Below, one piece after another: positions 1-64,000 of a DNA stretch of 64,000 nucleotides; positions within the stretch are counted from its first letter, which is position 1; every line of letters starts with the position of its first letter. The notes beneath the pieces are model-generated. The model saw only the letters and a program-made list of their open reading frames with translations. It was not told the DNA's origin and did not search any database. Position numbers and translations under genes: made by a program. This stretch comes from Actinomycetota bacterium (GTDB lineage Bacteria > Actinomycetota > Actinomycetes > Mycobacteriales > SCTD01), in NCBI GenBank assembly GCA_033851845.1, contig JAWWOH010000036.1, forward strand, positions 3,945 through 67,944, written 5' to 3'.

Positions 1-2885
1 TTGAGGCGGAAGACCGGCGCCGCGGGGAGTCCGCGCCCGAGCAGCGAGAAGGTGCCGCCGTTCGTGCCGGGCGCCCAGTAGACGCCGAGGTCGTTGGCGA
101 CGACGAGCCCGCCGTTCCACGGGAACGCGTCGTCGGCGCCGATGTCGGGGAGGTTCCCGGAGATGTCCTTGAACGTCGCGCCGGCGTCGGTCGACTTGAA
201 CAGGTGACCCCTGCCGATCTTGGCGACGCTGTCACCCAGCGACCCCGGCGGGATCCACCGGCGCCCGTAGCCGCCGAGCGTCACGTAGACCGTGCGGGGG
301 TTTGCCGGGTCGATGCGGACCGAGTTGATGTAGCGCTCGGGCAGGCCCTTGGCCGCGGCGATGTGCCAGCCGTTCGAGGTCATCCGCTTCGGCGCCTTGG
401 CACCACCGACGTTCGTCGCGATGCCGCTCTGGAAGGGCACGCCCTGCGTCACGATGTCGCAGAAGCCGCAGTAGCCGACGTACGTCGCATCGCCGCGGGT
501 GTCGACCGCCGACTCCGAGTTGTTGACCTCCGTGCTGCTCGGGTCGGCCGTGCCGAAGGCACCGGGGATCCGGCCGGCGTTCTCGTCACCGGGGTGCTGC
601 GCGGTGCCGAGGTCGAACACCTTCTTCCACGTGTTGCTGATCGTGGGGTCGGGGTCGGGCTGGTTGATGTTGGGCTTCTCGCCGTTCGTCGGGCCCGTCG
701 TGTTCTGGCCGTAGATCGTCTCGGCGACCTCACGGCCCGCGATCACGAGGTGCTTGGCGTTCGTCGCGTCCATCACGAACGGCGTCGCGAACAGCGCGGA
801 CGTCAGGCCGGGGTTGATGTCGATCCAGCTCTTGCCGCCGGTCGTGGTCACGCGGATGTCGCCGGCGACGTACTCCTCGTACCAGACGGACTCCTTGTCC
901 GGGTCGATCGCGACGAAGAAGCCGTCGCCGCCATACGCCATGATCTGCTTGCCCTCGGGCGTGATGACGGCGGAGCCGTTGTCCTGCAGGCCCTCGACGA
1001 CGGTGCCGTCGCGCGACATGGCAGCGTCGTACGGCAGCAGGTCGTGGAAGCCGTTGTTGATGCCGTTGCCCCAGCTGTCGTTGTTGAGCGCCTGGCCCGG
1101 AGCGAGCTTCTGCTTGTAGGCACCGCCGTCGTTGCCGACGATCAGCGTGACACCGCCGGTCCGGCGGTCCGGCACCCACAGACCGGCGTGCTGGTCGGGG
1201 TGGGTCGTCGAGCTCTGCGGCTTCGTCGGGTCCGAGTTGAACGGGCAGTAGCCCTGCGTCGCGGGGACGGTGAGGCCACCGCACGCGGTGCCGGCGAAGT
1301 ACTTGCCGACGACCTTGTACTGCCCGGTGTTGGGTGCCGGCGGCAGCGCGCCGGGGCCGCTCCACACCTCTTCGAGGCCGAAGGCGATCCGGCCCGGGAC
1401 GCCGCTCTCGTCCTGCGTCGTCGGGTCGGGGCGGATCCACTCGTTGTACCAAGACTGGATGCCCGGCGCGTAGGTCGCGCCCTGCACGCCCTCGAGCGCG
1501 CTGCCGGTGCCGGGGGCGGCGAGGTTGGCGGCGTCGGCGAGCTTGGTCCAGGTCGTGCCGAAGTCGCTGGAGCCGTAGATCCCGTTGAGCACGGTGTTCT
1601 GGAGTACGGCGGAGCCCGGGGTCTTGCCGCCCGTCGCGTCCGGCAGGTCGAGGCTGGTCGCCCCTTTGTTGAACTTCTGCGCGTCCTGGACGACGGCGTA
1701 GACGTAATTGTGGTTCTGCCGCAGGCCGACGGCGACGCCGAGCGCGGTGCGGCCGACGTTGGCCTGCGGCGCGAAGCCGGCCGGGGCGGGGTTGAACGCG
1801 AAGGTCCCCGGGGCGCCGGTCTTCGAGTAGTAGAGGCCGTTGCGCGGCGCTTGCGGCTTGCCGACGGCGTTCGGCTTCTGGCCGGCCCGCCAGCCGACGG
1901 CGGCGAGCACGCCGCCCCCGTTCGCCCCGTTGCGGTCGGAGGGGCGTACGACGACGTCGGTCACCATGTTGGCGAAGAAGCAGAGCGGGTTGGTGGTGCT
2001 CGTGCAGCCGGTGGGAAGGACGACGTTGCGGAAGGTGCGACCCGCGTCCGCGGAGCGGTAGAGGCCCTTGCTGGTGGCGGCGTAGACGACCGACGGCTTC
2101 GCCGGGTCGTGGCTGAAGGAGAAGGACAGCGTCCCGGCCGGCACGCCCGACGACTTGTGCCAGCTGGTCCCGTTGTCGTTGCTCCAGAAGACGCCGAGGC
2201 CGGCGAACGACGAGCCGCCGAAGGCCGGGTCGCCCGTGCCCACGAGCACGGTCGGCGTGCCCTGGTGGGTGAGCAGGTAGTCGATCGCTCCGGTGATCTG
2301 CGTCGGCAGCTTGTCGGCCATCGAGCGCCAGCTGCTGCCACCGTCGTTGGTGACCCACACACCGCCGTTGGCGACAGCGGCGAAGAAGTGGTCGGACACC
2401 GCCGGGTCGTAGGCCAGGTCCTCGATGCGCCCGGACAGCTGGTGCAGGCCGAGCCCGTTGGTGCGCGTGTAGCCCGTCACGTCGGAGTTCAGCGGGCCCT
2501 TGCCGACCGGGATCCACGACGACGTCGACCAGGCAGCCGTCGTGCGCGACAGCGCCTGGTGCTGCGCGATGGCCGCCTCATAGGCCCCCGGCAGCGTCAG
2601 CGGGTGACCTCCGTTGCTCCGCGTCGCCAGGGCCGCGTGCATCGCCATGACCTCGGCCGGTGACTCCGGGCCGGGCGGGCGACACGAGCTGCCGGCGCCG
2701 GCGGCGAAGTCGACGAGGTCCGCGTCCGCGGAGCGCAGGGTCCCCGGCGGGCAGGAGGCGGCACTCGTTGCCGCGGTCGTCGATGTGGTCGCTGCCGTTC
2801 CGGTGGACAGCGCGCCGCCGGTCGACGCGGCCAGCAGCGCCGCCGCAGCGAGCGCGAGCGGCAGGGAAAGGGTGCGACGACGCAC
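1..2885 (-). CDS. Large secreted Asp-box/BNR (VPS10/sortilin-like) beta-propeller protein, putative glycosyl hydrolase; 3' end runs off the window
   Basis: Absent from the ORF track because it has no stop in the window. Manual translation from GTG at 2885 (GGAGG RBS upstream) gives signal peptide MRRRTLSLPLALAAAALLAAS, Asp-boxes (TNDGGSSW, SNDNGTSW, SADAGRTF, SSDFGTTW, STDAGATF) and motifs HPDQH, VGNDGG, GLQDNG, DISGNLP. Confidence 0.85.
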   Translation of the reverse strand, partial: MRRRTLSLPLALAAAALLAASTGGALSTGTAATTSTTAATSAASCPPGTLRSADADLVDFAAGAGSSCRPPGPESPAEVMAMHAALATRSNGGHPLTLPGAYEAAIAQHQALSRTTAAWSTSSWIPVGKGPLNSDVTGYTRTNGLGLHQLSGRIEDLAYDPAVSDHFFAAVANGGVWVTNDGGSSWRSMADKLPTQITGAIDYLLTHQGTPTVLVGTGDPAFGGSSFAGLGVFWSNDNGTSWHKSSGVPAGTLSFSFSHDPAKPSVVYAATSKGLYRSADAGRTFRNVVLPTGCTSTTNPLCFFANMVTDVVVRPSDRNGANGGGVLAAVGWRAGQKPNAVGKPQAPRNGLYYSKTGAPGTFAFNPAPAGFAPQANVGRTALGVAVGLRQNHNYVYAVVQDAQKFNKGATSLDLPDATGGKTPGSAVLQNTVLNGIYGSSDFGTTWTKLADAANLAAPGTGSALEGVQGATYAPGIQSWYNEWIRPDPTTQDESGVPGRIAFGLEEVWSGPGALPPAPNTGQYKVVGKYFAGTACGGLTVPATQGYCPFNSDPTKPQSSTTHPDQHAGLWVPDRRTGGVTLIVGNDGGAYKQKLAPGQALNNDSWGNGINNGFHDLLPYDAAMSRDGTVVEGLQDNGSAVITPEGKQIMAYGGDGFFVAIDPDKESVWYEEYVAGDIRVTTTGGKSWIDINPGLTSALFATPFVMDATNAKHLVIAGREVAETIYGQNTTGPTNGEKPNINQPDPDPTISNTWKKVFDLGTAQHPGDENAGRIPGAFGTADPSSTEVNNSESAVDTRGDATYVGYCGFCDIVTQGVPFQSGIATNVGGAKAPKRMTSNGWHIAAAKGLPERYINSVRIDPANPRTVYVTLGGYGRRWIPPGSLGDSVAKIGRGHLFKSTDAGATFKDISGNLPDIGADDAFPWNGGLVVANDLGVYWAPGTNGGTFSLLGRGLPAAPVFRL

Positions 2886-3021
2886 GGGTCCTCCGGGGTC
2901 AGCGGGGCGGCACGGTGATGCGCCCGACGTGGCCATCTTGACCTGCGCGAGCCGCGATGTCGGGATAACGATGCAGCCGGGTCGAATCGTCCCGACTTGT
3001 GACATGATTGCGACGCCCCGG

Positions 3022-3037
3022 TGTGCCATGCGTCACA
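3022..3037. promoter_or_regulatory. CRP/GlxR-like site TGTGC-N6-TCACA
   Basis: 9/10 match to TGTGA-N6-TCACA in the divergent intergenic region, just upstream of the putative -35 at 3057. Confidence 0.4.
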
Positions 3038-3056
3038 CTGTCACCCGGGTGGATCG

Positions 3057-3082
3057 GCAGGTCCGCTCCCGAATCCGGCGAA
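3057..3082 (+). promoter_or_regulatory. Putative alternative-sigma promoter GCAGG-N16-GCGAA upstream of the ftsH-like operon
   Basis: Same bipartite motif and 16-nt spacer recur at 41610-41635, 46523-46548 and 50182-50207. Confidence 0.55.
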
Positions 3083-3184
3083 CCTTTCGACCCAGCACCC
3101 ACTCTCAGAGCTCAGGCCCCCGGCACACCGGTGTTGGTCGATCCCAGCACGACGAGGCCGGTCATCCCGGCGAGGAGGAAACCC

Positions 3185-5329
3185 GTGGCACAGGCTGGCG
3201 GCCAGCGGACCGGCACGGGGTCCGGCGAACCCACCGGGTTCGTCGACAAGGTCCGGGCCCGCATCCACGCGGCGCGACGCAAGCGGGCGGCGACGAAGGG
3301 CCCCGGCGGCAAGGGCCTGCTCTTCACGCTGATCGCGACGCTCGTCGTCCTGGTGGTGTTCTTCCTGACCTCGCTGGCGATCCTGTTCGGCAACCCTGAG
3401 GGCAAGAAGATCTCGGTCTCCCAGCTGGCGGCGCTCGCCTCGGCCGGCCGCGTCGACACGGCGACGTTCCTCGACGAGGACAGCCAGGTCGTCGCGAAGA
3501 TCCGCAGCATCTCCGACGCCACGGCGAAGGCTGCGGCGGACAAGACCGCGCCGGTCGCGGCGACCAACCCGCACGTCGACGGCGTTTCCGACGACGCGGT
3601 GACCGTGCGGTCGGCGTACCCCAACAACGGCTCGACGACCAACTCGACCATCCAGCTGCTGCAGACCTCCGGCGCCAAGGTGAGCGTCGACCCGCAGGCC
3701 GGTCAGGCGCGGCTGCGGATCTTCACCGAGTTCCTGCTGCCGGTTCTGATCCTGGCCAACCTGTTCGGCCTGCTCTTCGTCGGCAAGGGCAGCGGCGGCG
3801 GTGCCATCGGCGAGGTCACCAACTTCGGCCGCGTCGACGACGGCAGCCGCACGGACGGCAACAACGTCACGTTCGCCGACGTCGGCGGCGCCGACGAGGC
3901 GGTCACGGAGCTGGCGGAGGTCCGCGACTACCTGCGCAACCCGGAGAAGTACAGGGCGCTCGGCGCCGCTCCGCCCAAGGGCGTGCTGCTGTTCGGCCCT
4001 CCTGGCACAGGCAAGACGCTGCTCGCCCGCGCCGTCGCCGGCGAGGCCGGCGTGCCCTTCTTCTCGGTCGCCGGTGCGGAGTTCGTCGAGTCGCTCGTGG
4101 GTGTCGGCGCGGCCCGCATCCGCGACCTGTTCCGCCGGGTCCGCGCCGTCGCACCCGCCATCGTCTTCATCGACGAGCTGGACGCCGCCGGCCGCAAGCG
4201 CGGCAGCGGCGGAGGCGGCGGCGGCTCGGACGAGCGCGAGCAGACCCTCAACCAGCTGCTCGTCGAGATGGACGGCTTCGAGACGACCAGCGGCATCGTC
4301 GTCATCGCCGCGACCAACCGCCCCGACATCCTCGACCCCGCCCTGATGCGCCCCGGCCGCTTCGACCGGCACATCACCGTCGAGCGGCCCGACGCGGAGG
4401 GACGCGAGCGCATCCTCAAGATCCATGCGGCGCGCAAGCCGATGAGCTCCGACGTCGACCTCAACCGCATCGCCGCGCGCACGCCCGGCTTCACCGGTGC
4501 CGACCTCGCCAGCGTCGTCAACGAGTCTGCGCTGCTGACCATCCGCCGCAAGGGCAACACGATCACCATGAAGGAGTTCGAGGAGGCGGTGATCCGCGTC
4601 CTCGAGGGTCCGCAGCGCCGCGGTCAGGTGCTCACCGAGGAGGAGCGCCGTCGCGCGGCGTACCACGAGATCGGGCACGTCGTCGTCGCCGCGACTCTCG
4701 GTCGGCACGAGGACGTGCACCGGGTGACCGTGCTCGGCCGCGGCCGCACGCTCGCCGCTGCGACCTTCGCCGACAAGGAGGCGACGCTGCTCACCCGCAG
4801 CGCGCTGCACACCCAGCTGGTCGCGACCCTGGGTGGCATCGCCGCCGAGGAGCTTGTCTTCGGCGAGGGCTCGACGGGCGGCGAGCAGGACCTCGAGCAC
4901 GCCACCGACCTGGCCCGGGACATGGTGACCAAGTACGGCATGTCCGACGAGGTCGGTCCGGTCCGCCTGCAGGTCAAGGCCGGCGAGGGCTTCCTCGGTG
5001 ACGACTCGTCGCTCGTCGACCTCTCCCCCGAGACGCAGCGCGACGTCGAGGACGCGGTGCGCGGGATGATCACGGCCGCGCAGCGTCAGGCCACGAAGAT
5101 CCTGCAGTCGCACCGGCGCGAGCTCGACACGCTCGCCGTCCGGCTGGACGAGGAGGAGACCCTCGAGGACGACGTCCTGCAGGAGGCCCTCGCGCCGCTG
5201 CTGACCGCGATCGAGTCCAAGAGCAACGTTAGCCCGCAGACGACGACCCGCCGACCGAAGGCGGCGAAGGCCGCTGCCGCTGCCGGCGTCAACGGAACGA
5301 CGCGCGCCCGGGCGGCGGCGAAGTCCTGA
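3185..5329 (+). CDS. ftsH: ATP-dependent zinc metalloprotease FtsH (divergent paralog)
   Basis: Two N-terminal TM helices, Walker A GPPGTGKT, Walker [36 protein letters not shown] zinc motif; GTG at 3185 follows AGGAGG (ORF track start 3008). Confidence 0.92.
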
Positions 5330-5331
5330 GG

Positions 5332-8016
5332 ATGTCGACCCTGCGTTGGCGCGCGATGCTCGCCGGCGCCACCCTGCTGGTAGCGGTGGTGCCCGCGGTG
5401 TCGTTTGCCGTGTCCCCGCCACTGACCTGCCGCACGGCGAGCGGCGTGCTGTGGCAGAAGATCGCCGTCGAGGCGTTCCGCCAGGTTCCTGGCGTGACGA
5501 CGACGGACAAGATCACGTCGTACGCCGTCGATGCGCAGCATCCCGGCACGGTGGTGGTCACGAACGGCACGACGATCAAGCGCAGCACGCACGCCGGCTG
5601 CGACTGGTCCGACGCGTTCTCGCTCGGGCTGCAGCCGTCCGCGGACGTGCCGCTGTCCGGTCAGACCGCGAAAATCACCGCGATGACCGTCATCAACGGT
5701 CGCGTGCTGGCGGCGGTGCGCGAAGGCACCGGACCGGCGAGCCGGCCGCACGTCGTCGGCAGCGACAGCGGACGGCCGGGCACCTACGCCGCCTCCGACA
5801 GCGGCTTGCCGCCGCAGGGTGCACCGAAGCTGCTTCGCTCGGCGTACGACGGCCGCACGGTCTACCTCGCGCTGTCACCTGTCTCCAACGACGAGGGACC
5901 CGTCGGGACGGGCGGCATCCCGAGCCTTCCGCCGGTGGACAACCCCACGACCGGCGGTGAGAACGGCCTGCTCTACGCGTCGACGGACGGTGGGCACAGC
6001 TGGTCGCTGCGGACCTCCGCCACCGACCTGCCCGCCGGTGCCGGCGTCGACCAGCTCTCGGTCGACCACGGCAACGCGAACCTGCTCTACGCGACCTCGA
6101 ACGGACTGCTGTACGTCTCTCACGACGGTGGCTCGTCATTCACCCGCGCACGGGTCAACAACGAGGACGTCACCGCGGTCGAGGCCATGGCGCCGGGCCA
6201 GGTCATCGTGTTCACCCGAAGCGGCGTCGTGCTGACCAGCACGGACGGGGGGAACCGGTTCAACGGGACCCGCAGCATCGCGGGTGTGACGTCCGCGGCG
6301 TACCGCGCCGGCGACAGCCACGTCGCCGTTGAAGCCAACGGAAGCCTGTCGGTCATCGACCCGCGGACGGGTTTCGCCTCCGTGTCCGGCGGGCCCTCTG
6401 CGACCCGCGGCAGCCTGTCCGGCGACGTCGCGCCCCAGTCGACGTTCCACGGGCTCTCCGGCCATGCGCTGCTCCGGTTCGCCGACCCGCCGCCGCCCCA
6501 TCAGACGGAGACACCGGTCAGCGTCGACGACCTCGGCGTGCCGCCGCCGCCGCCGGGACGCATCACGCCCGGCGCGCGCACCGTCCAGCTCAAGGTCGGG
6601 ACGTCAGGCGTCTACGACTACACGCTGGCGATGCCGAAGAGCCCGACCCCGCTCGACCTGTTCTTCCTCATCGACACGTCCGGCTCGATGTCGGGCTACA
6701 TCGACAACCTCAAGGCCAACATCAGCAAGGTCACCCATGCGGTGCAGGGCGCCGGCATCAACCTCGAGGTCGGTGTCGGGACCCTCGGCACGGGCGCGCG
6801 CCCCGGCGAGGTCGTGCCGCCGTACGTCAATCCCAAGGATCCCAGCGACCGCGGCTCGAAGCTCTACGCGCTCTTCCGGCGCATCGGCCCCGTCGACTCT
6901 GACTTCGCCCGCGCGCTGGCCAGCGTGCAGGTGAAGAACCAGGGCGGCAACAACCCCGCCGAGGGTCAGCTGGCCGCGTTGCAGCAGGCCACCTGGGGAC
7001 CGGGCATCAAGGACCCGAACACCCCGCTGTGGCTGGTCGACCCTGGTCAGGACGCCGGCTGGCGGGCCGCCCCCGGCGTACGACGGATCATCGTGCACGC
7101 AACCGACGAAGCGTTCGACAAGCCGGCCGGATCACCGGTGAAGCCCAACGGCGACCTCGACTACGACACCGTCATCCGCCAGATGAACGCCTACCGCGTC
7201 CAGCAGATCGGCATCACGACCGGCGCCATCGAGTCACGCGACGACCTGGCCCGGATCGCCCGAGCGACCCACACGCTCGCGCCGCTCGGCGGCTCCGACT
7301 GCGGTGAGGGCGAGATCCTGCCGGCCGGGTCACCGCTCGTCTGCGACACCGAGGGAGACTTCAGCGCAATCATCGGGCGCCTGGTCAAGAGCCTGCAGGA
7401 CCACGCCGACGTCAGCCTCTCGGCGCGCGGCAGCTTCGGCCGAGTCATCCGCGGCCTGGACGCCAGTCACCTGCAGGGCGTCGACGTGACCAGGCCGAAC
7501 GCGCTGCCGTTCAAGGTCGCCGTCACGTGTGTGGGCCTGTCGCCGGGGACCTATCACGAGGACCTGACGGCCAGCCTGCGCGGCGTGCGAATCGCGACGA
7601 GCAAGCTCACCGTCTCCTGCCTCGGCCCTGTCGCGGCCGCCCGGCTGATCCCGCCGGTCACCCCGGCGGTCGCGCCGGCGCCGCCACCCCCCGCGCCGGT
7701 CGCGGTCGTCCCTGTCCCGCCGGCGGCACAGCCGCAAGCCGCTCCGCAGACGCAGCCGCAGGCCCAGGTCAACCCCGTGACGGCCGCGGCCTTGCAGCGC
7801 CAGCAGCAGCTGCAGCTGGCGCTCGCCCTGCAGGCCGGCCTGGAGATCCCGGACGACGACGACGAGGTCCAGCTCGCGATGGTCGGCCACCGACGCCAGG
7901 ACGAGTCCGCCGCACTGACGCTCCTCGCGACGGCGATCCTCGCCTCGTCGGCGTTCGGCCTGGCCCGGCTGCGGTCCCGGCCGGAGCCCAGCGTGGTCCG
8001 CAACCGGGTGCGCTGA
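5332..8016 (+). CDS. Secreted, C-terminally anchored protein: Asp-box beta-propeller + vWA (integrin-beta I-like) domain + Pro/Gln-rich stalk + TM helix
   Basis: Signal peptide; Asp-boxes STDGGHSW, SHDGGSSF, STDGGNRF; MIDAS DTSGS; C-terminal hydrophobic helix followed by Arg-rich tail; starts 2 nt after the ftsH stop. Confidence 0.85.
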   Translation: MSTLRWRAMLAGATLLVAVVPAVSFAVSPPLTCRTASGVLWQKIAVEAFRQVPGVTTTDKITSYAVDAQHPGTVVVTNGTTIKRSTHAGCDWSDAFSLGLQPSADVPLSGQTAKITAMTVINGRVLAAVREGTGPASRPHVVGSDSGRPGTYAASDSGLPPQGAPKLLRSAYDGRTVYLALSPVSNDEGPVGTGGIPSLPPVDNPTTGGENGLLYASTDGGHSWSLRTSATDLPAGAGVDQLSVDHGNANLLYATSNGLLYVSHDGGSSFTRARVNNEDVTAVEAMAPGQVIVFTRSGVVLTSTDGGNRFNGTRSIAGVTSAAYRAGDSHVAVEANGSLSVIDPRTGFASVSGGPSATRGSLSGDVAPQSTFHGLSGHALLRFADPPPPHQTETPVSVDDLGVPPPPPGRITPGARTVQLKVGTSGVYDYTLAMPKSPTPLDLFFLIDTSGSMSGYIDNLKANISKVTHAVQGAGINLEVGVGTLGTGARPGEVVPPYVNPKDPSDRGSKLYALFRRIGPVDSDFARALASVQVKNQGGNNPAEGQLAALQQATWGPGIKDPNTPLWLVDPGQDAGWRAAPGVRRIIVHATDEAFDKPAGSPVKPNGDLDYDTVIRQMNAYRVQQIGITTGAIESRDDLARIARATHTLAPLGGSDCGEGEILPAGSPLVCDTEGDFSAIIGRLVKSLQDHADVSLSARGSFGRVIRGLDASHLQGVDVTRPNALPFKVAVTCVGLSPGTYHEDLTASLRGVRIATSKLTVSCLGPVAAARLIPPVTPAVAPAPPPPAPVAVVPVPPAAQPQAAPQTQPQAQVNPVTAAALQRQQQLQLALALQAGLEIPDDDDEVQLAMVGHRRQDESAALTLLATAILASSAFGLARLRSRPEPSVVRNRVR

Positions 8017-8116
8017 GCCCGGACGTGACCGGCGGCACCCGCCCCGCCGCGACGGCATCGGGCTGAGCGAGGGTAGTAAGGACGGAAGCCGTCCCTTCGC
8101 CAGCCTGGAGCAGTCC

Positions 8117-10261
8117 GTGACCGAGCCCGAGCCGAGCAGTTCCGTGGTCAGCAGCGTCTGGCCGGGCTCGGCGTACCCGCTCGGGGCGACGTACGACGGC
8201 AGCGGGACGAACTTCGGGCTGTTCTCGGAGGTGGCGGAGCGGGTCGAGCTGTGCCTGTTCGACGAGGCGGGCAACGAGACCCGGGTGGACCTGACGGAGC
8301 GCGACGCGTTCGTCTGGCACGGGTACCTGCCGAACATCGGGCCGGGGCAGCGCTACGGGTTCCGGGTGCACGGCCCGTACGACCCGGAGCAGGGCCATCG
8401 CTGCAACCCGACCAAGCTGCTGCTCGATCCCTACGCGAAGGCGGTCGACGGGCAGATCGACTGGGGCCAGGCCTGCTTCTCCTACACCTGGGGCGACGAG
8501 GACTCCTTCAACGACGAGGACTCCGCACCGCACATGAGCAAGTCGGTCGTCATCAGCCCGTTCTTCGACTGGGACAACGACCGGCACCCGCGTACGCCGT
8601 ACAGCGACACGGTCATCTACGAAGCGCACGTCAAGGGCCTGACGAAAACGCATCCCGCGATACCGGAGGAGATGCGCGGGACGTACGCCGCCGTCGCCCA
8701 CCCGGTGATGATCGAGCACTACAAGAAGCACGGCATCACCGCGATCGAGCTGATGCCGGTCCACCAGTTCGTCCACGACAGCCACCTGGTGGAGCGCGGA
8801 CAGCGCAACTACTGGGGTTACAACACGATCGGCTTCTTCGCGCCCCACAACGAGTACGCCGCCGCACGCTCTCCGGGACAGCAGGTCCAGGAGTTCAAGG
8901 CGATGGTCAAGGCGCTTCACGCCGAAGGTCTCGAGGTGATCCTCGACGTCGTCTACAACCACACCGCCGAGGGCAACCAGCTCGGTCCGACGCTGTCGTT
9001 CCGAGGCATCGACAACGCCAACTACTACCGGCTCGTCGACGAGGATCGCAAGCACTACTACGACACGACCGGCACCGGGAACACGCTGCTGATGCGCAGC
9101 CCCAACGTGCTTCAGATGATCATGGACTCGCTGCGGTACTGGGTGCTCGACATGCACGTCGACGGCTTCCGCTTCGACCTCGCGTCGTCACTGGCCCGCC
9201 AGTTCCACGAGGTCGACCGCCTCTCGGCGTTCTTCGACCTCGTACACCAGGACCCCGTGGTCAGCCAGACCAAGCTCATCGCGGAGCCGTGGGACATCGG
9301 GTACGACGGCTACAACGTCGGCGGCTTCCCGCCCCTCTGGACGGAGTGGAACGGCAAGTACCGCGACACGGTGCGGGACTTCTGGCGCGGCGAGCCGGCG
9401 ACCCTCGCGGAGTTCGCCTCGCGCCTCACTGGCTCGGCCGACCTGTACGAGGACGACGGGCGCCGACCGTTCGCTTCGATCAACTTCGTCACCGCTCACG
9501 ACGGGTTCACGATGCACGACCTCGTGTCCTACAACGAGAAGCACAACGAGGCCAACGGCGAGGGCGGGCAGGACGGCGAGAGCAACAACCGCTCGTGGAA
9601 CTGCGGGGTGGAGGGCGAGACGGACGACCTCGAGATCGTCGCGCTGCGCGAGCAGCAGAAGCGCAACTTCCTCGCGACGCTGTTCCTCTCGCAGGGGGTC
9701 CCGATGCTGGTGCACGGCGACGAGGTCGGCCGCACCCAGCACGGGAACAACAACGTCTACGCGCAGGACAACGACCTCGCGTGGGTCGACTGGGAACGCG
9801 CCAAGGACTTCGAGGTCCTCTCCGACTTCGTCAGCCGGCTGGCCAAGCTGCGTCAGGAGCATCCCGTGTTCCGCCGCCGCCGGCACTTCCAGGGGCACGT
9901 CGTGAAGGGCTCGGAGATCCACGACATCGGCTGGTTCACGCCGGACGGCGGATGGATGAACGAGGACGACTGGGAGTCGGGGTTCGCCAAGTCCGTCGCT
10001 GTCTTCCTGAACGGCGAGGGCATCCGGGAGCCGGACCTGCGCGGGGAGCGCATCGTGGACACGTCGTTCTTCCTGCTGTTCAACGGAAGCGATGGCCAGA
10101 TCGAGTTCACGCTGCCCGACATCGGTGCCGGCGAGCGCTGGGACGTGGCGCTCGACACCGCCGCGCCGATGCTCGTCGACGCGGAGAGCCGCTCGGTCAA
10201 GACCGGCGAGCCCGTCGAGGTGGATGCCAGATCAGTGCTCGTCGTGCAGAAGGTCTTCTGA
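8117..10261 (+). CDS. glgX: Glycogen debranching enzyme GlgX/TreX (GH13 isoamylase)
   Basis: WPGSAYPLGATYDG, NYWGYNT, DVVYNHTAEG, DGFRFDLA, IAEPWD, FVTAHDGFT. Confidence 0.96.
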   Translation: MTEPEPSSSVVSSVWPGSAYPLGATYDGSGTNFGLFSEVAERVELCLFDEAGNETRVDLTERDAFVWHGYLPNIGPGQRYGFRVHGPYDPEQGHRCNPTKLLLDPYAKAVDGQIDWGQACFSYTWGDEDSFNDEDSAPHMSKSVVISPFFDWDNDRHPRTPYSDTVIYEAHVKGLTKTHPAIPEEMRGTYAAVAHPVMIEHYKKHGITAIELMPVHQFVHDSHLVERGQRNYWGYNTIGFFAPHNEYAAARSPGQQVQEFKAMVKALHAEGLEVILDVVYNHTAEGNQLGPTLSFRGIDNANYYRLVDEDRKHYYDTTGTGNTLLMRSPNVLQMIMDSLRYWVLDMHVDGFRFDLASSLARQFHEVDRLSAFFDLVHQDPVVSQTKLIAEPWDIGYDGYNVGGFPPLWTEWNGKYRDTVRDFWRGEPATLAEFASRLTGSADLYEDDGRRPFASINFVTAHDGFTMHDLVSYNEKHNEANGEGGQDGESNNRSWNCGVEGETDDLEIVALREQQKRNFLATLFLSQGVPMLVHGDEVGRTQHGNNNVYAQDNDLAWVDWERAKDFEVLSDFVSRLAKLRQEHPVFRRRRHFQGHVVKGSEIHDIGWFTPDGGWMNEDDWESGFAKSVAVFLNGEGIREPDLRGERIVDTSFFLLFNGSDGQIEFTLPDIGAGERWDVALDTAAPMLVDAESRSVKTGEPVEVDARSVLVVQKVF

Positions 10262-10264
10262 CCT

Positions 10265-12694
10265 GTGCCGCATCTCCCCAGCGCCGGCAAGCCCGTGCCG
10301 GTGTCGACGTACCGCGTCCAGCTGCGACCGCCGGCCTCAGACCATCCAGGGTTCGACTTCACCGACGCAGCCGCGATCGTGCCGTACCTCGCATCGCTCG
10401 GCGTGAGCCACCTGTACTGCTCACCGATCCTGCAGGCGACGCCCGGGTCGGCGCACGGCTACGACGTCGTGGACCACAGCCGGATCAATGACGAGCTGGG
10501 CGGGCAGACCGGGTTCGACGCGCTCGTCGCGTCCTGCCGCAGCGCCGGGCTCGGGCTCGTCGTCGACGTGGTGCCCAACCACATGTCGATCGCCGAGCCC
10601 GAGTCGCAGAACGCCCAGTGGTGGTCCGTCCTCCGCGACGGCCCGGCATCGCCGTACGCCGAGTGGTTCGACATCGACTGGGCGACCCGCGACAACCCCG
10701 GCAAGGTCCTTGTCCCGATCCTGGGCGGGCCGCTCGACGAGGTCCTCGACCAGCTCGAGGTAGCGGGCTCGCCCGAGGAACCGACCATCCGCTACTACGA
10801 GCACGTCCTCCCGATCGCGCCCGGCACCCTCGTCGCTGGCGACCTCGCCGCGACCCTCGGCCGCCAGCACTACCGGCTGTGCCACTGGAAGGTCGCCACG
10901 AAGGAGCTGAACTACCGGCGCTTCTTCGACGTGACGACGTTGGCAGGTGTGCGGGTCGAGGTTCCGGGCGTCTTCGACGCGACCCACGACATCGTGCTCG
11001 AGCAGGTACGCAGCGGCGCGATCGAGGGGTTGCGCATCGACCACCCGGACGGGCTGGCCGATCCGAGCGGCTACCTCGATCGGCTCGCTGATGCGACCGG
11101 CGGCAGGTGGGTCGCCGTCGAGAAGATCCTCGAGCCGGACGAGCGGCTGCCGGACAGCTGGGCCTGCGCCGGCACGACCGGCTACGACGCCATGAACCAC
11201 GTGCTCGGCCTGTTCGTCGATCCCGCCGGCGAGCACCCGCTGACCGACCTCTGGGAGTCCGTGACCGGCAGCAGCTCGCCGTACGACGACGTGGTCCTCG
11301 AGGCCAAGCGGCAGGTGGTGGCCGATGTCCTCGGTGCCGAGGTCAACCGGCTGACCGACGTCGCGCTGGCCGCGTGCGCACCGGACCCCTCGCTGCGCGA
11401 CACGAGCCGCAGTGCGCTTCGAGAGGCGGTCGCGGAGGTGCTGGTCGCCTTCGACGTCTACCGCGCCTACGTGAGCACGGACGGCCGGGCTGCCGAGGAG
11501 GCACTGGCACACGTGGTGGGCGCCGTGCAGCGCGCCAGTGCCAGGCGTCCCGACCGGGCCGCCGAGATCGAGATCGTCGGCCGGCTCGCGCTCGCGCAAG
11601 CGCCGCCCGGCCCAGCAGCAGCCGAGTTCATCATCCGATTCCAGCAGACCTGCGGCCCGGTCATGGCGAAGGGGGTCGAGGACACGGCCTTCTACCGCTA
11701 CCTGCGCCTGACCGCGCTGAACGAGGTCGGCGGCGATCCCGGCCGGTTCGGGACCTCGGTCCAGGACTTCCACAAGGCGTGCGTCGAGATGTCGGAGCAG
11801 TGGCCGGCCGCCATGACCGCGCTGTCGACCCACGACACGAAGCGGTCCGAGGACGTGCGGGCCCGACTGGTCCTGCTGTCGCAGTGCGCGGCGGACTGGA
11901 GCGAGGTCGTCAGGCGTTGGTCGGCACTGGCGGCGCCGCACCGGCAGTCGGCCGGGCCGGATGCGGTCACCGAGCAGCTGATGTGGCAGACGCTCGTCGG
12001 TGCCTGGCCGATCGACGCCGACCGACTCGTCGGCTACCTGCAGAAGGCGACCCGCGAGGCAAAGGCGCGCACCTCCTGGCTGGCGCCGGACGAGGAGTTC
12101 GAGACCGCCGTTGCCTGCTTTGCGCGTGCCGTGCTGGGCGACGCCGAGATCACGTCCGACATCGCCTCCTTCGTCGCGTCACTCGCCCCCGCATGGCACG
12201 CGACCTCACTCGCGCAGAAGCTGGTCCAGCTGACCATGCCGGGCGTCGCCGACACCTACCAGGGGACCGAGCTGCTCGACCTGTCGCTCGTCGACCCCGA
12301 CAACCGCCGGCCGGTCGACTACGCGCGACGACGCGACCTGCTGTCGGCAGCACCGCTCGATCAGGACCTCGACACCGCGAAGCTGCACATGGTGCGGACG
12401 GCATTGCGGCTCCGCCGCGAGCACCCCGACTGGTTCCTCATGCCGGGCACGTACGAGCCAGTCGCGGCCGGGCCGAGGGCGCTGGCCTTCAGCCGCATGG
12501 GTCAGGTGGTCACCGTGATCCCGACGCGGGCCGCATCGACATGTGCAGAGGGCTGGGGCGAGGAAGCCGTCGCACTCCCGCCCGGACGTTGGCACAACGT
12601 GCTGACACACGAGCCGGTGCGAGACGGCCGGCTGGCCGGGCTACTGCACGGGTTCCCGGTCGCGCTCCTCGTGCGGGCCGGAGCCGACGCGTAG
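10265..12694 (+). CDS. treY: Malto-oligosyltrehalose synthase
   Basis: STYRVQL, GSAHGYDVVD, LRIDHPDGLADP, VEKIL, STHDTKRSEDVRAR, SLVDPDNRRPVDY. Confidence 0.96.
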   Translation: MPHLPSAGKPVPVSTYRVQLRPPASDHPGFDFTDAAAIVPYLASLGVSHLYCSPILQATPGSAHGYDVVDHSRINDELGGQTGFDALVASCRSAGLGLVVDVVPNHMSIAEPESQNAQWWSVLRDGPASPYAEWFDIDWATRDNPGKVLVPILGGPLDEVLDQLEVAGSPEEPTIRYYEHVLPIAPGTLVAGDLAATLGRQHYRLCHWKVATKELNYRRFFDVTTLAGVRVEVPGVFDATHDIVLEQVRSGAIEGLRIDHPDGLADPSGYLDRLADATGGRWVAVEKILEPDERLPDSWACAGTTGYDAMNHVLGLFVDPAGEHPLTDLWESVTGSSSPYDDVVLEAKRQVVADVLGAEVNRLTDVALAACAPDPSLRDTSRSALREAVAEVLVAFDVYRAYVSTDGRAAEEALAHVVGAVQRASARRPDRAAEIEIVGRLALAQAPPGPAAAEFIIRFQQTCGPVMAKGVEDTAFYRYLRLTALNEVGGDPGRFGTSVQDFHKACVEMSEQWPAAMTALSTHDTKRSEDVRARLVLLSQCAADWSEVVRRWSALAAPHRQSAGPDAVTEQLMWQTLVGAWPIDADRLVGYLQKATREAKARTSWLAPDEEFETAVACFARAVLGDAEITSDIASFVASLAPAWHATSLAQKLVQLTMPGVADTYQGTELLDLSLVDPDNRRPVDYARRRDLLSAAPLDQDLDTAKLHMVRTALRLRREHPDWFLMPGTYEPVAAGPRALAFSRMGQVVTVIPTRAASTCAEGWGEEAVALPPGRWHNVLTHEPVRDGRLAGLLHGFPVALLVRAGADA

Positions 12695-14122
12695 CGGCCG
12701 CAGCAGCCCGTCGTGCCGTGCGGGTCGGGCCGCCTTGTCGGCGTACATCTGACCATCGGCGCGTCGCACCAGCTCGTCCAGGCTGCAGGCCTCGTCGGGG
12801 TACCAGACCTCGGCACCGATGCTCAGTCGAAGCTCGAACGGAGCACCGGAGCCGGCGTTGTGCCGCGCCAGCGCTGCCAGGACCCGCTCGCGGACGACCG
12901 CCGGGGTGCCCCCCTCGCCGAGCAGCAGCACGAACTCGTCGCCGCCGAGCCGACCGAGCACGTCCGAACTGCGCGAGCAGGTCCGCAGCACGTCCGCCGC
13001 AGCGGCGATGGCGCGGTCGCCCTCGCGGTGTCCGAGGGCGTCGTTGACCTGCTTGAGCCCGTCGACGTCGATGAAGAGCAGGCCGCGGCGCGCACTGTTG
13101 CGGCGGGCCCGCTCGATCTCGTGGTCGGCGACGGTGAACCAGCCGCGCCGGTTGTAGAGACCCGTCAGCTCGTCCGACAACGCCACGTCTCGCAGCGCGG
13201 CCTCACGCTTGCGATGGAGCACCAGCAAGGCGCTGCCGGCGATGACGAGCAGCAGCATGACGGCCGCCTGGGCGCGACGTGATGCGTCGCGCAGCGGGCC
13301 GAGGAACAGGTCCGAGTCCTGCAAGGTCATCGCCGACCAGCCGGTGCTGCCGGCGGGCGCGTAGGACGTGGTGTACGTCGTACCGCCCTCACGCACGTCG
13401 CGGATGCCGGGCCGGGATGCCGGCACGAGCGTCACCACATGCGGGAACCGCAACGGGCGGCCGACCTCTGCCGCGGTCGGTCCCGCGATCACCAACCCGC
13501 GCCCATCGACGACGTAGCCACGTCGGCCGTCCGCGTTCGCGAGCTGCTCGACGTACTTTTGCAGCTGGCCGGTGCGAAGGTCGGACAGACCGACGAGGAG
13601 TCCAAGGCCGCCCGAGGCGAGCGGGACCGGCACGGCCACCGCGACGACGGGCCGGTCACCCGAGGTCAGCACGCCGGAAACCGGCAGCGTGTGACCGCCG
13701 CTGATGACCGCGGTCCGCAACGGCTGCCAGCCCGGGTCTGTCGGGCTGGGCATGACCCGGCCGAGGGGGGCGTACATCGCCGCGGGCGTTCCCGTGGCCA
13801 CGACCAACGCCGCCCCGCCGGCCATCGCCCTCGAGCCGGCAGCGACCGATCGCAGCCGGGCGGTGTCGGCCGAGGTCCCCAGCCAGGGCTTCACCCCGGC
13901 GCGCTGCTGCGCCCCCAGGATGTCGAGGATCTCGGCGCCGGCGACCTGGGTGTACTGCCCCGTCAGCCCTGCCAGCGTCGCCTGCAGGGTCAACCGGTCA
14001 CCCCGGTGGGTGGCCTCGGCCCGCGCCCCGGCCTGATGACCGGCCCAGAGGCCCACCACACCGAGTCCGAGGACGAGCACGATCGACACGGCGAGCGACC
14101 CGTGGCGCCGGAGCTGGCGCAT
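12641..14122 (-). CDS. Membrane diguanylate cyclase (TM-Cache-like sensor-TM-GGDEF)
   Basis: DELTGLYNRRG, FIDVDGLKQVNDALGHREGD, RSSD I-site, RLGGDEF; two TM helices flank an extracytoplasmic region; ATG at 14122 preferred over ORF start 14161. Confidence 0.9.
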   Translation of the reverse strand: MRQLRRHGSLAVSIVLVLGLGVVGLWAGHQAGARAEATHRGDRLTLQATLAGLTGQYTQVAGAEILDILGAQQRAGVKPWLGTSADTARLRSVAAGSRAMAGGAALVVATGTPAAMYAPLGRVMPSPTDPGWQPLRTAVISGGHTLPVSGVLTSGDRPVVAVAVPVPLASGGLGLLVGLSDLRTGQLQKYVEQLANADGRRGYVVDGRGLVIAGPTAAEVGRPLRFPHVVTLVPASRPGIRDVREGGTTYTTSYAPAGSTGWSAMTLQDSDLFLGPLRDASRRAQAAVMLLLVIAGSALLVLHRKREAALRDVALSDELTGLYNRRGWFTVADHEIERARRNSARRGLLFIDVDGLKQVNDALGHREGDRAIAAAADVLRTCSRSSDVLGRLGGDEFVLLLGEGGTPAVVRERVLAALARHNAGSGAPFELRLSIGAEVWYPDEACSLDELVRRADGQMYADKAARPARHDGLLRPLRVGSGPHEERDREPVQ

Positions 14123-14270
14123 GCTTCCACCCAAAATTGTCCGAATGTGTCGTGTTCTCATCGACTCCCGGCGCGGTGGTCTTCAGCCCGAGGCCGAAGA
14201 TGATGCGAAGCGACCATGAGACTGCTCACGTCGTGACTACTCGCAAGGCGCGCAGGGGAGGCTGTCGGGG

Positions 14271-16022
14271 ATGACGACCTTCTCGGTGTGGGCGCCGACG
14301 GCCGAGCGCGTGGAGCTGGAGGCCGCCGGCAGCCGGCAGCCGATGGGCCGACGGGAGCGCGGCTGGTGGCAGGTGGACGTGCCCGCCGCACCGGGGACCG
14401 ACTACGGCTTCGCGCTCGACGGCGGCCCGGTGCGACCGGACCCTCGCAGCCGCTGGCAGCCGCAGGGCGTGCATGGGCCGTCGCGGGTGTACGACGACAG
14501 CGCGTTTGCGTGGACCGACCAGCAGTGGCGCGGCGTGCCCTTGCCGGGCAGCGTGCTCTACGAGCTGCACGTCGGGACGTTCACGGAGGACGGCACGTTC
14601 GACGCCGCGATCCAACGCCTCGATCACCTCGCCGGGCTCGGCGTTTCCGCCGTCGAGCTGCTGCCCTGCAACGCCTTCGCCGGCCGGTGGGGCTGGGGCT
14701 ACGACGGCGTCGGGTGGTACGCCGTGCACGAGCCGTACGGCGGCCCCGACGGCCTGAAGCGGTTCGTCGACGCCTGCCACGCGCGCGGGCTCGGCGTCGT
14801 GATGGACGTCGTCTACAACCACCTCGGTCCGGCCGGCAACTACCTGCCGGAGTTCGGGCCCTACCTCACCGACGCGCACACGACGCCGTGGGGACCTGCG
14901 GTCAACCTCGACCAGCCGCTCAGTGACGACGTACGCCGCCACATCGTCGACAACGCGATGATGTGGCTGCGCGACTACCACATCGACGGGCTGCGGCTCG
15001 ACGCCGTGCATGCCTTCGTCGACGATCGCGCGACGCACCTGATGGAGGAGCTCGCGGTCGCCGTCGAGGCGATGGGCGCACAGCTGGGCAAGCCGCTGTG
15101 GGTCATCGGCGAGAGCGACCTGAACAACGCGCGGCTGGTGACGACGCGGCTGGCCGCCGGCTTCGGCCTGAACGGTCAGTGGGCCGACGACGTGCACCAC
15201 GCCGTACATGCCCTGCTGACCGGCGAGCGAGCCGGCTACTACGGCGACTTCGGGTCACTGCCCACCCTCGCCAAAGCCCTCACCCGGGTCTTCGTCCATG
15301 ACGGGTCGTGGTCGACCTTCCGGCTGCGCTCGCACGGCCGGCCGGTGGATCCGACGACACCGGGCCATCGGTTCGTCGTCTACCTGCAGAACCACGACCA
15401 GATCGGCAACCGGGCCCTCGGCGATCGCCTCTCGGCGACCCTGTCGGACGGTCTGCTGATGGTCGGGGCCGCGCTGATCCTGACCTCGCCGTACACACCG
15501 ATGCTCTTCATGGGTGAGGAGTGGGGGGCGCGTACGCCGTGGCAGTTCTTCTCCGACCACGAGGGCGAGCTGGGCGAGTCGGTACGACGGGGACGGCGCG
15601 AGGAGTTCGCGTCGCACGGCTGGGCGACCGATGAGGTGCCGGATCCGCAGTCGCCCGCGACGTTCGCGGCGTCGAAGCTCGACTGGAAGGAGCCCGAGAG
15701 CGAGCGCGGAGCGCGGTTGCTGGAGTGGCACCGCAGCCTGATCGCGCTCCGGCGCAGCCGGCTCGACCTCAGCGACGGCCGCCGGGACCGCGTGCAGGTC
15801 ACCTACGACGAGGACGCGCGGTGGCTGGTCGTGCGCCGCGGGAGCACTGCCCTGGCCTGCAACCTCAGCGCTGAGCGCCAGGCCGTGCCGCTGCCCGGCA
15901 CCCCCGACGTCATGCTGCTCGCGTCGTCATCCGGCTTCGTGTTCCGCGACGGGTTCGTGGAGATCGACGGGGAGTCGGTGGCCGTCCTCGACCTGGTCGC
16001 CGAGGACAGCCCGACCCGGTAG
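14271..16022 (+). CDS. treZ: Malto-oligosyltrehalose trehalohydrolase
   Basis: FSVWAP, DPRSRWQPQGVHGPS, YELHVGTFT, WGYDGV, GLRLDAVHA, QNHDQIGNRA. Confidence 0.96.
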   Translation: MTTFSVWAPTAERVELEAAGSRQPMGRRERGWWQVDVPAAPGTDYGFALDGGPVRPDPRSRWQPQGVHGPSRVYDDSAFAWTDQQWRGVPLPGSVLYELHVGTFTEDGTFDAAIQRLDHLAGLGVSAVELLPCNAFAGRWGWGYDGVGWYAVHEPYGGPDGLKRFVDACHARGLGVVMDVVYNHLGPAGNYLPEFGPYLTDAHTTPWGPAVNLDQPLSDDVRRHIVDNAMMWLRDYHIDGLRLDAVHAFVDDRATHLMEELAVAVEAMGAQLGKPLWVIGESDLNNARLVTTRLAAGFGLNGQWADDVHHAVHALLTGERAGYYGDFGSLPTLAKALTRVFVHDGSWSTFRLRSHGRPVDPTTPGHRFVVYLQNHDQIGNRALGDRLSATLSDGLLMVGAALILTSPYTPMLFMGEEWGARTPWQFFSDHEGELGESVRRGRREEFASHGWATDEVPDPQSPATFAASKLDWKEPESERGARLLEWHRSLIALRRSRLDLSDGRRDRVQVTYDEDARWLVVRRGSTALACNLSAERQAVPLPGTPDVMLLASSSGFVFRDGFVEIDGESVAVLDLVAEDSPTR

Positions 16023-16185
16023 CAACGGCAAGAGGGCCTTCGACGGGCTCGCCGACGGCCGGTCAGGACACCAAATTCGGGCGATACGGGACGACCGCCC
16101 GATCCCCTCTTGTGCCGATGTGCACCCGACGTGCACTATCCGGCAACTGTTACGGATGTGACGCATGTGACGTGGGGGGATTCGG

Positions 16186-17349
16186 GTGGGGCTGTCGATC
16201 GCGGCTGTTCCGGTGCAGCGGAGCGACGATCTCGTTCCGCTCCGGGCCGATCTCGAGGTCAAGCGCGTGCTGGCCGGGATGACCGCCACCCGGCTCGTCT
16301 ACCAGCCGGTGGTCGACCTCGACCGCGGCCAGGTCGTGGGCTACGAGGTGCTGGCGCGGTTCGGCGACGCCGGACTGCGCGCGCCCGGCCCGTACCTGGC
16401 CGCCGCGGAGCGCACCGGCCGCGGCCTCGAGCTGGAGGCGCACCTGCTCGCCCAGGCGCTCGCCAGCCGCGACGCCGTACCCGACGGCTGCTTCCTCGCC
16501 GTCAACGTCTCACCCGACCGCCTCGCCAGCCCGGTCATGGCCGCCCTGCTGCGGTCGGCCGGCGACCTCACCGGACTCGTGCTCGAGCTCACCGAGCACG
16601 AGCCGGTCGACAACCTCACGGCGCTTCGCCGCCGGATCGACGGACTGCGCGACCGAGGCGCGCTGCTGGCGCTGGACGACGCGGGCGCCGGCTGGTCCGG
16701 GCTGCGGCAAGTGGCCGCGCTGCACCCCGACATCGTGAAGCTGGACCGCTCTCTGGTCAGCGAGGTCGACCGCGACGAGGTCAAGCAGGGGCTCGTCGAG
16801 CTGGTCGGCCGGTTCGTCTCGCGGCTGGGCAGTCGGCTGCTCGTCGAAGGGGTCGAGCGGCTGGAGGAGCTCGACACGGTCCGACGGCTCGGTGTCCCGC
16901 TCGCGCAGGGCTGGTTGCTGGGCCGGCCGTCCCTGCGCTGGTCTGGGCTGCCCGCGCACGTGGCCGTCGCGCTGTCCGAGCGGTCGGCGCACAACGGTCC
17001 CGGCATGCAGGTCGGAAACCTGGTGGACCGCACCGCACCGGCCGTGCGGCACATCGCGGCCATCGGCTTCCTCCCCCAGGAGCCGGCCGACGTCGTGGTC
17101 GTCGACGCGCAGCAGCGGCCGAAGCAGCTGTGGGTCCGCAACCGCGAGGCGAGCTCACCCAGCGGCTGGCTGCACCCGGTCATGGCGGTGGTCGCCGCAG
17201 AGCAGGCACCCGATGTCGTCGCGCGCGCCATGACGCGGCCGGCGCACATCCGCTTCGACCCGCTCGCATGTGTAGACGCTTCGGGCCGGTACGTCGGCCT
17301 GGTACACGTCGAGCACCTCGTCACGGCAACGGTGACGGCCGGGTCGTAG
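16186..17349 (+). CDS. EAL-domain c-di-GMP phosphodiesterase with C-terminal CBS-like region
   Basis: YQPVVD, EVLARF, ELTE, LDDAGAG, IVKLD, EGVE, QGWL; C-terminal RYVGLVHVEHL. Confidence 0.88.
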   Translation: MGLSIAAVPVQRSDDLVPLRADLEVKRVLAGMTATRLVYQPVVDLDRGQVVGYEVLARFGDAGLRAPGPYLAAAERTGRGLELEAHLLAQALASRDAVPDGCFLAVNVSPDRLASPVMAALLRSAGDLTGLVLELTEHEPVDNLTALRRRIDGLRDRGALLALDDAGAGWSGLRQVAALHPDIVKLDRSLVSEVDRDEVKQGLVELVGRFVSRLGSRLLVEGVERLEELDTVRRLGVPLAQGWLLGRPSLRWSGLPAHVAVALSERSAHNGPGMQVGNLVDRTAPAVRHIAAIGFLPQEPADVVVVDAQQRPKQLWVRNREASSPSGWLHPVMAVVAAEQAPDVVARAMTRPAHIRFDPLACVDASGRYVGLVHVEHLVTATVTAGS

Positions 17350-17398
17350 GACCATCGGGCCCTGGCCGGGGCGGCTGCTTTCGCGGCATCCTGCTCGA

Positions 17399-18025
17399 AT
17401 GCGGTCGATGCGCCTGTTCCCCGTCGCGTCCGTGCTGACCCTGGTGGCCGCGTGCGGCGGCTCCAGCCACCCCGGTGCCACCGGCACGGCTCCGCTGCCC
17501 GCCGACTCACCGTCGGGGGCGCAACCGGCCTCGCCTGCCACGACCGGCGGCCCGACGCCGCCCGCATCCCTCGCGCCGCGGCCCACCGTCACGCCGTCAC
17601 GCACGGCCGCGGCGTCATCGACCGCCAGGACGGCGGCGCCCGGGCCGGGCCGGACGACGACGCCCAGCGGGCAGCCCAGCCCGCAGCCCAGCCCGCGACC
17701 GCAAGCCAGCCCCTCGCCCAGCCCGCGGCCCAGCCCGACGAAGGCCCCCTCGCCGGCGCCGCCGCCCGGCCCGACGCGCGCGCTCGAGATGACGGCCGGC
17801 TACCGGTTCTCGCCGATGGACCTCACGATCGGCGTCGGCGACGCCGTGCGCGCGCACAACGGCGACACCATGGACCACACGTTCACCGGACCGACCTGGG
17901 ACTCGGGCAACGTCGCACCCGGTGCCTACGCACGGGTCTTCCGCTTCAACAAGGCCGGCACGTTCCGCTTCGTCTGCACCCCGCACGAGGGTCTGGGGAT
18001 GACGGGCACGCTGACGGTCCGCTAG
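17399..18025 (+). CDS. Lipoprotein with Pro-rich linker and cupredoxin (plastocyanin-like) domain
   Basis: Lipobox LVAAC; type-1 copper ligands H (DHTFT) and C-x2-H-x4-M (CTPHEGLGM). Confidence 0.85.
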   Translation: MRSMRLFPVASVLTLVAACGGSSHPGATGTAPLPADSPSGAQPASPATTGGPTPPASLAPRPTVTPSRTAAASSTARTAAPGPGRTTTPSGQPSPQPSPRPQASPSPSPRPSPTKAPSPAPPPGPTRALEMTAGYRFSPMDLTIGVGDAVRAHNGDTMDHTFTGPTWDSGNVAPGAYARVFRFNKAGTFRFVCTPHEGLGMTGTLTVR

Positions 18026-18029
18026 CAAC

Positions 18030-18065
18030 GTCGCGGCTCAGCTCCCGGTCGCGGCTCAGCTCCCG
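18030..18065. repeat. Perfect 18-bp tandem duplication GTCGCGGCTCAGCTCCCG x2
   Basis: Copies at 18030-18047 and 18048-18065; the second copy contains the stop codon of the O-methyltransferase. Confidence 0.9.
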
Positions 18066-18715
18066 ACGACCACGACCGCGAAGCCGTCGTACCCCTTGCG
18101 GCCGACGGTCTGGATCGCAGTCCCCCGCAGCCGCGGGTCGTGCGCGACGATCTCGGCGAACGCTCGGATGCCCGGCGCGCCGGCCTCCGTGGACGCCGGA
18201 TCGGCCACCGCGCCGCCGCGGACAACGTTGTCGACGACGATCACGGTCCCCGGCCTGGACAGCCGGACCGCCTCGGTGAAGTACGTCGGCGTACTCGGCT
18301 TGTCGGCGTCGATGAAGACCAGGTCGAACGTCCCGGTCAGCGCAGCCAGGGAGTCGGCCGCCGGGCCGACGCGGACCTCGACGATGTCGCTCACACCGGC
18401 GGCCTCGAGATTGGCCCGGGCGACCTCGGCGTGGTGCGGCTCGAGCTCGAGGGTGAGCAGCCGGCCGTCGGGCCCGAGGCCGCGCGCCAGCCAGATCGTG
18501 CTGTAGCCGCCGAGCGTGCCGACCTCGAGGACCGACCGCGCGCCACTGATCTGCACCAGCAGCTCGAGGAACCGGCCCTGCGCGGCCGAGACCTGAATCG
18601 CCGGCAAGCCGGCTGCCGTTGATGCCGTCAGCGCGCCCTCCAGTGCCGCGTCCTCGGGCACGAATCGGCTCTCGACCCACTCGTCGACGGCATCCCAGGT
18701 CTGCTGCGGCTCCAT
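18056..18715 (-). CDS. SAM-dependent O-methyltransferase (caffeoyl-CoA/catechol OMT-like)
   Basis: LEVGTLGGYS, FDLVFIDADK, IVVDNVVRGG, KGYDGF. Confidence 0.92.
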   Translation of the reverse strand: MEPQQTWDAVDEWVESRFVPEDAALEGALTASTAAGLPAIQVSAAQGRFLELLVQISGARSVLEVGTLGGYSTIWLARGLGPDGRLLTLELEPHHAEVARANLEAAGVSDIVEVRVGPAADSLAALTGTFDLVFIDADKPSTPTYFTEAVRLSRPGTVIVVDNVVRGGAVADPASTEAGAPGIRAFAEIVAHDPRLRGTAIQTVGRKGYDGFAVVVVGS

Positions 18716-18783
18716 GGCCGGACGCTAGCTGGTACCTGATCGGACCATCCAGCCGACCGGCCCCACGTGCCGAGGATCCAGAC

Positions 18784-19752
18784 ATGACCTCGCTGCGGAC
18801 GGGTGCGCTCGTTGCCGCCCTCGGTGTCGCGCTCGTCGCGCAGCCGGCCTCGGCTGCCGTCCGCGCCATCCCCGGCACGACCTGCACGCCGTTCCCCGCC
18901 GACAACGTGTGGCACGCCGACATCCGCACGCTGCCGGTCAACGCGCACAGCGGGCAGTGGCTCGCGCACATGTCGCCGACGCGCAAGCTCCATCCGGACT
19001 TCGGTCCTTCGTACGACGCGCAGCCGGTCCCGTACGGCATCCCGGTCACCGTCGTCGCCGGCACCCACGCCAAGGTCGGCGTGCACTTCGACTACGCGAG
19101 CGAGAGCGACCGCGGGCCGTACCCGCTCGGGTCCGACACGAAGATCGAGGGCGGTGCCGGCTCGAGCGGCGACCGGCACGCGATCGTCGTCGACAAGAGC
19201 ACCTGCCGGCTCTACGAGACGTTCGCAACCCGCAAGAGCGGCACGGCTTGGTACGCCGGATCGGGCGCGATCTGGGGCCTGGGCAGCAACGCCCTTCGCC
19301 CCCGCGGCTGGACCTCGGCGGACGCAGCCGGCCTGCCGATCCTGCCGGGCCTGCTGCGCTACGACGAGGTTGCGGCGGGCACCGTCGACCACGCCATCCG
19401 GTTCACGACGAACACGACGGATCGGCGCTACCTGTGGCCGGCGCGGCACCAGGCCGGCTCGGTGTCGGACCCGTCGTACCCGCCGATGGGCGCCCGCTTC
19501 CGGCTGAAGGCCGGCTACTCGCTGGCTGGGCTGCGACCGGACACGCAGAGCGTGCTGCGCGCGATGAAGACCTACGGGCTCATCCTCGCCGACAACGGCT
19601 CGCCGTGGTTCTTCCAGGGGACGTCCGACACGCGCTGGCCGACCGGCCTGCTCGACCAGCTGAAGGCGATTCCGGCCAGCGCCTTCGAGGCCGTCGACGA
19701 GTCGCGGCTCATGGTCAGCCCCGACAGCGGCCAGGCGCGCCGAGCGTCCTAG
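18784..19752 (+). CDS. Secreted conserved hypothetical protein
   Basis: Signal peptide ending AQPASA; motifs FPADNVW, GDRHAIVVD, GWTSADAAGLPILPGL, HAIRFT, PPMGARFRLK; ATG at 18784 (ORF track 18619). Confidence 0.8.
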   Translation: MTSLRTGALVAALGVALVAQPASAAVRAIPGTTCTPFPADNVWHADIRTLPVNAHSGQWLAHMSPTRKLHPDFGPSYDAQPVPYGIPVTVVAGTHAKVGVHFDYASESDRGPYPLGSDTKIEGGAGSSGDRHAIVVDKSTCRLYETFATRKSGTAWYAGSGAIWGLGSNALRPRGWTSADAAGLPILPGLLRYDEVAAGTVDHAIRFTTNTTDRRYLWPARHQAGSVSDPSYPPMGARFRLKAGYSLAGLRPDTQSVLRAMKTYGLILADNGSPWFFQGTSDTRWPTGLLDQLKAIPASAFEAVDESRLMVSPDSGQARRAS

Positions 19753-20360
19753 CGCAGGAACCAGGCGGCCAGGTCGGCGCCGACATGTGTCACCGCGGGT
19801 GCGGCCGGCGTACCCGATGCTCTTCGCAACTCACCCAGCACCAGCCCGACGATGAGGTCGAGCGGCACGACGTGCCAGCCGTACAGGGGAACGTGCAGCG
19901 CGGCAAAGCCGACCGCGCCAGCGACGATCGCCGCGCGTTCGTCAACGGCGGTCCGCACGGCGTCGTACAACGCACCGCGAAGGAACAGCTCCTCGGCCGT
20001 GGCCACCACTGCGACGACGACCGCCCATGACGCGAACCCGGCGGCGGCATGCATCGGCCGGCCGATCCGCATCAGCGCGACCGGTGCAGACAGCAGGACC
20101 GCCCCGGCAACGCCCCACGTCGCCGCGGACACAGATATCGGCACCCGGGTGCGGGCAGCCAGCGCCATGAGGACGAGCAGCCCCGCGAACACGAGGCCGG
20201 CGGCCGGCGACCGAGCCGGGCCCGACCCACCGACGGCGACCCGCGCCCCCACGGCGAGTGCGAACCCCAGCCCGAGAAGCACGGCCAGCAGTCCCGAGCC
20301 GCCGCGGCCGGTCTCTCGGAGCGGCGCCGGCGCGGTCGGCCGGAGCATCTCGGCTGTCAC
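19749..20360 (-). CDS. CPBP (Abi/CAAX-type) intramembrane glutamic endopeptidase
   Basis: AEELFLRG, FAALH and downstream THVGAD motifs; multiple TM helices. Confidence 0.85.
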   Translation of the reverse strand: MTAEMLRPTAPAPLRETGRGGSGLLAVLLGLGFALAVGARVAVGGSGPARSPAAGLVFAGLLVLMALAARTRVPISVSAATWGVAGAVLLSAPVALMRIGRPMHAAAGFASWAVVVAVVATAEELFLRGALYDAVRTAVDERAAIVAGAVGFAALHVPLYGWHVVPLDLIVGLVLGELRRASGTPAAPAVTHVGADLAAWFLR

Positions 20361-21091
20361 GACTCGGGCGGCCGGCGGGCGAGCAGCCGCACCCCGACGA
20401 TGACCCCGGCCATGAGCAGGACGGTCACCCCGAGTACGCCGTACAGCGCCCCGTGCCCGCTCGACGCCGGCTTGCTACCGGTGGCCGTACCGAGCTGCGC
20501 CAGCACGTACTCCCCGGCACCAGGTGCGGTCCCGTTGAAGATGTCCCGCCCGACCCGTCGGGTCTTCAGCTCCCGCCACTTCTGCGTGGGGCCGGACCGG
20601 TACTCGAACACGGGCTCGGGTGGCCCCGCCGACGTCGACCGCATCGTGATCGCCGGTGGCTGGGCGGCGGGCGAGATGGTCACGGGCCCGGCCGTGCTGG
20701 TCAGCGAGAGCTCGTACACGTTCGACAGGAGCGGGCCGGGCAGGGGCGGCTGCGGAGCCACCGGGCGGACGGCGAGCGTGACCGGCGCCGTCCCAGGTGC
20801 GAGGAAGGCGTGCGGCGGCGCGAAGACGGACGCCTGCGGGCCGGCTTCCCGGGTGTTCACGATCAGCCCGCCGGTGTTGGACCCGTTGGCGACCTTCAGC
20901 TCGACCTGGGCGCTCGTTGCCGCCGGACCGCTCCCCCGCTCGGGCACGAACCGATACGGCTCGTCCGGAAACCCGATGCCGTCGTACAGCGGGACCGGCG
21001 CGACACCGGTCAGCCAGACGAGTCCGAGAGCGGCGGCCAGCATCGACCACCGAGCGGCGGCGCGGCGATGCGTCGAGGGTGGCACGGTCAA
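20357..21091 (-). CDS. Exported protein with C-terminal TM anchor, function unknown
   Basis: N-terminal signal, PLYDGIGFPDEPYRFV motif, C-terminal hydrophobic helix + RR; 4-nt overlap with the CPBP gene. Confidence 0.75.
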   Translation of the reverse strand: MTVPPSTHRRAAARWSMLAAALGLVWLTGVAPVPLYDGIGFPDEPYRFVPERGSGPAATSAQVELKVANGSNTGGLIVNTREAGPQASVFAPPHAFLAPGTAPVTLAVRPVAPQPPLPGPLLSNVYELSLTSTAGPVTISPAAQPPAITMRSTSAGPPEPVFEYRSGPTQKWRELKTRRVGRDIFNGTAPGAGEYVLAQLGTATGSKPASSGHGALYGVLGVTVLLMAGVIVGVRLLARRPPES

Positions 21092-21134
21092 CAGTCTGCT
21101 GCCAGTGGGCGCGACCGGTCACCGCCGGGCGTCC

Positions 21135-21332
21135 TCAGGCCCGCCGCAGCCTCTCGAGGATCGCCTGCGCCGCCGTCAGCTCGGCCCGCGCGCGCTCAGC
21201 GCGCTCGCTCGCGCTGCGGGCACCAGCCGCCGCCATGTCGTCGGCCAGGCCGGCGAGCAGCGCATCGGCCGCGCGAAGGTGCCGGCCGAGCTCCTCGAGC
21301 CCGTCGTAGGGCGGTTCGCGATGCGCGCCCAC
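21135..21332 (-). CDS. Small helical hypothetical protein (~65 aa)
   Basis: GC-rich codons fill the gap; GTG at 21332 lies 6 nt after GACGAT (alternative start 21395). Confidence 0.45.
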   Translation of the reverse strand: MGAHREPPYDGLEELGRHLRAADALLAGLADDMAAAGARSASERAERARAELTAAQAILERLRRA

Positions 21333-21438
21333 CCCTGGATCGTCCGACCGCACGCCTCGCACGTCACTGGTTCTTCCGGGCTCGCCCCTGACCACAGCAG
21401 TCGTAGGACCACCCCGGCCATCGCACTAGGGTCGGCGG

Positions 21439-22491
21439 ATGACCACGACGGGCACCGGGGCCGACCCCGAGGTGGTCGGCCCGTACCTCGCGAAGGTCCT
21501 CGACGACGAGGCGTGGCGGACCCCCACGGTGACGCTGATCGCGGGGGGCAAGTCCAACCTCACCTACCGCGTCTCCTCGTCGGCGGGCGAGGTCATCCTG
21601 CGTCGGCCGCCGCTCGGCCACGTGCTCCCCACAGCCCACGACATGAAGCGCGAATACACCGCGATGGCCGCGCTCGAGCAGACCGACGTACCCGTCCCAA
21701 AGATGCTCCACCTCTGCACCGACCCGGAGCTGCTCGGGCAGCCGTTCTACGTGATGGAGGCCGTCAACGGCTACGTCTGCCGCGACAGCTTTCCGCCGGG
21801 GTACGCCGATCTGCCGGAACAGCGGCGCGCCATCGGCGAGGGGCTGATCCGCGTGCTCGGTGACCTGCACAACGTCGAGCCCGCGGCGGTCGGGCTGGGT
21901 GAGTTCGGCCGGCCGAACGGCTACTTGGCTCGTCAGGTCTCGCGATGGACCAAGCAGTGGGAGGCAACCCGCCTCGAGGGCATGGAGTCTGTCGATCGGC
22001 TCGCCGCCGACCTCGCCGCCACCGTGCCGACGAGCCAGCGCGCGACCATCGTGCACGGCGACTACCGCCTCGACAACACGATGCTCGACCCGACGACCCC
22101 GGGGGGCATCGCCGCCGTACTCGACTGGGAGATGTGCACCCTCGGCGACCCGCTCGCCGACCTCGGCATCCTGCTCGTCTACTGGCAGCAGGCCGACGAC
22201 GTCAGCGAGCGAGACCTCGGCTTCGTCGTGCAGGCAGCGACGGTGCTCGAGGGCTTCCCGACCCGCACCGAAGTCGCTGCCCTGTACGCCCAGCGCAGCG
22301 GTCTCGACCTCACGGAGCTGCCGTGGTACGTCGCGTTCGCGTTCTGGAAGCTCGCCGTCGTCTGCGCCGGCATCGTCGCGCGGGTCCGCTTCGGCGCGAT
22401 GGTCGGCGAGGGCTTCGACGGCATCGAGGAGCGCATCCCTCCGTTGATCGAGCTCGGCCGGGTGACGCTCGACGAGCGCCGGCTGCGCTGA
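21439..22491 (+). CDS. Phosphotransferase (APH/ACAD10-11-like) family protein
   Basis: GGKSNLTY, LRRPPLGHVLPTAHDMKRE, VHGDYRLDN, VLDWEM, GDPLADLG. Confidence 0.92.
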   Translation: MTTTGTGADPEVVGPYLAKVLDDEAWRTPTVTLIAGGKSNLTYRVSSSAGEVILRRPPLGHVLPTAHDMKREYTAMAALEQTDVPVPKMLHLCTDPELLGQPFYVMEAVNGYVCRDSFPPGYADLPEQRRAIGEGLIRVLGDLHNVEPAAVGLGEFGRPNGYLARQVSRWTKQWEATRLEGMESVDRLAADLAATVPTSQRATIVHGDYRLDNTMLDPTTPGGIAAVLDWEMCTLGDPLADLGILLVYWQQADDVSERDLGFVVQAATVLEGFPTRTEVAALYAQRSGLDLTELPWYVAFAFWKLAVVCAGIVARVRFGAMVGEGFDGIEERIPPLIELGRVTLDERRLR

Positions 22492-22761
22492 ATGCCCTCG
22501 CTGGCCGCGGGCGTCTACCGGCACTACAAGGCCGAGCGCTTCTACCTGGTCCTCGGTCTCGGGCACGACGCGAACGACGACGACCGCACCGTCGTCATCT
22601 ACGTCCCGCTCTACGTCTCCGATGCCGAGCCGGGACCGCGGCTCGCGGTGCGCACGTACGAGGACTTCGTCGCGTGGGTCGACCCGGTCTCGCGGCAGAC
22701 GGTGCCGGCGGGAACCCCTGACGCCGTACGTCGTTTCACCTACGTACCCGACGCGAGCTGA
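22492..22761 (+). CDS. DUF1653-like small protein
   Basis: GVYRHYK...YLVLG...VIYVPLY...VR..EDF...RF pattern. Confidence 0.75.
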   Translation: MPSLAAGVYRHYKAERFYLVLGLGHDANDDDRTVVIYVPLYVSDAEPGPRLAVRTYEDFVAWVDPVSRQTVPAGTPDAVRRFTYVPDAS

Positions 22762-22770
22762 GGACTGCCG

Positions 22771-23205
22771 ATGAGCGACTGGGATCCCAACAGCTTTCGC
22801 GCGCTGGGGTTCTTCCCTGCCGACCACGCCGCGGCCGAGTCCGGCAAGGTCTACGCGAGCGGCGCCTATTGGGGCACGCTGCACTTCCCGGCGTTCCCGG
22901 CAGTGCTCCCGTCGATGGCGCTGGTCGCCGTCGTGCAGCAGCCGTTCTCGGCCGCTCACGCCGACCACGAGTTCGCGATCGGGCTCGAGGACGCGGACGG
23001 CAAGCCCCAGAGCCTCGACGTCCGTGGATCGTTCCGCGCCGCACCGGGCCTGCAGAGCAGGTACGGCGAGCCGAACGTCATCCCGATCACCGTGCCCATC
23101 CACGGACTGCCGTTCGAGGCGGCGGGCGACTTCGCGTTCGTCCTGCGCGTCGACGGCACCGAGCTGGCCAGGTATCCGATCCGGGTGGTCCAGAGCACCG
23201 CCTGA
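22771..23205 (+). CDS. Hypothetical protein (DUF6941-like)
   Basis: ADHAAAESGKVY; beta-rich C-terminus FEAAGDFAFVLRVDG; GAGG RBS. Confidence 0.7.
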   Translation: MSDWDPNSFRALGFFPADHAAAESGKVYASGAYWGTLHFPAFPAVLPSMALVAVVQQPFSAAHADHEFAIGLEDADGKPQSLDVRGSFRAAPGLQSRYGEPNVIPITVPIHGLPFEAAGDFAFVLRVDGTELARYPIRVVQSTA

Positions 23206-23230
23206 CGGCGCGACCGGGCAGGATGAGCCG

Positions 23231-24289
23231 GTGCGCCTGCCCGTGATGCCTCCCGTCCAACCCATGCTCGCCAAGTCCGTGCCCGACGTTCCGGACGGCC
23301 CGGGATTCCTGTACGAGCCGAAGTGGGACGGCTTCCGCTGCATCGTCTTCCGCGACGGCGACGAGGTCGAGCTCGGCAGCCGCAACGAGAAGCCGTTGAC
23401 GCGCTACTTCCCAGAGGTCGTCGAGGCGGTGAAGGCGCAGCTGCCCGAGCGTTGCGTCGTCGACGGCGAGATCGTCATCGCGGCCGGGAAAGGCCTCGAC
23501 TTCGAGGCGCTGCTGCAGCGCATCCACCCGGCGGTTTCGCGGGTGAAGATGCTGGCTGAGACGACTCCGGCATCCTTCGTCGCGTTCGACCTGCTCGCGC
23601 TGGGCGACGAGTCGCTGCTGGACCAACCGCAGTCGGTACGCCGCGCGCGTCTCGAGAAGGCGCTCGCGAAGTCGGGTCCGCCCATTCACCTCACCCCTGT
23701 GACGGACGACGTTGCCCTCGCGCGCGAGTGGTTCACGATGTTCGAGGGCGCCGGTCTCGACGGTGTCGTCGCCAAGCCGGTCGACATCCCCTACTCCCCC
23801 GACAAGCGCGTGATGCTCAAGATCAAGCACGCGCGGACTGCCGACTGCGTCGTCGGCGGCTACCGCTTGCACAAGAGCGGACCGGTCGTCGGCTCCCTCG
23901 TCCTCGGCTTGTACGACGACGACGAGCACCTGCAGCACGTCGGGGTGGCGGCGTCGTTCCCGATGAAGCGTCGCGCGCAGCTCATCGACGAGCTCGCGCC
24001 GTACCTGCTGACTGACGGCGCGGATCACCCGTGGCTCGGCGAGCTCATGTCCGAGCGTGCACCAACGTCGTCGGCCGGCTCGCGCTGGAACCAGGGCAAG
24101 GACATGAGCTTCGTCCCGCTCCGGCCCGAGCTGGTCGTCGAGGTGGCCTACGACCACATGGAGGGCGCCCGGTTCCGCCACACCGCTCAGCTCCGCCACT
24201 TCCGGCCCGACCGCGATCCCCGCTCGTGCACGTACGCCCAGCTCGAGCGCCCCGTCCGCTTCGACCTCGGCTCCGTCCTCGGCGCCTGA
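23231..24289 (+). CDS. ligC: ATP-dependent DNA ligase LigC
   Basis: LPVMPPVQPMLAK, EPKWDGFR, VDGEIV, FVAFDLL, LDGVVAK, KIKHARTADCVV, LRPELVVEV; GTG start at 23231. Confidence 0.93.
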   Translation: MRLPVMPPVQPMLAKSVPDVPDGPGFLYEPKWDGFRCIVFRDGDEVELGSRNEKPLTRYFPEVVEAVKAQLPERCVVDGEIVIAAGKGLDFEALLQRIHPAVSRVKMLAETTPASFVAFDLLALGDESLLDQPQSVRRARLEKALAKSGPPIHLTPVTDDVALAREWFTMFEGAGLDGVVAKPVDIPYSPDKRVMLKIKHARTADCVVGGYRLHKSGPVVGSLVLGLYDDDEHLQHVGVAASFPMKRRAQLIDELAPYLLTDGADHPWLGELMSERAPTSSAGSRWNQGKDMSFVPLRPELVVEVAYDHMEGARFRHTAQLRHFRPDRDPRSCTYAQLERPVRFDLGSVLGA

Positions 24290-24360
24290 CCCTCGCAGGA
24301 GCTCGCGCTGACACGCCGAACGTCCTGAACGCGGCCGGCCATGCCCCGGCCCCGGGGACG

Positions 24361-25827
24361 TCATGCGACGCCGATTTGGGGTATCCAGCCGTCGGGTCCG
24401 AGCAGTCGTCCGTCGCGGAGCCCGATGGTGTGGGCGCCTTCGTGCAGGTGGTGGTGGTCGCCTTGGCAGAACAGGACGGTGTCGTAGAAGCTCGTTGTTC
24501 GGGATCGGGCGTAGGGGTCGGGGTGGTGTGGGATCAGCGGGGTTCCGGGTGGGGAGGTGCAGGCGGCGGCCTGACATCGGCCGCCGGTTTCCATCAGTTT
24601 GGCTTTTCGTTCGTGGGCTTTGAGGGTCCGGGCGGTGTGGCTCATTTCGATGACCTTGTTACCGAGTCCCATCACGAACCGGGTGACGGCGCTGTCGCAC
24701 CACAGCCGCCGTACCGTCGAGGCCGGTAGCCGCTGTCCGGTCCCGCCGGTCGCGGGTAGCGCCCCCGGTGCGCGGTGCAGGGTGTCCAGCCCGACCCGGA
24801 TGGAGATCTGCGGCAGTGCCTTGCCGCGCTGGCCGGCGATGCCGCTGCCGAGCCAGTCCTTGATCAGCGCGACCAGCGCGTCGTGGCGCCGCTTGAGCAT
24901 CGTGCGCGGTCGAGGCCGCCCGGACACGGCCTGGTCGTAGGGGTCGAGTCCGTCGGTGCGCAGCTGCGCCGCGACCGCGGTGTCGGTGACGTTCTCAGGG
25001 TCGCCGGCCATCGTCGCGGCCAGCGCGGCATCGATGACCTCGAAGCCCTCGGCGTCGAGCTCGACCTCGAGCCGACCCCCGACCCCGTCCAGGTTGCGGA
25101 TGAGCACCGCGCCGCGCTCCTCATGCACCTGCTCGGCGCGGTCCTCGAGCTGCTGGGGCAGCAACGCGTCGACGAGCTCACCGAGGGCCTGCTTGAGCGC
25201 GGCCCGATCGACCCGGGTCGCGAGCGCCACGAACGCCGCCTCGACCCGGTCGACCTGCCCGCCGCCGCCGGTCTGGATCGCGACCAGCTCGGTCAGCAGC
25301 CGCCGCAGCCGCGGGTCGCCTTCGTCGATGCCGCCCAGTGCCTGTCCGTAGAGCTGCGGCACCCCGCGCAGGATCACCCCGTCCAGGACGTCCTCGCCGG
25401 GGAGCCCGTCGATCAGGCCGTCACGCGCGTCGAGGAAGCCGCGCGCCTTGTCCACCGCGACCGCGACCTGCCGGGCGGCGGCCATCGACAACCGGCCCGC
25501 GTCCAGCTCACGCGCCAGCACCGGCAGCCGGCCGATCCGGCGGGACAGCTTCACCACCCCGCGGTCGACCCCGCTGCCCTGCTGCTCGAGCCAGGACGCC
25601 GCGGTCGGCATCGCGTCCAGGGCGTGCAGCTGACGGGTGTCGACGTCGCCCACCCGGTGCAGCAGCGTCACGTCCAGGCGGTCCCGGATCGCCACCAGCG
25701 CCCGCGCGTCCTCCAACGCCAAAGCGCCCGGCAGGTCGGCCGGCGCCACCGCCGCGACCCGCTCCAGGGCCTGCGCGAGGGCCGCCACCTCCGGGGAGAG
25801 CACCGCCAGATCCGCCACCACCGCCAT
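24361..25827 (-). CDS. DUF222/13E12-repeat family protein with C-terminal HNH-like domain
   Basis: RT..KRRHDAL, VRRLWCDS, GGRCQAAAC, HH..Y...T...FCQGDHHHLH; ATG at 25827 after GGAGG. Confidence 0.85.
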   Translation of the reverse strand: MAVVADLAVLSPEVAALAQALERVAAVAPADLPGALALEDARALVAIRDRLDVTLLHRVGDVDTRQLHALDAMPTAASWLEQQGSGVDRGVVKLSRRIGRLPVLARELDAGRLSMAAARQVAVAVDKARGFLDARDGLIDGLPGEDVLDGVILRGVPQLYGQALGGIDEGDPRLRRLLTELVAIQTGGGGQVDRVEAAFVALATRVDRAALKQALGELVDALLPQQLEDRAEQVHEERGAVLIRNLDGVGGRLEVELDAEGFEVIDAALAATMAGDPENVTDTAVAAQLRTDGLDPYDQAVSGRPRPRTMLKRRHDALVALIKDWLGSGIAGQRGKALPQISIRVGLDTLHRAPGALPATGGTGQRLPASTVRRLWCDSAVTRFVMGLGNKVIEMSHTARTLKAHERKAKLMETGGRCQAAACTSPPGTPLIPHHPDPYARSRTTSFYDTVLFCQGDHHHLHEGAHTIGLRDGRLLGPDGWIPQIGVA

Positions 25828-25845
25828 GCCCTCACCTCCCGCTGC

Positions 25846-25861
25846 TCGAACGCCTGTTCGA
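25846..25861. promoter_or_regulatory. Actinobacterial LexA (SOS) box TCGAAC-GCCT-GTTCGA
   Basis: Perfect match to TCGAAC-N4-GTTCGA between the promoter and the RBS of the HNH gene. Confidence 0.88.
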
Positions 25862-25864
25862 ATC

Positions 25865-25893
25865 AAGTTATGCCCGAGGCGAGGAGCCGTCAA
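25865..25893 (-). promoter_or_regulatory. Housekeeping-sigma promoter TTGACG-N17-TAACTT for the HNH gene
   Basis: Minus-strand -35 at 25888-25893 and -10 at 25865-25870 with a 17-nt spacer. Confidence 0.75.
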
Positions 25894-26004
25894 CCCCAAA
25901 TCCCTTAATCCACAGGCACTTTCACGTCATCCACAGACTCCACCAAGGCCTTGACCTCGGGTCGACCGGATGGTTCGCCCAGCACTCGCCGTACCGTCCC
26001 GGCC

Positions 26005-26718
26005 ATGACGAGCGACTGGCGGTTCGACGGACTCAAGGCGATGTTCATCAACTGCACGCTGAAGCCGTCCCCCGAGACCAGCAACACCCAGGGTCTGGTC
26101 GACGCGAGCGCGGACGTGATGCGCAAGCACGGCGTCGACGTCGACGTCCTCCGTGCGGTCGACCACGACATCGCGACCGGCGTCTACCCCGACATGCGCG
26201 AGCAGGGTGCGAAGACCGACGCCTGGCCGGAGCTGTTCCCGAAGATCCTGGCCGCCGACATCCTCGTGCTCGCGGGTCCGATCTGGCTCGGCGACAACAG
26301 CTCGGTGACCAAGCGCGTCATCGAACGCCTGTACGCCTGCTCCAGCCTTCTCAACGATCGGGGCCAGTACGCCTTCTACGGCCGGGTCGGCGGCTGCCTC
26401 ATCACCGGCAACGAGGACGGCATCAAGCACTGCGCGATGAACATCCTGTACAGCCTGCAGCACCTCGGCTACGTCATCCCGCCACAAGCCGACGCCGGCT
26501 GGATCGGGGAGGCCGGCCCCGGTCCGAGCTATCTGGAACCCGGCTCGGGCGGCCCCGAGAACGACTTCACCAACCGCAACACCGCCTTCATGACCTGGAA
26601 CCTCATGCACCTGGCGAAGCTGCTCAAGAGCAACGACGGCATCCCCGCCTACGGCAACCAGCGGTCGGCCTGGGACGCCGGTGCCCGTTTCGACTACGAG
26701 AACCCGGAGTACCGGTAA
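26005..26718 (+). CDS. Flavodoxin-like NAD(P)H-dependent FMN reductase family protein
   Basis: NCTLKPSP, ADILVLAGPIWLG, ITGNEDG, WIGEAGPGPSY. Confidence 0.9.
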   Translation: MTSDWRFDGLKAMFINCTLKPSPETSNTQGLVDASADVMRKHGVDVDVLRAVDHDIATGVYPDMREQGAKTDAWPELFPKILAADILVLAGPIWLGDNSSVTKRVIERLYACSSLLNDRGQYAFYGRVGGCLITGNEDGIKHCAMNILYSLQHLGYVIPPQADAGWIGEAGPGPSYLEPGSGGPENDFTNRNTAFMTWNLMHLAKLLKSNDGIPAYGNQRSAWDAGARFDYENPEYR

Positions 26719-26759
26719 GCGTTCGACAGACGACGCGGCGTCCGGTGAAGTAGCACCTC

Positions 26760-28361
26760 GTGTCAGCCACCGTCGTCGCCAGCGGCGTCACCGTCGTACG
26801 CGGTCCGTCTCTCGTCCTCAGCGACGTCAGCCTCACGGTCGCCCCCGGTGATCGCATCGGGGTCGTCGGTCCCAACGGCGTCGGCAAGTCGACGCTGCTC
26901 GCGACCCTCGCCGGTGACCTCACACCCGACACGGGCACCGTGACCAGAGCACCGCGCAACGCCACCGTCGGGCTCCTTCCGCAGGAGCCGGACAGAAGAA
27001 CCGGCGAGACGCTGATGCAGTTCCTCGCGCGGCGGACCGGCATCGCCGATGCGCAGCACCGGCTGGACGCCGCCACGAACGCGCTCACTGCCGGGGATGA
27101 CAGCGACTACAGCGACGCGCTCGAGCACTGGCTCGCCCTCGGCGGCGCAGACCTGGAGGAAAGGGCCGCGCAGGTCACCCGAGAGCTCGGACTCAGCGTC
27201 GGCCTGCGTGCCGAGACGACCCAGCTCTCGGGTGGCGAAGCGGCACGGGCGTCGCTGGCGAGCATCCTGCTCAGTCGCTTTGACGTGTTCCTGCTCGACG
27301 AGCCGACGAACGACCTCGACTTCGCCGGCCTCGAGCAGCTCGAGCGCTTCGTCAACCACCTTCCGGTCGCCGTCGTCGTCGTCAGTCACGACCGCGAGTT
27401 CCTGGCCCGCACGATCACCTCGGTTGTCGACATCGACGGACCGCTGCGGACGGCAACGATCTACAACGGCGGGTACGACGCCTACCTGCACGAGCGACAG
27501 CTCCGCAAGGAGCAACAGCGCAACGCGTACGACGACTTCGAGGACAAGCGCAGCGCGCTCGTGCAGCAGGCCCAGCGCCAGCGCGAGCAGTCGGTGCGCG
27601 GTGCGCTCCGAGCGAAGCGCAAGCAGCCGGACAACGACCGTGCCGCGAAAGGCGCTCGCATCGAGGCGGCGACCCATGCGGCATCGCGGGTCAAGACGAT
27701 CGAGTCGCAGATCAACCGGCTCGACCAGGTCGACGAGCCGCGCAAGGAGTGGCAGCTGCAGATGTCCATCGCGACGGCCCCACGGTCCGGCGACGTCGTA
27801 GCGGTGCTCCACCAAGCCGTCGTACGACGGGGCGAGTTCGCGCTCGGACCGATAGACCTGCAAGTCGCGTACGGCGACCGGCTCGCGATCGTGGGCGCCA
27901 ACGGGTCGGGCAAGACCACGCTGCTGCAGGCGCTGCTGGGCCGCATCCCGCTGGAGTCTGGACGACAGTCGCTGGGCAGCGGCCTGCGGCTCGGCGAGGT
28001 GGACCAGGCCCGCTCCCGCTTCCGAGGCGACCAGAGCGTCGTCGAGGTCATCGAGAAGATCACCCAGTGGCCGGCCGCCGACGTACGGACCCTGCTCGCG
28101 AAGTACGGCTTGAAAGCGGATCACACGGCACGACCCGCCGGGTCGCTGTCACCCGGTGAGCGGACCCGATCGTCGCTCGCGCTGCTGCAGGCCGTCGGAG
28201 TGAACTGCCTGGTCCTCGACGAGCCGACGAACCACCTGGATCTGCCCGCCATCGAGCAGCTCGAAGCCGCACTCGACGACTACACCGGGACCTTGTTGCT
28301 GGTCACTCATGATCGTCGTCTGCTCGACGCCGTGCACATCACCTCGACCGTGCAGCTCTGA
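26760..28361 (+). CDS. ABC-F family ATPase
   Basis: Two ABC cassettes (GPNGVGKS, LSGGE, LDEPTN; GANGSGKT, LSPGE, LDEPTNHLD) and no TM domain. Confidence 0.93.
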   Translation: MSATVVASGVTVVRGPSLVLSDVSLTVAPGDRIGVVGPNGVGKSTLLATLAGDLTPDTGTVTRAPRNATVGLLPQEPDRRTGETLMQFLARRTGIADAQHRLDAATNALTAGDDSDYSDALEHWLALGGADLEERAAQVTRELGLSVGLRAETTQLSGGEAARASLASILLSRFDVFLLDEPTNDLDFAGLEQLERFVNHLPVAVVVVSHDREFLARTITSVVDIDGPLRTATIYNGGYDAYLHERQLRKEQQRNAYDDFEDKRSALVQQAQRQREQSVRGALRAKRKQPDNDRAAKGARIEAATHAASRVKTIESQINRLDQVDEPRKEWQLQMSIATAPRSGDVVAVLHQAVVRRGEFALGPIDLQVAYGDRLAIVGANGSGKTTLLQALLGRIPLESGRQSLGSGLRLGEVDQARSRFRGDQSVVEVIEKITQWPAADVRTLLAKYGLKADHTARPAGSLSPGERTRSSLALLQAVGVNCLVLDEPTNHLDLPAIEQLEAALDDYTGTLLLVTHDRRLLDAVHITSTVQL

Positions 28362-28447
28362 CGGTCGCCCGGATTGCGCCTATTGCCCCGGAGCCCTTCC
28401 AGGCGGGTGCTTGCTGCGGTAGAACACTCCGAACCGCATGCCGCGAC

Positions 28448-30808
28448 ATGGCCCGAACAAGCCATGGCGGCCCTGGCCCGGCGGGCGCATTGTCAGACGA
28501 TCCAGGGCAGGCGGTGACGGTGGACGAAGGATCGTTCTCGGCAGAACAGCTCGACGTACTAGTCCGCCTCGGCACAGCAGACCTGACCGAGAGCGAGTTG
28601 CGCAACCAGGCGGCCGAGCTGCAACGCGGCACGTCCGACCGGGCCTTCCAGGAACGCGTCGACGCCGTGCTGGTCGCGGCCCTGGCGCGGCGCCGTCGCG
28701 AGGACGAGCTGGCCGATCGGGTGCGTCACTTCGCCGCAGCACAACGGATCTCGCACGTCGGCAGCTACGACTTCGAGATCGCCACGAACACCAACATCTG
28801 GAGCGACCAGCTCTACCGCATCTACGGTCGCGAGCCGCAGTCGTTCATGGCGACGTACGAGAAGTTCCTCGAGATGGTGCATCCCGACGACCGGGAGAAG
28901 ATCATCGGTGTCCACACGGAGGCGCTGTCGACCATCTCGCCCTACGAGATGGAGGAGCGCATCGTCTGGCCGGACGGCGAGGTGCGCACCCTCGCGAGCT
29001 GGGGCGAGGTCGTTGCCGGCCCCGACGGAACGCCGGCCCGGATGGTCGGGATCTGCTGGGACATCACCGAGCAGAAGGAGACGTCGGCGGCGCTGGTGCG
29101 CAGCAGTGATCGGTTTCAGACGCTGATCCAGTCCGCCCCGGACGTCGTCCTGGTTGTCGGGCCGGACGGCGCGATCCTGCAGGCGAACGACCGGGTGCAG
29201 TCCGTCCTGGGCTGGAGCCCTGCCGAGGTCGTCGGGCACCCGGTCACCGAGCTGCTCCCGGCCGGCCTGGGCCCCGACGGGCCGCCGCACGAGCTGGTGG
29301 CCTGCGACCGCGCCGGCAACGAGATCCCGGCCGAGGTGAGCGCGACACGCGTCGAGACGGACGAAGGCGCCGTGACGGCTGCGTTCGTGCGGGATCTGCG
29401 CGATCGCAAGCGGTCGGAGGAGCTCACGCTTCGCTTGCATGACGCGGATGTACGACGTCGGCACGCCATCGAGATCAACGACAACGTCGTGCAGGGGCTG
29501 GCGTCCGTGCTGTACCTGCTCGACCTCGAGCGGCACGCGTCCGCGCATGCGGCGGCCCGACGCACGATGGCGACCGCCCGGGCGATGATGGATGACCTGC
29601 TGCAGGACACCGGGCCGTCCGGCCTCGCCCCTGGCGAGCTGGTGCGCGCCGAGGGACACCCGAGGACGCTGGACGAGGTCGTCCCGCCGCAACCACCGGC
29701 AGCTCCGGGCGCACTGCGCGTGCTGCTCGCCGATGACGCCGAGGACATCCGGTTGCTGCTCCGGCTCAACCTCGCCTCCCGCGACGGCTTCGACGTGGTC
29801 GCGGAGGCAGGTGACGGCGAGCAGGCCGTGCGACTCGCCGCCGAGCACCTTCCCGACGTCGTGCTGCTCGACCTGTCGATGCCCGTCATGGACGGCCTGC
29901 AGGCCATCCCCGAGATCCGGCGGGTCAGCCCCAAGACGCGGATCGTCGTCCTGTCCGGCTTCGACGGCGCGCGCATGAAACCGGTGGCGATGGAGCTGGG
30001 AGCTGATGCGTACGTCGAGAAGGGCGAGGCGATGGCGGCCCTCGTCGCCACCCTTGCCGCCGTCTTCCCCGAGCGGTTGTTCGCACCGAGGCAGGCGGCC
30101 GAGCCGGCAGACCCGGACGATGGCGGGCTCGCGTTCGACGGCGACATGGTGGTGCACGAGCTTCGTACGCCGCTCACGGTGATCACGGGCATGCTCTCGA
30201 CGCTTCGTGAACGGATGGACGTGCTGCCCTCGGCGACGACCCATGAGCTCCTCGACGCCGCCGGGCGCAACGCGCGGCAGATGGCCGAGCTCCTCGACGC
30301 GGTGAGCGACGCGCGCCGCGCGCAGCACGGGCTGCTGCCGGTCGTGCCGGAGCGGACCGACCTCGGCCGGTTGGTGCGGGATGCGGTGAAGGATGTCGCT
30401 TCCGGTCGCGCCGATCCGATGCCGGTGATCATGACGGAGCCCGGAGTCGACGCACTGGTGGACCCGATGCGGATCCGGCAGGTCATCTCCAACCTGCTCT
30501 CCAACGCCTTCAAGTTCTCGCCGGCCGGTACGCCGGTCACCGTCACGGTGACAAGTGACGACGACATCGCCGAGATCACCGTCCACGACGAGGGACCCGG
30601 CATCCCCGAGGACCGGCGCGACGAGCTGTTCAGCAAGTTCGGCCGGCTGGGGCACACCGGTCATGGCATGGGGCTGGGCCTGTACATCTCCCGTGCGATC
30701 GCCCGGGCGCACGGCGGCGACCTCGAGCTGCGGGACGGACCAGGCGCAACCTTCGCGCTGACCGTGCCGCGCCGCTCCCCCATTGAGGTCGGTAGCGACG
30801 CCCGCTGA
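28448..30808 (+). CDS. Cytoplasmic hybrid histidine kinase: PAS-PAS-(pseudo HisKA_3)-REC-HisKA-HATPase
   Basis: VHPDD PAS3, second PAS, LADD/LLDLSMP REC, HELRTPL, NLLSNAFKF, DEGPG, GMGLGL. Confidence 0.88.
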   Translation: MARTSHGGPGPAGALSDDPGQAVTVDEGSFSAEQLDVLVRLGTADLTESELRNQAAELQRGTSDRAFQERVDAVLVAALARRRREDELADRVRHFAAAQRISHVGSYDFEIATNTNIWSDQLYRIYGREPQSFMATYEKFLEMVHPDDREKIIGVHTEALSTISPYEMEERIVWPDGEVRTLASWGEVVAGPDGTPARMVGICWDITEQKETSAALVRSSDRFQTLIQSAPDVVLVVGPDGAILQANDRVQSVLGWSPAEVVGHPVTELLPAGLGPDGPPHELVACDRAGNEIPAEVSATRVETDEGAVTAAFVRDLRDRKRSEELTLRLHDADVRRRHAIEINDNVVQGLASVLYLLDLERHASAHAAARRTMATARAMMDDLLQDTGPSGLAPGELVRAEGHPRTLDEVVPPQPPAAPGALRVLLADDAEDIRLLLRLNLASRDGFDVVAEAGDGEQAVRLAAEHLPDVVLLDLSMPVMDGLQAIPEIRRVSPKTRIVVLSGFDGARMKPVAMELGADAYVEKGEAMAALVATLAAVFPERLFAPRQAAEPADPDDGGLAFDGDMVVHELRTPLTVITGMLSTLRERMDVLPSATTHELLDAAGRNARQMAELLDAVSDARRAQHGLLPVVPERTDLGRLVRDAVKDVASGRADPMPVIMTEPGVDALVDPMRIRQVISNLLSNAFKFSPAGTPVTVTVTSDDDIAEITVHDEGPGIPEDRRDELFSKFGRLGHTGHGMGLGLYISRAIARAHGGDLELRDGPGATFALTVPRRSPIEVGSDAR

Positions 30809-30829
30809 AGCCGCTGCAAGACTCGGCGG

Positions 30830-31696
30830 GTGATCGCCGCCCCGACGCCGCTGGACAAGCTCGTCGACCTGCTCGACCTCGAGCTGATCGAGGAGAACAT
30901 CTTCCGCGGCAAGCAGCCGCACGAAGCGCTGCAGCGGACCTTCGGCGGCCAGGTGGCCGGCCAGGCGCTCGTCGCGGCCGGCCGCACCGTTCCGGCCGAG
31001 CGGCCGGTCCACTCGCTGCACGCGTACTTCCTGCGGCCGGGGGACCCGAGCATCCCGACGGTGTACGAGGTCGACCGCATCCGCGACGGCCGCAGCTTCA
31101 CCACGCGGCGGGTCGTCGCGATCCAGCACGGTAAGCCGATCTTCAACCTCTCGGCGTCCTTCCAGCTCGTCGAGGCCGGCTTCGAGCACCAGACCGCGAT
31201 GCCAGCGGTCCCGGATCCGGAGACGCTGCAGACGCTGCAAGAGCGGATGAAGCCGTACGCCGATGAGCTCGGCGGCTGGTATGCGCGTCCTCGGCCGATC
31301 GACGTCCGCTACGTCGGCGATCCGCCGCGCGTCGCGAAGGACCGCGGGCGGCGCGAGACCCGAAACCAGGTGTGGATGCGCGCCGACGGCAAGCTCCCCG
31401 ACGACCCGCTGCTGCATGTCTGCGCCGTGACGTTCGCCAGCGACATGACCCTGCTCGACTCGACGCTGATGGCGCACGGCCGGTCCTGGGGCACCGGGGA
31501 TGTCGTCGGCGCGAGCCTGGACCACGCGATGTGGTTCCACCGCCAGTTCCGCGCCGACGAGTGGTTCCTCTACGACCAGACCTCACCGTGGACCGGTGGC
31601 GGCCGTGGCCTCGCGCAGGGATCGATCTATACGCGCGACGGGCAGCTGGCCGTGAGCGTCGTACAGGAAGGACTGATCCGCCCACCGCGGCGGTGA
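30830..31696 (+). CDS. tesB: Acyl-CoA thioesterase II
   Basis: FGGQVAGQAL, HSLHAYFLRPG, RDGRSF, ASDMTLL, ASLDHAMWFH, QEGLIR. Confidence 0.95.
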   Translation: MIAAPTPLDKLVDLLDLELIEENIFRGKQPHEALQRTFGGQVAGQALVAAGRTVPAERPVHSLHAYFLRPGDPSIPTVYEVDRIRDGRSFTTRRVVAIQHGKPIFNLSASFQLVEAGFEHQTAMPAVPDPETLQTLQERMKPYADELGGWYARPRPIDVRYVGDPPRVAKDRGRRETRNQVWMRADGKLPDDPLLHVCAVTFASDMTLLDSTLMAHGRSWGTGDVVGASLDHAMWFHRQFRADEWFLYDQTSPWTGGGRGLAQGSIYTRDGQLAVSVVQEGLIRPPRR

Positions 31697-31708
31697 ACAG
31701 GCCACCCG

Positions 31709-34700
31709 TCAGCGCACGGAGACGAACCGTGTCGGGCTGGACCCGGCCACCACCGTCATGTCCGCAACCGTCCGGGCGACGGCCACGTAACGACCCGCAG
31801 TCGCCACCTGCACCAGCACGTTGTAACGACCGGCAGCATCGGTGCGGGTGTTCTGGACCGCCGACGACCTGCCCTCGACCCTGCCGACCGAGACCTGCAC
31901 GACCCGGCCGATGCGGTGCGGGAGAACGACGCCCGACAACCGCAGCACGTGCGGACGCACGGGCACCGCGGAGAGGCTGAGCACTGCGCGCACGTACAGC
32001 ACGGTGCTGCTGCCAGCCGTGCAGCCGACCGCCCGTAGAGCCAACCGCGCATTGCCGGCCGGCGCGAGCGTCACGGTGGCAAGTCCCTGCGCCGTTGTGG
32101 TCACCGTGCGCAGAACGCGGTACGTCGTCGACGGCCGCACGTAGCCGATCAGCTCCACCGTCCGGACGCCAGCGGGTCCGGCGATCGTGACGGTGACCGG
32201 ACGGCCGGCGAGGGCCGGCGTGCTGGGCAGTGTCAGCTCGAACGTCGGGCACGGGTGAATGGGCGTCGAGGTCGGTACCGACGTCGAGGAGGGCGTCGCC
32301 GACGAACTGGCCGACGGCACGACCGACGGGAGGCCGCCGCCCGTGCTGCTGCCACCGCCACCACCGCCGCCACCGCCGCCGCCACCCGGCGTGGGCGCCA
32401 CCGAGGTCGTCGTGACCGTTCGGGTGACGTCGCCGGTCATGGTGCGACGGGCGTAGTCCTGGACCGTCTGCGAGACGGTGACGACGTACGCCGTGCCGGG
32501 CGCAAGCGGAGCAGCGGGAGTGAAGCGGACCCGGTTCGTGACGTCACCGACGTCGCCATCGCCGAGCTGCGGGGAGATCGGAGCCCAGGTGCCGGCGACG
32601 GGGCTGCCTGAGTGCGTGACGGCGTATGCGCCGTCGAACGTGAAGGTGCGCATCGGTCGGTCGAACACCACGTCGATGCCGCCGGCGTCGGTCAGCACCA
32701 CGTCACTGACGGCCGGTGGCGCCAGCCGGACCAGCCCGACGTCCACGTTGAACCGCGGCGGAAGGACTTGCAGCGCAGGGCTCTCCGCGCTCGCATAGCC
32801 GTCCTTGCTCCAGACGACCTTCCACCAGCCTTCGGGCACGTCCCAGCCGTAGTAGCCGACAGCGTTCGTTGGCATCGGGTTCGTCTGGGCCCAGTCGCGC
32901 GCATCCCAGAACGACCATGGGCCGGTCTCGGACGCGCCCTGCAGCAAGGTCGCCGTGACACCCTCGAGCCGGTTGCTTCGGGTGCCCTCGTAGACGACGC
33001 CGCTCGGATCGTGGGCGTACTTCGGGTCCACGACGGTCCCGCCCGAGCCACCCGTCGTGTCGGTGCCATTCGACCAGGAACCGCCCGCGCTGCTCCCGCC
33101 GCCCACACCGCCGGGAGGATCCGGCGGCGCGGGGCAGCTGCTGGCCTTGATTTCAGCCGCGACGGCAGCTACCCGCTGCGCCGCCGCCGCGTTCGAGGCG
33201 AAGTTGAGCAGCTGCCCGGCGGCCGCCGAGCCGGCCGCAGAGCCGATCATGGTTCCCGGTCCGGGGGCAATGGCACTCAGCGCAACGCCGGCCAGGATCC
33301 CGGCTCCGGTGGTCACCACATCGCTCATCAGCTGGTTCTCTCGCTCCGCCTCGATCTTCCGGTAAAGGCGTTCGGCCTCCCCTTCGGGGCAGACGGGCGA
33401 GATGAGCAGGTACAGCTTGTCGATGTCCTTGTAGTTGCCGCTCTCCCATCCCTGGTAGGAGGACAAAGCGAAATCGCCAGTGCTGATCGCACGGCCTATC
33501 ACCTTGATGGCGACAGCGGCGTAGACCACGCCCGCCGGGATGCTCACGAAGTTGACGTGGACACGGTGCGCGCGCAGCGCCGCGACGAGTCGCGGCGCGT
33601 CCAGCGCGCTGGCCTTGATGACAGCGTTCGCAACAACGGGCCCGCCTGGCCCGGCGGGTTGAGTCACTGTCAAGCCGTAGACGGGCACACCACTGGCGGT
33701 GGCTGCGGCTAGATCCGCCGGAGAGGGGACGAAGTCCGGTGCATCGGTGATGGTGATATCGACCGAGGTCTCACCACTGGTCGGCGACGTGGCCGTCGCG
33801 GACGTCCGGGCTCCGCCGACGACCGCCTCCGGCTCCACGGTGGGCCAGGTCGCATCTCTCAGAGCGGCCGGAAGCGCGGTGCGGATCTGGGCCTCGCTGC
33901 GGCCCGTCGACAGACGCAGCGCCGGTGCGACCTTCGACTCCACGCGCACATCGCCTCGGCCGTCGAAGTCGGGCAGGCTGGCGACGAACTTGCCGTCCAC
34001 GAACGTCGCGGCAGCAGTCGCCGTACCGACATGAACCACGACGTCGGTGACGCGCTCGGGCTTCGTCCACGTCAGGGTGACGATCAGACCCGCACCGCCC
34101 TTGACGTAGAAAATCGGGTGCGAGATGCCCTGCCGGGGGTCGGCATGCACCGCCCAAGGGTTGACGGCCTGCTTCAACGTCACGTCGATGAGCTCGGGGC
34201 GGTCCGGGTCGTAGATCACGGTGACCGACCGCGTGCGCCGCAGATCGGTGCCCTCCCCGGTCTCGGCCCAGAGGTCGTAGTCCTGTGCCGCGCCGGTGTC
34301 AGGCAGCGTCAACGGTGTCGTCCACGCACCGCCCGGCCCAGCTGTGGCGAGCGCGAGCAAGCCCCCATTGCCCTGCACGCGTACGACGGCGCTGGGCGCG
34401 GCGATGCCACTTACGACGATCTCGTGCCGCGTCGTCGGTGGCGGTGCTTCGAACGTCAGTCGCTGTACGCCGACGAGCGCGTCGACCAACGCGTCGGTGC
34501 CGCCTGTGAACGCCATCCGCACGGCTCCGGCGATGGTGTCACTGTCGTAGGTCTCACCGAGACGCAGCGAGTACAGCAGCACGTGCTCGGCGCCGGTCGG
34601 AAGGTCACCGACCGCGATGTCGACACCGCCGGGCACGGCTGTGCCAGCCACCGCAACACCGTCGAGCAGCAACGACGCGGGCGGCAAGGTCACCCCAGCC

Positions 34701-37700
34701 GGCACGAGGACCCGAGCCACCGACGCGCTGACGGGCGCGTTGTTGCGCAGCACGACGCGGAAGGAGACGAGCGCGCCGGGCAGCACGTTTTCCTGCGGCG
34801 ACTGCACGGTGCTCAGCACCCGGAACGGACCGGGTGGCGCAAGCGCCATGGAGCCAAGGTCGATGATGCGGCCTTCGGGGATGTCGACCTCTGCCTCGGC
34901 CGAGCCGGCAGCGTCTCCGAACACCACGAGCCGGTACCGACCCGGCCCCGGCACGCCGCGAACGAAGCCGGCGCCCACGCTTCGGTAGCCGCTGATGGGT
35001 GTCAGCGCGCCGTCGACCCCCACTGACGACAGCTGGACACCCACGCCGGTCGCACCGGAGACCGCGCCGGACACGCCTTCGAAGTAGCCGCGGTCGAGGT
35101 GCAGGACCGGCGCGAGATCAGCGCCCAGCAGCAGCGTCGTACAGCCTGAGGGGACCTGCGCCTGGGTCCCGTCCATGCACACGGTCAAGGGCGTGCCCAC
35201 GGCAGCGTTGAAGGCGAAGATGCGCAACGCACCGCCGCCCGCGTCCTGCGGGTCCGTCAGTGGCGGCGCGCTGCCGGCGGTGACGCTGAGACCCAGGAAG
35301 TAACGCCTGGATCCCTCGAGGGAGTAGGGACCCTCCCAATCCGGCTGGCCGGCCATTCGTGTGCGCACCTGGACGTCGACGCGGTAGGCCTGCAGAATGG
35401 GTAGTACGACATCGCGCTCAAGGGTGCCGTCAGGCACGTCAATGGTCCACGTCGTGACGGCGCCCTGATAGCCGGCCGCCAACACCGCGCTTCCGGTCGT
35501 CCCGTCGAGGTCGAAGACTCCGTCGGGACCGGTCGTCGTCGTGCCAGGCACGAGCCGACGTCGCGGCTGGGCGAGGGTCATGACGACGCCGGCAACCGGG
35601 TCGCCAGCAGCGTTGCGCGCGATGCCGTGCACGTGGCCGGTCGCCAGCAGCGGCACGACGACCAGCTGGCGCGCCCCTCCGGGCAGGGTGGCGGTCACGG
35701 GGATGTCCGCGATCTCGCCGAACGCACCGATAACGCTGCTGCGCAACGTATAGGTCGAGCCTTCGACGAGTCCGAGCGCGGTGGTCAGCGTGCCGTCTAC
35801 GTCGCCGCGGACGTACCCAGCGAAGGAGCCGTCGGAGCGGAGCAGAGTCGCATTCACTCCGCTCACGGGCGTCCCGCCGGGTGTCTCGTACTTCACGCGC
35901 ACCTCGGCCGCCCGCCGGACGTCGAGCACGAGCGCGATGCGCTGACCGCGCTCCAGGGTGATCGGCCCACGCCGAGCCAGCTCGATGCCGTCGGCACCGA
36001 GCACCCGGAACCGCCAGTCGAGCGCGGCCGGCAGTGCCAGGACGAGCGAGCGCGTTGCCAACGGCAGCACCGCCGCGTCGTGGAGGCTGTCCGCGGAGCG
36101 GTCGAGGCGCAGGCCGGGGGGATCGTCGCCGGTCAGCGTGATGTCGAAGGCGCCGCTGACGTCGAAGGGGTTGGGCGGGGCGGCCCGATCGATGCTCGCG
36201 CCCACACCATCCGTGAGACGGACGGCAACAGCTGTCACCCGCGCGGTTCCGTCAGCCAGCAGGAATGTCGTGCGATAGCTGCCGGCCGATGTCGCAGACA
36301 TCGCGAGCTCGGTCGTGGTGGTTGCGCCATTGGCATCGGCCCAGGTGACGAGCGCCGTGGCGGTGCGAGCGGCGTTGCCGAGCGCCGTGATGACGACGCT
36401 GCTGCCCAGCTGAGCGATACCTGGTCGGAGGAGCTGCGGCACCACGCCGACAGTGGTCACCTCGAGGGCGGGGATCTGCGCGGCGGTCGCGATCACGGTG
36501 AGCGCCTGCTCGGTGCCGTCGAGGGTGGCCATGACCCGGTAGTGGTGGACCGCGCCCGCTGCCGTCGCGGTGTCGAGCCAGCTGCCGGTGCCGGCCGGCA
36601 GGTCGGCGACGCGGGCGAGCGTGCCGTCGCCGGTCGCCCGGAAGACGGCGTACGCCGTGGCGCCGGAGACCACGTCCCACGTCAGCTGCACCGTGCCGTC
36701 GGCCGCGGTGACAGCGGACAGAGGTGCCGAGCCGGTGAGCGGAGCCGCGAGGGTGGTGAGGCGGTAGGTCAGCGGAACGCTGCTGTGCCCTACCGCGTCC
36801 TTGGCGACGAGCTGCAGGTCGTACGAGGTGCTCGGGCTGAGGCCGGTCAGCGACAGGCCCGTGGCGTCGGCCGCGAGAGTCCGGTCGCCGCCGGGCGCAC
36901 CACTGAGGACGTAGCCGGTGACTGCGACGTCGTCGGCCGCTGCCGGCCAAGCCAGTTGGGCGAACGTGCTGCCGATGCTCGACGCGGTCAGGGCGGCCGA
37001 CCCGGGCCAGGTCGGGGCGGCCGCATCGGCGAGCTTGGCGACGAACACCTGCACGCCGGCCGAGGTACCGCCCGCCGGCGGGATGCCGATCTGTCCCCAC
37101 GCGACGGCCGACGCGGCCGCAGACACCGAGCCGAGCAGCGGGACACCGAGGCCGCGCGGCCCGGTAGTCGCGAGGTCGGTGCTGGAGCCGTCCCGCCGGA
37201 ACACCTGCAGGGCGCTGTTGAGACCGGTGGCGACGTACGTCGCGTCGTTGGCCAGCGACGTGAGGCCCGCGCCGCCGCCGTACGCGATAGGTGTGAGAGG
37301 TACGTCGGCGACGACGCCCGCGGTCCACCGGCGCTGACTGGACCCGGTCGCCGTGCGCAGGACCCAGCTCACTGTTGAGCCGTCGTCCGAGACGACCGGG
37401 GCCGACGGCGTTCCGCCGACCGTCGACGCCTGCGCGGAGCCGAGCACGGCGCCGCTGGCCGATGCGAGCACGCGGCGTACGACGTCCCAGCTGCCATCGG
37501 CGGCACGCTGGAGGTAGCTGATCGCGGTGCCGTCCCTGGACAGCCGCGGCGACACGAGCTCTCCGACCCCGGCCGTGGCCACGGTGCTGAGCGCGCCGAG
37601 GCGGCGTACGAGGAGCGTTGACCCGGCCCCACCGAGGTTGCTCGAGGCGGTAAGGAACGCGACCGCGCTGCCGTCTCCGGAGAGGGTCGGGGCGTTGCTC

Positions 37701-38995
37701 GTGCCGTTGCCTCCGCTGGTGCCGATCGCGCTGGCGCGTTCTGTCGTACCCCGGTTGATGCTGCGCACGAAGACGTCGGTCTGGCCCTCCGTGTCTCCGG
37801 CGATGAGGTCGGTCGAGGTGGAGGTGAACGCGACCGTCAGCCCGTCGGCGGAGATCGCACTGCCGCCGTTGATACCGGCCGCGGACGGGCTGCCCCCGGT
37901 CGCGACGTCCACCAGGCTGGTCGTGCCAGCCGTGACATCCCGCCGGTACAGGTGGTCGAAGGACGTCGACACGGGGCTGGCCAGCAGGTCGGGGGCGCGC
38001 GAGGTGAATGCCACAGCGCCGGCATCGGCCGACACCAGCGGATCGCGGCTGGCGCCGCTGCCATAGGCGCCGCTCGGGCGGACGCTCACAGGCACGACGG
38101 TCCAGGGCAGGGACGAACGGTCGCGGAAGCGCAGGTCGACCACGGGTGCCGGGCCGCTGGACGGCACGGTCGCCAGGGCGGCAACGCCCAGGGTGGACCA
38201 CGTGGTGCCGTCGACCGGCTCGGCCCAGACCCGCCGCTCGCCGGCGGGAAGGACCCAACCCACGTGGCCGTCCGGAGTGCTGAGCGACACGGCCGGATCG
38301 CCGACGCCTTCGGCCGTCACCTGCGCGCCGAACACGGCGGCGCCGGCCGGCGAGAGCACTCTCCCCTTGAGCGTGGGGACTGCCATGGTGACCGTCGTCG
38401 ACAGCGGAGTGCCAGAGACGACCGTGATGTCCTTCGACGTGTCCTGGACCAACCAGGGGTCGGAGTCGACGGGGGCGTTGACGAGCAGCTTCCACGGTCC
38501 CGGTGAGAGGAACAGGCCGACGACGCCAGCAGAATCAGTCACTGCCTGCGTCATGTCGACGGCGGCGTTGCCGTTGCCGGCCTGCGGGATGGCCGCGACG
38601 TCGACGTTCCCGAGCGCGGAGGTCCCCTGCTTGACCGAGACGAGCACATTGGAGGCGCGCAGGTCCAAGGTGACGTCCTGCGGCGTAGCGGTGACGGTCA
38701 CAGGCAGGCCGACGGACTGAATGAGGTGCTGGCTGTTCGGATCAGCCGGACCAGCCTTCAGCGTCTGTGCCCCCGTCGCCGCCGCGAGAGCGAACCGGCC
38801 ATCGGCTCCGGCGGTCGCAAAGGCACCACCACCGCTCACGAGTGCAAAGCCGGCGGCCGTGCCGTCCGGGTTTCGGACCAGACCGGTGACGGTCGTTGCC
38901 GCTTGCGCGGTCCACACGGGAGCTGCCAGCAGGCTCAGCGCCGCGACAGTCGCCACGACCAGCCGAGCCGACAGCTGCGGGACGCGACGGTTCAT
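31709..38995 (-). CDS. Giant (~2430 aa) secreted multidomain surface protein: carboxypeptidase-regulatory-like/Ig repeats, TolB/PD40-like propeller, FN3
   Basis: Signal peptide ending AQA; SADG..VAF.S...L..GDT...DVFVR repeats; FN3-like APTWP...LAWPAAADDVAVTGY; Gly/Ser/Thr linker; start at ATG 38995 or TTG 39001. Confidence 0.85.
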   Translation of the reverse strand: MNRRVPQLSARLVVATVAALSLLAAPVWTAQAATTVTGLVRNPDGTAAGFALVSGGGAFATAGADGRFALAAATGAQTLKAGPADPNSQHLIQSVGLPVTVTATPQDVTLDLRASNVLVSVKQGTSALGNVDVAAIPQAGNGNAAVDMTQAVTDSAGVVGLFLSPGPWKLLVNAPVDSDPWLVQDTSKDITVVSGTPLSTTVTMAVPTLKGRVLSPAGAAVFGAQVTAEGVGDPAVSLSTPDGHVGWVLPAGERRVWAEPVDGTTWSTLGVAALATVPSSGPAPVVDLRFRDRSSLPWTVVPVSVRPSGAYGSGASRDPLVSADAGAVAFTSRAPDLLASPVSTSFDHLYRRDVTAGTTSLVDVATGGSPSAAGINGGSAISADGLTVAFTSTSTDLIAGDTEGQTDVFVRSINRGTTERASAIGTSGGNGTSNAPTLSGDGSAVAFLTASSNLGGAGSTLLVRRLGALSTVATAGVGELVSPRLSRDGTAISYLQRAADGSWDVVRRVLASASGAVLGSAQASTVGGTPSAPVVSDDGSTVSWVLRTATGSSQRRWTAGVVADVPLTPIAYGGGAGLTSLANDATYVATGLNSALQVFRRDGSSTDLATTGPRGLGVPLLGSVSAAASAVAWGQIGIPPAGGTSAGVQVFVAKLADAAAPTWPGSAALTASSIGSTFAQLAWPAAADDVAVTGYVLSGAPGGDRTLAADATGLSLTGLSPSTSYDLQLVAKDAVGHSSVPLTYRLTTLAAPLTGSAPLSAVTAADGTVQLTWDVVSGATAYAVFRATGDGTLARVADLPAGTGSWLDTATAAGAVHHYRVMATLDGTEQALTVIATAAQIPALEVTTVGVVPQLLRPGIAQLGSSVVITALGNAARTATALVTWADANGATTTTELAMSATSAGSYRTTFLLADGTARVTAVAVRLTDGVGASIDRAAPPNPFDVSGAFDITLTGDDPPGLRLDRSADSLHDAAVLPLATRSLVLALPAALDWRFRVLGADGIELARRGPITLERGQRIALVLDVRRAAEVRVKYETPGGTPVSGVNATLLRSDGSFAGYVRGDVDGTLTTALGLVEGSTYTLRSSVIGAFGEIADIPVTATLPGGARQLVVVPLLATGHVHGIARNAAGDPVAGVVMTLAQPRRRLVPGTTTTGPDGVFDLDGTTGSAVLAAGYQGAVTTWTIDVPDGTLERDVVLPILQAYRVDVQVRTRMAGQPDWEGPYSLEGSRRYFLGLSVTAGSAPPLTDPQDAGGGALRIFAFNAAVGTPLTVCMDGTQAQVPSGCTTLLLGADLAPVLHLDRGYFEGVSGAVSGATGVGVQLSSVGVDGALTPISGYRSVGAGFVRGVPGPGRYRLVVFGDAAGSAEAEVDIPEGRIIDLGSMALAPPGPFRVLSTVQSPQENVLPGALVSFRVVLRNNAPVSASVARVLVPAGVTLPPASLLLDGVAVAGTAVPGGVDIAVGDLPTGAEHVLLYSLRLGETYDSDTIAGAVRMAFTGGTDALVDALVGVQRLTFEAPPPTTRHEIVVSGIAAPSAVVRVQGNGGLLALATAGPGGAWTTPLTLPDTGAAQDYDLWAETGEGTDLRRTRSVTVIYDPDRPELIDVTLKQAVNPWAVHADPRQGISHPIFYVKGGAGLIVTLTWTKPERVTDVVVHVGTATAAATFVDGKFVASLPDFDGRGDVRVESKVAPALRLSTGRSEAQIRTALPAALRDATWPTVEPEAVVGGARTSATATSPTSGETSVDITITDAPDFVPSPADLAAATASGVPVYGLTVTQPAGPGGPVVANAVIKASALDAPRLVAALRAHRVHVNFVSIPAGVVYAAVAIKVIGRAISTGDFALSSYQGWESGNYKDIDKLYLLISPVCPEGEAERLYRKIEAERENQLMSDVVTTGAGILAGVALSAIAPGPGTMIGSAAGSAAAGQLLNFASNAAAAQRVAAVAAEIKASSCPAPPDPPGGVGGGSSAGGSWSNGTDTTGGSGGTVVDPKYAHDPSGVVYEGTRSNRLEGVTATLLQGASETGPWSFWDARDWAQTNPMPTNAVGYYGWDVPEGWWKVVWSKDGYASAESPALQVLPPRFNVDVGLVRLAPPAVSDVVLTDAGGIDVVFDRPMRTFTFDGAYAVTHSGSPVAGTWAPISPQLGDGDVGDVTNRVRFTPAAPLAPGTAYVVTVSQTVQDYARRTMTGDVTRTVTTTSVAPTPGGGGGGGGGGGGSSTGGGLPSVVPSASSSATPSSTSVPTSTPIHPCPTFELTLPSTPALAGRPVTVTIAGPAGVRTVELIGYVRPSTTYRVLRTVTTTAQGLATVTLAPAGNARLALRAVGCTAGSSTVLYVRAVLSLSAVPVRPHVLRLSGVVLPHRIGRVVQVSVGRVEGRSSAVQNTRTDAAGRYNVLVQVATAGRYVAVARTVADMTVVAGSSPTRFVSVR

Positions 38996-39167
38996 CAGCA
39001 ACGACCTCTGCCGGCTACGCGAGCCAGCCGCAGGTTTGCCGCTGCGCGCTGGACGCTATGCCCGCGTCTGCCGATTGCCCATGGTCAGGACGGACCGGGC
39101 AGAACCGTCCGATCGGCAACGTCTGCTAGCAAGATCACGCAATGTCGCGCGAGGGACAGCGAACTTC

Positions 39168-41600
39168 CTAGATCGCGTACGCCGGCAGCAACCCGCTCAT
39201 CCGGACCGCACGAAGAACGTCGGCGACGCGCTCTGCCGAGGTCTGCGCGGCGACCGGCTTCGCGCTGGTCTCGCTGCGCGCGCCGATGCCGCTCAACCGC
39301 ACGGACCAGGCGCCGCGGCCGAAGTTGGCGGCGAACAGCATCGAGGTCGGCGCGTGCCAGCGCAGCTCGGTGATCGGCGCGTTGGGCAGGCCACTGCCCA
39401 CCTTCAGCCAGCTGCGGCCGAGGTTCTTGCTGACCGACCGCGACAGGAACACACCGACATCGGTCGCCACCAGCAGGTCATCGCCGATGGGCACGACGTC
39501 GTTGACCGGTGCCTGCGGCAGGTTGCCGCTGATGTCCTTCCACGTCTTGCCGCCATCGGCCGTGCGGTAGACGAGTGACCTGCTCTTGCCCGAGCGGAAG
39601 CCGGAGAAAGACGCGAAGGCGACGCTCTTGGCGTTGCGACGGTCGATCGCCACGGACGTCACCCAGTCGGTCGGCAGGCCGGTCGCCCGGGTCCACGTCG
39701 TACCGCCGTCATGGGTGTACTGCACGCGACCGTCGTCGGTGCCCGCGTAGATCGTGCCGAGGTCGGCGTACGCGACTGCGAGGGTGGTGATCGTGCCGTA
39801 GTTGCGGAAGAGCGGGTTGGTCTCGCGCCCGGGCCCGCCGGTGAGGTCGGGGCTGATCGGCGTCCACGACGCGCCGTCATCGGTGGACCGGCTGACGATC
39901 TCGCTGCCGGTGTAGACGGCGTGCGGCTCGCCGGGGTCGAACTCGATCGGGGTGAGCCAGCCCTTGCGCGTTCCGACGACGGAGTTGTCGAAGGCCGTCA
40001 TGTTGGTGCCGCCATCATGGCTCACCGCGCAGGCCCCGTACTGGCTGCAGCCGTAGACGATCTTGTCGTTGCGCGGATCGATGGCCATCTCGGTGCCGTC
40101 GCCGCCGGTGATGTCGTTCCAGCCGTCATTGGCCGGGTCGTCGGTGCGCTTGTAGTTGCGGTTACCGCCGTTGTCCTGCAGACCGCCGACGATCCTGCGG
40201 GGGTCCTGCATGGACACGTCGATCGAGAACAGCTGGTTCCACGGCATGTACTCGCCGTGCTTGAACGAGGCGCCGTTGTTGTCCGAACGGTAGAAGCCGC
40301 CGTCGTTGCCGACGTACACACGACCCGGCACCTTGGGGTCCCATGCCATGCCGTGCTGGTCGGAGTGCAGGCCGGGGCTGCTGCCGAAGCTGACGCCGCC
40401 GTCGGTGCTCTCGGACATGTTCACCCCGGTGGCAAAGACGTGGTCGGGGTCCTTGGGGTCGACGTAGACGCGCCCGAACCACCACGCGTAGACGTAGCCG
40501 CCGGTCACCAGCGGCGTGTCGATCCCCGGCGTGAAGGTGCCGCCGGCGTCGTCGGACCGGTACATGCCGGCCGTCAAGCCGGCCTCCGTGGACGCGAGGA
40601 TGTAGACGCGGTCTGGGTTGCTCGGGGCGACCGCGATGCCGAGGCGGCCCAGCTCGGGGTTGGCCAGAAGTGTTGGTCCCCCGATGCGGGTCCACGTCTT
40701 GCCCGCGTCCAGGGACTTGAACGCGCCGCTGCCCAGGCCGGTGTACTGGCGCTTGTCGGGGTAGCGGATGCGGTCCCACATCGTCGTGTAGACGGTGTCG
40801 GGCTTGCGCGGGTCGAGCGCGATGTCGACGGCGCCGGCGGTCGCGGTCTCCGGCTTCAGTGCGAGCTTCCAGTGCTTGCCGCCGTCGGTGGTCTTGTAGA
40901 GACCGCGCACGCCGCCACCGCTGTAGAGCGGACCGTTCGCCGCGACCCACACGGTCTTCTCGTTGCGCGGGTCGATGACGACGCGGCCGATGCGCTCGCT
41001 GCCGTTCAGGCCCATCGCGGTCCAGTGCTTGCCGCCGTCGGCTGACCGGTAGACGCCGCTGCCGCCGTACGTAATGGATCCACCGCCCGGCCCGGCCTCT
41101 CCGGTGCCGGCCCACAGCACGCCGGTCTTGCTGATGGCGAGCGCACCGACGGCCTGGGTCATCTGGGTCGGCCACACGCTCGAGAACCGCTTCCCCCCGT
41201 CGCCGCTGTGCCAGACACCGCCACTTGCGGTCGCGAGGTAGACGCTGTCGCGTCGCAGCGGGTCGACCACCACGTCGAGGACCCGGCCGCCGATGTTCGT
41301 CGGGCCCTTCAGCGACCAGGTCGCCCTGGCGAGCCCGGGGTCGCTCTTCGCCGTCGATGCGGCGATCTGCTGCGCTTGCGCATCGGCCTTCGCCCACGCG
41401 CCGGTGGGAATCACCCCACCGCGCTGCCCGAGCATCTCGTCGCCAGGCTCCTGCTCCGCGTCGGACAGCGCGGCCAGGCCGGCCGCGGTGACGCCGGGCA
41501 CGGCACGGCTGGCCTGCGTCGCAGTCACGGCAGCGGGCATCCCGGCCAGGGCCGGCAGCGCCAGCAAGGCAGGCAGGAGCAAGAGCGGCGTACGACGCAT
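39168..41600 (-). CDS. Secreted VPS10/sortilin-like Asp-box beta-propeller protein (putative glycosyl hydrolase)
   Basis: Signal peptide, GPTNIGGR, many S/TxDGGxxW boxes, HSDQH, VGNDGG, GGLQDNG, DISGNLP. Confidence 0.9.
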   Translation of the reverse strand: MRRTPLLLLPALLALPALAGMPAAVTATQASRAVPGVTAAGLAALSDAEQEPGDEMLGQRGGVIPTGAWAKADAQAQQIAASTAKSDPGLARATWSLKGPTNIGGRVLDVVVDPLRRDSVYLATASGGVWHSGDGGKRFSSVWPTQMTQAVGALAISKTGVLWAGTGEAGPGGGSITYGGSGVYRSADGGKHWTAMGLNGSERIGRVVIDPRNEKTVWVAANGPLYSGGGVRGLYKTTDGGKHWKLALKPETATAGAVDIALDPRKPDTVYTTMWDRIRYPDKRQYTGLGSGAFKSLDAGKTWTRIGGPTLLANPELGRLGIAVAPSNPDRVYILASTEAGLTAGMYRSDDAGGTFTPGIDTPLVTGGYVYAWWFGRVYVDPKDPDHVFATGVNMSESTDGGVSFGSSPGLHSDQHGMAWDPKVPGRVYVGNDGGFYRSDNNGASFKHGEYMPWNQLFSIDVSMQDPRRIVGGLQDNGGNRNYKRTDDPANDGWNDITGGDGTEMAIDPRNDKIVYGCSQYGACAVSHDGGTNMTAFDNSVVGTRKGWLTPIEFDPGEPHAVYTGSEIVSRSTDDGASWTPISPDLTGGPGRETNPLFRNYGTITTLAVAYADLGTIYAGTDDGRVQYTHDGGTTWTRATGLPTDWVTSVAIDRRNAKSVAFASFSGFRSGKSRSLVYRTADGGKTWKDISGNLPQAPVNDVVPIGDDLLVATDVGVFLSRSVSKNLGRSWLKVGSGLPNAPITELRWHAPTSMLFAANFGRGAWSVRLSGIGARSETSAKPVAAQTSAERVADVLRAVRMSGLLPAYAI

Positions 41601-41609
41601 GGTTGTTGC

Positions 41610-41635
41610 TTCGCCGTACGCCGCGTCAATCCTGC
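41610..41635 (-). promoter_or_regulatory. Putative promoter GCAGG-N16-GCGAA
   Basis: Lies 9 nt upstream of the ATG at 41600; motif shared with three other sites. Confidence 0.55.
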
Positions 41636-41673
41636 CTGTCCACCGCCCGCCTGCTCAAGCTTGCGTCGCGTCC

Positions 41674-42573
41674 TCAGCCGCCGACGAGGGGGCGCGCGGC
41701 GGCAGTCGCCTCGGTCAGGTCGATGACCTGGTCGATCGCTTTGGGTACGACGGAAGCGCGCCCGTCAGGGCGCACCGACCGGCGCGACTCGGTGCGCGTC
41801 GGCCCGGCCGGCGGCGGATTCCACTCCAGCGTCACGTGCTCAGCCTCGTGGAAGCTGCGGGCCGGCGGCAGCCAGACGTCCCGTCTCCCGGGCGCCGGAC
41901 GAGGGCCCGTGGCGGGTCTGGCCTTGCGAAGTGCCAGCGCCCAGGCGTCGGTCACGGACGGCGGTGCGGGTGCAGCTGCCGGTGCGGGCGCACGTGCAGG
42001 CGCCTCCGCCGCGTCGGCTTCGGGCGCGCCGGACCGAGCCGAGAGCTCTGCCAGGCTGGTCGCGACCTCATCCGGGGTGATGCTTCGGGCCGGAACGGGT
42101 TGCCGTGCGGGGGTCCGGCGCCGGTTGGCCGGATGGTGCCGGTCATAGGCGTCGACGTACAGATCGGTCAGTGCCGCCCACAGCGATGGTTGGGTGACGC
42201 GGCGGTGCAGGACGTACGGGTAGGCCCGCTCCCAGAGGTCGACGATGTTCCAGCTGAACAGGTCGAGCACGGCGCGCCGCTCGACGCGTCCGGTCGCGAC
42301 GTACCACGCCGCGAGGTCCCACATGGACAGAGCGCGGTCGATGAGGTGCTGCTCGCGGGGATCGACGTCCTCCCACCAGCGATCGCTGCGACAGGTCTGC
42401 GCCGCGAGGCTGCCGAGCCCCTCGTCGTAGCGCAGCAGGGTGAGCGAGAGCTGCATCGTCCGGGCGTGCCTACCGTGCGTCCCGCGGCGCAGCCCGACGA
42501 CCAGCAGCGCCAGCAGGGTCGAGACCAATGCCGCCCCGCTGAGAACGATCGCGGTAGCGGTCCCTGCGCTCAC
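41674..42573 (-). CDS. Hypothetical membrane-anchored protein (DUF4760-like helical domain + low-complexity tail)
   Basis: N-terminal TM; WDLAAWYVATG...DLWERAYPYVLHRR; Pro/Ala-rich C-terminus. Confidence 0.6.
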   Translation of the reverse strand: MSAGTATAIVLSGAALVSTLLALLVVGLRRGTHGRHARTMQLSLTLLRYDEGLGSLAAQTCRSDRWWEDVDPREQHLIDRALSMWDLAAWYVATGRVERRAVLDLFSWNIVDLWERAYPYVLHRRVTQPSLWAALTDLYVDAYDRHHPANRRRTPARQPVPARSITPDEVATSLAELSARSGAPEADAAEAPARAPAPAAAPAPPSVTDAWALALRKARPATGPRPAPGRRDVWLPPARSFHEAEHVTLEWNPPPAGPTRTESRRSVRPDGRASVVPKAIDQVIDLTEATAAARPLVGG

Positions 42574-42602
42574 GCCTCAGCACACCACGCGGTCGGGCCG
42601 GA

Positions 42603-43631
42603 CTACGCCTTCTTGTTCCGCGTGTCGCGACTCGGTTGAACGCGTTTGGGCTCGCCCGGCTGAAGCGCGAACGAGGGCGGGTACGGCGCCTCCCCGTCCC
42701 CCTGCTGCTGGTAGAGCTCGAGCAACGGGCTCAGGTCGTGCTCGATGTCGTCGATCGCTGCGTGCACGTCACCCAGCTCGGCGAACCGGTCGCGCATCGT
42801 CCAGATGTCGAAGTCGGCAACGGCGACGCGGGAGACCTCCTCCCACGTGATGGGTGCCGAGACCGTCGCCTGCGGTCGGGCCCGGACGCTGTACGCCGAC
42901 GCGATCGTCTGGTCGCGGGCCATCCGGTTGAAGTCGATGAAGACCCGCTCCCCCCGCTCCTCCTTCCACCACTTCGCCGTCGCGAGGTCCGGTCGTCGGC
43001 GCTCGACCTCGCGCGCGACGGCGACCGCCGCATGCCGAGCGTCGATGAACGGATGGGTCGGCGCGATCCGCAGGTAGACGTGGATGCCCTTGCTGCCACT
43101 CGTCTTCGGAAAGGCGACGTAGCCGAGCTCGTCGAAGAGATTCTTGACCTCGAGGGCGGTCTCCTGCACCTCCGGCCAGCCGACGCCGGGCATGGGGTCG
43201 AGGTCGATGCGCAGCTCATCCGGAGTCTCGGTGTCGGCGCGTCGAGACGGCCACGGGTGGAAGTCCAGCGTCCCGAGGTTGGCTGCCCAGGCGACGTGCG
43301 CGACGTCGACCGGGCAGAGCTCGGTCGCGGACCGTCCGCTCGGGAAGGTGACGGTGGCGGTCTCGATCCACGGCGGCCGGCTGTCCGGGACGCGCTTCTG
43401 GTAGATCGCCTCGCCCTCGGCGCCGTCGGGATGGCGCTTCAGGACGGTCGGCCGCTCCCGGAGCGCCCGGACGATCCCGTCGCCGACGGCGAGGTAGTAC
43501 TCGACCATGTCGAGCTTGCGACCGCGGCCCTCGGGCAGCGCCGAGAAGTAGGTCTTGTCGGGGTTGGTGACCTTGACCAGCCGCTCCCCCGACGGCGTCT
43601 CGACCGGGATCTCGATGAACGGTGACGCCAT
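42603..43631 (-). CDS. Stand-alone LigD polymerase-domain protein (Prim-PolC/PolD type)
   Basis: VTNPDK, YQKR, ELRIDLDP, KTSGSKGIHVY, KWWKEERG..VFIDFN, AYSVR; ATG at 43631. Confidence 0.92.
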   Translation of the reverse strand: MASPFIEIPVETPSGERLVKVTNPDKTYFSALPEGRGRKLDMVEYYLAVGDGIVRALRERPTVLKRHPDGAEGEAIYQKRVPDSRPPWIETATVTFPSGRSATELCPVDVAHVAWAANLGTLDFHPWPSRRADTETPDELRIDLDPMPGVGWPEVQETALEVKNLFDELGYVAFPKTSGSKGIHVYLRIAPTHPFIDARHAAVAVAREVERRRPDLATAKWWKEERGERVFIDFNRMARDQTIASAYSVRARPQATVSAPITWEEVSRVAVADFDIWTMRDRFAELGDVHAAIDDIEHDLSPLLELYQQQGDGEAPYPPSFALQPGEPKRVQPSRDTRNKKA

Positions 43632-43653
43632 GGCGCGAACGTACAGTGGCCAG
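43632..43653. promoter_or_regulatory. Bidirectional leaderless promoter with overlapping -10 hexamers
   Basis: TACAGT (+, 43642-43647) and TACGTT (-, 43638-43643) share the central TA, each 6 nt from an ATG. Confidence 0.65.
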
Positions 43654-44292
43654 ATGGCAGATCCGTCGACCGTGGGCGGCGATCGCTCGTTGTTCCTCAC
43701 CGTCAACGAGTGGGCGCGGGACACTCCGTGGCTGCACGGTCTGCTGCGGACGTACGCCGGCTACGGGGTCGTCCTGTTCGCTGCGCTGCTCGTGGTCGGC
43801 TACCTGCTCGCACGGAAGCGACGCGACCTGGACCTGCTGGCGGCATCGCTGTGGGCGGCGCTCGCACCGTTGATCGCCGTGGGCCTCAACCAGCCGATCG
43901 CGTCCGGTGTCGGCGAGCAGCGACCATTCGTGGTCTTCCCGCACGCCCTGCTGCTGGCCCACCGGTCGGCCGATCCGTCGTTCGCGTCCGACCACGCGAC
44001 GATGGCCGGCGCGGTTGCCGTCGGCCTGTTCCTCGTCTCGCGTCGACTTGGCGCCGTTGCGGCTGTCGCCGCCGTCCTGATGGCGTTTGCGCGCGTGTAC
44101 GTGGGCGCGCACTTCCCGGTCGACGTGCTTGCGGGGCTGCTGCTCGGAGGCTCTGTCGCAGGCCTCGGTTGGCTCGTGCTGCGGCGCCCGCTCAAGGCCG
44201 CGCTCGCGCTGATCGGGCGAACACCGCTCGCGTTCGCCGTCCCCCTCGACCACGGCCCGCGGAAGCTCTCAGTTCAGCCGGGGGTGGAGTGA
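43654..44292 (+). CDS. PAP2-family phosphatase (undecaprenyl-PP phosphatase-like)
   Basis: RPF, PSFASDH, ARVYVGAHFPVDV; TM helices. Confidence 0.9.
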   Translation: MADPSTVGGDRSLFLTVNEWARDTPWLHGLLRTYAGYGVVLFAALLVVGYLLARKRRDLDLLAASLWAALAPLIAVGLNQPIASGVGEQRPFVVFPHALLLAHRSADPSFASDHATMAGAVAVGLFLVSRRLGAVAAVAAVLMAFARVYVGAHFPVDVLAGLLLGGSVAGLGWLVLRRPLKAALALIGRTPLAFAVPLDHGPRKLSVQPGVE

Positions 44293-44802
44293 GCGGGCTG
44301 CCGCACTGTCCGGCCATCGCACCGGGTGCCGGCCGCTGAGCTGGTCGAGGATCTGGCTGATGCACCACCGCCGGTAGGCGAGGCAGTCGTCGGGAGTTGC
44401 CAGGTCGAGCAGCTCGTTACCGCTCCAGCAGTAGTAGTCGGCCTCGTCGAGCGTCTCGGCGACCGAGCGCATGATGTCGGCCGCCTCTTGCGGCAGCTCG
44501 ATCACCAGGTCGTCGATCGTCTCGACGCCGCTGTCGATGGCGTCGGTGAGGATCCGCTCGGCTTCGTCATTGAGCCCGGCGAACTGCTGCGTCAACGCGA
44601 GATAGACGTCGAGCAGGCGGACGGGGACCTCGTTCCCGCTGCCCTTGGTGCCGGTCTCGATCGCGTCCGCGACCAGGAAGGCGAAGACGCGCAACAGCTC
44701 CTCCCGGTGCCGGCGAGACTTCGCAGCGAGCGGCACGGGCACCGCGCGCAGGTGCACGGGGACGAGCTCGTCACGGTCGGACGCCGTCAAAGCGGGGGGC
44801 AT
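44269..44802 (-). CDS. Conserved hypothetical protein
   Basis: Actinobacterial-type helical protein with LDEADYYC...LL.L.......YRRW...QL.G..P..W. Confidence 0.7.
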   Translation of the reverse strand: MPPALTASDRDELVPVHLRAVPVPLAAKSRRHREELLRVFAFLVADAIETGTKGSGNEVPVRLLDVYLALTQQFAGLNDEAERILTDAIDSGVETIDDLVIELPQEAADIMRSVAETLDEADYYCWSGNELLDLATPDDCLAYRRWCISQILDQLSGRHPVRWPDSAAARSLHPRLN

Positions 44803-44886
44803 GGCTCGATCGTCGCTTGTGTCCGCTTCTGTCGGTATCGCCCGCCAGGACCAAATGCGTCCCCTACCGACGTACTAGCCGATGGC

Positions 44887-46479
44887 CTAGCGGTGGCTGT
44901 CCCGGCTGATCCAGGTGGCGGGACCGCGCAGCGCGGGGCCGCTGACCTCGCGGATCACCACGCCCTGCATGTCCTGCGCCGCACCGTGCGGGTCGCCGGC
45001 CTCGTACGTCACGATGTCGTCGTCGTTCTCTCCAGGCACTCGCTTCGTGCTGCAGTCGGCGAGCTTGGTGCAGGTGTCGACGGCCGTCGCGAAGACCCGG
45101 CCCTGGTCGCCCGGTGCGGCCACGATGTCGAGGAAGTCGTACATCCGGCCGCAGCGGCCGTTGCAGTCGCCACGGTGCACCGGATCCCACGTCGGGTTGG
45201 CGGTGTTGGACAGGAACAGCGGGTTGGCCGACAGCGCGTCGGTTGACATCACGACGTAGCTGTTCCACGGGCGGGCCTTGTCCTTCGTGCCCTCGGTCGT
45301 CGTACCCGGGAACGTGATCGCCAGCCGGCCGGGATCACCGACGTCGATGGTGGGGAAGTCGGTGGCCTTCACACCCGGCGGCGCGATCATCAGCGGCGTG
45401 CTCCAGTGCTCGCCGTGGTCGCGGCTGATCGACAGGTACGGCAGGTTGAACTTGTTGTCCTGCCAGACGTAGTAGAGGTTGTCCTTCTTGTCGACGGCTA
45501 CCGACGCCTGCTGGCCGGACATGCCGATGCCGGAAGACACCTGCACGTCGTGGAAGGTGTTGGCGGCGTCGCTCGAGATGCCGATCATCGGGATCTGGCA
45601 GTAGCCACGAGGGACGAACAGCCGCCCGAAGCGGTCGGTGACGGCATGGCCGTGCAGGCTCCCGCAGATGCCCTCGTTGTGGTCGCTGTCGAAGCTGGCG
45701 AGATACTCGGGGTTGAAGGCCTCATAGCCCGTCTGGTTGCCCTGCACGAAAGTGCGGCCGCCATCGAAGCTGCGCGCACAGGCGCCGTACCCGATGGAGT
45801 TGACGCAGTAGTACAAGACCTTCTGGTACGCCGGGTCGAGCAGTGGCACCGTCACGCCTTCGGGCTCGACGCCGCTGACGAGCGTCTGGTGATCGTTGAC
45901 GCCGGTGCTGGTGAGCACCGTGTCCGTCCAGCTCTTGCCGTCGTCGTCCGAGTAGGCAAGGTGCGCCCCGTTGACGCCCTGCAGGTCGATGTCGAAGATG
46001 CGGCCGTTGCCCTTGGACACGTTGGGGTCCACGAAGATGTACGGGTCGGTCGAGACGACCATCGTGTTCTGACCCCCCACCGCGGGCTGGGCCTCCTTCC
46101 ACGTTCGGCCGCCGTCGGTCGACTTCTCCACCAGCGTCCGCGGCTCGTTCTTCGGCGGGTTGCCGGGGATCGCGTCGAACGCGGCGGCCACGGTGTAGAT
46201 GTCGCCGTTCTTGGCCACGCCCAGGGTCGGCTCTGCCGCCTTGCGCCCGACGTAGCTCTGCGCCAGCACGAGGGGACCCCCGCCGTACGAGATCTGCGTG
46301 TTCTGCGGCAGGTCCTTGGGCTGCGCCGTCAGGTGCAACCCGTGGTACGCCGCGAAGCCACCAGGATCGCCGCCGAAGGTCCCGGCTCCGAGCTCACTGC
46401 TTCCTGCCTGTGAGGTGGCGGTGAGCGTGACGATCGCGCCGATGGCGAGTCCGGCGATCGCGATGGTCCGACGAGACAT
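44887..46479 (-). CDS. Secreted Asp-box (sialidase-like) beta-propeller protein
   Basis: Signal peptide; STDGGRTW, SDDDGKSW, SFDGGRTF, SRDHGEHW; GGAG RBS. Confidence 0.87.
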   Translation of the reverse strand: MSRRTIAIAGLAIGAIVTLTATSQAGSSELGAGTFGGDPGGFAAYHGLHLTAQPKDLPQNTQISYGGGPLVLAQSYVGRKAAEPTLGVAKNGDIYTVAAAFDAIPGNPPKNEPRTLVEKSTDGGRTWKEAQPAVGGQNTMVVSTDPYIFVDPNVSKGNGRIFDIDLQGVNGAHLAYSDDDGKSWTDTVLTSTGVNDHQTLVSGVEPEGVTVPLLDPAYQKVLYYCVNSIGYGACARSFDGGRTFVQGNQTGYEAFNPEYLASFDSDHNEGICGSLHGHAVTDRFGRLFVPRGYCQIPMIGISSDAANTFHDVQVSSGIGMSGQQASVAVDKKDNLYYVWQDNKFNLPYLSISRDHGEHWSTPLMIAPPGVKATDFPTIDVGDPGRLAITFPGTTTEGTKDKARPWNSYVVMSTDALSANPLFLSNTANPTWDPVHRGDCNGRCGRMYDFLDIVAAPGDQGRVFATAVDTCTKLADCSTKRVPGENDDDIVTYEAGDPHGAAQDMQGVVIREVSGPALRGPATWISRDSHR

Positions 46480-46522
46480 CAGGGCACTCCAGGCAGTGGG
46501 CGAGCAAGGTTTCCGGGTTGTC

Positions 46523-46548
46523 TTCTCGCTGGCCTGGTGAATTCCTGC
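46523..46548 (-). promoter_or_regulatory. Putative promoter GCAGG-N16-GAGAA
   Basis: Upstream of the secreted propeller gene starting at 46479. Confidence 0.55.
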
Positions 46549-46585
46549 CGGCAGTCCGGTTGGTGGATGCTGGTCCAGTGAATGC

Positions 46586-46611
46586 GGAACCGAGGGTGGG
46601 CAGCCCGCGTC
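46586..46611 (+). promoter_or_regulatory. ECF-type promoter GGAACC-N16-CGTC
   Basis: AAC...CGT ECF pattern 8 nt before the lipoprotein ATG; a similar site lies at 52770. Confidence 0.5.
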
Positions 46612-46619
46612 CCATCGGC

Positions 46620-47222
46620 ATGAGACTCGCCCTCGTCGCTGCGGTCATCGCGGCGGCGGCCGCCTGCGGTGGTTCCAATGCCGACCAGCACCTGGCCGTG
46701 TCGCCGCCCCGCGGCACACAGCCGCCGCTGCAGGAGGCAAGTGCCGTTCCCGCGGACCCCGCCGAAGCCACGCCGTCCGACGCCGCCTACACACCTGGTC
46801 CAGCAACCGCTCGGGCGATGCCCGATGCGGCGTACGCCGGAACTGCCACCAGCGGCCCGGGCCACATCAGCTCACCACCGCCGTCATCGTCGCCGCGCCC
46901 TACGCCGGGCGCGATCGACGGAACTGTGACGGTCACCGATGACGACAGCGGCAGCACCCTGCACGTGCGCGTCGGTCAGCGTCTCCGCGTCCGGCTCTCA
47001 TCGGGCACGTGGGATCCACCGGTCAGCTCGGCCGACTCGGTAGTGACGCGCCGCAGCAGCAACGGCGGCTACCCGACCGATCAGCCTGTCGATGCGGTGT
47101 TCGACGCGGTCGGCAGGGGGGCTGCTGACGTCACCGCGCAGTCGGACGCGGCCTGCTTCCACACCGAACCACGTTGTCTCATGGCCTCGCGCCAGTGGCA
47201 GGTCCACGTCGTCGTCGGCTAG
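46620..47222 (+). CDS. Lipoprotein with C-terminal chagasin/I42-like Ig domain
   Basis: Lipobox AAAAC; Pro-rich linker; VTDDDSGSTLHVRVGQRLRVRL...W; Cys pair near the C-terminus. Confidence 0.7.
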   Translation: MRLALVAAVIAAAAACGGSNADQHLAVSPPRGTQPPLQEASAVPADPAEATPSDAAYTPGPATARAMPDAAYAGTATSGPGHISSPPPSSSPRPTPGAIDGTVTVTDDDSGSTLHVRVGQRLRVRLSSGTWDPPVSSADSVVTRRSSNGGYPTDQPVDAVFDAVGRGAADVTAQSDAACFHTEPRCLMASRQWQVHVVVG

Positions 47223-47259
47223 ACAGCGCTGCCTGGCAGGTGCTGGCACGATCACAGCC

Positions 47260-47829
47260 ATGCTTCTCCCGTTCACCCCCCTGCTGCCGGTCCGGACCGA
47301 GCGGCTGCTGCTCCGCGCGTTCCGCGCCGACGACTTCGACGCGCTACTGCCGATCCACTCGGACCCGGTCAACGTGCGCTACGTGCCCTTCGAGGCCAGG
47401 ACGCCCGAGGACATGCAGGTCGCGCTCGAGAAGAAGATCGCGGGCACGACGTTGGCCGCCGCCGGTGACGGCCTCGGGCTCGCCGTCACGCTCCACGACG
47501 GCACGCTGGTGGGCGACCTCAACGTGTTCCTGCACACGCCGGAGCACGGAACCGTCGAGCTCGGCTGGATGTTCGACCCCGCCCACAGCGGCCGCGGCTA
47601 CGCGACGGAGGCCGTGCGCGCCCTGCTGGACCTGGTGTTCGGCGGCCTGCAGGCCCGACGGATGGTGGCCCGGGTCGAGGCTCGCAACACGGCATCGCTG
47701 CGCCTGTGCGAGCGGGTCGGCATGCGCAAGGAGGCCCACCTCGTGGAGAACGAGATCTTCAAGGCCGAGATCTCCAGCGAGGTCGACTACGCGCTGCTCG
47801 CGCGCGAGTGGCCGATCGCACCGGCGTAG
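47260..47829 (+). CDS. GNAT acetyltransferase (RimJ/RimL-like)
   Basis: TERLLLRAF, ELGW...HSGRGYATEA, NTASLRLCERVGM. Confidence 0.92.
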   Translation: MLLPFTPLLPVRTERLLLRAFRADDFDALLPIHSDPVNVRYVPFEARTPEDMQVALEKKIAGTTLAAAGDGLGLAVTLHDGTLVGDLNVFLHTPEHGTVELGWMFDPAHSGRGYATEAVRALLDLVFGGLQARRMVARVEARNTASLRLCERVGMRKEAHLVENEIFKAEISSEVDYALLAREWPIAPA

Positions 47830-47852
47830 TCCGGCGTACTGGGAGGCACCTC

Positions 47853-47901
47853 GGTCGACCTTGCGGAGGTCAACCCCGGCTGAGGGCCTTCGGTCAGGCC
47901 C
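47853..47901. terminator. Hairpins between convergent genes (possible bidirectional terminator)
   Basis: GGTCGACCT-N5-AGGTCAACC and GGGCCT-N6-AGGCCC inverted repeats; no U-tract. Confidence 0.35.
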
Positions 47902-50146
47902 GCCGACGACGAAGTGCCACGGCGAGCGCGATGAGTCCGAGGCCGACCAGCGGCAGCTGCAGCCCGAGGCCCGTGGCCGCGAGGTTGCCGCCGCTGGGCG
48001 CTCCGGAGCCGCCACCGGAGGCGGGCGGCGGGGCGCCGCCGCCCTTGGGCGGAGTCACCGGCGTGACCGGTGCGGCAGCGTTGCCGACGACGTGGTTGAA
48101 CGGTGCCGTCTGGTCGAGCACGTTGATGACGCCCTCGGGGTTGCCCGACAAGGAGGCGAGCGTCGAGCCGGTGAACGCGGTCGCGCTGTAGATCGGTTGG
48201 CCGCGCTTCGCGCCGGGGATGTCGGCGAACGGCACATGCAGGGTGATGGTGCCGTTCGGCTTGTAGTCGCCCTTGATCGCGCGTGCGCTGTCGAAGGCCA
48301 TGCTGATCTGCACCCCGGCCGGACTCGGTGCGCCGACGTCGCCGTCGAAGAACCGCGGTGCCTGACCGGCGACGCTCTCCATACCCGCGTAGTAGATGTG
48401 CCCGTTGCCTGGAGTCGCGGGGTTGTACGTCGTGAAGCGGGTGATCCACGTCCCCGTCGTACCGCCTGCCGTCGGGTTGATCTGCAGGCTCTCCAGCGAC
48501 TTGACCTTCATCGTGATGACCAACCCCCCGGCGTCCTCGCTGACGGAGGCAGCCGTGAGGTCGACGTTGTCGCCGGCCGGTGTGCGGGTGCTGTTCGCGC
48601 TGTAGAGGCTGTCGCCGCTGCGATCGCTGATCGTGTTGACGGGCAGCGAGCCGTGCGGCGTCTTGCCCGCGATCATGGTCGGTCCACCGATCTGCTTCTG
48701 GTAGACCGGCGGGCCGTTCTCGGCAACCGCTCCGGTCGGCCCGGTCGTGAAGCTGTTGGACGTGTCGTCGACGTACACGAGGGCGAGGCCGCCGTCCTGG
48801 TCGACACCGAGGTTGAGGTAGTCACCGAGCGACCGGTCGCCCATCGACACCGTGCAGGTCGTGCCGGCTGTGCAGATCGGTCCGTACTTGATGGGGTGCT
48901 CGCTCGCCGTCACGACGTCGTAGTGCGGGTTCGCGGCCAGCGCGTCGATGCTCTGCGCGACCTGCACCGAGAACTCCGCGTGCGCGAGGTCGTCGAAGGC
49001 GTACTTGCCGCTCTCGCCCTCTTCGTTCGCGTGGTACCACGCGACGGCGACCCGGCCCTCGCTGCCTGCGGTCAGCCACGGGAACGCGTTGGAGCCGTCC
49101 TTGCTGACAAGCACGGACGGTCCCCAGGTGCTGCCACCGTCCTTGGACACGTTGACGTAGACGCCGTACGGCGCCTTCGGCTCCTGCGCGCTGTTGACGA
49201 GATAGAGGTTGCCGGCGCTGTCCTGCTGGATGGTCGGGAAGTTCGTCGACCCGCAGATGCCGGAGGTGTTGCCGTTCTTCAGCGGGCAGATGTCGCCGTT
49301 GACGAGCACGTCCTTCCAGGTCGCGGTCGTGACTGCCGCCTGCCCGCTGCCCGTGGTCGTCGGGTGGCCGACGCTCACGTAGACCGAGTTGCCGTTCTGC
49401 CCGCTGTGGGCGATCACCAGGTCGCCCTTCTTCGTGAGGATCTGGTTGCCCGGCAGGCCCTCCTCGTTCGTCACGCAGTTGACGACACCGCCACCGAGGC
49501 AGTCCGGCCCCGGGTTCGCGTTGACGACCGGCGTGAAGTTGGCGCCGTCATGACTGACGATCTCGACCAGCTGATTGCCGATGGGGCTGTTCGGGCTCGT
49601 GTTGGACAGGACCGCGTCGTACTCCTCGTAGATCGCGAAATCCGGGTCACCGAGCTTGCCGTGGCTGGCATACCACATCCGGTCGACCGGGGTGTTCGGC
49701 GCAGAGGTGCAGGAGAAGTTGAAGGTCTTCCCGCCGTCGGTGCTGACCGCGTTGGACAGGTTCGAGAGGTTCTGCAGGTCGGACAGGTAGAGGTTGTCGC
49801 CCTCGTCACGCTGCAGCTCGGTGTCGCCGCCGCCCTGCGGGCATGTCAGCGGCTTGCCGACGCCGAACTGGCCCGGGATGAGCTGGAAGCTGTCGCCGCT
49901 GTCGAGGGAGTTCCAGATGAAGCTGTGCGCCTGCGACGAGCCGTTGGGCACGCTCGAGTACAGGACGTTCTTGGAGCTCACGACGATGTCCGGCTCGAAG
50001 CCCGAGCGCTGGTGATCGATGATCACCTCGTGGCCGAAGACAGGGCCGGCCGGCGTGCTCGTCGCGGCGCCGGCCGGGAATGCGGCGGCGGCGGCACCGG
50101 CCAGAGCCAGAGCGGACAGGATCAGGGGCAGGCGACGCAGACGCAC
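47894..50146 (-). CDS. Secreted Asp-box beta-propeller protein with sortase-type LAxTG anchor
   Basis: Signal peptide; SLDSGDSF, STDGGKTF, SHDGANF, SKDGGSTW; C-terminal LAATG + hydrophobic helix + RRRRA. Confidence 0.88.
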   Translation of the reverse strand: MRLRRLPLILSALALAGAAAAAFPAGAATSTPAGPVFGHEVIIDHQRSGFEPDIVVSSKNVLYSSVPNGSSQAHSFIWNSLDSGDSFQLIPGQFGVGKPLTCPQGGGDTELQRDEGDNLYLSDLQNLSNLSNAVSTDGGKTFNFSCTSAPNTPVDRMWYASHGKLGDPDFAIYEEYDAVLSNTSPNSPIGNQLVEIVSHDGANFTPVVNANPGPDCLGGGVVNCVTNEEGLPGNQILTKKGDLVIAHSGQNGNSVYVSVGHPTTTGSGQAAVTTATWKDVLVNGDICPLKNGNTSGICGSTNFPTIQQDSAGNLYLVNSAQEPKAPYGVYVNVSKDGGSTWGPSVLVSKDGSNAFPWLTAGSEGRVAVAWYHANEEGESGKYAFDDLAHAEFSVQVAQSIDALAANPHYDVVTASEHPIKYGPICTAGTTCTVSMGDRSLGDYLNLGVDQDGGLALVYVDDTSNSFTTGPTGAVAENGPPVYQKQIGGPTMIAGKTPHGSLPVNTISDRSGDSLYSANSTRTPAGDNVDLTAASVSEDAGGLVITMKVKSLESLQINPTAGGTTGTWITRFTTYNPATPGNGHIYYAGMESVAGQAPRFFDGDVGAPSPAGVQISMAFDSARAIKGDYKPNGTITLHVPFADIPGAKRGQPIYSATAFTGSTLASLSGNPEGVINVLDQTAPFNHVVGNAAAPVTPVTPPKGGGAPPPASGGGSGAPSGGNLAATGLGLQLPLVGLGLIALAVALRRRRA

Positions 50147-50181
50147 AGGGACTCCTCAGGACAGCTTTCGACTCGTCAGCC

Positions 50182-50207
50182 TTCTCCACTGACGGGCGCA
50201 TACCTGC
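50182..50207 (-). promoter_or_regulatory. Putative promoter GCAGG-N16-GAGAA
   Basis: Upstream of the LAxTG propeller gene. Confidence 0.55.
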
Positions 50208-50268
50208 ACCAGGCAACATCTCGATCGAGCCACGGAACAGACCAGGCTCCCCACACGCTGAGGTGAGC

Positions 50269-50673
50269 ATGACCTTCCCTGTTGAGAAGACCGACGAGCA
50301 GTGGCGCCAGGAACTGACCCCGGAGGAGTACGCCGTACTCCGCAAGGCCGGGACCGAGCGGCCCTGGACGGGTGAGTACAACGAGACCAAGACCGAGGGC
50401 GTCTACTCGTGTCGCGCCTGCGGCGGCGAGCTGTTCACGTCGGATACCAAGTTCGACTCGCACTGCGGCTGGCCGAGCTTCTACGCGCCGACGTCCGAGG
50501 ACAACGTGATCCTGCGTGAGGACAAGACCCTGGGCATGAAGCGGGTAGAGGTGCTCTGCGCCAGCTGCGGCTCGCACCTGGGGCACGTCTTCGACGACGC
50601 TCCCCAGACACCGACCGGCGACCGCTACTGCATGAACAGCGTGTCGCTGCGACTCCAGCCCAAGGAGTCCTAG
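50269..50673 (+). CDS. msrB: Peptide-methionine (R)-S-oxide reductase
   Basis: GTERPWTG, CRAC, GWPSF, CASCGSHLGHVF, RYCMNS. Confidence 0.96.
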   Translation: MTFPVEKTDEQWRQELTPEEYAVLRKAGTERPWTGEYNETKTEGVYSCRACGGELFTSDTKFDSHCGWPSFYAPTSEDNVILREDKTLGMKRVEVLCASCGSHLGHVFDDAPQTPTGDRYCMNSVSLRLQPKES

Positions 50674-51377
50674 GGCAGCGAGGCGACGAGGTCGGCGGGC
50701 GACTTCATGCCGCCCGTGAAGAACGGCGTCTCGTGCTTCATGTGCAGTCGCGCCTTCGCACCACGCAGGTGCCGCATGATGTCGACGAGACGGTGCAGCT
50801 CGTCGGCCTCGAACGCCAGCAGCCACTCGTAGTCGCCGAGCGCGAACGCGGCGACCGTGTTGGCCAGGACGTCCTCGTACTCCCGCGCCATGATGCCGTG
50901 CTCGCTGAGCATCGCCCGCCGCTCCGCGTCCGGCAGCAGGTACCACTCGAGCGATCGGTTGAAGGGGTAGACGCAGACGTACTTCTTCGGCTCGGTACGA
51001 CGCAGGTACGCCGGGATGTGGTTCTTGTTGAACTCCGCCGGCCGGTGCAGGCCGACGCTCGACCAGACCGGCGCGAGGTGCCGGCCGAGCCGGGTCTGCC
51101 GGAACCGGCTGTAGGTGTCTTGCAGCACGTCGACATCGGGTGACGTCCACCAGATGAGGAGGTCGGCATCGGCCTTGAGGCCGCTCACGTCGTACGTGCC
51201 CCGGGTGTAGACGCCCTTCTCCAGCGCCGCGTCCAAGAACGCCTGCAGCTCCTCGGCGAGATCCACCCGCTCCGCGTCCGGCAGCGGCGTCACCGACTTG
51301 AACACGCTGTACATCGTGTAGTGCAGCTGCTCGTTGAGCTCGCGTGCCTTCGTCGTCTCAGGCCTGTCGTCCGTCAT
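50670..51377 (-). CDS. hemQ: Coproheme decarboxylase (HemQ/ChdC)
   Basis: HRPAEFNKNHIPA, YPFNRSLEWY, EHG, FALGDYEW, PFFTG. Confidence 0.93.
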   Translation of the reverse strand: MTDDRPETTKARELNEQLHYTMYSVFKSVTPLPDAERVDLAEELQAFLDAALEKGVYTRGTYDVSGLKADADLLIWWTSPDVDVLQDTYSRFRQTRLGRHLAPVWSSVGLHRPAEFNKNHIPAYLRRTEPKKYVCVYPFNRSLEWYLLPDAERRAMLSEHGIMAREYEDVLANTVAAFALGDYEWLLAFEADELHRLVDIMRHLRGAKARLHMKHETPFFTGGMKSPADLVASLP

Positions 51378-52728
51378 GCACACCATTGTGAAGCAGTACG
51401 CCGGCAGCCGCGTCCTGGCCGCTCTTGATCACAGCCGGCACACCTACCCCGTCGTACGCCGCACCGGCCACGGCGAGCCCGGCCGGCAGCGACTGCTTGA
51501 TGCGGCGTACCCGGTCGAGATGCCCGACGGCGTACTGCGGCAGGCCGCCACCCCACCTGGTCACCCGGCTGTCCACCAGCGGGCCGACCGGACCGACGAT
51601 GCGCTCGAGCTCTGCCAGCACGACCCGGACCAGCTCGCCGTCCTCGCGCTGCAGCTCGACCTCGTCGCCGTACCTGCCGACGCTGGCCCGGACCACCGCC
51701 GGCCCGGGGAGCGACCACTTGCGGCTGGTGAAGGTCACCGCCTTCGTCGTGAGTCCCTCGACCGCCGGCACCAGGTATCCGCTCCCCCGCCCGGGGGTCT
51801 CGCCGTCGAGGACGAGCGTCACGATCGCGACGCTCGCGTAGTCGATGCCGGCGAGCTGTCCGGCCGCGGTAGGGGCGACGTCGCGCAGCAACCGGGCGGC
51901 CGGGGCAGCCGGCACGGCCAGCACGACGGCGTTCGCCTCGAGATAGGACGGGTCAGCGGTCGACCCCGTCGTCAGTTGCCAGCCGGTGGGAGTCCGGTCG
52001 AGCGCGCGGACCGTCGTGCCCGTCTTGATCGTCGCGCCGGATGCCGCCGCGACGGCGGCCGGCAGCCGGCCCAAGCCACCGGGAAGACCGGCGAAGACGA
52101 GGCCACTCGCGGTCCCGCGCGCAGCGCGGGCGGCCAGGACGAGCGACCGGTGCGTCGTCAGCGCGGCGGCGAGCTGCGGCATCGTCGCCTGAAGCGACAG
52201 GCGATCCGCGCGACCGGCGTACACCCCACCCAGCAGCGGGTCGACGAGCAGCTCCACCACCTCGCGACCGAGCCGCCGCCCTACCAGCTCGCCGACGGAG
52301 ACGTCGTCGGTCACCGGCCTCCCCGGCAGCACGAGGTCGAGCGGCACCCGGGCCAGACCACGAGCCGAGAGGACGTCGCTGCGGGCCAGCGTCGTCAGGT
52401 CCGCAGGTACGCCGAGCACCGTGCCGGTTGGCAGCGGCAGCAGCCGGCCACGGGCCCGGACGAAGGCCGCGCCCGTCGCCGGTGACGTCAGCTCGTCACC
52501 GAGTCCGGCAGCGACAGCGAGGTCGACACCCTGCGGCACCCGCCGCAGCATGGAGTCCGCACCCTCGTCGACTGCGACGCCACCGACGTCACTCACGCGT
52601 AGCTTCCCGCCGACCCGCGACGACGCCTCCACGACGATGACGTCGGCGACGTCACGCAGGGCGTACGCGGCGGCGAGACCCGCCATGCCACCCCCGACGA
52701 CCGCGACGGTCGGACGGGCAGTGGACAC
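51358..52728 (-). CDS. hemG: Copro/protoporphyrinogen oxidase (HemG/HemY, CgoX)
   Basis: VVGGGMAGLAAA, VGGKL, DEGADS, PLLGGVYAG, LPQYAVGH, GVGVPA; GTG at 52728. Confidence 0.93.
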   Translation of the reverse strand: MSTARPTVAVVGGGMAGLAAAYALRDVADVIVVEASSRVGGKLRVSDVGGVAVDEGADSMLRRVPQGVDLAVAAGLGDELTSPATGAAFVRARGRLLPLPTGTVLGVPADLTTLARSDVLSARGLARVPLDLVLPGRPVTDDVSVGELVGRRLGREVVELLVDPLLGGVYAGRADRLSLQATMPQLAAALTTHRSLVLAARAARGTASGLVFAGLPGGLGRLPAAVAAASGATIKTGTTVRALDRTPTGWQLTTGSTADPSYLEANAVVLAVPAAPAARLLRDVAPTAAGQLAGIDYASVAIVTLVLDGETPGRGSGYLVPAVEGLTTKAVTFTSRKWSLPGPAVVRASVGRYGDEVELQREDGELVRVVLAELERIVGPVGPLVDSRVTRWGGGLPQYAVGHLDRVRRIKQSLPAGLAVAGAAYDGVGVPAVIKSGQDAAAGVLLHNGVHDGRQA

Positions 52729-52769
52729 GAATCGAGAGTAGGTCGTGACGATCCCGATACCCGTCGAAC

Positions 52770-52795
52770 GCAACCGGCGCGGATCCTGCGACGTC
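52770..52795 (+). promoter_or_regulatory. ECF-type promoter GCAACC-N16-CGTC
   Basis: Upstream of the DUF4349 lipoprotein; same geometry as the site at 46586. Confidence 0.5.
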
Positions 52796-52823
52796 CAACC
52801 GGCAACCCGACCGAGGAGCTGCC

Positions 52824-53669
52824 ATGCGTCGCATCGCCGTTGTCATCGCCCTGCTCGTGCTGCTCGCCGGCTGCGGCGGAGGCGGCGAGAGCGCCGGCAG
52901 CGGGGCCATGTCGAAGGCTGCCGGCGCCGACGCCAAGGCCGCACCTCCCGCCGGCACGAGTGAGCAGGTGAAACCGGTCGTCGACAAGGCCAAGCCGGTC
53001 ACCGTCCCGCGTTCCTTGATCCGCACGGCGCAGCTGCAGGTCCGCGTCGACGACGTGAAGAAGGCAGCGGCCGAGGCGGAGCAGACGGTCGAAGCGGCAG
53101 GCGGTGAGCGCTCGGATGAGCAGCTCGACCTGCAGGCATCGCACCCGACGGCATCGCTGCAGCTGCTCGTGCCGCCGGCTCGACTCGGGACCAGCCTGTC
53201 CCGGCTGAGCGCACTCGGCGAGGAGCTCTCCCGTCGGCTCGGCACCGACGACGTCACCGACGAAGTCGTCGACCTCGACAGCCGGCTGGCCACGCAGCGC
53301 ACCAGCGTCGCGCGCGTCCGCGCGCTGCTCGACCAGGCCGGCAACCTCAACGACGTCGTGCGCATCGAGGCCGAGCTCTCGCGACGGGAGGCCGACCTGG
53401 AGTCGTTGCAGCAACGCGTGCGCGCCATCTCCGGCCAGGTCGCGATGTCGGAGATCACCCTCTCCCTCACCAGCCAGGCCCCAAAGCCGAAGCCGAAGCT
53501 GGCGACCACGATCGGGTTCACCAGCGGCCTCAACGGTGGCTGGCACGCCTTCACGGCGGCGGCGCGCGTCGCAGCCGCCGCGGTCGGCGCGCTGCTGCCG
53601 TTCCTCCCGGTGCTCGCGGTGGTGATCGGCGGGGCGCTCTGGTGGCGCCGTCGGGTCGCGGCGGCCTGA
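52824..53669 (+). CDS. DUF4349 lipoprotein
   Basis: Lipobox LLAGC; RSLIRTA, DDVTDEVVDLDSR, coiled coil, C-terminal TM + RRR. Confidence 0.88.
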   Translation: MRRIAVVIALLVLLAGCGGGGESAGSGAMSKAAGADAKAAPPAGTSEQVKPVVDKAKPVTVPRSLIRTAQLQVRVDDVKKAAAEAEQTVEAAGGERSDEQLDLQASHPTASLQLLVPPARLGTSLSRLSALGEELSRRLGTDDVTDEVVDLDSRLATQRTSVARVRALLDQAGNLNDVVRIEAELSRREADLESLQQRVRAISGQVAMSEITLSLTSQAPKPKPKLATTIGFTSGLNGGWHAFTAAARVAAAAVGALLPFLPVLAVVIGGALWWRRRVAAA

Positions 53670-53688
53670 CCGCCTTACGCTCCGGCGC

Positions 53689-55212
53689 GTGGAGCGACGT
53701 CAGCTGGTCCTGGTCGCGACCTGCTTGGCGTCGTTCACCGCCACCCTCGACAACACCGTCGTCGCGGTCGCGCTCCGCGACATCCAGCGCGACCTGGGCG
53801 CGGGCGTGTCCGGCCTGCAGGGCGTCGTCACCGGTTACACCGTCGCCCTTGCGGCACTGCTGCTCACCGGCGGCGCGCTCGCCGACATCGCGGGTCGACG
53901 CCGTGTCTTCGTGACCGGCCTCGCGATCTTTGCCGGCGCGTCCGTCGCCTGTGCCGCCGCGGGATCGGTGTCCGCGCTGGTGGCCGCCCGGGTCGTGCAG
54001 GGTGCCGGTGCGGCGCTGGTGATCCCCGGCGGGCTGGCCGTCCTGGCCGAGGCATATCCCGACGCCGGGCCACGCGCCCGCGCCGTCGGCAGCTGGGCCG
54101 CCACCGGCGCGCTTGCCCTCGCGGTCGGTCCCGTCGTCGGGGGAGTGCTGGTCGCGGCGCACGGCTGGCAGCTCGTCTTCGAGGTCAACGTCCCGCTCTG
54201 CATCGCGATCGCGGTCGTCGTGCTGCTCGCTCCACGTGGCGCACCCCGGGTCGCCGGCCGCCGCCTCGATCTCCCCGGTCAGGTGCTCGTCGCGCTCGGC
54301 CTGGCCATGACGACGTACGCCGTCGTCCTCGTCGGCCGCGACGGCTGGACGCGTGCCGTCGCGATCAGCGCAGCCGTCGGGGTGTTGGCGCTGGTCGGGT
54401 TCGCGCTCGTCGAGCGGCGTACTGCCGATCCGCTCCTGCCGCACGGCCTGTTCGCGGAGCGGACATTTCTCGGTACGACGACAGCCGCCCTCGCGGCCAG
54501 CCTCGCGGTGTTCGTGCTGCTGGTCTTCCTCAGCCTGTTCCTGCAGCTCGTCCAGCAGCGGGACGCACTACCGGCAGCCTTGCGACTGCTGCCCCTCACC
54601 GTGGGGCTCGTCGTCGTAGCCGTCCCGGCTGCGCGCTTCGCTCATCGGCGCGGTCCACGACTGCCCGTCGTCGGCGGGCTCGTCCTTTCCGCCATCGGGC
54701 TGCTGCTACTGGCAGGTGCGCTCTCGCCGGGCATCGGTGCGGCCGCGCTCGGGCTGCTGCTGGGCGCGATCGGTGTCGGCCTCGGCCTCACCGGCGCTCC
54801 GGTCGTCGCCGCATCACTCGATGCGGTGACGAGTGAACGACGAGGACTGGCGGCGGCTGTCGTCAACGCGGCGCGAGAGCTCGGCGGGATCATCGCGATC
54901 GGTGGCCTGGGCGCCGTCGTGGTGTCCCGGCTTGCTGCCGACCTCACCAGCCGCCTGGTCGCCCTGGGCGTGACGCCGGCCAAGTCGGCCGTGCTCGTCG
55001 ACGCGGTGCTGCGCGGCGAGGACCAGACCGAGGTCGTCAAGCGGGCCGGACCGACTGTGGGCCTGGACGCGCTGCTCAAGCTGCGCCATCTCGCGGCGGT
55101 CTCCTACGTCAACAGCACCCGGCTCGCCCTCACCGGCGCCGCCGCCCTGCTCCTCGCCGCTGCCGCCGTCGCTGCCACGACGCTCCGCCGTACGCCCACG
55201 GGCCGACGCTGA
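53689..55212 (+). CDS. MFS efflux transporter (DHA2/EmrB-like)
   Basis: LDNTVVAVAL, GGALADIAGRRR, ARVVQGAG, GPVVGG, NVP; many TM helices. Confidence 0.92.
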   Translation: MERRQLVLVATCLASFTATLDNTVVAVALRDIQRDLGAGVSGLQGVVTGYTVALAALLLTGGALADIAGRRRVFVTGLAIFAGASVACAAAGSVSALVAARVVQGAGAALVIPGGLAVLAEAYPDAGPRARAVGSWAATGALALAVGPVVGGVLVAAHGWQLVFEVNVPLCIAIAVVVLLAPRGAPRVAGRRLDLPGQVLVALGLAMTTYAVVLVGRDGWTRAVAISAAVGVLALVGFALVERRTADPLLPHGLFAERTFLGTTTAALAASLAVFVLLVFLSLFLQLVQQRDALPAALRLLPLTVGLVVVAVPAARFAHRRGPRLPVVGGLVLSAIGLLLLAGALSPGIGAAALGLLLGAIGVGLGLTGAPVVAASLDAVTSERRGLAAAVVNAARELGGIIAIGGLGAVVVSRLAADLTSRLVALGVTPAKSAVLVDAVLRGEDQTEVVKRAGPTVGLDALLKLRHLAAVSYVNSTRLALTGAAALLLAAAAVAATTLRRTPTGRR

Positions 55213-55270
55213 CTGCCTAGCATGGCCGCACCGACGCGAGCGCCGATCGCGTCCGCTGCTGGGGGGCGGC

Positions 55271-56086
55271 ATGCCGGCATCACCTGCAACACCGCGATCC
55301 ACGCTGCTGGCCTTCAACACCGTCGAGCGGCTGCTGCGGGGCGACTACTTCCACAGCGTGGCTCTCGACGAGCTCACCGCAGCGCTCGCAGACTTCCCGT
55401 CCTGCTGGCCGGTGTGCGGGATCGGTACGACGAACTGGTACCGGCGCAACGGCGAGGTCATCGTCGACGGCTCAGCGGGACGCCCGGCGATCTGGTGGGC
55501 CGATCCCGGCGCCAGCCCAGCCGCGAAGGTCGTCGACCTCCTGCGCGACGCGCGCGTAGAGGACCTGCACCTGACCTCGCCGTCGATGGCGGAGGACGGC
55601 TCCGAGGCCCGGCTGCCGTTCGTAGCGGTGGGCGTGGCCGACCCCGACCTCCGCGTCGAGGTGCGGGTGCCGGCCGGGGCAGACCTGCACGCCGCCGTCG
55701 CCGAGAGGTGCGCCGACGCCAACGTCGGCCTCGCCGCTGTCCGCGCATCGCTGGTCGCCGCCGTCGACTACCAGACCGTCTGCCACCTTCCCCTCGGCGG
55801 CGCCGCGTCGCTGGACGACGCCGAAGCGGTCCGGGGCAGCGCTGCGTCACAGCCGTGGGTGCTCGCGGGGGTCTACGCGTGCAACCCGACGGTGCAGGCC
55901 ATCACCTCGGTCGCGGGCAGCTCGCTGCACCTGCACGGTTACAGCGATGCCTCCCACGTCGGTGGGCACGTTCGCGCAGCCACGCCCGTTGCTGTCAGCA
56001 CCGTCGAGGTGTTCCCGCTGCGCGATGTGGTGCTGCGCATCCGCGACCTCGACAGCGCCGTGCTCCCGGTCCGCCCGCTCCGCTGA
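55271..56086 (+). CDS. Divergent alpha-acetolactate decarboxylase-fold protein
   Basis: LLRGDY, GIGT...NGEVI.DG, LPFVAV, VAG..LHLH...GGHV zinc motif. Confidence 0.65.
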   Translation: MPASPATPRSTLLAFNTVERLLRGDYFHSVALDELTAALADFPSCWPVCGIGTTNWYRRNGEVIVDGSAGRPAIWWADPGASPAAKVVDLLRDARVEDLHLTSPSMAEDGSEARLPFVAVGVADPDLRVEVRVPAGADLHAAVAERCADANVGLAAVRASLVAAVDYQTVCHLPLGGAASLDDAEAVRGSAASQPWVLAGVYACNPTVQAITSVAGSSLHLHGYSDASHVGGHVRAATPVAVSTVEVFPLRDVVLRIRDLDSAVLPVRPLR

Positions 56087-56087
56087 C

Positions 56088-57110
56088 CTACAAGCCCTCG
56101 TGGACCGTGTCGACGATGAGCTTCAGCACATCTGGATCGGTCTCAGGGAGCACGCCGTGGCCGAGGTTGAACACGTGTCCCTCGGCCGCCTTGCCGGCCT
56201 CGAGCACGTCGTGGACCTTGCTGCGTACGACGTCTGCCGGGGCGAACACCAGCGTCGGGTCGAGGTTTCCCTGCACGGCGCGGCCCGGCCCGATCCGGCG
56301 GACCGCTTCGTCGAGCGGCACCCGCCAGTCGACCCCGACGACGTCGGCACCGGCCTCTCCCAGGTCGTGCAGCAGCTCGCCCGTGCCGACGCCGAAGTGG
56401 ATGCGCGGCACGTCGCTCACTCCGGCCAGCACTCGCGCCGAGTGCGGCTGGACGAAGCGCCGGTAGTCGGCGGCCGGCAGCGCACCGACCCATGAGTCGA
56501 ACAGCTGCACTGCCGACGCACCCGCGTCGATCTGCACGCGCAGGAACGCCAGCGTGATCTGGGCCAGTCGCTCGAGCAACGCCGACCAGAGCTGCGGGTC
56601 GCCGTACATCAAGGCCTTGGTCTTGGCGTGGTTCTTCGACGGACCGCCCTCGACGAGGTACGACGCCAGGGTGAAGGGCGCGCCGGCGAAGCCGATCAGC
56701 GGTGTCGCGGCAAGCTCACCGACCAGCTGACCGACGGACTGGGCGATGTACGGCACGTCGGCCGGAGTGAGCTCGCGCGGCAGGTCCACCGAGGTCCGGA
56801 CCGGCGACGCGACAACCGGCCCGACGCCGGGAACGATGTCGAGGTCGACACCAACGGCCTTCAGCGGCACCACGATGTCGCTGAAGAAGATCGCCGCGTC
56901 GACGCCGAGCCGGCGCACCGGCTGCAACGTGATCTCGGTGACCATGTCGGGCTGCATGCAGCTGTCGAGCATCGCGGTGCCCTCGCGCAGCTTGCGGTAC
57001 TCCGGCAGCGCCCGGCCGGCCTGTCGCATGAACCAGACGGGGGTGTGCGGTACGGGCTCGCGGCGGCAGGCGCGCAGGAAGGCCGAGTCGTACGACGGGG
57101 GCGTGGTCAT
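56088..57110 (-). CDS. hemE: Uroporphyrinogen decarboxylase
   Basis: [47 protein letters not shown]. Confidence 0.97.
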
Positions 57111-57138
57111 GGGCGCCGATCGTCCCATGTCACCGAAG

Positions 57139-57163
57139 GGCGGCGGCGCGCCTCCGCCGTTTT
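57139..57163 (+). terminator. Terminator-like hairpin with T-tract
   Basis: GGCGGCGG-N7-CCGCCG-TTTT between divergent hemE and the small Cys-rich gene. Confidence 0.35.
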
Positions 57164-57208
57164 GTCGGACCCTGCTGCGAGCGTGGTTCTCGACGAAGGA
57201 GGTGCGCG

Positions 57209-57397
57209 ATGCGCGTTGAGTTCCGCTGGTGTCCCGGCTGTTCCACCCAGACCCTGTTCGAGCAGCCCCCGTGCGACGACGGCCACGGCGTCGACTGCCT
57301 CGACCTCGCGTGCATGGAGTGCGGCTTCGGCCTCACGCTGCGCAACCTGACGCCCATCGACGAGCCACAGCGTAAGGGCACCCATCACGCTGCCTGA
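57209..57397 (+). CDS. Small Cys-rich (zinc-ribbon-like) protein
   Basis: AAGGAGG RBS; CPGC...[12 protein letters not shown]...ACMECG. Confidence 0.75.
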
Positions 57398-57429
57398 TCT
57401 CGTAGCCGCGGCTCTGCCCCCGACGTCGC

Positions 57430-58284
57430 TCAACCACCGGCGAGGAGCGCGACACCGATGAGCGATGCGGCCACACCGACGACCTGAACGCGCCGCAGCC
57501 GCTCGCCGTGCACGCGGTAGGCAAGCAGCGCGGTGACGACGGGGTAGAGCGACGCGAGCACTGACGCGACGCTGACCAGTGACGACCGCGACGCCACGGC
57601 GTACGTCCCGTTGGCGGCGACGTCGAACACCCCGATGGACAGGATCAGTACGGCGTCGCCTCTCCCCACATGCAGGTCCCACCCACGACGACGGACGACC
57701 GCGAGCAGCAGCAACGTCAGCAGCGTGACCGACGTCAGCCGCATCGTCAGCAGCGTCATCACGATGGACCCGCTGTCGCCCTCGCTGGCCTGCGCGACGA
57801 GCAGCAGCACCAGCCCGAAGCCAACGGCCGCGCCGCCCGCGAGCAGCAGCGCGGTGGCGCCGCCCGCGCCCTCGCCGGACATCTCGGGCCCGCTGGCCAG
57901 CACGACGCCGAGCACCGCGACGCCGATGCCCACGAGCTGCCACGAGCTGGGGGTCTCCCCTCGCACGAGGCCCACGACGACGGGCACCGCGACACCCAGG
58001 GCGGCGACCGGTGCCACGACACCCATGGTCCCGATCGACAGCGCCCGGAAGAACATGCCGAGAGCGGCGATGCCGACGGCACCGGCGACGGCGGCCGGCA
58101 GCACGTACGAACGCGGCGCGTCGACGGCACCTGTGACGAGGGCGACCGGCACCAGAAGGACCAGCGCGGTCAGCTGCGACAGGCCCAGCACGCTCGTGAC
58201 CGGCAACCGGCGCGACGCCGTGCCGCCCAGGAAGTCGGACACCCCCCACAGGCAGCTCGACAGCAGGGCGAGCAGGGCCGACAT
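57430..58284 (-). CDS. EamA/DMT family transporter
   Basis: WGVSDFLGG, about 10 TM helices, SLYPVVT, GERL. Confidence 0.92.
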   Translation of the reverse strand: MSALLALLSSCLWGVSDFLGGTASRRLPVTSVLGLSQLTALVLLVPVALVTGAVDAPRSYVLPAAVAGAVGIAALGMFFRALSIGTMGVVAPVAALGVAVPVVVGLVRGETPSSWQLVGIGVAVLGVVLASGPEMSGEGAGGATALLLAGGAAVGFGLVLLLVAQASEGDSGSIVMTLLTMRLTSVTLLTLLLLAVVRRRGWDLHVGRGDAVLILSIGVFDVAANGTYAVASRSSLVSVASVLASLYPVVTALLAYRVHGERLRRVQVVGVAASLIGVALLAGG

Positions 58285-58364
58285 CGGGCGAGCCTAGGTC
58301 GTGGGACGCGATCGGCTCGGCGCGTCATGCCGCCAGGGCGGCCGCCGAGACGTACCGTCGCGAA

Positions 58365-58964
58365 GTGACCGTGCAGCTCGAACCGCCACCGGGGCCGGGC
58401 ACGGCGCCGGAGGCCTTCCGCGCCGCCGCCGCGACGCTGTTCGCCGCGTTGGCCGAATCCGGACGCCCCGGGCTGGCCCTGCGCGAGGTCCCGGCCCCCC
58501 GCAAGCTCGCGCCGTACGCCATCGCGGTGGCGGCCGACGTCACCCGCGGCGACGCCGACGTGGCAAGTGGTCGCTTCGTGGTGCTGCACGACCCGGCGGG
58601 GCAGGACGGCTGGCGTGGTGACACCCGCATCGTGGCGTTCGTGTCGGCCGACGTGGAGTCGGAGATGGCTGCCGACCCGGCACTGGCGGCCGTCGGCTGG
58701 TCCTGGCTGACCGAGTCGCTGACCGACCGCGGCGCGCTGCACACCGCGGCGGGTGGCACGGTCACCCGCACGGTCTCCTGCCGGTTCGGGAGCCTCGAGG
58801 ACCCCGAGGAGGAGAGCGAGGTCGAGATCCGCGCGTCGTGGACCGCCCTGCCACTGGCGGACGGGACCCTCGACCTCGGTGAGCACCTCCGGGCCTGGTG
58901 CGACCTGCTGTGTGCGACCGCGGGCCTACCGCCCCCCGGCGTCGCGGCCCTGCACCCGCGTTGA
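58365..58964 (+). CDS. DUF3000 family protein
   Basis: VPAPRKLAPY, GRFVVLHDP.GQ..W, VGWSWL, GGTVT, EIRASW, AGLPP. Confidence 0.9.
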   Translation: MTVQLEPPPGPGTAPEAFRAAAATLFAALAESGRPGLALREVPAPRKLAPYAIAVAADVTRGDADVASGRFVVLHDPAGQDGWRGDTRIVAFVSADVESEMAADPALAAVGWSWLTESLTDRGALHTAAGGTVTRTVSCRFGSLEDPEEESEVEIRASWTALPLADGTLDLGEHLRAWCDLLCATAGLPPPGVAALHPR

Positions 58965-60101
58965 CGCGGCCTCGACGGTGCGGGGCACCCTCGGCTTGCG
59001 TTCGCCGCGCTGCGCGGGCAGCCCGACGGGGGTCGGCGGAGCGAGTGATGCCGGCCGCGGCAGGCGAAGCGTGAGTGTCGTCCCCTCACCCGGCGCGCTC
59101 GCCACGTCGAGGCCGCCGCCGGACAGTCGCGCCCGTTCGCGGAGCAGGCCGAGACCGACGTGCCGGCCGCGGTCGGGGCGCACCTTGTCGGGGTCGAAGC
59201 CGGGACCCTCGTCGCGCACGACGGCGAAGACCACGTCCTCCTCGACGCGCAGGCTGACGTAGGCGTCATCGACGTCGGCGTGCTTCACGACGTTGAGCAG
59301 CGCCTCCTGGAAGAACCGGTAGACGGTGATCGCGGATGCCAGAGGCAGCGGGTACGGCGAGTCCGGCCAGCTCACGTGCACCTGGAGGCCGTACCGCTGG
59401 TTCATGTCGGCGCGCAGGTTGCCCACCGCTGATGCGAGGTCGCCATCGCGAAGCGCCGGCGGCCGGGTGCGCGCCATGACGGCGCGGACCTGCTCCTCGG
59501 CGTCCTCGACGTAGTCCGAGAGCTTGGCCAACTCCGCGGCCGTCGACGGGTTGGTAGCGAGCAGGCCGCGGGCGATCATCAACGACTGCGCAACGGTGTC
59601 GTGCAGCTCAGCGGCCAGCTGGCCGCGGGCCCCCTCCTCGGCCGTCACCAGGCCGGACACGAGCTCGAAGACCCCGGCACCGGCGGTCTCGGCGTCGCGG
59701 CGATGCCGCTCGCCGACCTCGTCACCGACCCGCACCCGCAGGTGCAGTGCGTCGAGAACCCTTGCCAGCTCGGACATTTCGGTGCTCGCCAGTGCCGTGA
59801 TCCGCCGCCGCCCCGGGCGGCCCACGGGGGCGGACGGATCGTGCAGCCGCTGCACAGCGTCGGAGTGCAGTCCGCGCAACCCGGTTGCCAGCCGGCTCGC
59901 CGCGATGACCTGTACGACGGACAGTGCGAGGCCGACCGTGGTCCCGGCAGCGAGTGCCTCGACGGCGTGCAGGGTGAGCGCCCCCGAGGCACGCAGCAGT
60001 GCGGCGGCGACACCTCCGACGATGAGCACCGAACCCGCCGACAGCGCACCTGCCAAGACAGCGAGCGGCAGCCGGCCGCGGCGGGGGCTCGCCTCGGTCA
60101 C
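58926..60101 (-). CDS. NarX-type (HisKA_3) histidine kinase with two closely spaced TM helices
   Basis: AELHDTVAQSL, QEALLNVVKHA, RDEGPGF, GLGLLRER; GTG at 60101 overlaps the upstream TGA. Confidence 0.9.
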   Translation of the reverse strand: MTEASPRRGRLPLAVLAGALSAGSVLIVGGVAAALLRASGALTLHAVEALAAGTTVGLALSVVQVIAASRLATGLRGLHSDAVQRLHDPSAPVGRPGRRRITALASTEMSELARVLDALHLRVRVGDEVGERHRRDAETAGAGVFELVSGLVTAEEGARGQLAAELHDTVAQSLMIARGLLATNPSTAAELAKLSDYVEDAEEQVRAVMARTRPPALRDGDLASAVGNLRADMNQRYGLQVHVSWPDSPYPLPLASAITVYRFFQEALLNVVKHADVDDAYVSLRVEEDVVFAVVRDEGPGFDPDKVRPDRGRHVGLGLLRERARLSGGGLDVASAPGEGTTLTLRLPRPASLAPPTPVGLPAQRGERKPRVPRTVEAASTRVQGRDAGGR

Positions 60102-61543
60102 CGGAGCACGCCCGTGGTCGTCCAGTCGGTCGCGGGGCGCGTCGACGTCGGCGCGTCCGTCACCCGGCTGCCGCCGGTCACGCCGATCAGATCCGGCTCG
60201 GCGGCCAGTGCGATCGCACCCAGCAGCGAGGCCACGGCGCGCTCGACCAGGTGCAGCTCCTCGACGATGTCGTCGGCACCACCCGCGCTCTCGGCCAGTC
60301 GGGCCAGCCGGTCGGCGGACTCGCGCAGCACCTGCAGCGCGGGTGCGGTCGCGGCCCCGATGTCGCCGAGGTTCTTGGCGGCCTCGCCGGCGGCGGCGAC
60401 CTGGTCGGATGCGGCCTGGTGGCGAACGGTGAGGTCGGCGACCGACAGCCACGACTCGGCCTGGCCGACAAGCACCTGGGCAAGACGGATCTCACGGCGG
60501 CCGAAGCCGGCAGAGCCGCGCGGACGACGGGCGATGAGCACGGCCAGTGGCGCGTTGGGCTCACCGAGGACGGCAGAGCACCAGGGCCGCTCGTCCTCAG
60601 TGCCGGTGGCGACACCGCGCGCACCGAGCGCACGCAGGACCCACGGCTCGTCGAAGGCCTCGGGGTCGACGCGGCGCCGCTCGGGCACACCGCTCTCGTC
60701 GCCGGCGTACCGCACTGGACCGTCGGCGGCGAGCACGACCATCTCGACGTCGGCACCGCCGAACAGCCGCGCCGCCGCGGTGACGACGACCTGCGCGGAC
60801 ACGTCCGTCGACCGACCGGTGGCCTGCTCCTGGCCGCGGGCGAGCTCTGCGAACAGGCGGGCTTCCGCCGTACGCCGGGTCTGCTGGTCGTACGACGACC
60901 ACAGCAGAGCAAGCGGCACGAGCAGGCCCAGCAGGCCCAGCGGCGCCGTCGTCGCCAGGAAGGCAGCGAGCAGACCGATGGAGGAGTTGCCCGCGGTATG
61001 CACGGCTGACAGTGGCGCGCTCGACGCGAGGAGCGGGATGAGCTTGCGGCGGCTGGTCAGCGAGACCGCGACACCGACGAGGGTGTGGTTGACCGCGAAG
61101 AACACGGCCATGCCGGCGATGGCACCGGGGATGTTGCCGCCGAGCAGCGAGGCGACGTAGGACCCGGCCGCGGTCGACAGCGCGAACTGCGCGACGTTGA
61201 ACTCCAGCTTCAGCCGGGGCTGATGCCGCACGGACTGCGCGATCGCGACACCGGCGAGCACCGCAGCGACGGACCAGGCGCCGGTCGAGGCGACCCAGGC
61301 CGCGCCGAGTGCGCCCTCGGTCAGGGAGAAGGTCCACCGCTGCCGCCCGAACTGCAGGTGAACCACGGCGACCTCGGAGATGGCCACGACCGTGGCGAGC
61401 AGCAGCGGCGCCCACCACGCGACGTCGCCCCAACCCGCGAGGACGCACAGCAGCACCGCGGCGACCATGCTGATGCCGGCGACGAGGCGCACCCGGCCGG
61501 CCGGCCCCGCCCAACGGCGGGGCGGGCTCACGACGCGGGCCAT
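60098..61543 (-). CDS. Multi-TM membrane sensor-like protein with cytoplasmic GAF-like domain and helical tail, no catalytic output domain
   Basis: About 7 hydrophobic helices with SE...HLQF....FSLTE and KLEFNVAQ; GAF-like region (AAARLFG...LAVL...FGRREIRLAQVL); ATG at 61543 after GGAG. Confidence 0.8.
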   Translation of the reverse strand: MARVVSPPRRWAGPAGRVRLVAGISMVAAVLLCVLAGWGDVAWWAPLLLATVVAISEVAVVHLQFGRQRWTFSLTEGALGAAWVASTGAWSVAAVLAGVAIAQSVRHQPRLKLEFNVAQFALSTAAGSYVASLLGGNIPGAIAGMAVFFAVNHTLVGVAVSLTSRRKLIPLLASSAPLSAVHTAGNSSIGLLAAFLATTAPLGLLGLLVPLALLWSSYDQQTRRTAEARLFAELARGQEQATGRSTDVSAQVVVTAAARLFGGADVEMVVLAADGPVRYAGDESGVPERRRVDPEAFDEPWVLRALGARGVATGTEDERPWCSAVLGEPNAPLAVLIARRPRGSAGFGRREIRLAQVLVGQAESWLSVADLTVRHQAASDQVAAAGEAAKNLGDIGAATAPALQVLRESADRLARLAESAGGADDIVEELHLVERAVASLLGAIALAAEPDLIGVTGGSRVTDAPTSTRPATDWTTTGVLR

Positions 61544-63045
61544 GCCGCAGCACTCCAGGACGAGGCGGACCAGGACGACGCGCTCCACGATGAGGCCGAC
61601 CACGAGGAGGCGGTCCAGCTCTCGCCGTTCCAGGTCGCCCCGGACCACGACGACGCGGACCACGAAGAGGCGCTCCACGACGAGGCACTCCAGGAGGAGG
61701 CCGACCACGAGGAGGCATCGAACGTGCCCTCACCGGTGAGGTCGCCGCCGCCGTCGAGCGCGGCGCCGTCCGGACCGGAGACGAGCTTGTCGGTCGGGTC
61801 GAGCAGCCCCCGGCCGTCGCGCAAGCCGGGCAGGTCGCGCGCCGAGGCGCGCAGCGAGGCCTTGACCTGGGCAGGGGTGGCGGTCGGGTGCGCCTGCAGC
61901 AACAGGGCGGCGGCGCCGCTCACGACCGCGGTCGCCTGGCTGGTGCCGGTGCCGCGCCACAGGCCACCGCCGGCGTACGCCGAGGGGTTCTGCCGGGCAA
62001 CGAGGGCGTCCTCGGGCAGCACGCCGAGGACGCTGACGCCGTTGGCGACGAGGTCGGGCTTCTGCACGCCGGCCGCGACGGCGCTGCCGCTGAACGGCGC
62101 GACGACCGGCTTCTTGCCCTTGAGGTCGGCTGCACCGACGGTCAGCGCCCGCGGGTCGAAGCCCGGGTCCCCCACCTCGTCGGCGCTGTTGCCGGCCGAG
62201 ACGACCGGCACGACGCCGGCCTGCGCCACCCGCTCGACCGCCGCGTTCAGCGGGTCGGCGCCGTAGCCGTTGCCGGGCCGGCTGTGGCTGAAGGACAGGT
62301 TGGCGATGTCGATCGTGTCCGCGTGCGCCGTGACCCAGTCCAGACCGGCGACGACCGAGGACAGCGACGTCTCGCCAGAGGCGTCGGCGACCTTCACGAC
62401 CACGACGGTCGCGGCGGGCGCGATGCCGACGGCCATGTTGCCCGTGCCCTCCACCGGGCCGCCGGCGACAAGGCTGGCCATGAACGTCCCGTGCCCGTGG
62501 CCGTCACCGAACCGGCCGGACGTGACCGGCGCGGCACCCGTGGTGAGCGGGGACGTGTCGACGCCGTCGACGAGCCGGCCCGACGCGCGGTCGAGCGCCT
62601 GGGTGTCCGCGACGCCCGTGTCGACGATGGCGACCGTCACGCCACGACCGGAGCCCTTCTTGCCGGCCGATCCGCCGAGGCCGTCCGCGGCCGAGACGCC
62701 GGTGCCACTTCCGCCGGGCCGGCCGGACAGCACCACCCGGTCGTCGGGGAAGACGCCCAGGACGCCGCGGGCTGCTGCCAGCCGGGCCAGCGCAGCCGGC
62801 GTACCGCGAACCACGGCCTCGCTGATCGCGTGCAGCTCCTGCCGCACCGAGACGCCCGGCACCGAGACGGCGGCACCGTCGTAGGCCACGACCGCCTGCA
62901 GCACCGGACCACTCCCGGCGGTCAGCGTGGTCGCGCCGAGCAGCGCGACCAGCGTCAGGGACACGCCGGAACGGCGGGCCACGGCGGGGAAGACGGACAA
63001 AGCAGGGCTCCAGGGCGGGCGGGGCATACCGAATCTGTTGCTCAC
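61528..63045 (-). CDS. Secreted S8 subtilase with C-terminal Trp-pentapeptide repeat tail
   Basis: Triad IVDTG / HGHGT / GTGTSQA; SAGN oxyanion motif; KPDLVA; N-terminal hydrophobic segment and propeptide-like region. Confidence 0.92.
   Translation of the reverse strand: MSNRFGMPRPPWSPALSVFPAVARRSGVSLTLVALLGATTLTAGSGPVLQAVVAYDGAAVSVPGVSVRQELHAISEAVVRGTPAALARLAAARGVLGVFPDDRVVLSGRPGGSGTGVSAADGLGGSAGKKGSGRGVTVAIVDTGVADTQALDRASGRLVDGVDTSPLTTGAAPVTSGRFGDGHGHGTFMASLVAGGPVEGTGNMAVGIAPAATVVVVKVADASGETSLSSVVAGLDWVTAHADTIDIANLSFSHSRPGNGYGADPLNAAVERVAQAGVVPVVSAGNSADEVGDPGFDPRALTVGAADLKGKKPVVAPFSGSAVAAGVQKPDLVANGVSVLGVLPEDALVARQNPSAYAGGGLWRGTGTSQATAVVSGAAALLLQAHPTATPAQVKASLRASARDLPGLRDGRGLLDPTDKLVSGPDGAALDGGGDLTGEGTFDASSWSASSWSASSWSASSWSASSWSGATWNGESWTASSWSASSWSASSWSASSWSAAAWPAS
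61537..61716 (-). repeat. 12 x 15-bp coding repeat encoding (ASSWS)5-GATWN-GESWT-(ASSWS)4-AAAWP
   Basis: TGG codon every 15 nt; synonymous codons vary between units. Confidence 0.95.
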
Positions 63046-63254
63046 ACGTCGGCATCTGCCGGGCCCGACTCCAGCGTTCGCGGCGCTTGTCCCCCGTTCG
63101 GCCTACTGCACCTGCCCGCGCCACGCTCGGCCGGTCGGGTCAGTCGATCTGTGCCCGGGACTACAGCCACGGTGGGTAGCGGCCGAGACAGAGAGTGAAC
63201 GGCGCGCCCAGGCGCGCTGACATGAAGTGCCGAACACATGACACGGAGGACGCG

Positions 63255-63950
63255 GTGGCAGCCGGTCTCGACCACGCGATCGACAGCATCCCGGCCCAGG
63301 GCACGTCGGAAGACGCCCCTGGCTTCACGGCGATGGTCGTCGACGACCACCCGCTCGTCCGCGAGTCGATGGTGGCGCGACTGAAGATGATGGGTGCCCG
63401 CGAGGTCGTCGAGGCCGCCACCATCGGTGAGGCCCGCGCCCGCGCCAACCTGTCCGGCCCCCGTGAGCTCTGCGTCCTCGACCTCGGCCTGCCCGATGGC
63501 TCCGGCCTCGACCTGCTCGCCGACCTGCGCTCCGCCGGCTGGCAGCGGCTCGTCGTGCTGTCCGCCGCCGACGACCCGTACTCGGTCCGCGCCGCCTTCG
63601 TGGCCGGCGCCCAGGGCTACCTGCTCAAGTCCGCCTCCCCGCTCGTCGTGGCTGACGGCGTACGCCGCGTCCTCGACGGCGGCGTGTACGCCGACCCGTC
63701 GGTCGCCTCGCTGCTGGCCGCGGGCCTGCGCGGTGGTCCGGTCGACACCGGCGTCTCCGAGCTGTCCGGTCGCGAGATCGAGGTGCTCCGACTCGTCGCC
63801 GACGGCCAGTCGAACAAGCAGATCGGCGACGTCCTCGGCCTGTCGGCCCTGACCGTCAAGAGCCACCTGGCCCGAATCGCCCGCAAGCTGGGCACCGGCG
63901 ACCGCGCCGAGATGGTCGCGCTCGCCATGCGCGCCGGCGTCATCCGCTAA
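63255..63950 (+). CDS. NarL/LuxR-family response regulator
   Basis: VVDDHPLVR, LDLGLPDGSG, GYLLK, LSGREIEVL...SNKQIG..L.LS..TVKSHL; GTG at 63255 after GGAGG. Confidence 0.93.
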   Translation: MAAGLDHAIDSIPAQGTSEDAPGFTAMVVDDHPLVRESMVARLKMMGAREVVEAATIGEARARANLSGPRELCVLDLGLPDGSGLDLLADLRSAGWQRLVVLSAADDPYSVRAAFVAGAQGYLLKSASPLVVADGVRRVLDGGVYADPSVASLLAAGLRGGPVDTGVSELSGREIEVLRLVADGQSNKQIGDVLGLSALTVKSHLARIARKLGTGDRAEMVALAMRAGVIR

Positions 63951-64000
63951 CACCCTCGACTTACGTCCGAGGCTCTGGCCGCCCGAGCGACCCCGGACTC

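Follow-up and report, generated by a model that had tools for sequence, protein, structure and literature searches.

The closest described regulon is that of the ECF sigma factor SigD in Mycobacteriales, for which the sections of the source drawn on here give the promoters GTAACA/G-N16-CGAT in M. abscessus and GTAACA/G-N17-18-GAT in C. glutamicum, 72 ChIP sites in M. abscessus, and direct targets of which more than half are envelope-associated or secreted, WhiB and TetR regulators included (PMC13537577). For membrane-bound sigma factors, the actinobacterial groups ECF48, ECF52 and ECF53 are described as carrying a fused membrane-spanning C-terminal extension, as in SCO4117 (PMC8999054, PMC5826349); the excerpted descriptions have all of these groups carry a zinc-finger (ZAS-like) domain after sigma-4 and ahead of the membrane, and give ECF52 and ECF53 one or two transmembrane helices with an extracytoplasmic extension behind them (PMC8999054). 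The same excerpts give proteolytic release as the proposed activation model for fused ECFs, and describe a Pseudomonas putida protein, IutY (ECF243), in which the sigma and its membrane anti-sigma form one chain, as released by Prc and RseP (PMC8999054).

The window analysed here, a stretch of 64,000 nucleotides from the genome of an uncultured Frankiales-like actinobacterium, contains four exact matches to the pattern GCAGG-N16-G(C/A)GAA where 0.33 were expected, and none of 100 dinucleotide-preserving shuffles of the window reached at least four. An exact-pattern search placed them at the coordinates and on the strands reported in the first-pass annotation, and all four are intergenic, upstream of a co-oriented gene. 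The top-scoring of the window sites by position weight matrix (PWM score 25.2), GCAGGATTGACGCGGCGTACGGCGAA at 41610–41635 (− strand), stops 9 nt short of the ATG that opens the gene at 39168–41600 (−), and because of this short distance the promoter would be predicted to yield a leaderless mRNA; an 87%-identical orthologue in L093 retains both boxes and the 9-nt distance, while its spacer sequence differs. The product is an 810-aa secreted protein of the Asp-box/Sortilin-Vps10 propeller type (Pfam PF15902, 4.4e-23; PF02012; PF13088) with the N-terminal signal peptide MRRTPLLLLPALLALPALAG. The site GCAGGAATTCACCAGGCCAGCGAGAA at 46523–46548 (−; score 20.1) lies 43 nt from the ATG of 44887–46479 (−), which encodes a 530-aa secreted BNR/Asp-box protein (Pfam PF02012 and PF13088, E-values 1e-6 to 3e-7) with the signal-peptide-like N-terminus MSRRTIAIAGLAIGAIV, and GCAGGTATGCGCCCGTCAGTGGAGAA at 50182–50207 (−; score 18.2) lies 35 nt from the GTG of 47894–50146 (−), whose 750-aa secreted product bears a signal peptide, matched no Pfam family and carries at its C-terminus a sortase-type signal, LAATG, with a hydrophobic stretch and RRRR after it. 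The lowest-scoring of the four (17.3), GCAGGTCCGCTCCCGAATCCGGCGAA at 3057–3082 (+), is found 102 nt before an operon at 3185–8016 (+) made up of an FtsH paralogue of 714 aa (3185–5329; Pfam Peptidase_M41, AAA and FtsH_ext) and, 3 nt after it, a gene for an 894-aa Asp-box plus VWA-like protein (5332–8016; Pfam PSII_BNR, Sortilin and Integrin_beta VWA). The genome has three FtsH paralogues.

One further match in the window, absent from the first-pass annotation, is GCAGGAGCTCGCGCTGACACGCCGAA at 24295–24320 (+; PWM score 17.5). It is flanked by the ends of two convergent genes, the 1.7 kb downstream contain no gene start, and it may be a chance match or reflect an unannotated transcript. The GCAGG at 2942–2946 (−), earlier proposed as a degenerate site of the first propeller gene, scored −7.8 over 2921–2946 (−) and was rejected as a promoter site.

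Across the whole genome there were 55 exact matches, 44 of them intergenic and 40 within 150 nt upstream of a co-oriented gene, whereas each of the other 13 spacers tried with identical boxes (10–15 and 17–23 nt) gave 0–2 such upstream sites. The weight matrix at a threshold of 16 found 94 matches, of which 88 were intergenic, and when its spacer was shifted by 1–2 nt the intergenic matches at this threshold dropped to 3–12. The resulting consensus, rGCAGGAatt-N8-RCG(G/T)CGAA at about 90 intergenic sites, has no conservation in the 16-nt spacer or in either flank. The motif is thus a real, strictly spaced promoter element before approximately 90 genes. Promoters of ECF (group 4) sigma factors consist of two short boxes about 35 and 10 nt before the transcription start with a nearly invariant spacer, and a spacer tolerance below 1 nt is typical of ECF sigma recognition; two boxes with a near-invariant spacer are exactly what the spacer counts and the shifted-matrix test revealed. 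Together with a fixed distance to start codons, these features support the ECF-like alternative sigma promoter suggested at first pass.

That distance was measured for 79 sites, 28 of which end 9–11 nt before the start codon (23 ATG, 5 GTG) with no Shine-Dalgarno sequence in the gap, 3 at 12–24 nt and 41 at 25–70 nt. Transcripts from ECF promoters begin a few nucleotides downstream of the −10 box, and because these 28 sites end so close to the start codon, roughly one third of the motif promoters are predicted to produce leaderless mRNAs. A TANNNT element 6–8 nt before the start codon was found for about 400 of 3151 genes of the same genome, and therefore leaderless transcription appears common here and the start calls usable. 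Judged by the start-codon geometry, transcription would begin 9–11 nt after GAA, somewhat further than the 6–9 nt anticipated in the first-pass annotation.

The genes behind the motif share a signal peptide rather than a fold. Using a home-made and crude gene caller and signal-peptide rule, the latter positive for 24–40% of all genes, we found a signal-peptide-like N-terminus in 74 of 79 targets compared with 1257 of 3156 genes treated alike (odds ratio 23.7, p = 1.4e-24), and in 62 of 79 compared with 760 of 3170 when starts were not refined. The first-pass label of a secreted-propeller regulon proved too narrow: Asp-box proteins make up about a fifth of the roughly 80 targets, and the motif is present at only 10 of the 26 Asp-box genes detected in the genome. 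Besides Asp-box and other beta-propellers, the targets include peptidases, lipases/esterases, glycosidases, sortase (LAxTG) substrates, PEP-CTERM-like (VPEVP) substrates, one exosortase and small secreted proteins without known function. A handful of targets have envelope or regulatory roles, namely the FtsH paralogue, two ECF sigma genes, a GGDEF protein and a WhiB, and a TetR-like gene is also found downstream of the motif. PEP-CTERM/exosortase systems combine an exosortase membrane protein with substrates that terminate in a PEP-like motif, then a hydrophobic helix, then an Arg cluster, and both parts were found in this genome. The exosortase target (C37:130545-132281) matches Exosortase_EpsH (1.6e-16) and TIGR04178 (52.9 bits, cut-off 23), with no named Xrt subtype in NCBIfam reaching its cut-off, and 20 proteins end in (V)PE(V/A)P, a helix and RRR(R), 8 of them direct motif targets. 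Overall, the motif would drive about 90 transcription units, or 2.5–3% of genes, almost all of them for exported proteins.

Conservation in related genomes was confined largely to the boxes. Of 5 loci orthologous to that of the FtsH paralogue, 4 retain the site with a changed spacer sequence; in G004, G005 and G006 the boxes score 19.5–21.6 over differing spacers, and the locus in G001 has a 17-nt spacer. In a second genus, g9, the motif again precedes an FtsH-paralogue-like gene (genome G016). The link first proposed between Asp-box genes and a specialised FtsH is supported, the motif being common to both. For an operon of a small secreted protein and a sigma factor, boxes but not spacers are conserved in G004 and G005. 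A sample of 20 sites from G016, 19 with an open frame downstream, included 17 of 19 preceding signal-peptide proteins and 7 of 19 at 9–11 nt.

Compared with SigD as the cited sections describe it, the system found here likewise involves an ECF-type promoter in the same broad actinobacterial group, 16 nt between the boxes (written as GCAGGA-N16-CGAA, a hexamer-N16-CGA(T/A) form), tens of sites, envelope or secreted targets, and WhiB and TetR genes downstream. The −35 box, however, is GCAGGA rather than GTAACA/G, so the sites are not SigD (ECF40-like) promoters as described, and a separate set of GTAACR-N16-CGAT sites (4 intergenic copies, one just upstream of another ECF gene at C41:29437) indicates that the two regulons are distinct. 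The regulon here also differs in being almost purely of signal-peptide proteins, one third of them predicted to be leaderless, and in that its candidate sigma is predicted to be fused to a membrane and extracytoplasmic extension.

This candidate, encoded outside the window (C62:9893-11023), is a 376-aa ECF sigma and the most likely cognate factor, an assignment that stays provisional because of exceptions such as motif-rich genomes without this type of sigma; the motif is probably recognized by a membrane-anchored alternative sigma factor that has not been described before. The genome has 37 Sigma70_r2 matches, and for 33 of them a called gene with scannable upstream sequence was available. 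Of these, only the C62 gene had a site scoring at least 10 in the 400 nt upstream; this site scores 14.7 and lies 56 nt from the ATG, and the next-best sigma genes reached 9.1 and 9.0. A sigma gene that may carry the motif in its own promoter, which the first-pass annotation had proposed to look for, was thus found, though the site is weak and lacks CG at motif positions 19–20. The motif also lies upstream of this type of sigma in 9 of 10 close orthologous loci (genera g1, g7 and g9) and in 6 of 20 further loci (5 of 8 in g11, 1 of 1 in g27, 0 of 11 in g2); autoregulation by an own promoter motif is common among ECFs and not universal.

ECF sigma proteins lack sigma-70 regions 1.1 and 3 and retain just regions 2 and 4, and the C62 protein has Sigma70_r2 at residues 42–106, Sigma70_r4_2 at 135–184 and no other sigma domain in Pfam. 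Only the generic ECF profile TIGR02937 reaches its NCBIfam cut-off (74.6 bits versus 42.9), the nearest solved chains are SigE, SigL and SigW, and neither the NCBIfam profiles nor these chains revealed specific sequence kinship to SigD. Domains 2 and 4 are followed by an invariant 25-residue segment, a predicted membrane helix (a conserved hydrophobic stretch at about residues 227–245; AlphaFold helix 214–239, low confidence), a variable linker and a domain of about 70 residues with four cysteines, and this extension is conserved across 24 aligned homologues. The C-terminal domain, which has no family match in Pfam or NCBIfam, is probably extracytoplasmic, a location that fits its four cysteines, all of them invariant or nearly so. 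In joining an ECF core to a predicted membrane helix and extracytoplasmic tail, with a separate anti-sigma gene unnecessary, the protein resembles ECF48, ECF52 and ECF53 as described in the cited excerpts. The candidate is set apart from those descriptions by the lack of a zinc-finger, as residues 190–226 (RGGTLPVAGLAALAPWISGLRWADRLRAAATRLA), between sigma-4 and the membrane, contain no Cys or His and Pfam found no zinc-finger family in the protein, and by a short tail of about 130 aa with a four-Cys end in place of a proline-rich region and carbohydrate-binding domain. IutY, in the account cited, is likewise a one-polypeptide membrane-bound ECF whose cytoplasmic part is active after processing, and so offers an experimental precedent for the mechanism proposed here; it belongs to another phylum, has a FecR-like sensor and an iron-uptake regulon, and no homology to it was seen in the C62 sigma extension.

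Over 78 genomes of the family, with the motif counted as GCAGGA-N13-CGNCGAA, all 40 genomes with a C62-type sigma had at least 6 copies (median 22), compared with 9 of 38 genomes without a detectable one (median 2), a contrast whose p-values overstate the case because related genomes are not independent samples. The split between presence and absence of sigma and motif repeats inside genera g2 and g11. We hold with moderate confidence that the motif is an ECF-type promoter of a secretome regulon with the C62 sigma as its most likely cognate factor. A less likely explanation, though one of some weight, is that another sigma reads the promoter and the C62 sigma is merely a regulon member in a sigma cascade. 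The nine exception genomes favor it, with 7–32 copies each (7 in both G002 and G018, which are 97–98% complete; 14 in G015, 90% complete; 32 in G033), as do the motif-free sigma loci of g2. Two other ECF genes are also motif-driven, the C38 sigma through its upstream gene and a 173-aa ECF of G015 (L199; score 20.0), and thus a sigma gene behind the motif can be a target and not the master. Against this, 7 of the 9 exception genomes are at most 90% complete, and reciprocal best hits with five genomes (motif present in G002, G015 and G018; motif poor in G009 and G012) yielded no fitting sigma among the 37 Sigma70_r2 matches. G002, G007 and G008 yielded no sigma of the C38 type, the L199 type is confined to 7 of 78 genomes, among them G031 with 0 motif copies and G011 with 2, and no candidate matches the 40 of 40 co-occurrence of the C62 type.

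Under the C62 reading, the sigma would be held at the membrane until its Cys domain senses an extracytoplasmic cue. Its activation, which probably involves proteolytic release in line with the model for other fused ECFs, would let it recognize GCAGGA as the −35 box and CG(G/T)CGAA as the −10 box, with exactly 16 nt between GCAGG and G(C/A)GAA, and turn on the secretome, together with its own gene in several genera. An alternative, improbable in our estimate, is that the sigma needs no release and stays tethered, drawing RNA polymerase and its roughly 90 promoters to the membrane's cytoplasmic side. This reading is compatible with the missing ZAS domain, with the invariance of the segment that joins sigma-4 to the membrane helix, and with a regulon made up almost exclusively of signal-peptide genes. 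If true, secretome genes, a third of them predicted to be leaderless, would be transcribed, translated and exported at one place, a dedicated device for coupling transcription, translation and secretion with the co-regulated FtsH paralogue as quality control.

Less probable still, the boxes could be half-sites of a DNA-binding activator or repressor at promoters of some other sigma. Contact between the sigma and DNA is predicted, and a WhiB and the TetR-like gene are among the downstream genes, both of which leave room for such a regulator; however, the boxes are neither direct nor inverted repeats of one another, their orientation to the gene is strict, with a fixed 9–11 nt to 28 start codons, and the spacer tolerates not even 1 nt, as for ECFs. 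The invariant GAA block also sits where the TANNNT of 207 genes with a 6-nt gap would be, so that a housekeeping −10 cannot also be there. Very improbable is an element that acts in RNA, for instance as a signal in the 5′ leader through which secretory mRNAs are translated or directed to the membrane, or a dispersed repeat: the tie to signal-peptide genes and the location just before the coding region would suit a leader, but spacer and flanks are unconserved, the boxes lack mutual complementarity, 28 cases leave only 9–11 nt without a Shine-Dalgarno before the start codon, and the copies share nothing beyond about 15 specified bases and are thus not a mobile repeat.

The motif would offer a simple sequence tag by which the conditionally expressed part of the secretome could be predicted from metagenome-assembled genomes, and would give regulatory context to dozens of proteins without a family match. 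The promoter and sigma pair could be tested with a few synthetic constructs, and genera in which sigma and motif are repeatedly present together or absent together provide a natural experiment on regulon gain and loss. The family is one of widespread, uncultured soil and freshwater actinobacteria. If the assignment to the C62 sigma is true, it would represent a new membrane-bound ECF architecture, with a four-cysteine sensor domain and no zinc-finger anti-sigma domain, in command of an unusually large regulon of nearly all exported proteins; a single sigma would then activate the majority of identifiable exported hydrolases and surface proteins in one actinobacterial family.

All four copies of GCAGG-N16-G(C/A)GAA reported for the window by the first-pass annotation lie at the claimed coordinates and strands (3057-3082 on the plus strand; 41610-41635, 46523-46548 and 50182-50207 on the minus strand), and direct reading of the DNA showed each to be intergenic and aimed at a gene. 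By chance, 0.33 copies would be expected, and four or more were found in 0 of 100 shuffles. The window corresponds to C98:3945-67944 of genome G000 (3.65 Mb in 146 contigs, 70.5% G+C, listed as 88% complete), in which a custom codon-usage caller predicted 3239 genes that take up 89% of the sequence. Across this genome we observed 55 exact matches, with 44 of them intergenic and 40 within 150 nt upstream of a co-oriented gene. Identical boxes with spacers of 10-15 and 17-23 nt gave 7-58 matches each, just 0-2 of which were so placed. Iteration of a weight matrix yielded the consensus rGCAGGA(a)(t)(t)-N8-R-C-G-(G/T)-C-G-A-A, with 94 matches at a threshold of 16 (88 intergenic), while control matrices with the 3′ half shifted by 1-2 nt had 3-12 intergenic matches. 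Both controls therefore indicate a genuine motif with a fixed orientation and an exact spacing, present at about 90 places in the incomplete assembly. The poorer site proposed before the first propeller gene, based on GCAGG at 2942-2946 on the minus strand, was discarded, as the candidate at 2921-2946 (minus strand) has a weight matrix score of -7.8 and is not a site. A further match in the window (24295-24320, plus strand, score 17.5) falls where two convergent genes end, and the 1.7 kb downstream contain no gene start; it could be a chance occurrence or serve as promoter for a transcript that is unannotated or antisense.

For the distance to start codons, we used the 79 intergenic sites of G000 with a score of 16 or above and a gene no more than 200 nt away. 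Once the starts had been refined, the gap between site and start codon was 9 nt in 14 cases, 10 nt in 7 and 11 nt in 7, a group of 28 with 23 ATG and 5 GTG starts. The remainder were found at 12-24 nt (3 sites), 25-70 nt (41), more than 70 nt (5) and less than 9 nt (2, including a probable false match inside a TetR gene), and a core Shine-Dalgarno sequence is present in 28 of the 48 cases with a leader. Leaderless promoters of the housekeeping sigma factor are usual in actinobacteria, and we used them for calibration: TANNNT occurs exactly 6, 7 and 8 nt before the start codon in 207, 156 and 35 of 3151 genes, which are ordinary leaderless housekeeping-sigma promoters. About 400 of 3151 genes have TANNNT in this range, and therefore approximately 13% of genes appear leaderless from housekeeping-type promoters. 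Taken with the 9-11 nt geometry, this calibration would thus place the end of the motif at -10 to -12 relative to the start of transcription and the beginning of GCAGG at about -35. The invariant GAA takes up the position that a housekeeping -10 hexamer would need, and the motif is a promoter-like element of an ECF-type sigma factor.

The genome-wide scan bore out the suspected link to signal-peptide genes. A crude signal-peptide rule was passed by 62 of 79 downstream proteins versus 760 of 3170 genes overall; when starts were moved to the first in-frame start giving a signal peptide, the counts became 74 of 79 targets versus 1257 of 3156 identically treated genes (odds ratio 23.7). Pfam searches found BNR, Asp-box or Sortilin-type matches (E <= 1e-3) in at least 17 targets. 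Propellers of the LVIVD, PQQ_2 and FG-GAP families were also detected, along with several S15 peptidases, esterases and lipases, a sedolisin, an amidase, a multicopper oxidase, GH92, PNGase A, ceramidase, a caspase-domain protein, two DUF6351 tannase-like proteins and a 2143-aa Kelch/beta-helix protein; approximately 25 targets matched no family. Targets without a signal peptide comprise a GGDEF protein, a WhiB, a 578-aa exosortase, an LPG_synthase_TM protein and the FtsH paralogue. Among 26 Asp-box genes identified by six-frame Pfam searches, just 10 are preceded within 300 nt by a site with a score of 14 or more, so the label of a propeller regulon is too narrow: the property common to the targets is export, not the propeller fold.

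Two sorting signals are seen at the C-termini. L(P/A)xTG followed by a helix and basic residues ends 41 proteins in G000, 7 of which are targets, and (V)PE(V/A)P with a helix and RRR(R) ends 20, with 8 direct targets and more in the targets' operons (C72:36469 was left out as a false positive of the C-terminal regular expression). The exosortase gene lies in G000:C37:126559-144014 amid several genes whose products end in (V)PEVP, a helix and RRRR, and its product carries the generic exosortase signature alone, with no named Xrt subtype. From these sequence features, the locus appears to represent an actinobacterial variant of PEP-CTERM-like sorting that has not been described. The best-scoring promoters belong to two paralogous sets of small secreted proteins, both without a family. 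Four paralogous secreted proteins of about 145 aa (G000:C77:2269-2712, C38:19925-20356, C24:24896-25351 and C52:22274-22702), none with a family match, have promoters scoring 23.4-28.4, among the best, and all have C-termini of the form ..CNF(S/A)GGP....(Y).FT(Y)K. Downstream of the gene on C38 come an ECF sigma gene and, overlapping it, the gene of a probable single-pass anti-sigma factor.

The closest named records are metagenome-assembled genomes (MAGs) labelled Frankiales or Frankiaceae bacterium. For the secreted Asp-box gene at 39168-41600, an 87%-identical orthologue keeps both boxes and the 9-nt gap with a changed spacer. G000 has three FtsH paralogues (the copy at window positions 3185-5329, on C98; C126:13341-15335 and C91:10068-11687), and the motif is tied to the window copy, which has 81-89% identical orthologues in the relatives G001, G004, G005 and G006 and an Asp-box/VWA gene next downstream. 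Its site is kept in G000, G004, G005 and G006 with scores of 17.3-21.6 and four different spacers, and at the G001 locus the spacer is one base longer. The proposed joint control of propeller proteins and this FtsH is supported by the FtsH site, kept in four genomes; the regulon covers exported proteins far beyond propellers.

Among 30 relatives, the pattern was enriched in all eight other genomes of the genus (13-55 copies versus 0-5 for a reversed-pattern control), as well as in certain genera of the same family. Twelve other families of the order showed no such enrichment (1-7 copies, and 18 in a 6.2-Mb genome) and lacked the preference for A after GCAGG. The tighter pattern GCAGGA-N13-CGNCGAA has 0-39 copies across 78 family genomes, with controls at 0-5, and varies within genera. 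For G016, a complete genome of another genus, all 20 listed exact-pattern sites were fetched: 19 have an open frame downstream, with 17 of the 19 starting in a signal-peptide-like manner, 7 lying at 9-11 nt, and one reading like the N-terminus of the FtsH paralogue.

The divergent intergenic region just upstream of the ftsH promoter (window 2995-3050 and L301-L304) contains GCGTCACA(C/A)T(G/A)TC in 5 of 5 orthologous loci, and TTGTGACAT is conserved in the three loci whose compared stretch reaches it. Read on the minus strand, the region gives TGTGAC-N16-CGTC, aimed at the first propeller gene (window 1-2885). This resembles ECF-type promoters, so the first propeller gene may be under a different alternative promoter.

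A search for a sigma gene with the motif in its own promoter, which the first-pass annotation had suggested, was successful. Of 37 Sigma70_r2 matches in G000, 33 had a called gene and scannable upstream sequence, and a site with a score of 10 or higher in the 400 nt upstream was found for C62:9893-11023 alone, where it scores 14.7 and lies 56 nt from the ATG. This site is kept in 9 of 10 orthologous loci from genera g1, g7 and g9 (scores 12.2-29.5; G003 is without it), a count made after leaving out three 31-33% identical paralogues (L181, L183 and L184). In 20 further loci a site was found in 6 (g11 5/8, g27 1/1, g2 0/11), leaving out L319, where a score of 11.3 at 271 nt upstream falls at a different conserved element. 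The leader before the gene is conserved across genera (L172-L179, L316-L335) as CGCGAGG(T/A)..CGTTG..GTCGG..CCCAGCCCCCGAC.GAAGAGG, even in g2, where the motif is absent; GTCGG and CCGAC could pair beside the Shine-Dalgarno sequence, and the leader may be a second control element.

The encoded 376-aa protein has sigma-2 (residues 42-106) and sigma-4 (135-188) regions, an invariant stretch RGGTLP..GL...APW...L....R, a putative hydrophobic helix (about 227-245), a variable linker rich in Ser and Pro, and an end of about 70 residues that contains an LPxNP motif and four cysteines, invariant or nearly so. Homologues form at least 120 clusters at 54-84% identity, and all those listed with an organism label come from uncultured MAGs assigned to Frankiales, Frankiaceae, Mycobacteriales or Actinomycetota. 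In NCBIfam, the generic ECF model alone passed its cut-off, a Protein Atlas look-up of the extension gave a best score of 0.77, below the level where chance matches are common, and the AlphaFold2 model has a mean pLDDT of 60.8, with the extension mostly below 50-68.

Presence of this sigma factor largely follows that of the motif. The motif occurs 6-39 times (median 22) in the 40 of 78 family genomes that have this sigma. In the other 38 the median is 2, and 29 have at most 4 copies. The unpublished genomes G010 and G024 belong to the motif-poor group without the sigma and bear on no other result. In g2, 6-31 copies are present in genomes with the sigma versus 0, 0, 0, 1, 3 and 19 without it, and in g11, 11-39 versus 0-3, 7 and 14. 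We consider it reasonably probable that the membrane-anchored C62-type sigma reads the motif; the start sites, sigma-promoter recognition, membrane topology and activating signal are what we infer. A sigma cascade, with another master sigma reading the motif, is a rather unlikely alternative. It would accommodate nine genomes that have the motif without a C62-type sigma: G002 (98% complete, 7 copies), G018 (97%, 7), G015 (90%, 14), and G033, G035, G052, G069, G075 and G007 (69-87% complete, 9-32 copies). When G002, G007, G015 and G018 were searched by profile for diverged C62-type sigmas, the matches were confined to generic sigma-2/sigma-4 regions. As for another master, reciprocal-best-hit profiling of all G000 sigma genes against five genomes gave no better presence pattern. 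The 173-aa L199-type ECF of G015 is directly motif-driven (score 20.0, GTG 11 nt downstream) but was rejected, as it occurs in just 7 of 78 genomes, including G031 (0 copies) and G011 (2 copies). The 207-aa C38-type ECF, whose gene lies behind one for a small secreted protein driven by the motif (G004 and G005 share this arrangement), was dismissed for want of a match at E <= 1e-10 in the motif-bearing G002, G007 and G008.

Within the part of the literature consulted, the closest documented regulon is that of sigma-D of Mycobacteriales, for which PMC13537577 gives GTAACA/G-N16-CGAT as the promoter and 72 sites, with proteins that are mostly secreted or of the envelope and with WhiB and TetR regulators among the direct targets; the present motif in the same notation is GCAGGA-N16-CGAA. 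It is not sigma-D's motif, because G000 has its own small GTAACR-N16-CGAT set (only 4 intergenic copies), one copy of which precedes a different ECF gene. That copy, GTAACGCTCGCCGCGTCCGCCACGAT at G000:C41:29335-29360, is a canonical sigma-D-type motif just upstream of the ECF gene at C41:29437, which is probably the SigD orthologue with its autoregulatory promoter. The closest protein architectures are the ECF48/52/53 groups and IutY, fused and membrane-spanning, with activation by proteolysis proposed or shown (PMC8999054); the zinc-finger anti-sigma domain described there for actinobacterial ECF48/52/53 is missing in the C62 sigma. A description of the motif was not found in the literature searched, and the ECF reclassification may include a group whose promoter motif matches. 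Overall, the regulon that the motif marks extends across the secretome, and it belongs to one uncultured family of actinobacteria.

Follow-up and report, generated by a model that had tools for sequence, protein, structure and literature searches.

An integrin-beta-headpiece-like surface protein encoded next to an accessory FtsH in an uncultured soil actinobacterium

The gene at positions 5332-8016 raises the question of what an integrin-like head may be doing on the surface of a bacterium, and whether this head is integrin-like at all. A first-pass annotation had read its translation as a beta-propeller followed by an integrin-beta-like vWA domain, a stalk and a TM anchor. The window, that is, the whole stretch of DNA analysed here (64,000 nucleotides), belongs to an uncultured soil actinobacterium (Frankiales/Mycobacteriales-like). 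The reading frame is open on the + strand from its ATG start and translates into an 894-aa type-I membrane protein, whose layout is given in Table 1. A scan of 2800-8300 for promoters and terminators gave nothing over shuffled expectation, and the sequencing runs containing the stretch are soil-metagenome DNA, with no RNA run listed.

Table 1. Layout of the integrin-like gene and of its upstream neighbour (positions in the window)
Feature	Coordinates	Strand	Basis
Accessory FtsH paralog (P0002): two TM helices, FtsH_ext, AAA, M41 peptidase with HEIGH	3008..5329	+	
Signal peptide, residues 1-26 (...AVSFA/VS)	5332..5409	+	sequence; predicted cleavage site
Seven-bladed Asp-box (BNR) beta-propeller, residues ~38-388, conserved Cys33-Cys90 pair	5443..6495	+	
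Pro-rich linker between propeller and headpiece, residues 389-409	6496..6558	+	sequence; pLDDT 74-85
Hybrid-like beta-sandwich, N-terminal part, residues 410-437, three strands	6559..6642	+	DSSP strands 410-412, 415-421, 425-434
betaI-like vWA domain, residues 438-690	6643..7401	+	PF00362, residue conservation, fold matches
Hybrid-like beta-sandwich, C-terminal part, residues 691-765, five strands, Cys733-Cys763 pair	7402..7626	+	DSSP strands 694-764
Pro/Ala/Gln-rich stalk, residues 766-815, predicted disordered	7627..7776	+	sequence; pLDDT <60
Conserved juxtamembrane module: helix 'TAAAxQxQxxLQLALAL' 816-835, acidic stretch, 'LAMV' 849-851	7777..7890	+	
TM helix 854-880, basic cytoplasmic tail 881-894, stop codon	7891..8016	+	model helix 854-881; sequence

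At the N-terminus, the signal peptide region appears in the model as a helix (residues 4-19) of low pLDDT, with a pattern that is conserved in the family alignment. The Pro/Gln stalk and TM anchor proposed earlier were recovered at the other end as a Pro/Gln-rich stretch (~766-815) and a hydrophobic helix (854-880), after which the cytoplasmic tail reads RLRSRPEPSVVRNRVR. A comparable stalk is found in 33 of the 33 complete tails of the family, and residues 766-853 are low-complexity and Cys-free. The juxtamembrane module is conserved at Q822 (90 of 91 sequences), at A830 and A832 (91 of 91) and at M850 (87 of 91). The whole-chain model has a pTM of 0.77, suggesting that propeller and head may be held in a defined arrangement.

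The core of the head is a homolog of the animal integrin beta headpiece. The motifs ITPGARTVQLKVG, PLDLFFLIDTSGSM, NPAEGQLAALQQA, GWRAAPGVRRIIVHATDEAF and LDYDTV are present in the translation in the order that had been likened to integrin beta, and the beta-rich segment that follows contains Cys657, 671, 733 and 763. This likeness goes far beyond chance, as a profile of 37 family headpieces matches integrin beta alone in the PDB (59/59 distinct sequences at E<=0.01; best 2.4e-15). In the profile alignment with integrin beta-8, the pre-vWA strand, the DxSxS motif and the conserved Glu are paired; the GWR...TD segment is not paired in register, and motif order and the fold alignments are the basis for equating it with integrin beta. 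The kinship of the betaI domain is specifically with PF00362 and integrin beta: among the 37 family members PF00362 is the commonest Pfam match (30/37), with vWA_SIBA-E (PF24909) on 16/37 and generic VWA on 14/37. The protein itself scores 21.4-23.7 bits against PF00362, slightly below the Pfam cut-off of 24.8, and 28 of 99 near-length homologs already carry this domain name. Searching with the headpiece retrieved 532 clusters (50% identity) at E<=1e-3, of which 354 at E<=1e-10. Most of the matches listed are 850-950 aa long with the headpiece at ~400-780, and the members of ten distant cluster representatives are named only 'hypothetical' or 'vWA domain-containing [Mycobacteriales]'.

The predicted structure places the vWA domain inside a split hybrid-like sandwich, with three strands before it (410-434) and five after it (694-764), which is the betaI-in-hybrid insertion. 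Integrin beta occupied 50 of the 50 listed Foldseek matches, for the whole model and the headpiece model alike, and also came top of both VIA searches. Integrin beta headpieces align across both sandwich halves (model 5-365 with chain 72-432): the VIA alignments begin at residue 5-8 of the 400-775 model, and on the integrin beta chains they extend as far as residues 432-445, where the hybrid domain of these chains ends. These are the longest and tightest alignments (302-315 residues, rmsd 3.8-5.6), at an identity of ~13-18%. The first-pass annotation had set its reading against a generic vWA domain lacking a split hybrid domain, with integrin beta outside the better structural hits; the split domain is present in the model, integrin beta leads the matches, and the reading stands.

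The vWA domain carries a complete MIDAS, formed by D448-x-S450-x-S452 (nt 6673-6687), E544 (nt 6961-6963) and D592 (nt 7105-7107), together with a GWR motif (R578) and a Cys657-Cys671 pair. DxSxS and the Glu are the MIDAS elements paired with beta-8 in the alignment, and D592 is equated by its place in the motif order and by the fold alignment. In the 37 headpieces, D448 and S/T450 are each kept in 37, S452 in 34, E544 in 33 and D592 in 35, and this conservation at all five positions argues that ligand or metal binding is under selection. With the stalk and TM anchor in place, a metal-dependent adhesin or receptor, as had been proposed from the sequence, would fit these features. The acidic ADMIDAS pair is absent right after DxSxSM. 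Positions 455/456, which we take to be the site of the integrin ADMIDAS residues, are G/Y in this protein and variable among the family members (P/G/S/D and Y/V/F/A). As for the SyMBS/LIMBS ligands, the shared Glu E544 is conserved, and the position aligned to the preceding beta-8 Asp is Asp in 12/37.

The propeller ahead of the vWA domain had been assigned to the Asp-box rather than the FG-GAP type, and this was borne out: the model has seven blades, and S-x-D-x-G-x-x-W/F repeats lie on the propeller fold as STDGGHSW, SHDGGSSF and STDGGNRF (residues ~217-310). Pfam gave weak PSII_BNR and Sortilin-Vps10 matches in this region. The best relatives of the family profile over residues ~210-400 were Ycf48/HCF136, GH74 xyloglucanases and Streptomyces DAIP (E 1e-11 to 1e-10), and the best fold matches were tied, generic seven-bladed propellers. 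Some forms of the family have no propeller, which is therefore not an indispensable half of the 'headpiece'.

The first-pass annotation missed a conserved partner gene. An accessory FtsH paralog (Peptidase_M41 5.6e-47, AAA 3.5e-46, FtsH_ext 1e-5 in Pfam) ends 2 nt ahead of the ATG. The gene and this accessory, catalytically intact FtsH paralog make up a compact two-gene unit that is widely conserved. Of the 43 loci whose flank extends for at least 2.4 kb, 26 have FtsH upstream and in the same orientation, and inspection adds L053. The adjacency is kept down to 24-29% identity; in a quick, midpoint-rooted IQ-TREE tree, the three clades that show it are well supported and fall on either side of the root, and in another family the order of FtsH and partner is reversed with the adjacency kept. 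The FtsH neighbour is absent from 16 of the 43 loci with sufficient flank, including a 13-row clade without any FtsH-linked member. Such unlinked loci sit among unrelated housekeeping genes, and the neighbours of 11 of these paralogs (28 ORFs, including TsaD, enoyl-CoA hydratase, YgjP-like, RNase T and GAF-SpoIIE, among others) hold no alternative partner common to them.

Three accessory FtsH genes are present in the genome that carries the gene, and behind each comes a gene for a signal-peptide/BNR-propeller/stalk/TM protein; one of these partners is without the vWA domain and keeps the propeller, stalk and TM anchor. The housekeeping ftsH of this genome is elsewhere, in a tilS-hpt...folP context. 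FtsH matches number 2-4 in each of five genomes that have the family, and one, full-length, in each of five that lack it. The juxtamembrane 'QLALAL...LAM' module was considered as a mark of FtsH linkage and rejected, since FtsH-linked and unlinked paralogs have it in common. A complex prediction of FtsH 95-270 with residues 805-894 of the protein, run without controls, scored 0.00 against a mark of 0.32 and is evidence neither way.

We favour, with a probability of roughly 55%, the reading that the protein is an integrin-beta-headpiece-like, metal-dependent surface receptor or adhesin that acts with its cognate FtsH and is not an integrin subunit. The extracytoplasmic head, made of the propeller and the headpiece core, is held off the membrane by the Pro/Gln stalk; a divalent cation bound at the MIDAS would bind an acidic group of an extracellular ligand (protein or envelope polymer), and the propeller may supply a second binding surface. 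Together with the cognate FtsH, the receptor could work as a recogniser of extracytoplasmic ligands or substrates, or as a sensor controlling the protease, and a signal could pass through the alpha7 helix and hybrid domain and on along stalk and TM helix, in the manner of integrins. The more far-reaching proposal is that propeller, hybrid and betaI domains make up, on one chain, a prokaryotic equivalent of the integrin headpiece, and that a dedicated FtsH receives ligand-driven movements of the hybrid domain by way of the stalk and TM helix, as an 'outside-in' receptor-protease device; this is in our estimate quite unlikely.

The same head with the same intact MIDAS would also suit a stand-alone metal-dependent adhesin or matrix binder, for which the adjacency of FtsH reflects only shared transcription or biogenesis/turnover. 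The 16 of 43 loci without an FtsH neighbour, with their 13-row clade, speak for this explanation, and adhesin is the role given to the bacterial integrin-beta-like proteins known so far (for CglD, bioRxiv 10.1101/2023.10.19.562135). It has to account for an adjacency that holds at identities as low as 24-29%, across three clades and whichever gene comes first, for three paralogous FtsH pairs in one genome, and for extra FtsH copies that occur only in those sampled genomes that carry the family; we regard it as possible, though on the unlikely side. If the weight is instead put on the protease, the protein could be a periplasm-side modulator or substrate of FtsH, HflK/HflC-like, with the head mainly as a bulky regulatory or degradation-signalling domain and not as a receptor for ligands. 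HflK and HflC are extracytoplasmic or membrane partners of FtsH; no SPFH domain was found in the protein with Pfam. The pairing with accessory FtsH paralogs agrees with such a role, as does the same-genome partner that lacks the vWA domain yet has propeller, stalk and TM anchor. The strong conservation of all five MIDAS positions points instead to selection on ligand or metal binding, and the long Pro-rich stalk probably puts the head far from the small FtsH ectodomain, making this role improbable.

Two further explanations concern the nature of the head itself. That the vWA domain is of a generic bacterial type, flanked by a beta-sandwich through convergence and only superficially like integrin beta, is very improbable in view of a profile that finds integrin beta alone (59/59) and includes the strand preceding the vWA domain, of PF00362 as the commonest family match (30/37), and of integrin beta in the top 50 listed rows of both Foldseek searches as well as in the longest and tightest alignments. 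The database name 'exo-alpha-sialidase' would make the protein a glycoside hydrolase or sialidase, in line with its Asp-box repeats and with a partial match to the NCBIfam 'F510_1955 family glycosylhydrolase'. That match is confined to residues 211-323 and scores 42.5 bits where the cut-off is 175, the catalytic families of sialidases and GH74 all stay below their own cut-offs, the fold matches are generic, and there is one propeller here against two in GH74 enzymes. We rejected this assignment, which has hardly any chance of being right.

Among the main texts of open-access papers, we found none on this actinobacterial family or on an FtsH/integrin-like operon. The accessible text of the integrin-origin literature cites essentially one bacterial integrin-beta homolog, which is cyanobacterial (PMC3192720, PMC2651865), together with CglD (bioRxiv 10.1101/2023.10.19.562135). 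The present analysis adds a large family from actinobacteria, with 354 clusters (50% identity) at E<=1e-10, in which the complete hybrid and betaI core is retained, its MIDAS intact, and is fused to a seven-bladed propeller and genetically paired with an accessory FtsH. It offers many new sequences for the question of where the integrin headpiece originated and shows labels like 'exo-alpha-sialidase' in the databases to be wrong. Should the pairing prove functional, it would be a testable case of a membrane AAA+ protease to which an integrin-like receptor is coupled on the extracytoplasmic side; if the doubtful outside-in device were true, the integrin beta headpiece module would have arisen in bacteria before its acquisition by eukaryotes.

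Compared with the integrin beta subunits in the PDB (beta-8, beta-1, beta-3), the bacterial protein shares the vWA domain in a beta-sandwich, the order strand-DxSxS-Glu-(GWR)-TD and the complete MIDAS. Integrin beta-8, an 'atypical integrin' according to its PDB title, likewise lacks the acidic ADMIDAS pair after DxSxSM. Integrin beta also has PSI, four I-EGF and beta-tail domains, for which the bacterial protein has no Pfam match at E<=0.1; its specificity loop has extra residues in a region that is shorter here in the profile alignment, and its tail has an NPxY motif that the bacterial tail is without, although a TM helix is present. Integrins take their FG-GAP propeller, which packs on the betaI domain, from a separate alpha chain, whereas here an Asp-box propeller lies in the same chain; an FG-GAP alpha-like gene was not found in the genome (88% complete).

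Among bacterial proteins, the vWA regions of a cyanobacterial (Trichodesmium) protein and of Myxococcus xanthus CglD likewise match integrin beta over generic vWA in the accessible text (PMC3192720, PMC2651865, bioRxiv 10.1101/2023.10.19.562135). Their architectures as described there differ, with a RicinB lectin or TSP3/EGF-like repeats, and CglD is an outer-membrane lipoprotein; these descriptions include neither an Asp-box propeller nor such a type-I anchor, and report no FtsH partner. In the ESM Atlas, cyanobacterial, myxobacterial and proteobacterial PF00362 clusters have models that align over ~400-775, which we take as leads only. Dictyostelium SibA-E (PF24909) are also membrane-anchored, adhesion-type proteins with an integrin-beta-like vWA domain; SibA is eukaryotic, with bacterial-like repeats, a talin-binding tail and no propeller in the accessible account (PMC2651865). 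A sortase-anchored pilus-tip vWA adhesin of the SpaC/PitA type was rejected because the C-terminus has no LPXTG signal. The FtsH-vWA-MoxR ternary conflict systems also couple an FtsH-type protease to a vWA protein, which in some cases has a beta-propeller as well (Kaur et al. 2020, PMC7159879). As far as the accessible text describes them, a MoxR ATPase is indispensable to these systems, and of the two AAA domains in their FtsH component the N-terminal one is inactive (PMC7159879). Membership was ruled out: the FtsH here is canonical TM-AAA-M41 with one AAA domain, and the two-gene unit is flanked by genes for a BNR protein and GlgX, not MoxR. For the propeller, Ycf48/HCF136, the GH74 xyloglucanases and the dispase autolysis-inducing protein have the same blade number and Asp-box type; these relatives are stand-alone or double propellers, whereas here a single one is fused to an integrin-like head.

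The open reading frame that the first-pass annotation had interpreted as a single-chain surface protein with an integrin-like headpiece, here named the receptor, contains all the motif strings quoted for it, in the order claimed. Also present are a number of Asp-box motifs, a stretch rich in Pro and Gln, a hydrophobic helix towards the C-terminus and a basic tail, and the observation is confirmed. The receptor was modeled by AlphaFold2 at full length (91-sequence alignment as input; pLDDT 83, pTM 0.77) and over residues 400-775 (116 sequences; pLDDT 92.7, pTM 0.90). In these models, the vWA domain is inserted into a beta-sandwich, with strands before and after it, as had been proposed, and the pTM of the full-length model suggests a defined arrangement of the propeller relative to the betaI-like domain. 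Cysteines are conserved pairwise by position (C33/C90, C657/C671 and C733/C763), suggesting disulfides, paired here by position, which is consistent with an extracytoplasmic location; by sequence logic, the receptor is predicted to be extracytoplasmic and anchored at its C-terminus.

Features of the receptor locus and of the other accessory FtsH pairs in the same genome
Feature	Location	Strand	Remarks
P0251	3-3029	-	divergent, secreted, at least 1009 aa; ORF runs past the window start
Accessory FtsH	3008-5329	+	two TM helices, FtsH_ext, AAA, M41; Walker and HEIGH motifs conserved
Receptor	5332-8016	+	ATG start, 894 residues
N-terminal sandwich part of headpiece	residues 410-434		three beta-strands, after Pro-rich linker; both models
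vWA domain	residues ~438-690		both models
C-terminal sandwich part of headpiece	residues 694-764		five strands; both models
Pro/Ala/Gln stalk	residues 766-815		disordered; sequence and model
Juxtamembrane helix	residues 816-835		strongly conserved; then acidic stretch with conserved 'LAMV'
TM helix	residues 854-880		basic tail after it; sequence and model
GlgX-type glycogen debranching enzyme	8117-10261	+	CBM_48, alpha-amylase, Isoamylase_C
Second accessory FtsH pair	contig C126, L073:4573-9711	-	partner P0250, integrin-like head
Third accessory FtsH pair	contig C91, L074:3410-8162	-	partner P0249, BNR propeller, different middle region, no vWA

A C-terminal module recurs throughout the family, at the end of the receptor (7777-8016, +) as well as in 33 tails from related loci. 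PQ/NP repeats come first, then an 'A.QEQ.QxQLA(L/F)A' helix; an acidic stretch leads on to '(L/Y)AM(S/V)', after which there are about 10 charged residues, the TM helix and a tail rich in Arg. The module resembles an anchoring or sorting-type signal common to these proteins; it carries no LPXTG, and no NCBIfam sorting domain matched it.

As a single query, the receptor gave weak matches to PF00362 (E 2.4e-4, under the cut-off) and integrin beta-8 (E 0.07), and a profile of 30 full-length members matched integrin beta-8, beta-1 and beta-3 at E 1e-9 to 1e-5. When a profile built from 37 headpieces, each excised from a genome locus, was searched against the PDB, all 59 distinct sequences at E<=0.01 were integrin beta (best 2.4e-15), bearing out the proposed likeness. 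The 50 matches listed by Foldseek were integrin beta chains without exception, whether the whole model (E 3e-16 to 3e-14) or the headpiece model (E 2.4e-17 to 1.2e-15) was the query, with alignments of ~400 columns each. In the profile alignment, the family strand that precedes the vWA domain ('ltPa...v.LkaG') is matched with beta-8 'VTPGEVSIQLRPG', and the segment 'P(L/V)D(L/V)(F/Y)(F/Y)LvD.S.SM' and the 'PEGG' Glu are paired as well; at the GWR...TD segment the register is lost, and equivalence to integrin therefore rests there on motif order and fold alignment. Scanned singly at E<=1e-3, 30 of the 37 members matched PF00362, 16 vWA_SIBA-E, 14 VWA and 12 VWA_4. The receptor head is thus homologous to the integrin beta headpiece core. 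In the headpiece model (6529-7656, +), the angle of the hybrid-like domain is much closer to that of integrin headpieces in the open or ligand-bound state (rmsd 3.8-5.6) than to that of headpieces in the closed state (8.3-10).

The putative metal site, MIDAS, is conserved in the family, with D448 and S/T450 in 37/37 headpieces, S452 in 34/37, E544 in 33/37 and D592 in 35/37; the Arg of GWR is present in all 37. At the two positions after DxSxSM, which hold the ADMIDAS aspartates of most integrins, the receptor has G and Y, both varying across the family, and beta-8 likewise differs from most integrins there. The domain scan detected no PSI, EGF or beta-tail family in the receptor, NPxY is absent from its cytoplasmic tail, and no FG-GAP repeat was found in the window's own genome (88% complete). 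What the receptor has in common with integrin beta is therefore the headpiece core, while several features that define an integrin beta subunit are missing.

A word-indexed search returned 99 near-length homologs, with identity down to 27%, whose named sources are almost all Frankiales, Mycobacteriales or Actinomycetota MAGs. These homologs are named inconsistently ('hypothetical', 'vWA domain-containing', 'exo-alpha-sialidase', 'Integrin beta chain domain'), and by our count 28 carry a precomputed PF00362 match. Exhaustive HMMER with residues 400-770 gave 532 clusters (50% identity) at E<=1e-3, 354 of them at <=1e-10. Among the 150 matches listed, most are 850-950 aa long with the matched part at ~400-780, and the architecture is therefore conserved; shorter relatives of ~500 aa also occur. 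Headpiece matches at E<=1e-10 were found in 21 of 301 sampled Actinomycetota genomes, a sample including three flagged unpublished (G001, G048, G226). They cluster in a few families (f9 11/20, f17 5/21, f15 2/12) whose genomes are small (2.3-3.3 Mb), and large-genome relatives within this sample had no match. Propeller-less short forms (~550 aa) directly adjoin FtsH at L053:6839-8218 (Acidimicrobiales MAG), G070 C21 and G010 C30.

The accessory FtsH ends in a TGA 2 nt ahead of the receptor ATG. FtsH lies directly upstream on the same strand in 32 of the 63 related loci taken from GTDB genomes, which are Actinomycetota records throughout. When 2.4 kb or more of upstream sequence was required, linkage was 26/43 by script and 27/43 on inspection, L053 having been overlooked because its protein has no propeller. 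Closer relatives (>=32% identity, enough flank) are linked in 21 of 22 cases, the exception (L052) being a short local match, and linkage is kept at 24-29% identity in L048, L049, L053, L054, L056 and L058 (Acidimicrobiales, Conexibacter, unclassified Actinomycetota). In a quick maximum-likelihood headpiece tree, the linked members fall into three well-supported clades, which are spread over the two sides of the midpoint root; a clade of 13 rows has no linked member (9 unlinked, 4 with too little flank to tell). In f17 the order is reversed, receptor first, and adjacency is kept. Of the 9 headpiece genes in five sampled genomes, 6 have an FtsH at a distance of about 1.5 kb or less; these genomes have 2-4 FtsH matches versus one full-length each in five sampled genomes without the receptor family, a comparison of few and related genomes that is no statistical test. 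Three accessory FtsH genes are present in the window's own genome; downstream of each, in the same orientation, lies a gene for a protein with signal peptide, BNR propeller, Pro-rich stalk and TM anchor. A fourth ftsH, the housekeeping copy, is divided between two contig ends and has its usual neighbors (tilS-hpt-ftsH...folP-DUF3180). The receptor thus shows a conserved pairing with an accessory FtsH predicted from its motifs to be catalytically intact.

Regarding other neighbors, P0251 is GH74/sortilin-like with Asp-box repeats (Sortilin-Vps10 1.6e-12), and its counterpart also adjoins the pair in L003, L005, L012 and L013. The GlgX-type gene is kept downstream in many closer loci, probably as plain synteny. 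The C126 pair has a TgpA-like transglutaminase upstream, and the C91 pair has a subtilase S8 downstream. Long shadow ORFs oppose real genes in the window, as is typical of DNA with its G+C of ~70%; an 819-aa frame (204-2663, +) reads as Arg/Ala/Gly-rich nonsense and overlaps the real minus-strand gene.

We favor, at a probability of roughly 0.55, that the receptor and its FtsH act together, the receptor being either a recognition or adaptor subunit on the extracytoplasmic side or a sensor gating proteolysis. As integrins and other vWA adhesins do, the receptor would use its MIDAS cation to bind an external ligand through an acidic group, and the propeller may add to binding. Against strict dependence on FtsH, many receptor paralogs are unlinked, the conserved juxtamembrane module is shared by linked and unlinked members, and one FtsH partner has no vWA head. 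A stand-alone adhesin is the less likely reading. No alternative neighbor is common to the unlinked paralogs, of which 11 loci (28 ORFs) were scanned. What is left, a smaller share still, is divided between an FtsH modulator or substrate, a glycosidase and a generic vWA domain; no vWA protein other than integrin beta is among the PDB matches of the 37-headpiece profile at E<=0.01.

Full-text literature searches found no description of the actinobacterial receptor family, the propeller fusion or the FtsH pairing. Bacterial integrin-beta-like sequences are already on record: M. xanthus CglD is described, in an excerpt of its report, as matching the beta-3 betaI region (bioRxiv 10.1101/2023.10.19.562135). 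PF00362-bearing ESM Atlas clusters, taken as leads only, occur in Cyanobacteriota, Myxococcota and Pseudomonadota, with models aligning over ~400-775, and the headpiece module therefore seems widespread in bacteria. As far as an excerpt of Kaur et al. goes, the FtsH-vWA-MoxR systems are different from the receptor-FtsH pair.

Follow-up and report, generated by a model that had tools for sequence, protein, structure and literature searches.

The subtilase locus described here is best read as a four-part signalling pathway whose extracellular input is a protease with a Trp-repeat tail, and we put the probability of this reading as a whole at roughly 55%. It lies in the window, the 64,000-nt stretch of an Actinomycetota genome that was analysed. 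Domain identities, gene coupling, conservation and a one-to-one pairing of protease and sensor genes within the genome are established directly. The features are as follows.

58926..60101, minus: histidine kinase, 391 aa; its GTG start shares GTGA with the preceding stop
59052..59330, minus: HATPase_c catalytic domain of the kinase (Pfam, E=8.3e-13)
59454..59627, minus: HisKA_3-type dimerisation/phospho-acceptor region with an E-L-H-D box (Pfam HisKA_3)
59895..60077, minus: two TM segments of the kinase, connecting loop of ~7 residues (hydropathy)
60098..60508, minus: C-terminal helical hairpin of the sensor (H349-418, H423-448), W-T-T-T-G-x-L end and stop codon (AF2)
60509..60808, minus: cytoplasmic GAF-fold domain of the sensor, residues ~246-345 (VIA, Foldseek)
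60809..61543, minus: membrane sensor domain, residues 1-245, MASE9-like, K-x-x-F-N, six TM helices and a re-entrant hairpin (AF2)
61528..63000, minus: S8 subtilase gene (Pfam Peptidase_S8), probable TTG 63000 start, 490 aa
61531..61713, minus: Trp pentapeptide-repeat tail, 12 units, nine of them S-S-W-S-A (sequence, Tandem Repeats Finder, AF2)
61831..62649, minus: S8 catalytic domain, residues 133-405 (Pfam)
62746..62901, minus: propeptide-like beta-alpha-beta segment, residues ~49-100 (AF2 secondary structure)
62908..63000, minus: S8 signal peptide, Arg-Arg n-region, then hydrophobic core (read from sequence)
63001..63254, no strand: divergent intergenic region with conserved blocks CTGTAG, CCGAACGGGGGACA, CTGGAGT and TGCCGA (alignment of loci with and without S8)
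63195..63950, plus: NarL/FixJ-type response regulator (Pfam Response_reg E=4.5e-15, GerE E=3.1e-18)

Locus organization

The minus strand encodes the S8 subtilase, a 481-aa membrane protein (60098-61543) and a HisKA_3-type kinase in three translationally coupled genes, and the NarL-type regulator is divergent from this operon on the plus strand. All four genes are where the first-pass annotation had placed them, and the overlaps it reported among the minus-strand genes are overlaps of start and stop codons. The S8 stop overlaps the membrane-protein start (ATG 61543 or GTG 61531), and GTGA at 60098-60101 joins the membrane-protein stop to the kinase start. In 47/47 loci the kinase gene comes directly after the membrane-protein gene, and the two mostly overlap by GTGA or ATGA. 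The regulator, which probably starts at GTG 63255 after GGAGGA, had been described as divergent and NarL-type; its two Pfam domains and its divergent orientation in 40/40 loci agree. Median identity across loci is 90% for the regulator, 71% for the sensor and 57% for S8. The neighbourhood common to all loci comprises the regulator, S8, sensor, kinase and DUF3000; ORF and Pfam annotation of the locus revealed no ESX genes. The conserved intergenic blocks are found in loci with S8 and in loci without it, and the region matched no Rfam family.

A secreted subtilase with a Trp-repeat tail

The longest S8 ORF (61528-63045) begins at GTG 63045 and encodes 505 aa, the form whose residue numbers are used here. 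The start is probably TTG 63000, judging from a GGAG-TTG conserved in the alignment and a 490-aa relative (P0271). The protein matches Pfam Peptidase_S8 (E=3.2e-40), and the triad that had been called intact (Asp142, His185, Ser369) is, together with Asn286, unchanged in 31/31 aligned relatives. In the AF2 model (pLDDT 80.5), residues 1-41 fall below 50 and are followed by the propeptide-like segment (E49-55, E65-71, E76-81, H83-91, E95-100; pLDDT ~90). This segment has no Pfam match; from the model we read it as inhibitor I9-like. The closest NCBIfam model is the mycosin, at a sub-threshold 117 bits versus a cut-off of 279.

The tail carries 12 Trp residues in xxWxx units with an exact 5-residue period, as the earlier unit count had it. 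Tandem Repeats Finder reports 61555-61716 with period 15, 10.8 copies and 72% DNA matches. Nine units are the identical peptide, in which Ser is encoded by both TCN and AGY codons, so the peptide is under selection and not a product of DNA slippage alone. A search of the whole 3.65-Mb genome for period-5 Trp matched only four real ORFs, every one an S8, which excludes a chance origin of the period. The tail (residues 448-505) is predicted to be disordered (pLDDT <50) and matches no Pfam family at E<=10. Among the matches listed, 120/120 database proteins resembling it carry PF00082. Trp is never replaced in the 692 units of 67 tails and has small residues on both sides, the number of units ranges from 4 to 22, and the tail of each sensor paralog has its own unit type.

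A membrane sensor and its separate kinase

The membrane protein falls below the Pfam thresholds for MASE9 and GAF, and no Pfam family matches it at E<=0.01. Its AF2 model (pLDDT 90.0) has a membrane part of six long TM helices and one short helical hairpin, then a GAF fold, and ends in a second helical hairpin, revising the earlier count of about seven TM helices to six and a re-entrant hairpin. External loops are only 2-7 residues long by AF2 and hydropathy. The K-x-x-F-N motif (K112-N116) is present in the family consensus, W474 is >=90% conserved, and the W-T-T-T-G-x-L end is likewise conserved. The membrane domain is a distant MASE9 relative: Pfam MASE9 scores E=0.02 and 15.3 bits against a cut-off of 24.3, and the model is matched by 9/55 relatives and by 2/16 longer relatives scanned. 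The predicted fold of residues ~37-202 resembles the ligand-binding ECF S-components (VIA Z 14.3-12.1; 4hzu_S Z 14.3, RibU Z 14.0, FolT and ThiT Z 12-13), although, as the tool itself cautions, helical bundles can score almost as high as a VIA Z of ~14 just by sharing an arrangement.

The suggested GAF-like domain without enzymatic output is also recovered. It aligns with 3jab_B at VIA Z 14.9 and with the DevS GAF-B domain at 14.2, the best Foldseek rows are mostly GAF domains, and the AF2 model contains no enzymatic or output domain.

The kinase has two hydrophobic segments within residues 9-69, separated by ~7 residues (hydropathy), and thus the near-absent loop noted before. Pfam HisKA_3 matches at E=1.8e-4 and 22.4 bits, slightly under the 24-bit cut-off, and NCBIfam matches to UhpB, NarQ, LiaS (45.9 bits versus 450) and MctS are sub-threshold. 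The first-pass annotation proposed that the membrane protein is part of a split sensor driving this kinase. The context fits, given the invariant kinase adjacency and relatives of the membrane domain that continue directly into a kinase or a GGDEF-EAL enzyme, and supports a split sensor-kinase with the membrane protein as receptor half; physical control of the kinase is something we infer.

Tailed subtilases pair with this sensor family

The source genome has 13 S8 matches, of which exactly 4 have period-5 Trp tails and 9 are untailed. A profile search with the membrane protein returns exactly 4 hits, and every one of them is the gene immediately after one of the tailed S8 genes; the 9 untailed S8 genes have no counterpart of this kind. 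Three of the four sensor genes align in hhalign with 98% probability (E ~1e-13). The paralogous sensors have GGDEF-EAL, PAS-GGDEF-EAL and GAF-PAS-HisKA-HATPase outputs in place of the split kinase found here. The module is one of several parallel ones in each genome, and its paralogs couple the protease-receptor pair to c-di-GMP enzymes or fused kinases.

In other genomes, 36/49 informative orthologous loci retain an S8 whose tail has 6-17 Trp units and whose end meets or overlaps the sensor start. Upstream of distant paralogous sensors, an S8 with four or more Trp units is present in 32/55 regions and one with 3 units in a single region, and 18 regions have neither a tailed S8 nor a Trp-repeat ORF; related genomes are not independent samples, and these counts overstate the number of independent events. 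The linkage of Trp-tail subtilases to the membrane domain, whose absence the first-pass annotation had named as one way to refute its reading, is clearly found at all three levels (4/4, 36/49 and 32/55). These data favour the protease or its Trp repeat as input to this sensor family. The pairing turns up so frequently in related soil bacteria that the repeats could act as the signal for the sensor.

In five loci a small Trp-repeat ORF without a protease domain occupies the S8 position. In L033 it has a Shine-Dalgarno site, an ATG, a signal peptide and then four A-N-S-W-S units, and its stop overlaps the sensor GTG. The L055 ORF also has A-N-S-W-S units. The ORFs of L077 and L099 have G-G-S-W-T-F-A-D units, which in L077 vary in synonymous codons; neither has a signal peptide, leaving the extracellular route of these repeats unexplained. 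The case of L071 is weaker. As background, the loose repeat motif occurs in 3 segments outside S8 genes across 3.65 Mb. These ORFs point to the repeat itself as the sensor's partner.

S8 is absent from 13/49 orthologous loci, so the sensor-kinase-regulator core persists without it. Eleven of these also lack an adjacent Trp-repeat gene, and the kinase pathway is therefore not strictly dependent on an adjacent protease. A quick tree of the orthologous group forces at least 4 gains or losses, and at least 11 lineages can do without S8.

Alternative roles for the protease

The tail could instead stay unreleased: disordered and interface-seeking, it would anchor the protease to the membrane or the sensor, like mycosin on the ESX complex. 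The sensor would then respond to whether a protease is bound or to what state it is in, or the protease would process another envelope substrate nearby. Overlapping starts and stops point to stoichiometric co-production, disorder is predicted for the tail, and its copy number varies as that of a spacer or anchor would. The closest, though sub-cut-off, NCBIfam model is mycosin, described as a tail-anchored extracellular protease in the available part of 10.1101/2023.11.02.564894. However, the repeat-only ORFs show that the catalytic domain is unneeded at that position, and the exact spacing, the residue conservation and a unit type for each paralog exceed the needs of a generic anchor. We regard this tethered co-receptor or scaffold as unlikely, if the strongest of the alternatives.

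Somewhat less probable still is that S8 is operon cargo, for example an envelope-stress or nutrient-scavenging protease kept in the envelope by its tail, while the sensors answer unrelated membrane or small-molecule cues. MprAB-PepD and CssRS-HtrA are precedents for such co-regulated output. Loci with the core alone, the higher conservation of regulator and sensor, and intergenic blocks shared irrespective of S8 would all fit. Yet the GGDEF-EAL enzymes of the paralogous modules contain no transcription factor, so co-regulation by the module itself cannot explain the pairing there. The 4-to-4 correspondence, unmatched by the untailed S8 genes, and the repeat-only ORFs at the S8 position also argue against it.

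A RiPP-like precursor modified by enzymes encoded elsewhere, or an adjacency without functional meaning, is very improbable: the core-like units recall multi-core precursors and S8 weakly matches NCBIfam PatA/PatG protease (27 bits versus 421), but the conserved neighbourhood holds no modifying enzyme and the recurrence is far above chance.

Proposed signalling mechanism

We therefore return to the protease-fed signalling pathway. A secreted S8 subtilase, catalytically intact by sequence, would present a disordered tail of 12 [S/A]-S-W-S-[A/G] units. The coupled gene would supply a receptor without output, composed of a MASE9-like, S-component-like membrane domain almost devoid of external loops, a GAF fold and a helical hairpin. 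We propose that its membrane-embedded pocket recognises the Trp unit. Most probably the subtilase would cleave behind Trp, in its own tail or that of a neighbour, and free short peptides; alternatively the tail could remain attached. Autoproteolytic release of a diffusible pheromone, as the first-pass annotation had suggested, is a hypothetical part of this route. At P1 subtilisins prefer large residues that are hydrophobic or aromatic, and at P4 small or hydrophobic ones; the A/G-x-x-W of the tail agrees with this. The receptor would then control the coupled HisKA_3 kinase, whose membrane part is two helices and the ~7-residue loop, and the kinase would phosphorylate the divergently encoded regulator. 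The regulator probably acts on the common conserved intergenic region, among other targets. What we infer from this context is that binding and cleavage occur, which way the signal runs and what the regulator acts on.

Relation to known systems

Literature searches found no published description of this module, in line with the earlier remark that no characterised system has this design; its parts do have precedents. LytS/BtsS-type sensors have an S-component fold, and pyruvate binds inside the BtsS membrane domain, according to the part of Partipilo and Slotboom (2024) available. The LytS/BtsS/YpdA order of S-component-fold membrane domain, GAF and kinase is that of the window's parts, but the window's membrane protein has no Pfam 5TMR_LYT match, a protease gene precedes it, and the kinase is not fused to it but encoded as a HisKA_3 protein that brings two TM helices of its own. 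For MASE9 (PF20972), the accessible part of the Galperin and Chou 2021 preprint proposes ligand binding within the membrane and describes eight hydrophobic segments, two of them a short intramembrane hairpin, and promiscuous fusion to GGDEF-EAL and other outputs, all features seen or proposed in the window's family as well; that part mentions no protease or Trp-repeat partner. The window's domain differs in its score (15.3 bits versus 24.3) and in standing alone with only a GAF fold.

LiaFSR and BceRS-AB are intramembrane-sensing kinase systems with accessory membrane proteins. They share the two-TM, minimal-loop HisKA_3 kinase, NarL-type regulator and input from a neighbouring membrane protein, but the window's accessory protein is unrelated to LiaF or ABC transporters. 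In the Rap-Phr systems of Bacillota, extracellular S8 proteases (subtilisin, Epr and Vpr) process secreted Phr precursors into short (penta)peptide signals. Tandemly duplicated pheromone units within one propeptide are described there, in the part of Felipe-Ruiz et al. (2024) available. Unlike the window's design, Phr receptors lie in the cytoplasm and depend on import of the peptide, precursor and protease are separate genes, and there is no membrane receptor of this kind. The yeast alpha-factor precursor with Kex2 likewise combines a multi-copy, Trp-containing pheromone precursor with S8-family processing, but it is eukaryotic, signals through a GPCR and keeps enzyme and precursor as separate proteins. 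MycP of type VII secretion is, like the window's S8, an actinobacterial S8 protease, membrane-held and associated with a membrane complex; the window's S8 differs in its score (117 bits versus 279), its lack of a C-terminal TM anchor and its locus, which has a sensor-kinase pair and no ESX genes.

Domain content of the S8 protease

The protease is the first of three overlapping minus-strand genes, and a fourth gene lies on the plus strand:

61528-63045, minus strand: S8 protease ORF (Peptidase_S8 match, E=3.2e-40)
60098-61543, minus strand: membrane protein gene, beginning at ATG 61543 or GTG 61531, in overlap with the stop of the S8 gene
58926-60101, minus strand: kinase gene
63195-63950, plus strand: regulator gene

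The protease lies far above the Pfam gathering score of PF00082 (138.7 bits vs a cut-off of 21.8). The catalytic residues D142, H185 and S369 and the oxyanion N286 are unchanged in all 31 aligned sequences (the window protein, 27 orthologues and 3 paralogues), in agreement with the intact triad read by the first-pass annotation. Numbering follows the longest ORF, which begins at GTG 63045. The sequence suggests TTG 63000 as the true start, because a GGAG-TTG is conserved in the intergenic alignment and a 490-aa copy is found in the database (protein P0271). The AlphaFold2 model (mean pLDDT 80.5) has a confident catalytic domain, a beta-alpha-beta propeptide-like unit, and a disordered N-terminus that fits a signal peptide. 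The protein misses the cut-off of the mycosin equivalog TIGR03921 (117.2 bits vs 278.75). A mycosin-type C-terminal transmembrane anchor is also absent, as the protein ends in a Ser/Trp/Ala repeat that has no hydrophobic stretch and is predicted to be disordered.

An Arg-Arg pair before the hydrophobic core is kept in most of the orthologous S8 signal peptides (62908-63000), and not all paralogues share it; the pair could direct Tat export. In many tailed S8 paralogues, a further conserved stretch, ~60-100 residues long (G-T-G-S-L-E ... G-E-x-D-I-F-G), separates the catalytic domain from the tail, for example at loci L057 (5328-7256) and L058 (7230-8843) and in database proteins P0279 and P0286. 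In its place the window protease has only a short G-E-G-T-F-D-A linker.

The tryptophan-repeat tail

The tail of the window protease comprises 12 units at an exact 5-residue Trp period, as the first-pass annotation had counted, and nine of the 12 read S-S-W-S-A. The DNA copies of these units match at just 72%, and units with the same peptide are encoded with TCN as well as AGY codons for Ser, so the tail peptide is under selection. A pentapeptide-repeat beta-helix was considered and rejected: even at E<=10 the tail has no Pfam match, and AlphaFold2 models residues 448-505 with pLDDT below 50 and without strands.

We collected 67 tails with 692 units. Trp is invariant throughout; the position before it is S, A or T in 89% of units, the position after it S, T or A in 80%, and position +2 is G or A in 83%. 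Tails contain 4 to 22 units, with a median of 8. When 8000 candidates from a 5.8-billion-protein collection were scored, 299 proteins of 277-884 aa matched the tail at E<=0.001, and all 120 tail-matching proteins among the matches listed carry PF00082. A search for shorter tail-bearing proteins gave 27 matches, and the seven examined are all C-terminal pieces of S8 proteases, with no stand-alone peptide among them.

Two S8 proteases with long S-S-W-S-A tails (P0312 and P0335) come from metagenome-assembled genomes (MAGs) labelled Dehalococcoidia. This tail type may extend beyond Actinomycetota, or these bins may be mixed. A DNA pattern of six TGG codons at period 15 was discarded as a tail detector: it matched 305 of 401 genomes with similar control counts, and is uninformative because any 15-bp tandem repeat matches it in any frame.

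The membrane sensor

The membrane protein has many relatives, with 897 proteins at E<=0.001 among 8000 candidates scored and 434 representatives at the same threshold in an exhaustive search. The 120 relatives listed carry no Pfam domain, and those with a name are 'hypothetical' proteins from Mycobacteriales or Frankiales MAGs. Longer relatives have just the N-terminal 250-350 residues in common with the window protein. Among the 16 of these that were scanned, nine are HisKA-type histidine kinases with PAS and/or GAF domains, two are GAF-GGDEF-EAL enzymes, and two (P0243 and P0260) pass the cut-off of the membrane sensor family MASE9 (PF20972). MASE9 is also matched by nine of 55 aligned relatives at E<=0.01. 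The window sensor itself falls below the gathering score (15.3 bits vs 24.3, E=0.02), and 5TMR_LYT (PF07694) is missing from the families listed for it at E<=10.

The AlphaFold2 model of the sensor (pLDDT 90.0, pTM 0.76) places helices at residues 14-36, 44-58, 75-85, 89-105, 110-133, 138-164, 168-199 and 201-240. Six are long transmembrane helices and two (75-85, 89-105) form a short helical pair; the outer loops are just 2-7 residues long. Polar residues that are both conserved and buried in the membrane domain include E76, K112, N115 and N152. This layout matches that published for MASE9, described as having short outer loops and eight hydrophobic segments, of which two short ones make up an intramembrane hairpin (10.1101/2021.11.05.467447). 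In the part of that work available to us, a ligand is proposed to bind inside the membrane, and the sole characterised member named gave little information on it. After the membrane domain the model has a GAF fold and then a long helical hairpin. The GAF fold is recognised via matches to 3jab_B (Z 14.9, rmsd 3.3, 157 residues aligned) and 2vks_A (Z 14.2). No GAF family profile in Pfam reaches E<=0.01 with the window sensor; GAF-family models gave four hits among the 55 relatives. A Foldseek search against the PDB returned nothing at E<=0.001, its weak rows being mostly GAF domains. Of the first-pass description of a ~7-TM protein with a GAF-like domain, the GAF fold stands and the seven helices give way to six plus the hairpin.

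In a structure search independent of Foldseek, all membrane-protein rows listed are S-components of ECF transporters or the related metal-transporter subunit CbiM. At least 10 S-component chains align over ~155-160 residues with Z 14.3-11.2 and rmsd 3.1-3.7, a range in which unrelated helical bundles may reach ~13-14. The best are HmpT (4hzu_S, Z 14.3) and RibU (14.0), and FolT, ThiT and PanT also appear. The predicted likeness of the membrane domain to S-components is suggestive, because helical bundles can score ~13-14 by common arrangement. It agrees with the fold reported for LytS/BtsS-type sensors, which are described as sharing the S-component fold and binding their ligand there (Partipilo and Slotboom 2024).

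The sensor ends in a conserved W-T-T-T-G-x-L (60098-60130) exactly at the kinase gene start, with W474 at least 90% conserved. This end may be a docking motif or reflect a gene-overlap constraint.

The kinase and the divergent regulator

The sensor stop lies within a GTGA whose GTG is the start codon of the kinase. HATPase_c passes its threshold (49.2 bits), HisKA_3 reaches 22.4 bits against a cut-off of 24 with an E-L-H-D box present, and sub-threshold matches to UhpB, MctS, NarQ, MacS and LiaS span the whole core. Two hydrophobic segments lie ~7 residues apart, consistent with the earlier picture of two transmembrane helices enclosing almost no loop; the kinase itself carries no sensing domain.

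The regulator is of standard NarL/FixJ type, with Response_reg and GerE domains (56.2 and 65.6 bits, both over their cut-offs), and does not reach the NarL equivalog itself (110 bits vs 250). It is divergent in 40 of 40 loci. Its start is likely 63255 rather than 63195, because a GGAGGA-N4-GTG is conserved. A conserved extension of ~25 residues precedes the receiver domain (63195-63333).

Conservation of the locus and linkage of protease and sensor

A scan of one genome per species recovered 56 loci, all in MAGs labelled Frankiales, Mycobacteriales or Actinomycetota. In each of the 47 loci that have 900 nt or more downstream, the kinase comes after the sensor (43 by a stricter tally omitting four loci in which the kinase match starts at or before the last sensor codon), and most sensor-kinase junctions are GTGA or ATGA. 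DUF3000 is convergent in 39 of 39 loci. An S8 protease with 6-17 Trp units lies immediately upstream of the sensor in 36 of the 56; the regulator takes that place in 13, and another seven are cut off. In a quick maximum-likelihood tree built from 45 sensor proteins, loci without the S8 gene do not group together, and well-supported branches force at least four changes in S8 presence. The tree omits seven loci without upstream sequence and five with a short, split or stop-containing sensor match.

Linkage extends to the paralogues. The genome carrying the window (3.65 Mb, 88% complete) has 13 S8 matches, and a period-5 Trp search found four real ORFs in it, all S8 genes. The sensor-family profile finds exactly four genes, each immediately downstream of one of these four tailed S8 genes. 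The sensor paralogues share the membrane domain, including its K-x-x-F-N motif (hhalign probability 98%, E ~1e-13). The outputs of the other three are GGDEF-EAL, PAS-GGDEF-EAL and GAF-PAS-HisKA-HATPase. The first-pass annotation had tied Trp-tail subtilases to this membrane domain, and the two are indeed linked, in four of four cases in the window's genome and in 36 of 49 informative loci. At L057 in the same genome (contig C43, 7235-12499), a tailed S8 gene is followed by two tandem membrane GGDEF-EAL genes, the second of which has a weak likeness to the sensor domain (hhalign probability 60%, E=8.7e-5).

A sensor match was found in 142 of 401 genomes, a tally that includes three unpublished ones, from which no sequence was taken. 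For 55 weaker matches (distant sensors) from several families of the order, the upstream DNA was classified.

Genes upstream of the 55 distant sensors
S8 carrying 4 or more Trp units, its end just ahead of the sensor: 32 loci
S8 with 3 Trp units: 1 locus
Small Trp-repeat ORF: 3 loci
Region cut off: 1 locus
Neither: 18 loci

These counts are descriptive because related genomes are not independent. Orthologous loci without an adjacent repeat gene number 11 of 49, and distant sensors without one 18 of 55, which counts against a strict dependence of the sensor on such a gene. At L093 (2-3639, in sensor-forward, reverse-complement orientation), two tandem tailed S8 genes precede one sensor.

Repeat-only ORFs in place of the protease

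Two of the 13 S8-less orthologous loci have a small ORF at the S8 position. The ORF at L033 has a Shine-Dalgarno sequence, an ATG, a signal peptide ending in A-F-A, a linker and four G-A-A-N-S-W-S-V-P units, and its TGA overlaps the GTG of the sensor; in that at L055, the unit A-N-S-W-S occurs seven times, with spacers. The distant sensors at L077 and L099 are preceded by a small ORF in which G-G-S-W-T-F-A-D recurs five to six times. At L077 this ORF is ~52 aa long and lacks a signal peptide, and its units differ in their Ser and Gly codons. The distant sensor at L071 has a weaker array, G-A-Q-W-G-Q-L-D-R. The background of the loose motif is three non-S8 segments in the 3.65 Mb of the window's genome; one of them, on contig C37, proved to be an off-frame chance feature.

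A candidate peptide-signalling module

Regulation of the protease by the module cannot explain the pairing of protease and sensor, because the GGDEF-EAL modules come without a transcription factor. Judging by the repeat-only ORFs, the conserved partner of the sensor would be the Trp unit. Together with the near absence of outer receptor surface and the S-component-like, polar-lined core of the predicted membrane domain, these ORFs favour recognition of the Trp unit by that domain. The GAF fold and the helical hairpin would then relay the signal from the membrane domain to the sensor-less kinase, which would hand it to the regulator.

The invariant Trp and, three positions earlier, a small residue suit the P1 and P4 preferences of subtilisins. 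Self-cleavage of the tail into short peptides is plausible by this analogy. In Bacillota, tandem pheromone units are described as being excised by extracellular proteases (Felipe-Ruiz et al. 2024).

A bolder reading, to which we give a probability of about 0.3, is that Actinobacteria of this order operate several orthogonal, genetically encoded Trp-peptide signalling channels. Each secreted subtilase would be its own multi-copy pheromone precursor, cutting its tail into xxWxx peptides. These would lodge in the membrane-embedded, S-component-like pocket of the cognate MASE9-like receptor, which would drive a two-component pathway in the window and c-di-GMP turnover in the paralogues. None of the genes recognised among the conserved neighbours is a dedicated precursor-processing or export gene of the Agr or ComQXP type.

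Each part of the module belongs to a known family or is distantly related to one. We found no description in the literature of a tailed S8 protease with a MASE9-like sensor, including the split-kinase form, in line with the first-pass remark that no such system is characterised; supplements to papers on MASE9 and S-components may list related architectures. The locus can be filed as a variant under accessory-protein-dependent, intramembrane-type two-component sensing, and there is a substantial chance that the module is a new peptide-signalling class. The ligands of many 'MASE' membrane sensor domains are a long-standing question. Here a whole sub-family of MASE9-like sensors comes with an encoded extracellular partner of simple, synthesisable sequence, and the ligand question therefore becomes directly testable by experiment. 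Orthogonal Trp-peptide channels, if real, would add a new class of signalling, between cells or by protease activity, and a MASE-type domain would have a ligand class assigned to it for the first time. Should the repeat prove to be the signal, secreted proteolysis would be tied to two-component and c-di-GMP signalling in soil Actinomycetota that are abundant and mostly uncultured, and the orthogonal peptide-receptor pairs could serve as engineering parts. Even if the tail is an anchor only, the conserved complex of protease and sensor would add a new arrangement of accessory proteins to those of intramembrane-sensing kinases.

Intergenic region and neighbouring genes

The GC content of the region is 0.72-0.75. 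The divergent intergenic region (63001-63254) contains the conserved blocks CTGTAG, CCGAACGGGGGACA, CTGGAGT and TGCCGA, which are common to loci with and without S8 and may act as promoters, as sites for the regulator or as a leader. An Rfam scan of 62850-63350 returned a chance row alone (E=0.93). The neighbouring genes look ordinary and include an EamA exporter, a hemE-like ORF (56088-57128) and a transporter-like ORF (53689-55212); the Pfam scan of neighbours covered the EamA and DUF3000 genes. At their 3' ends, the kinase gene and the DUF3000 gene convergent with it have 39 nt in common (58926-58964).
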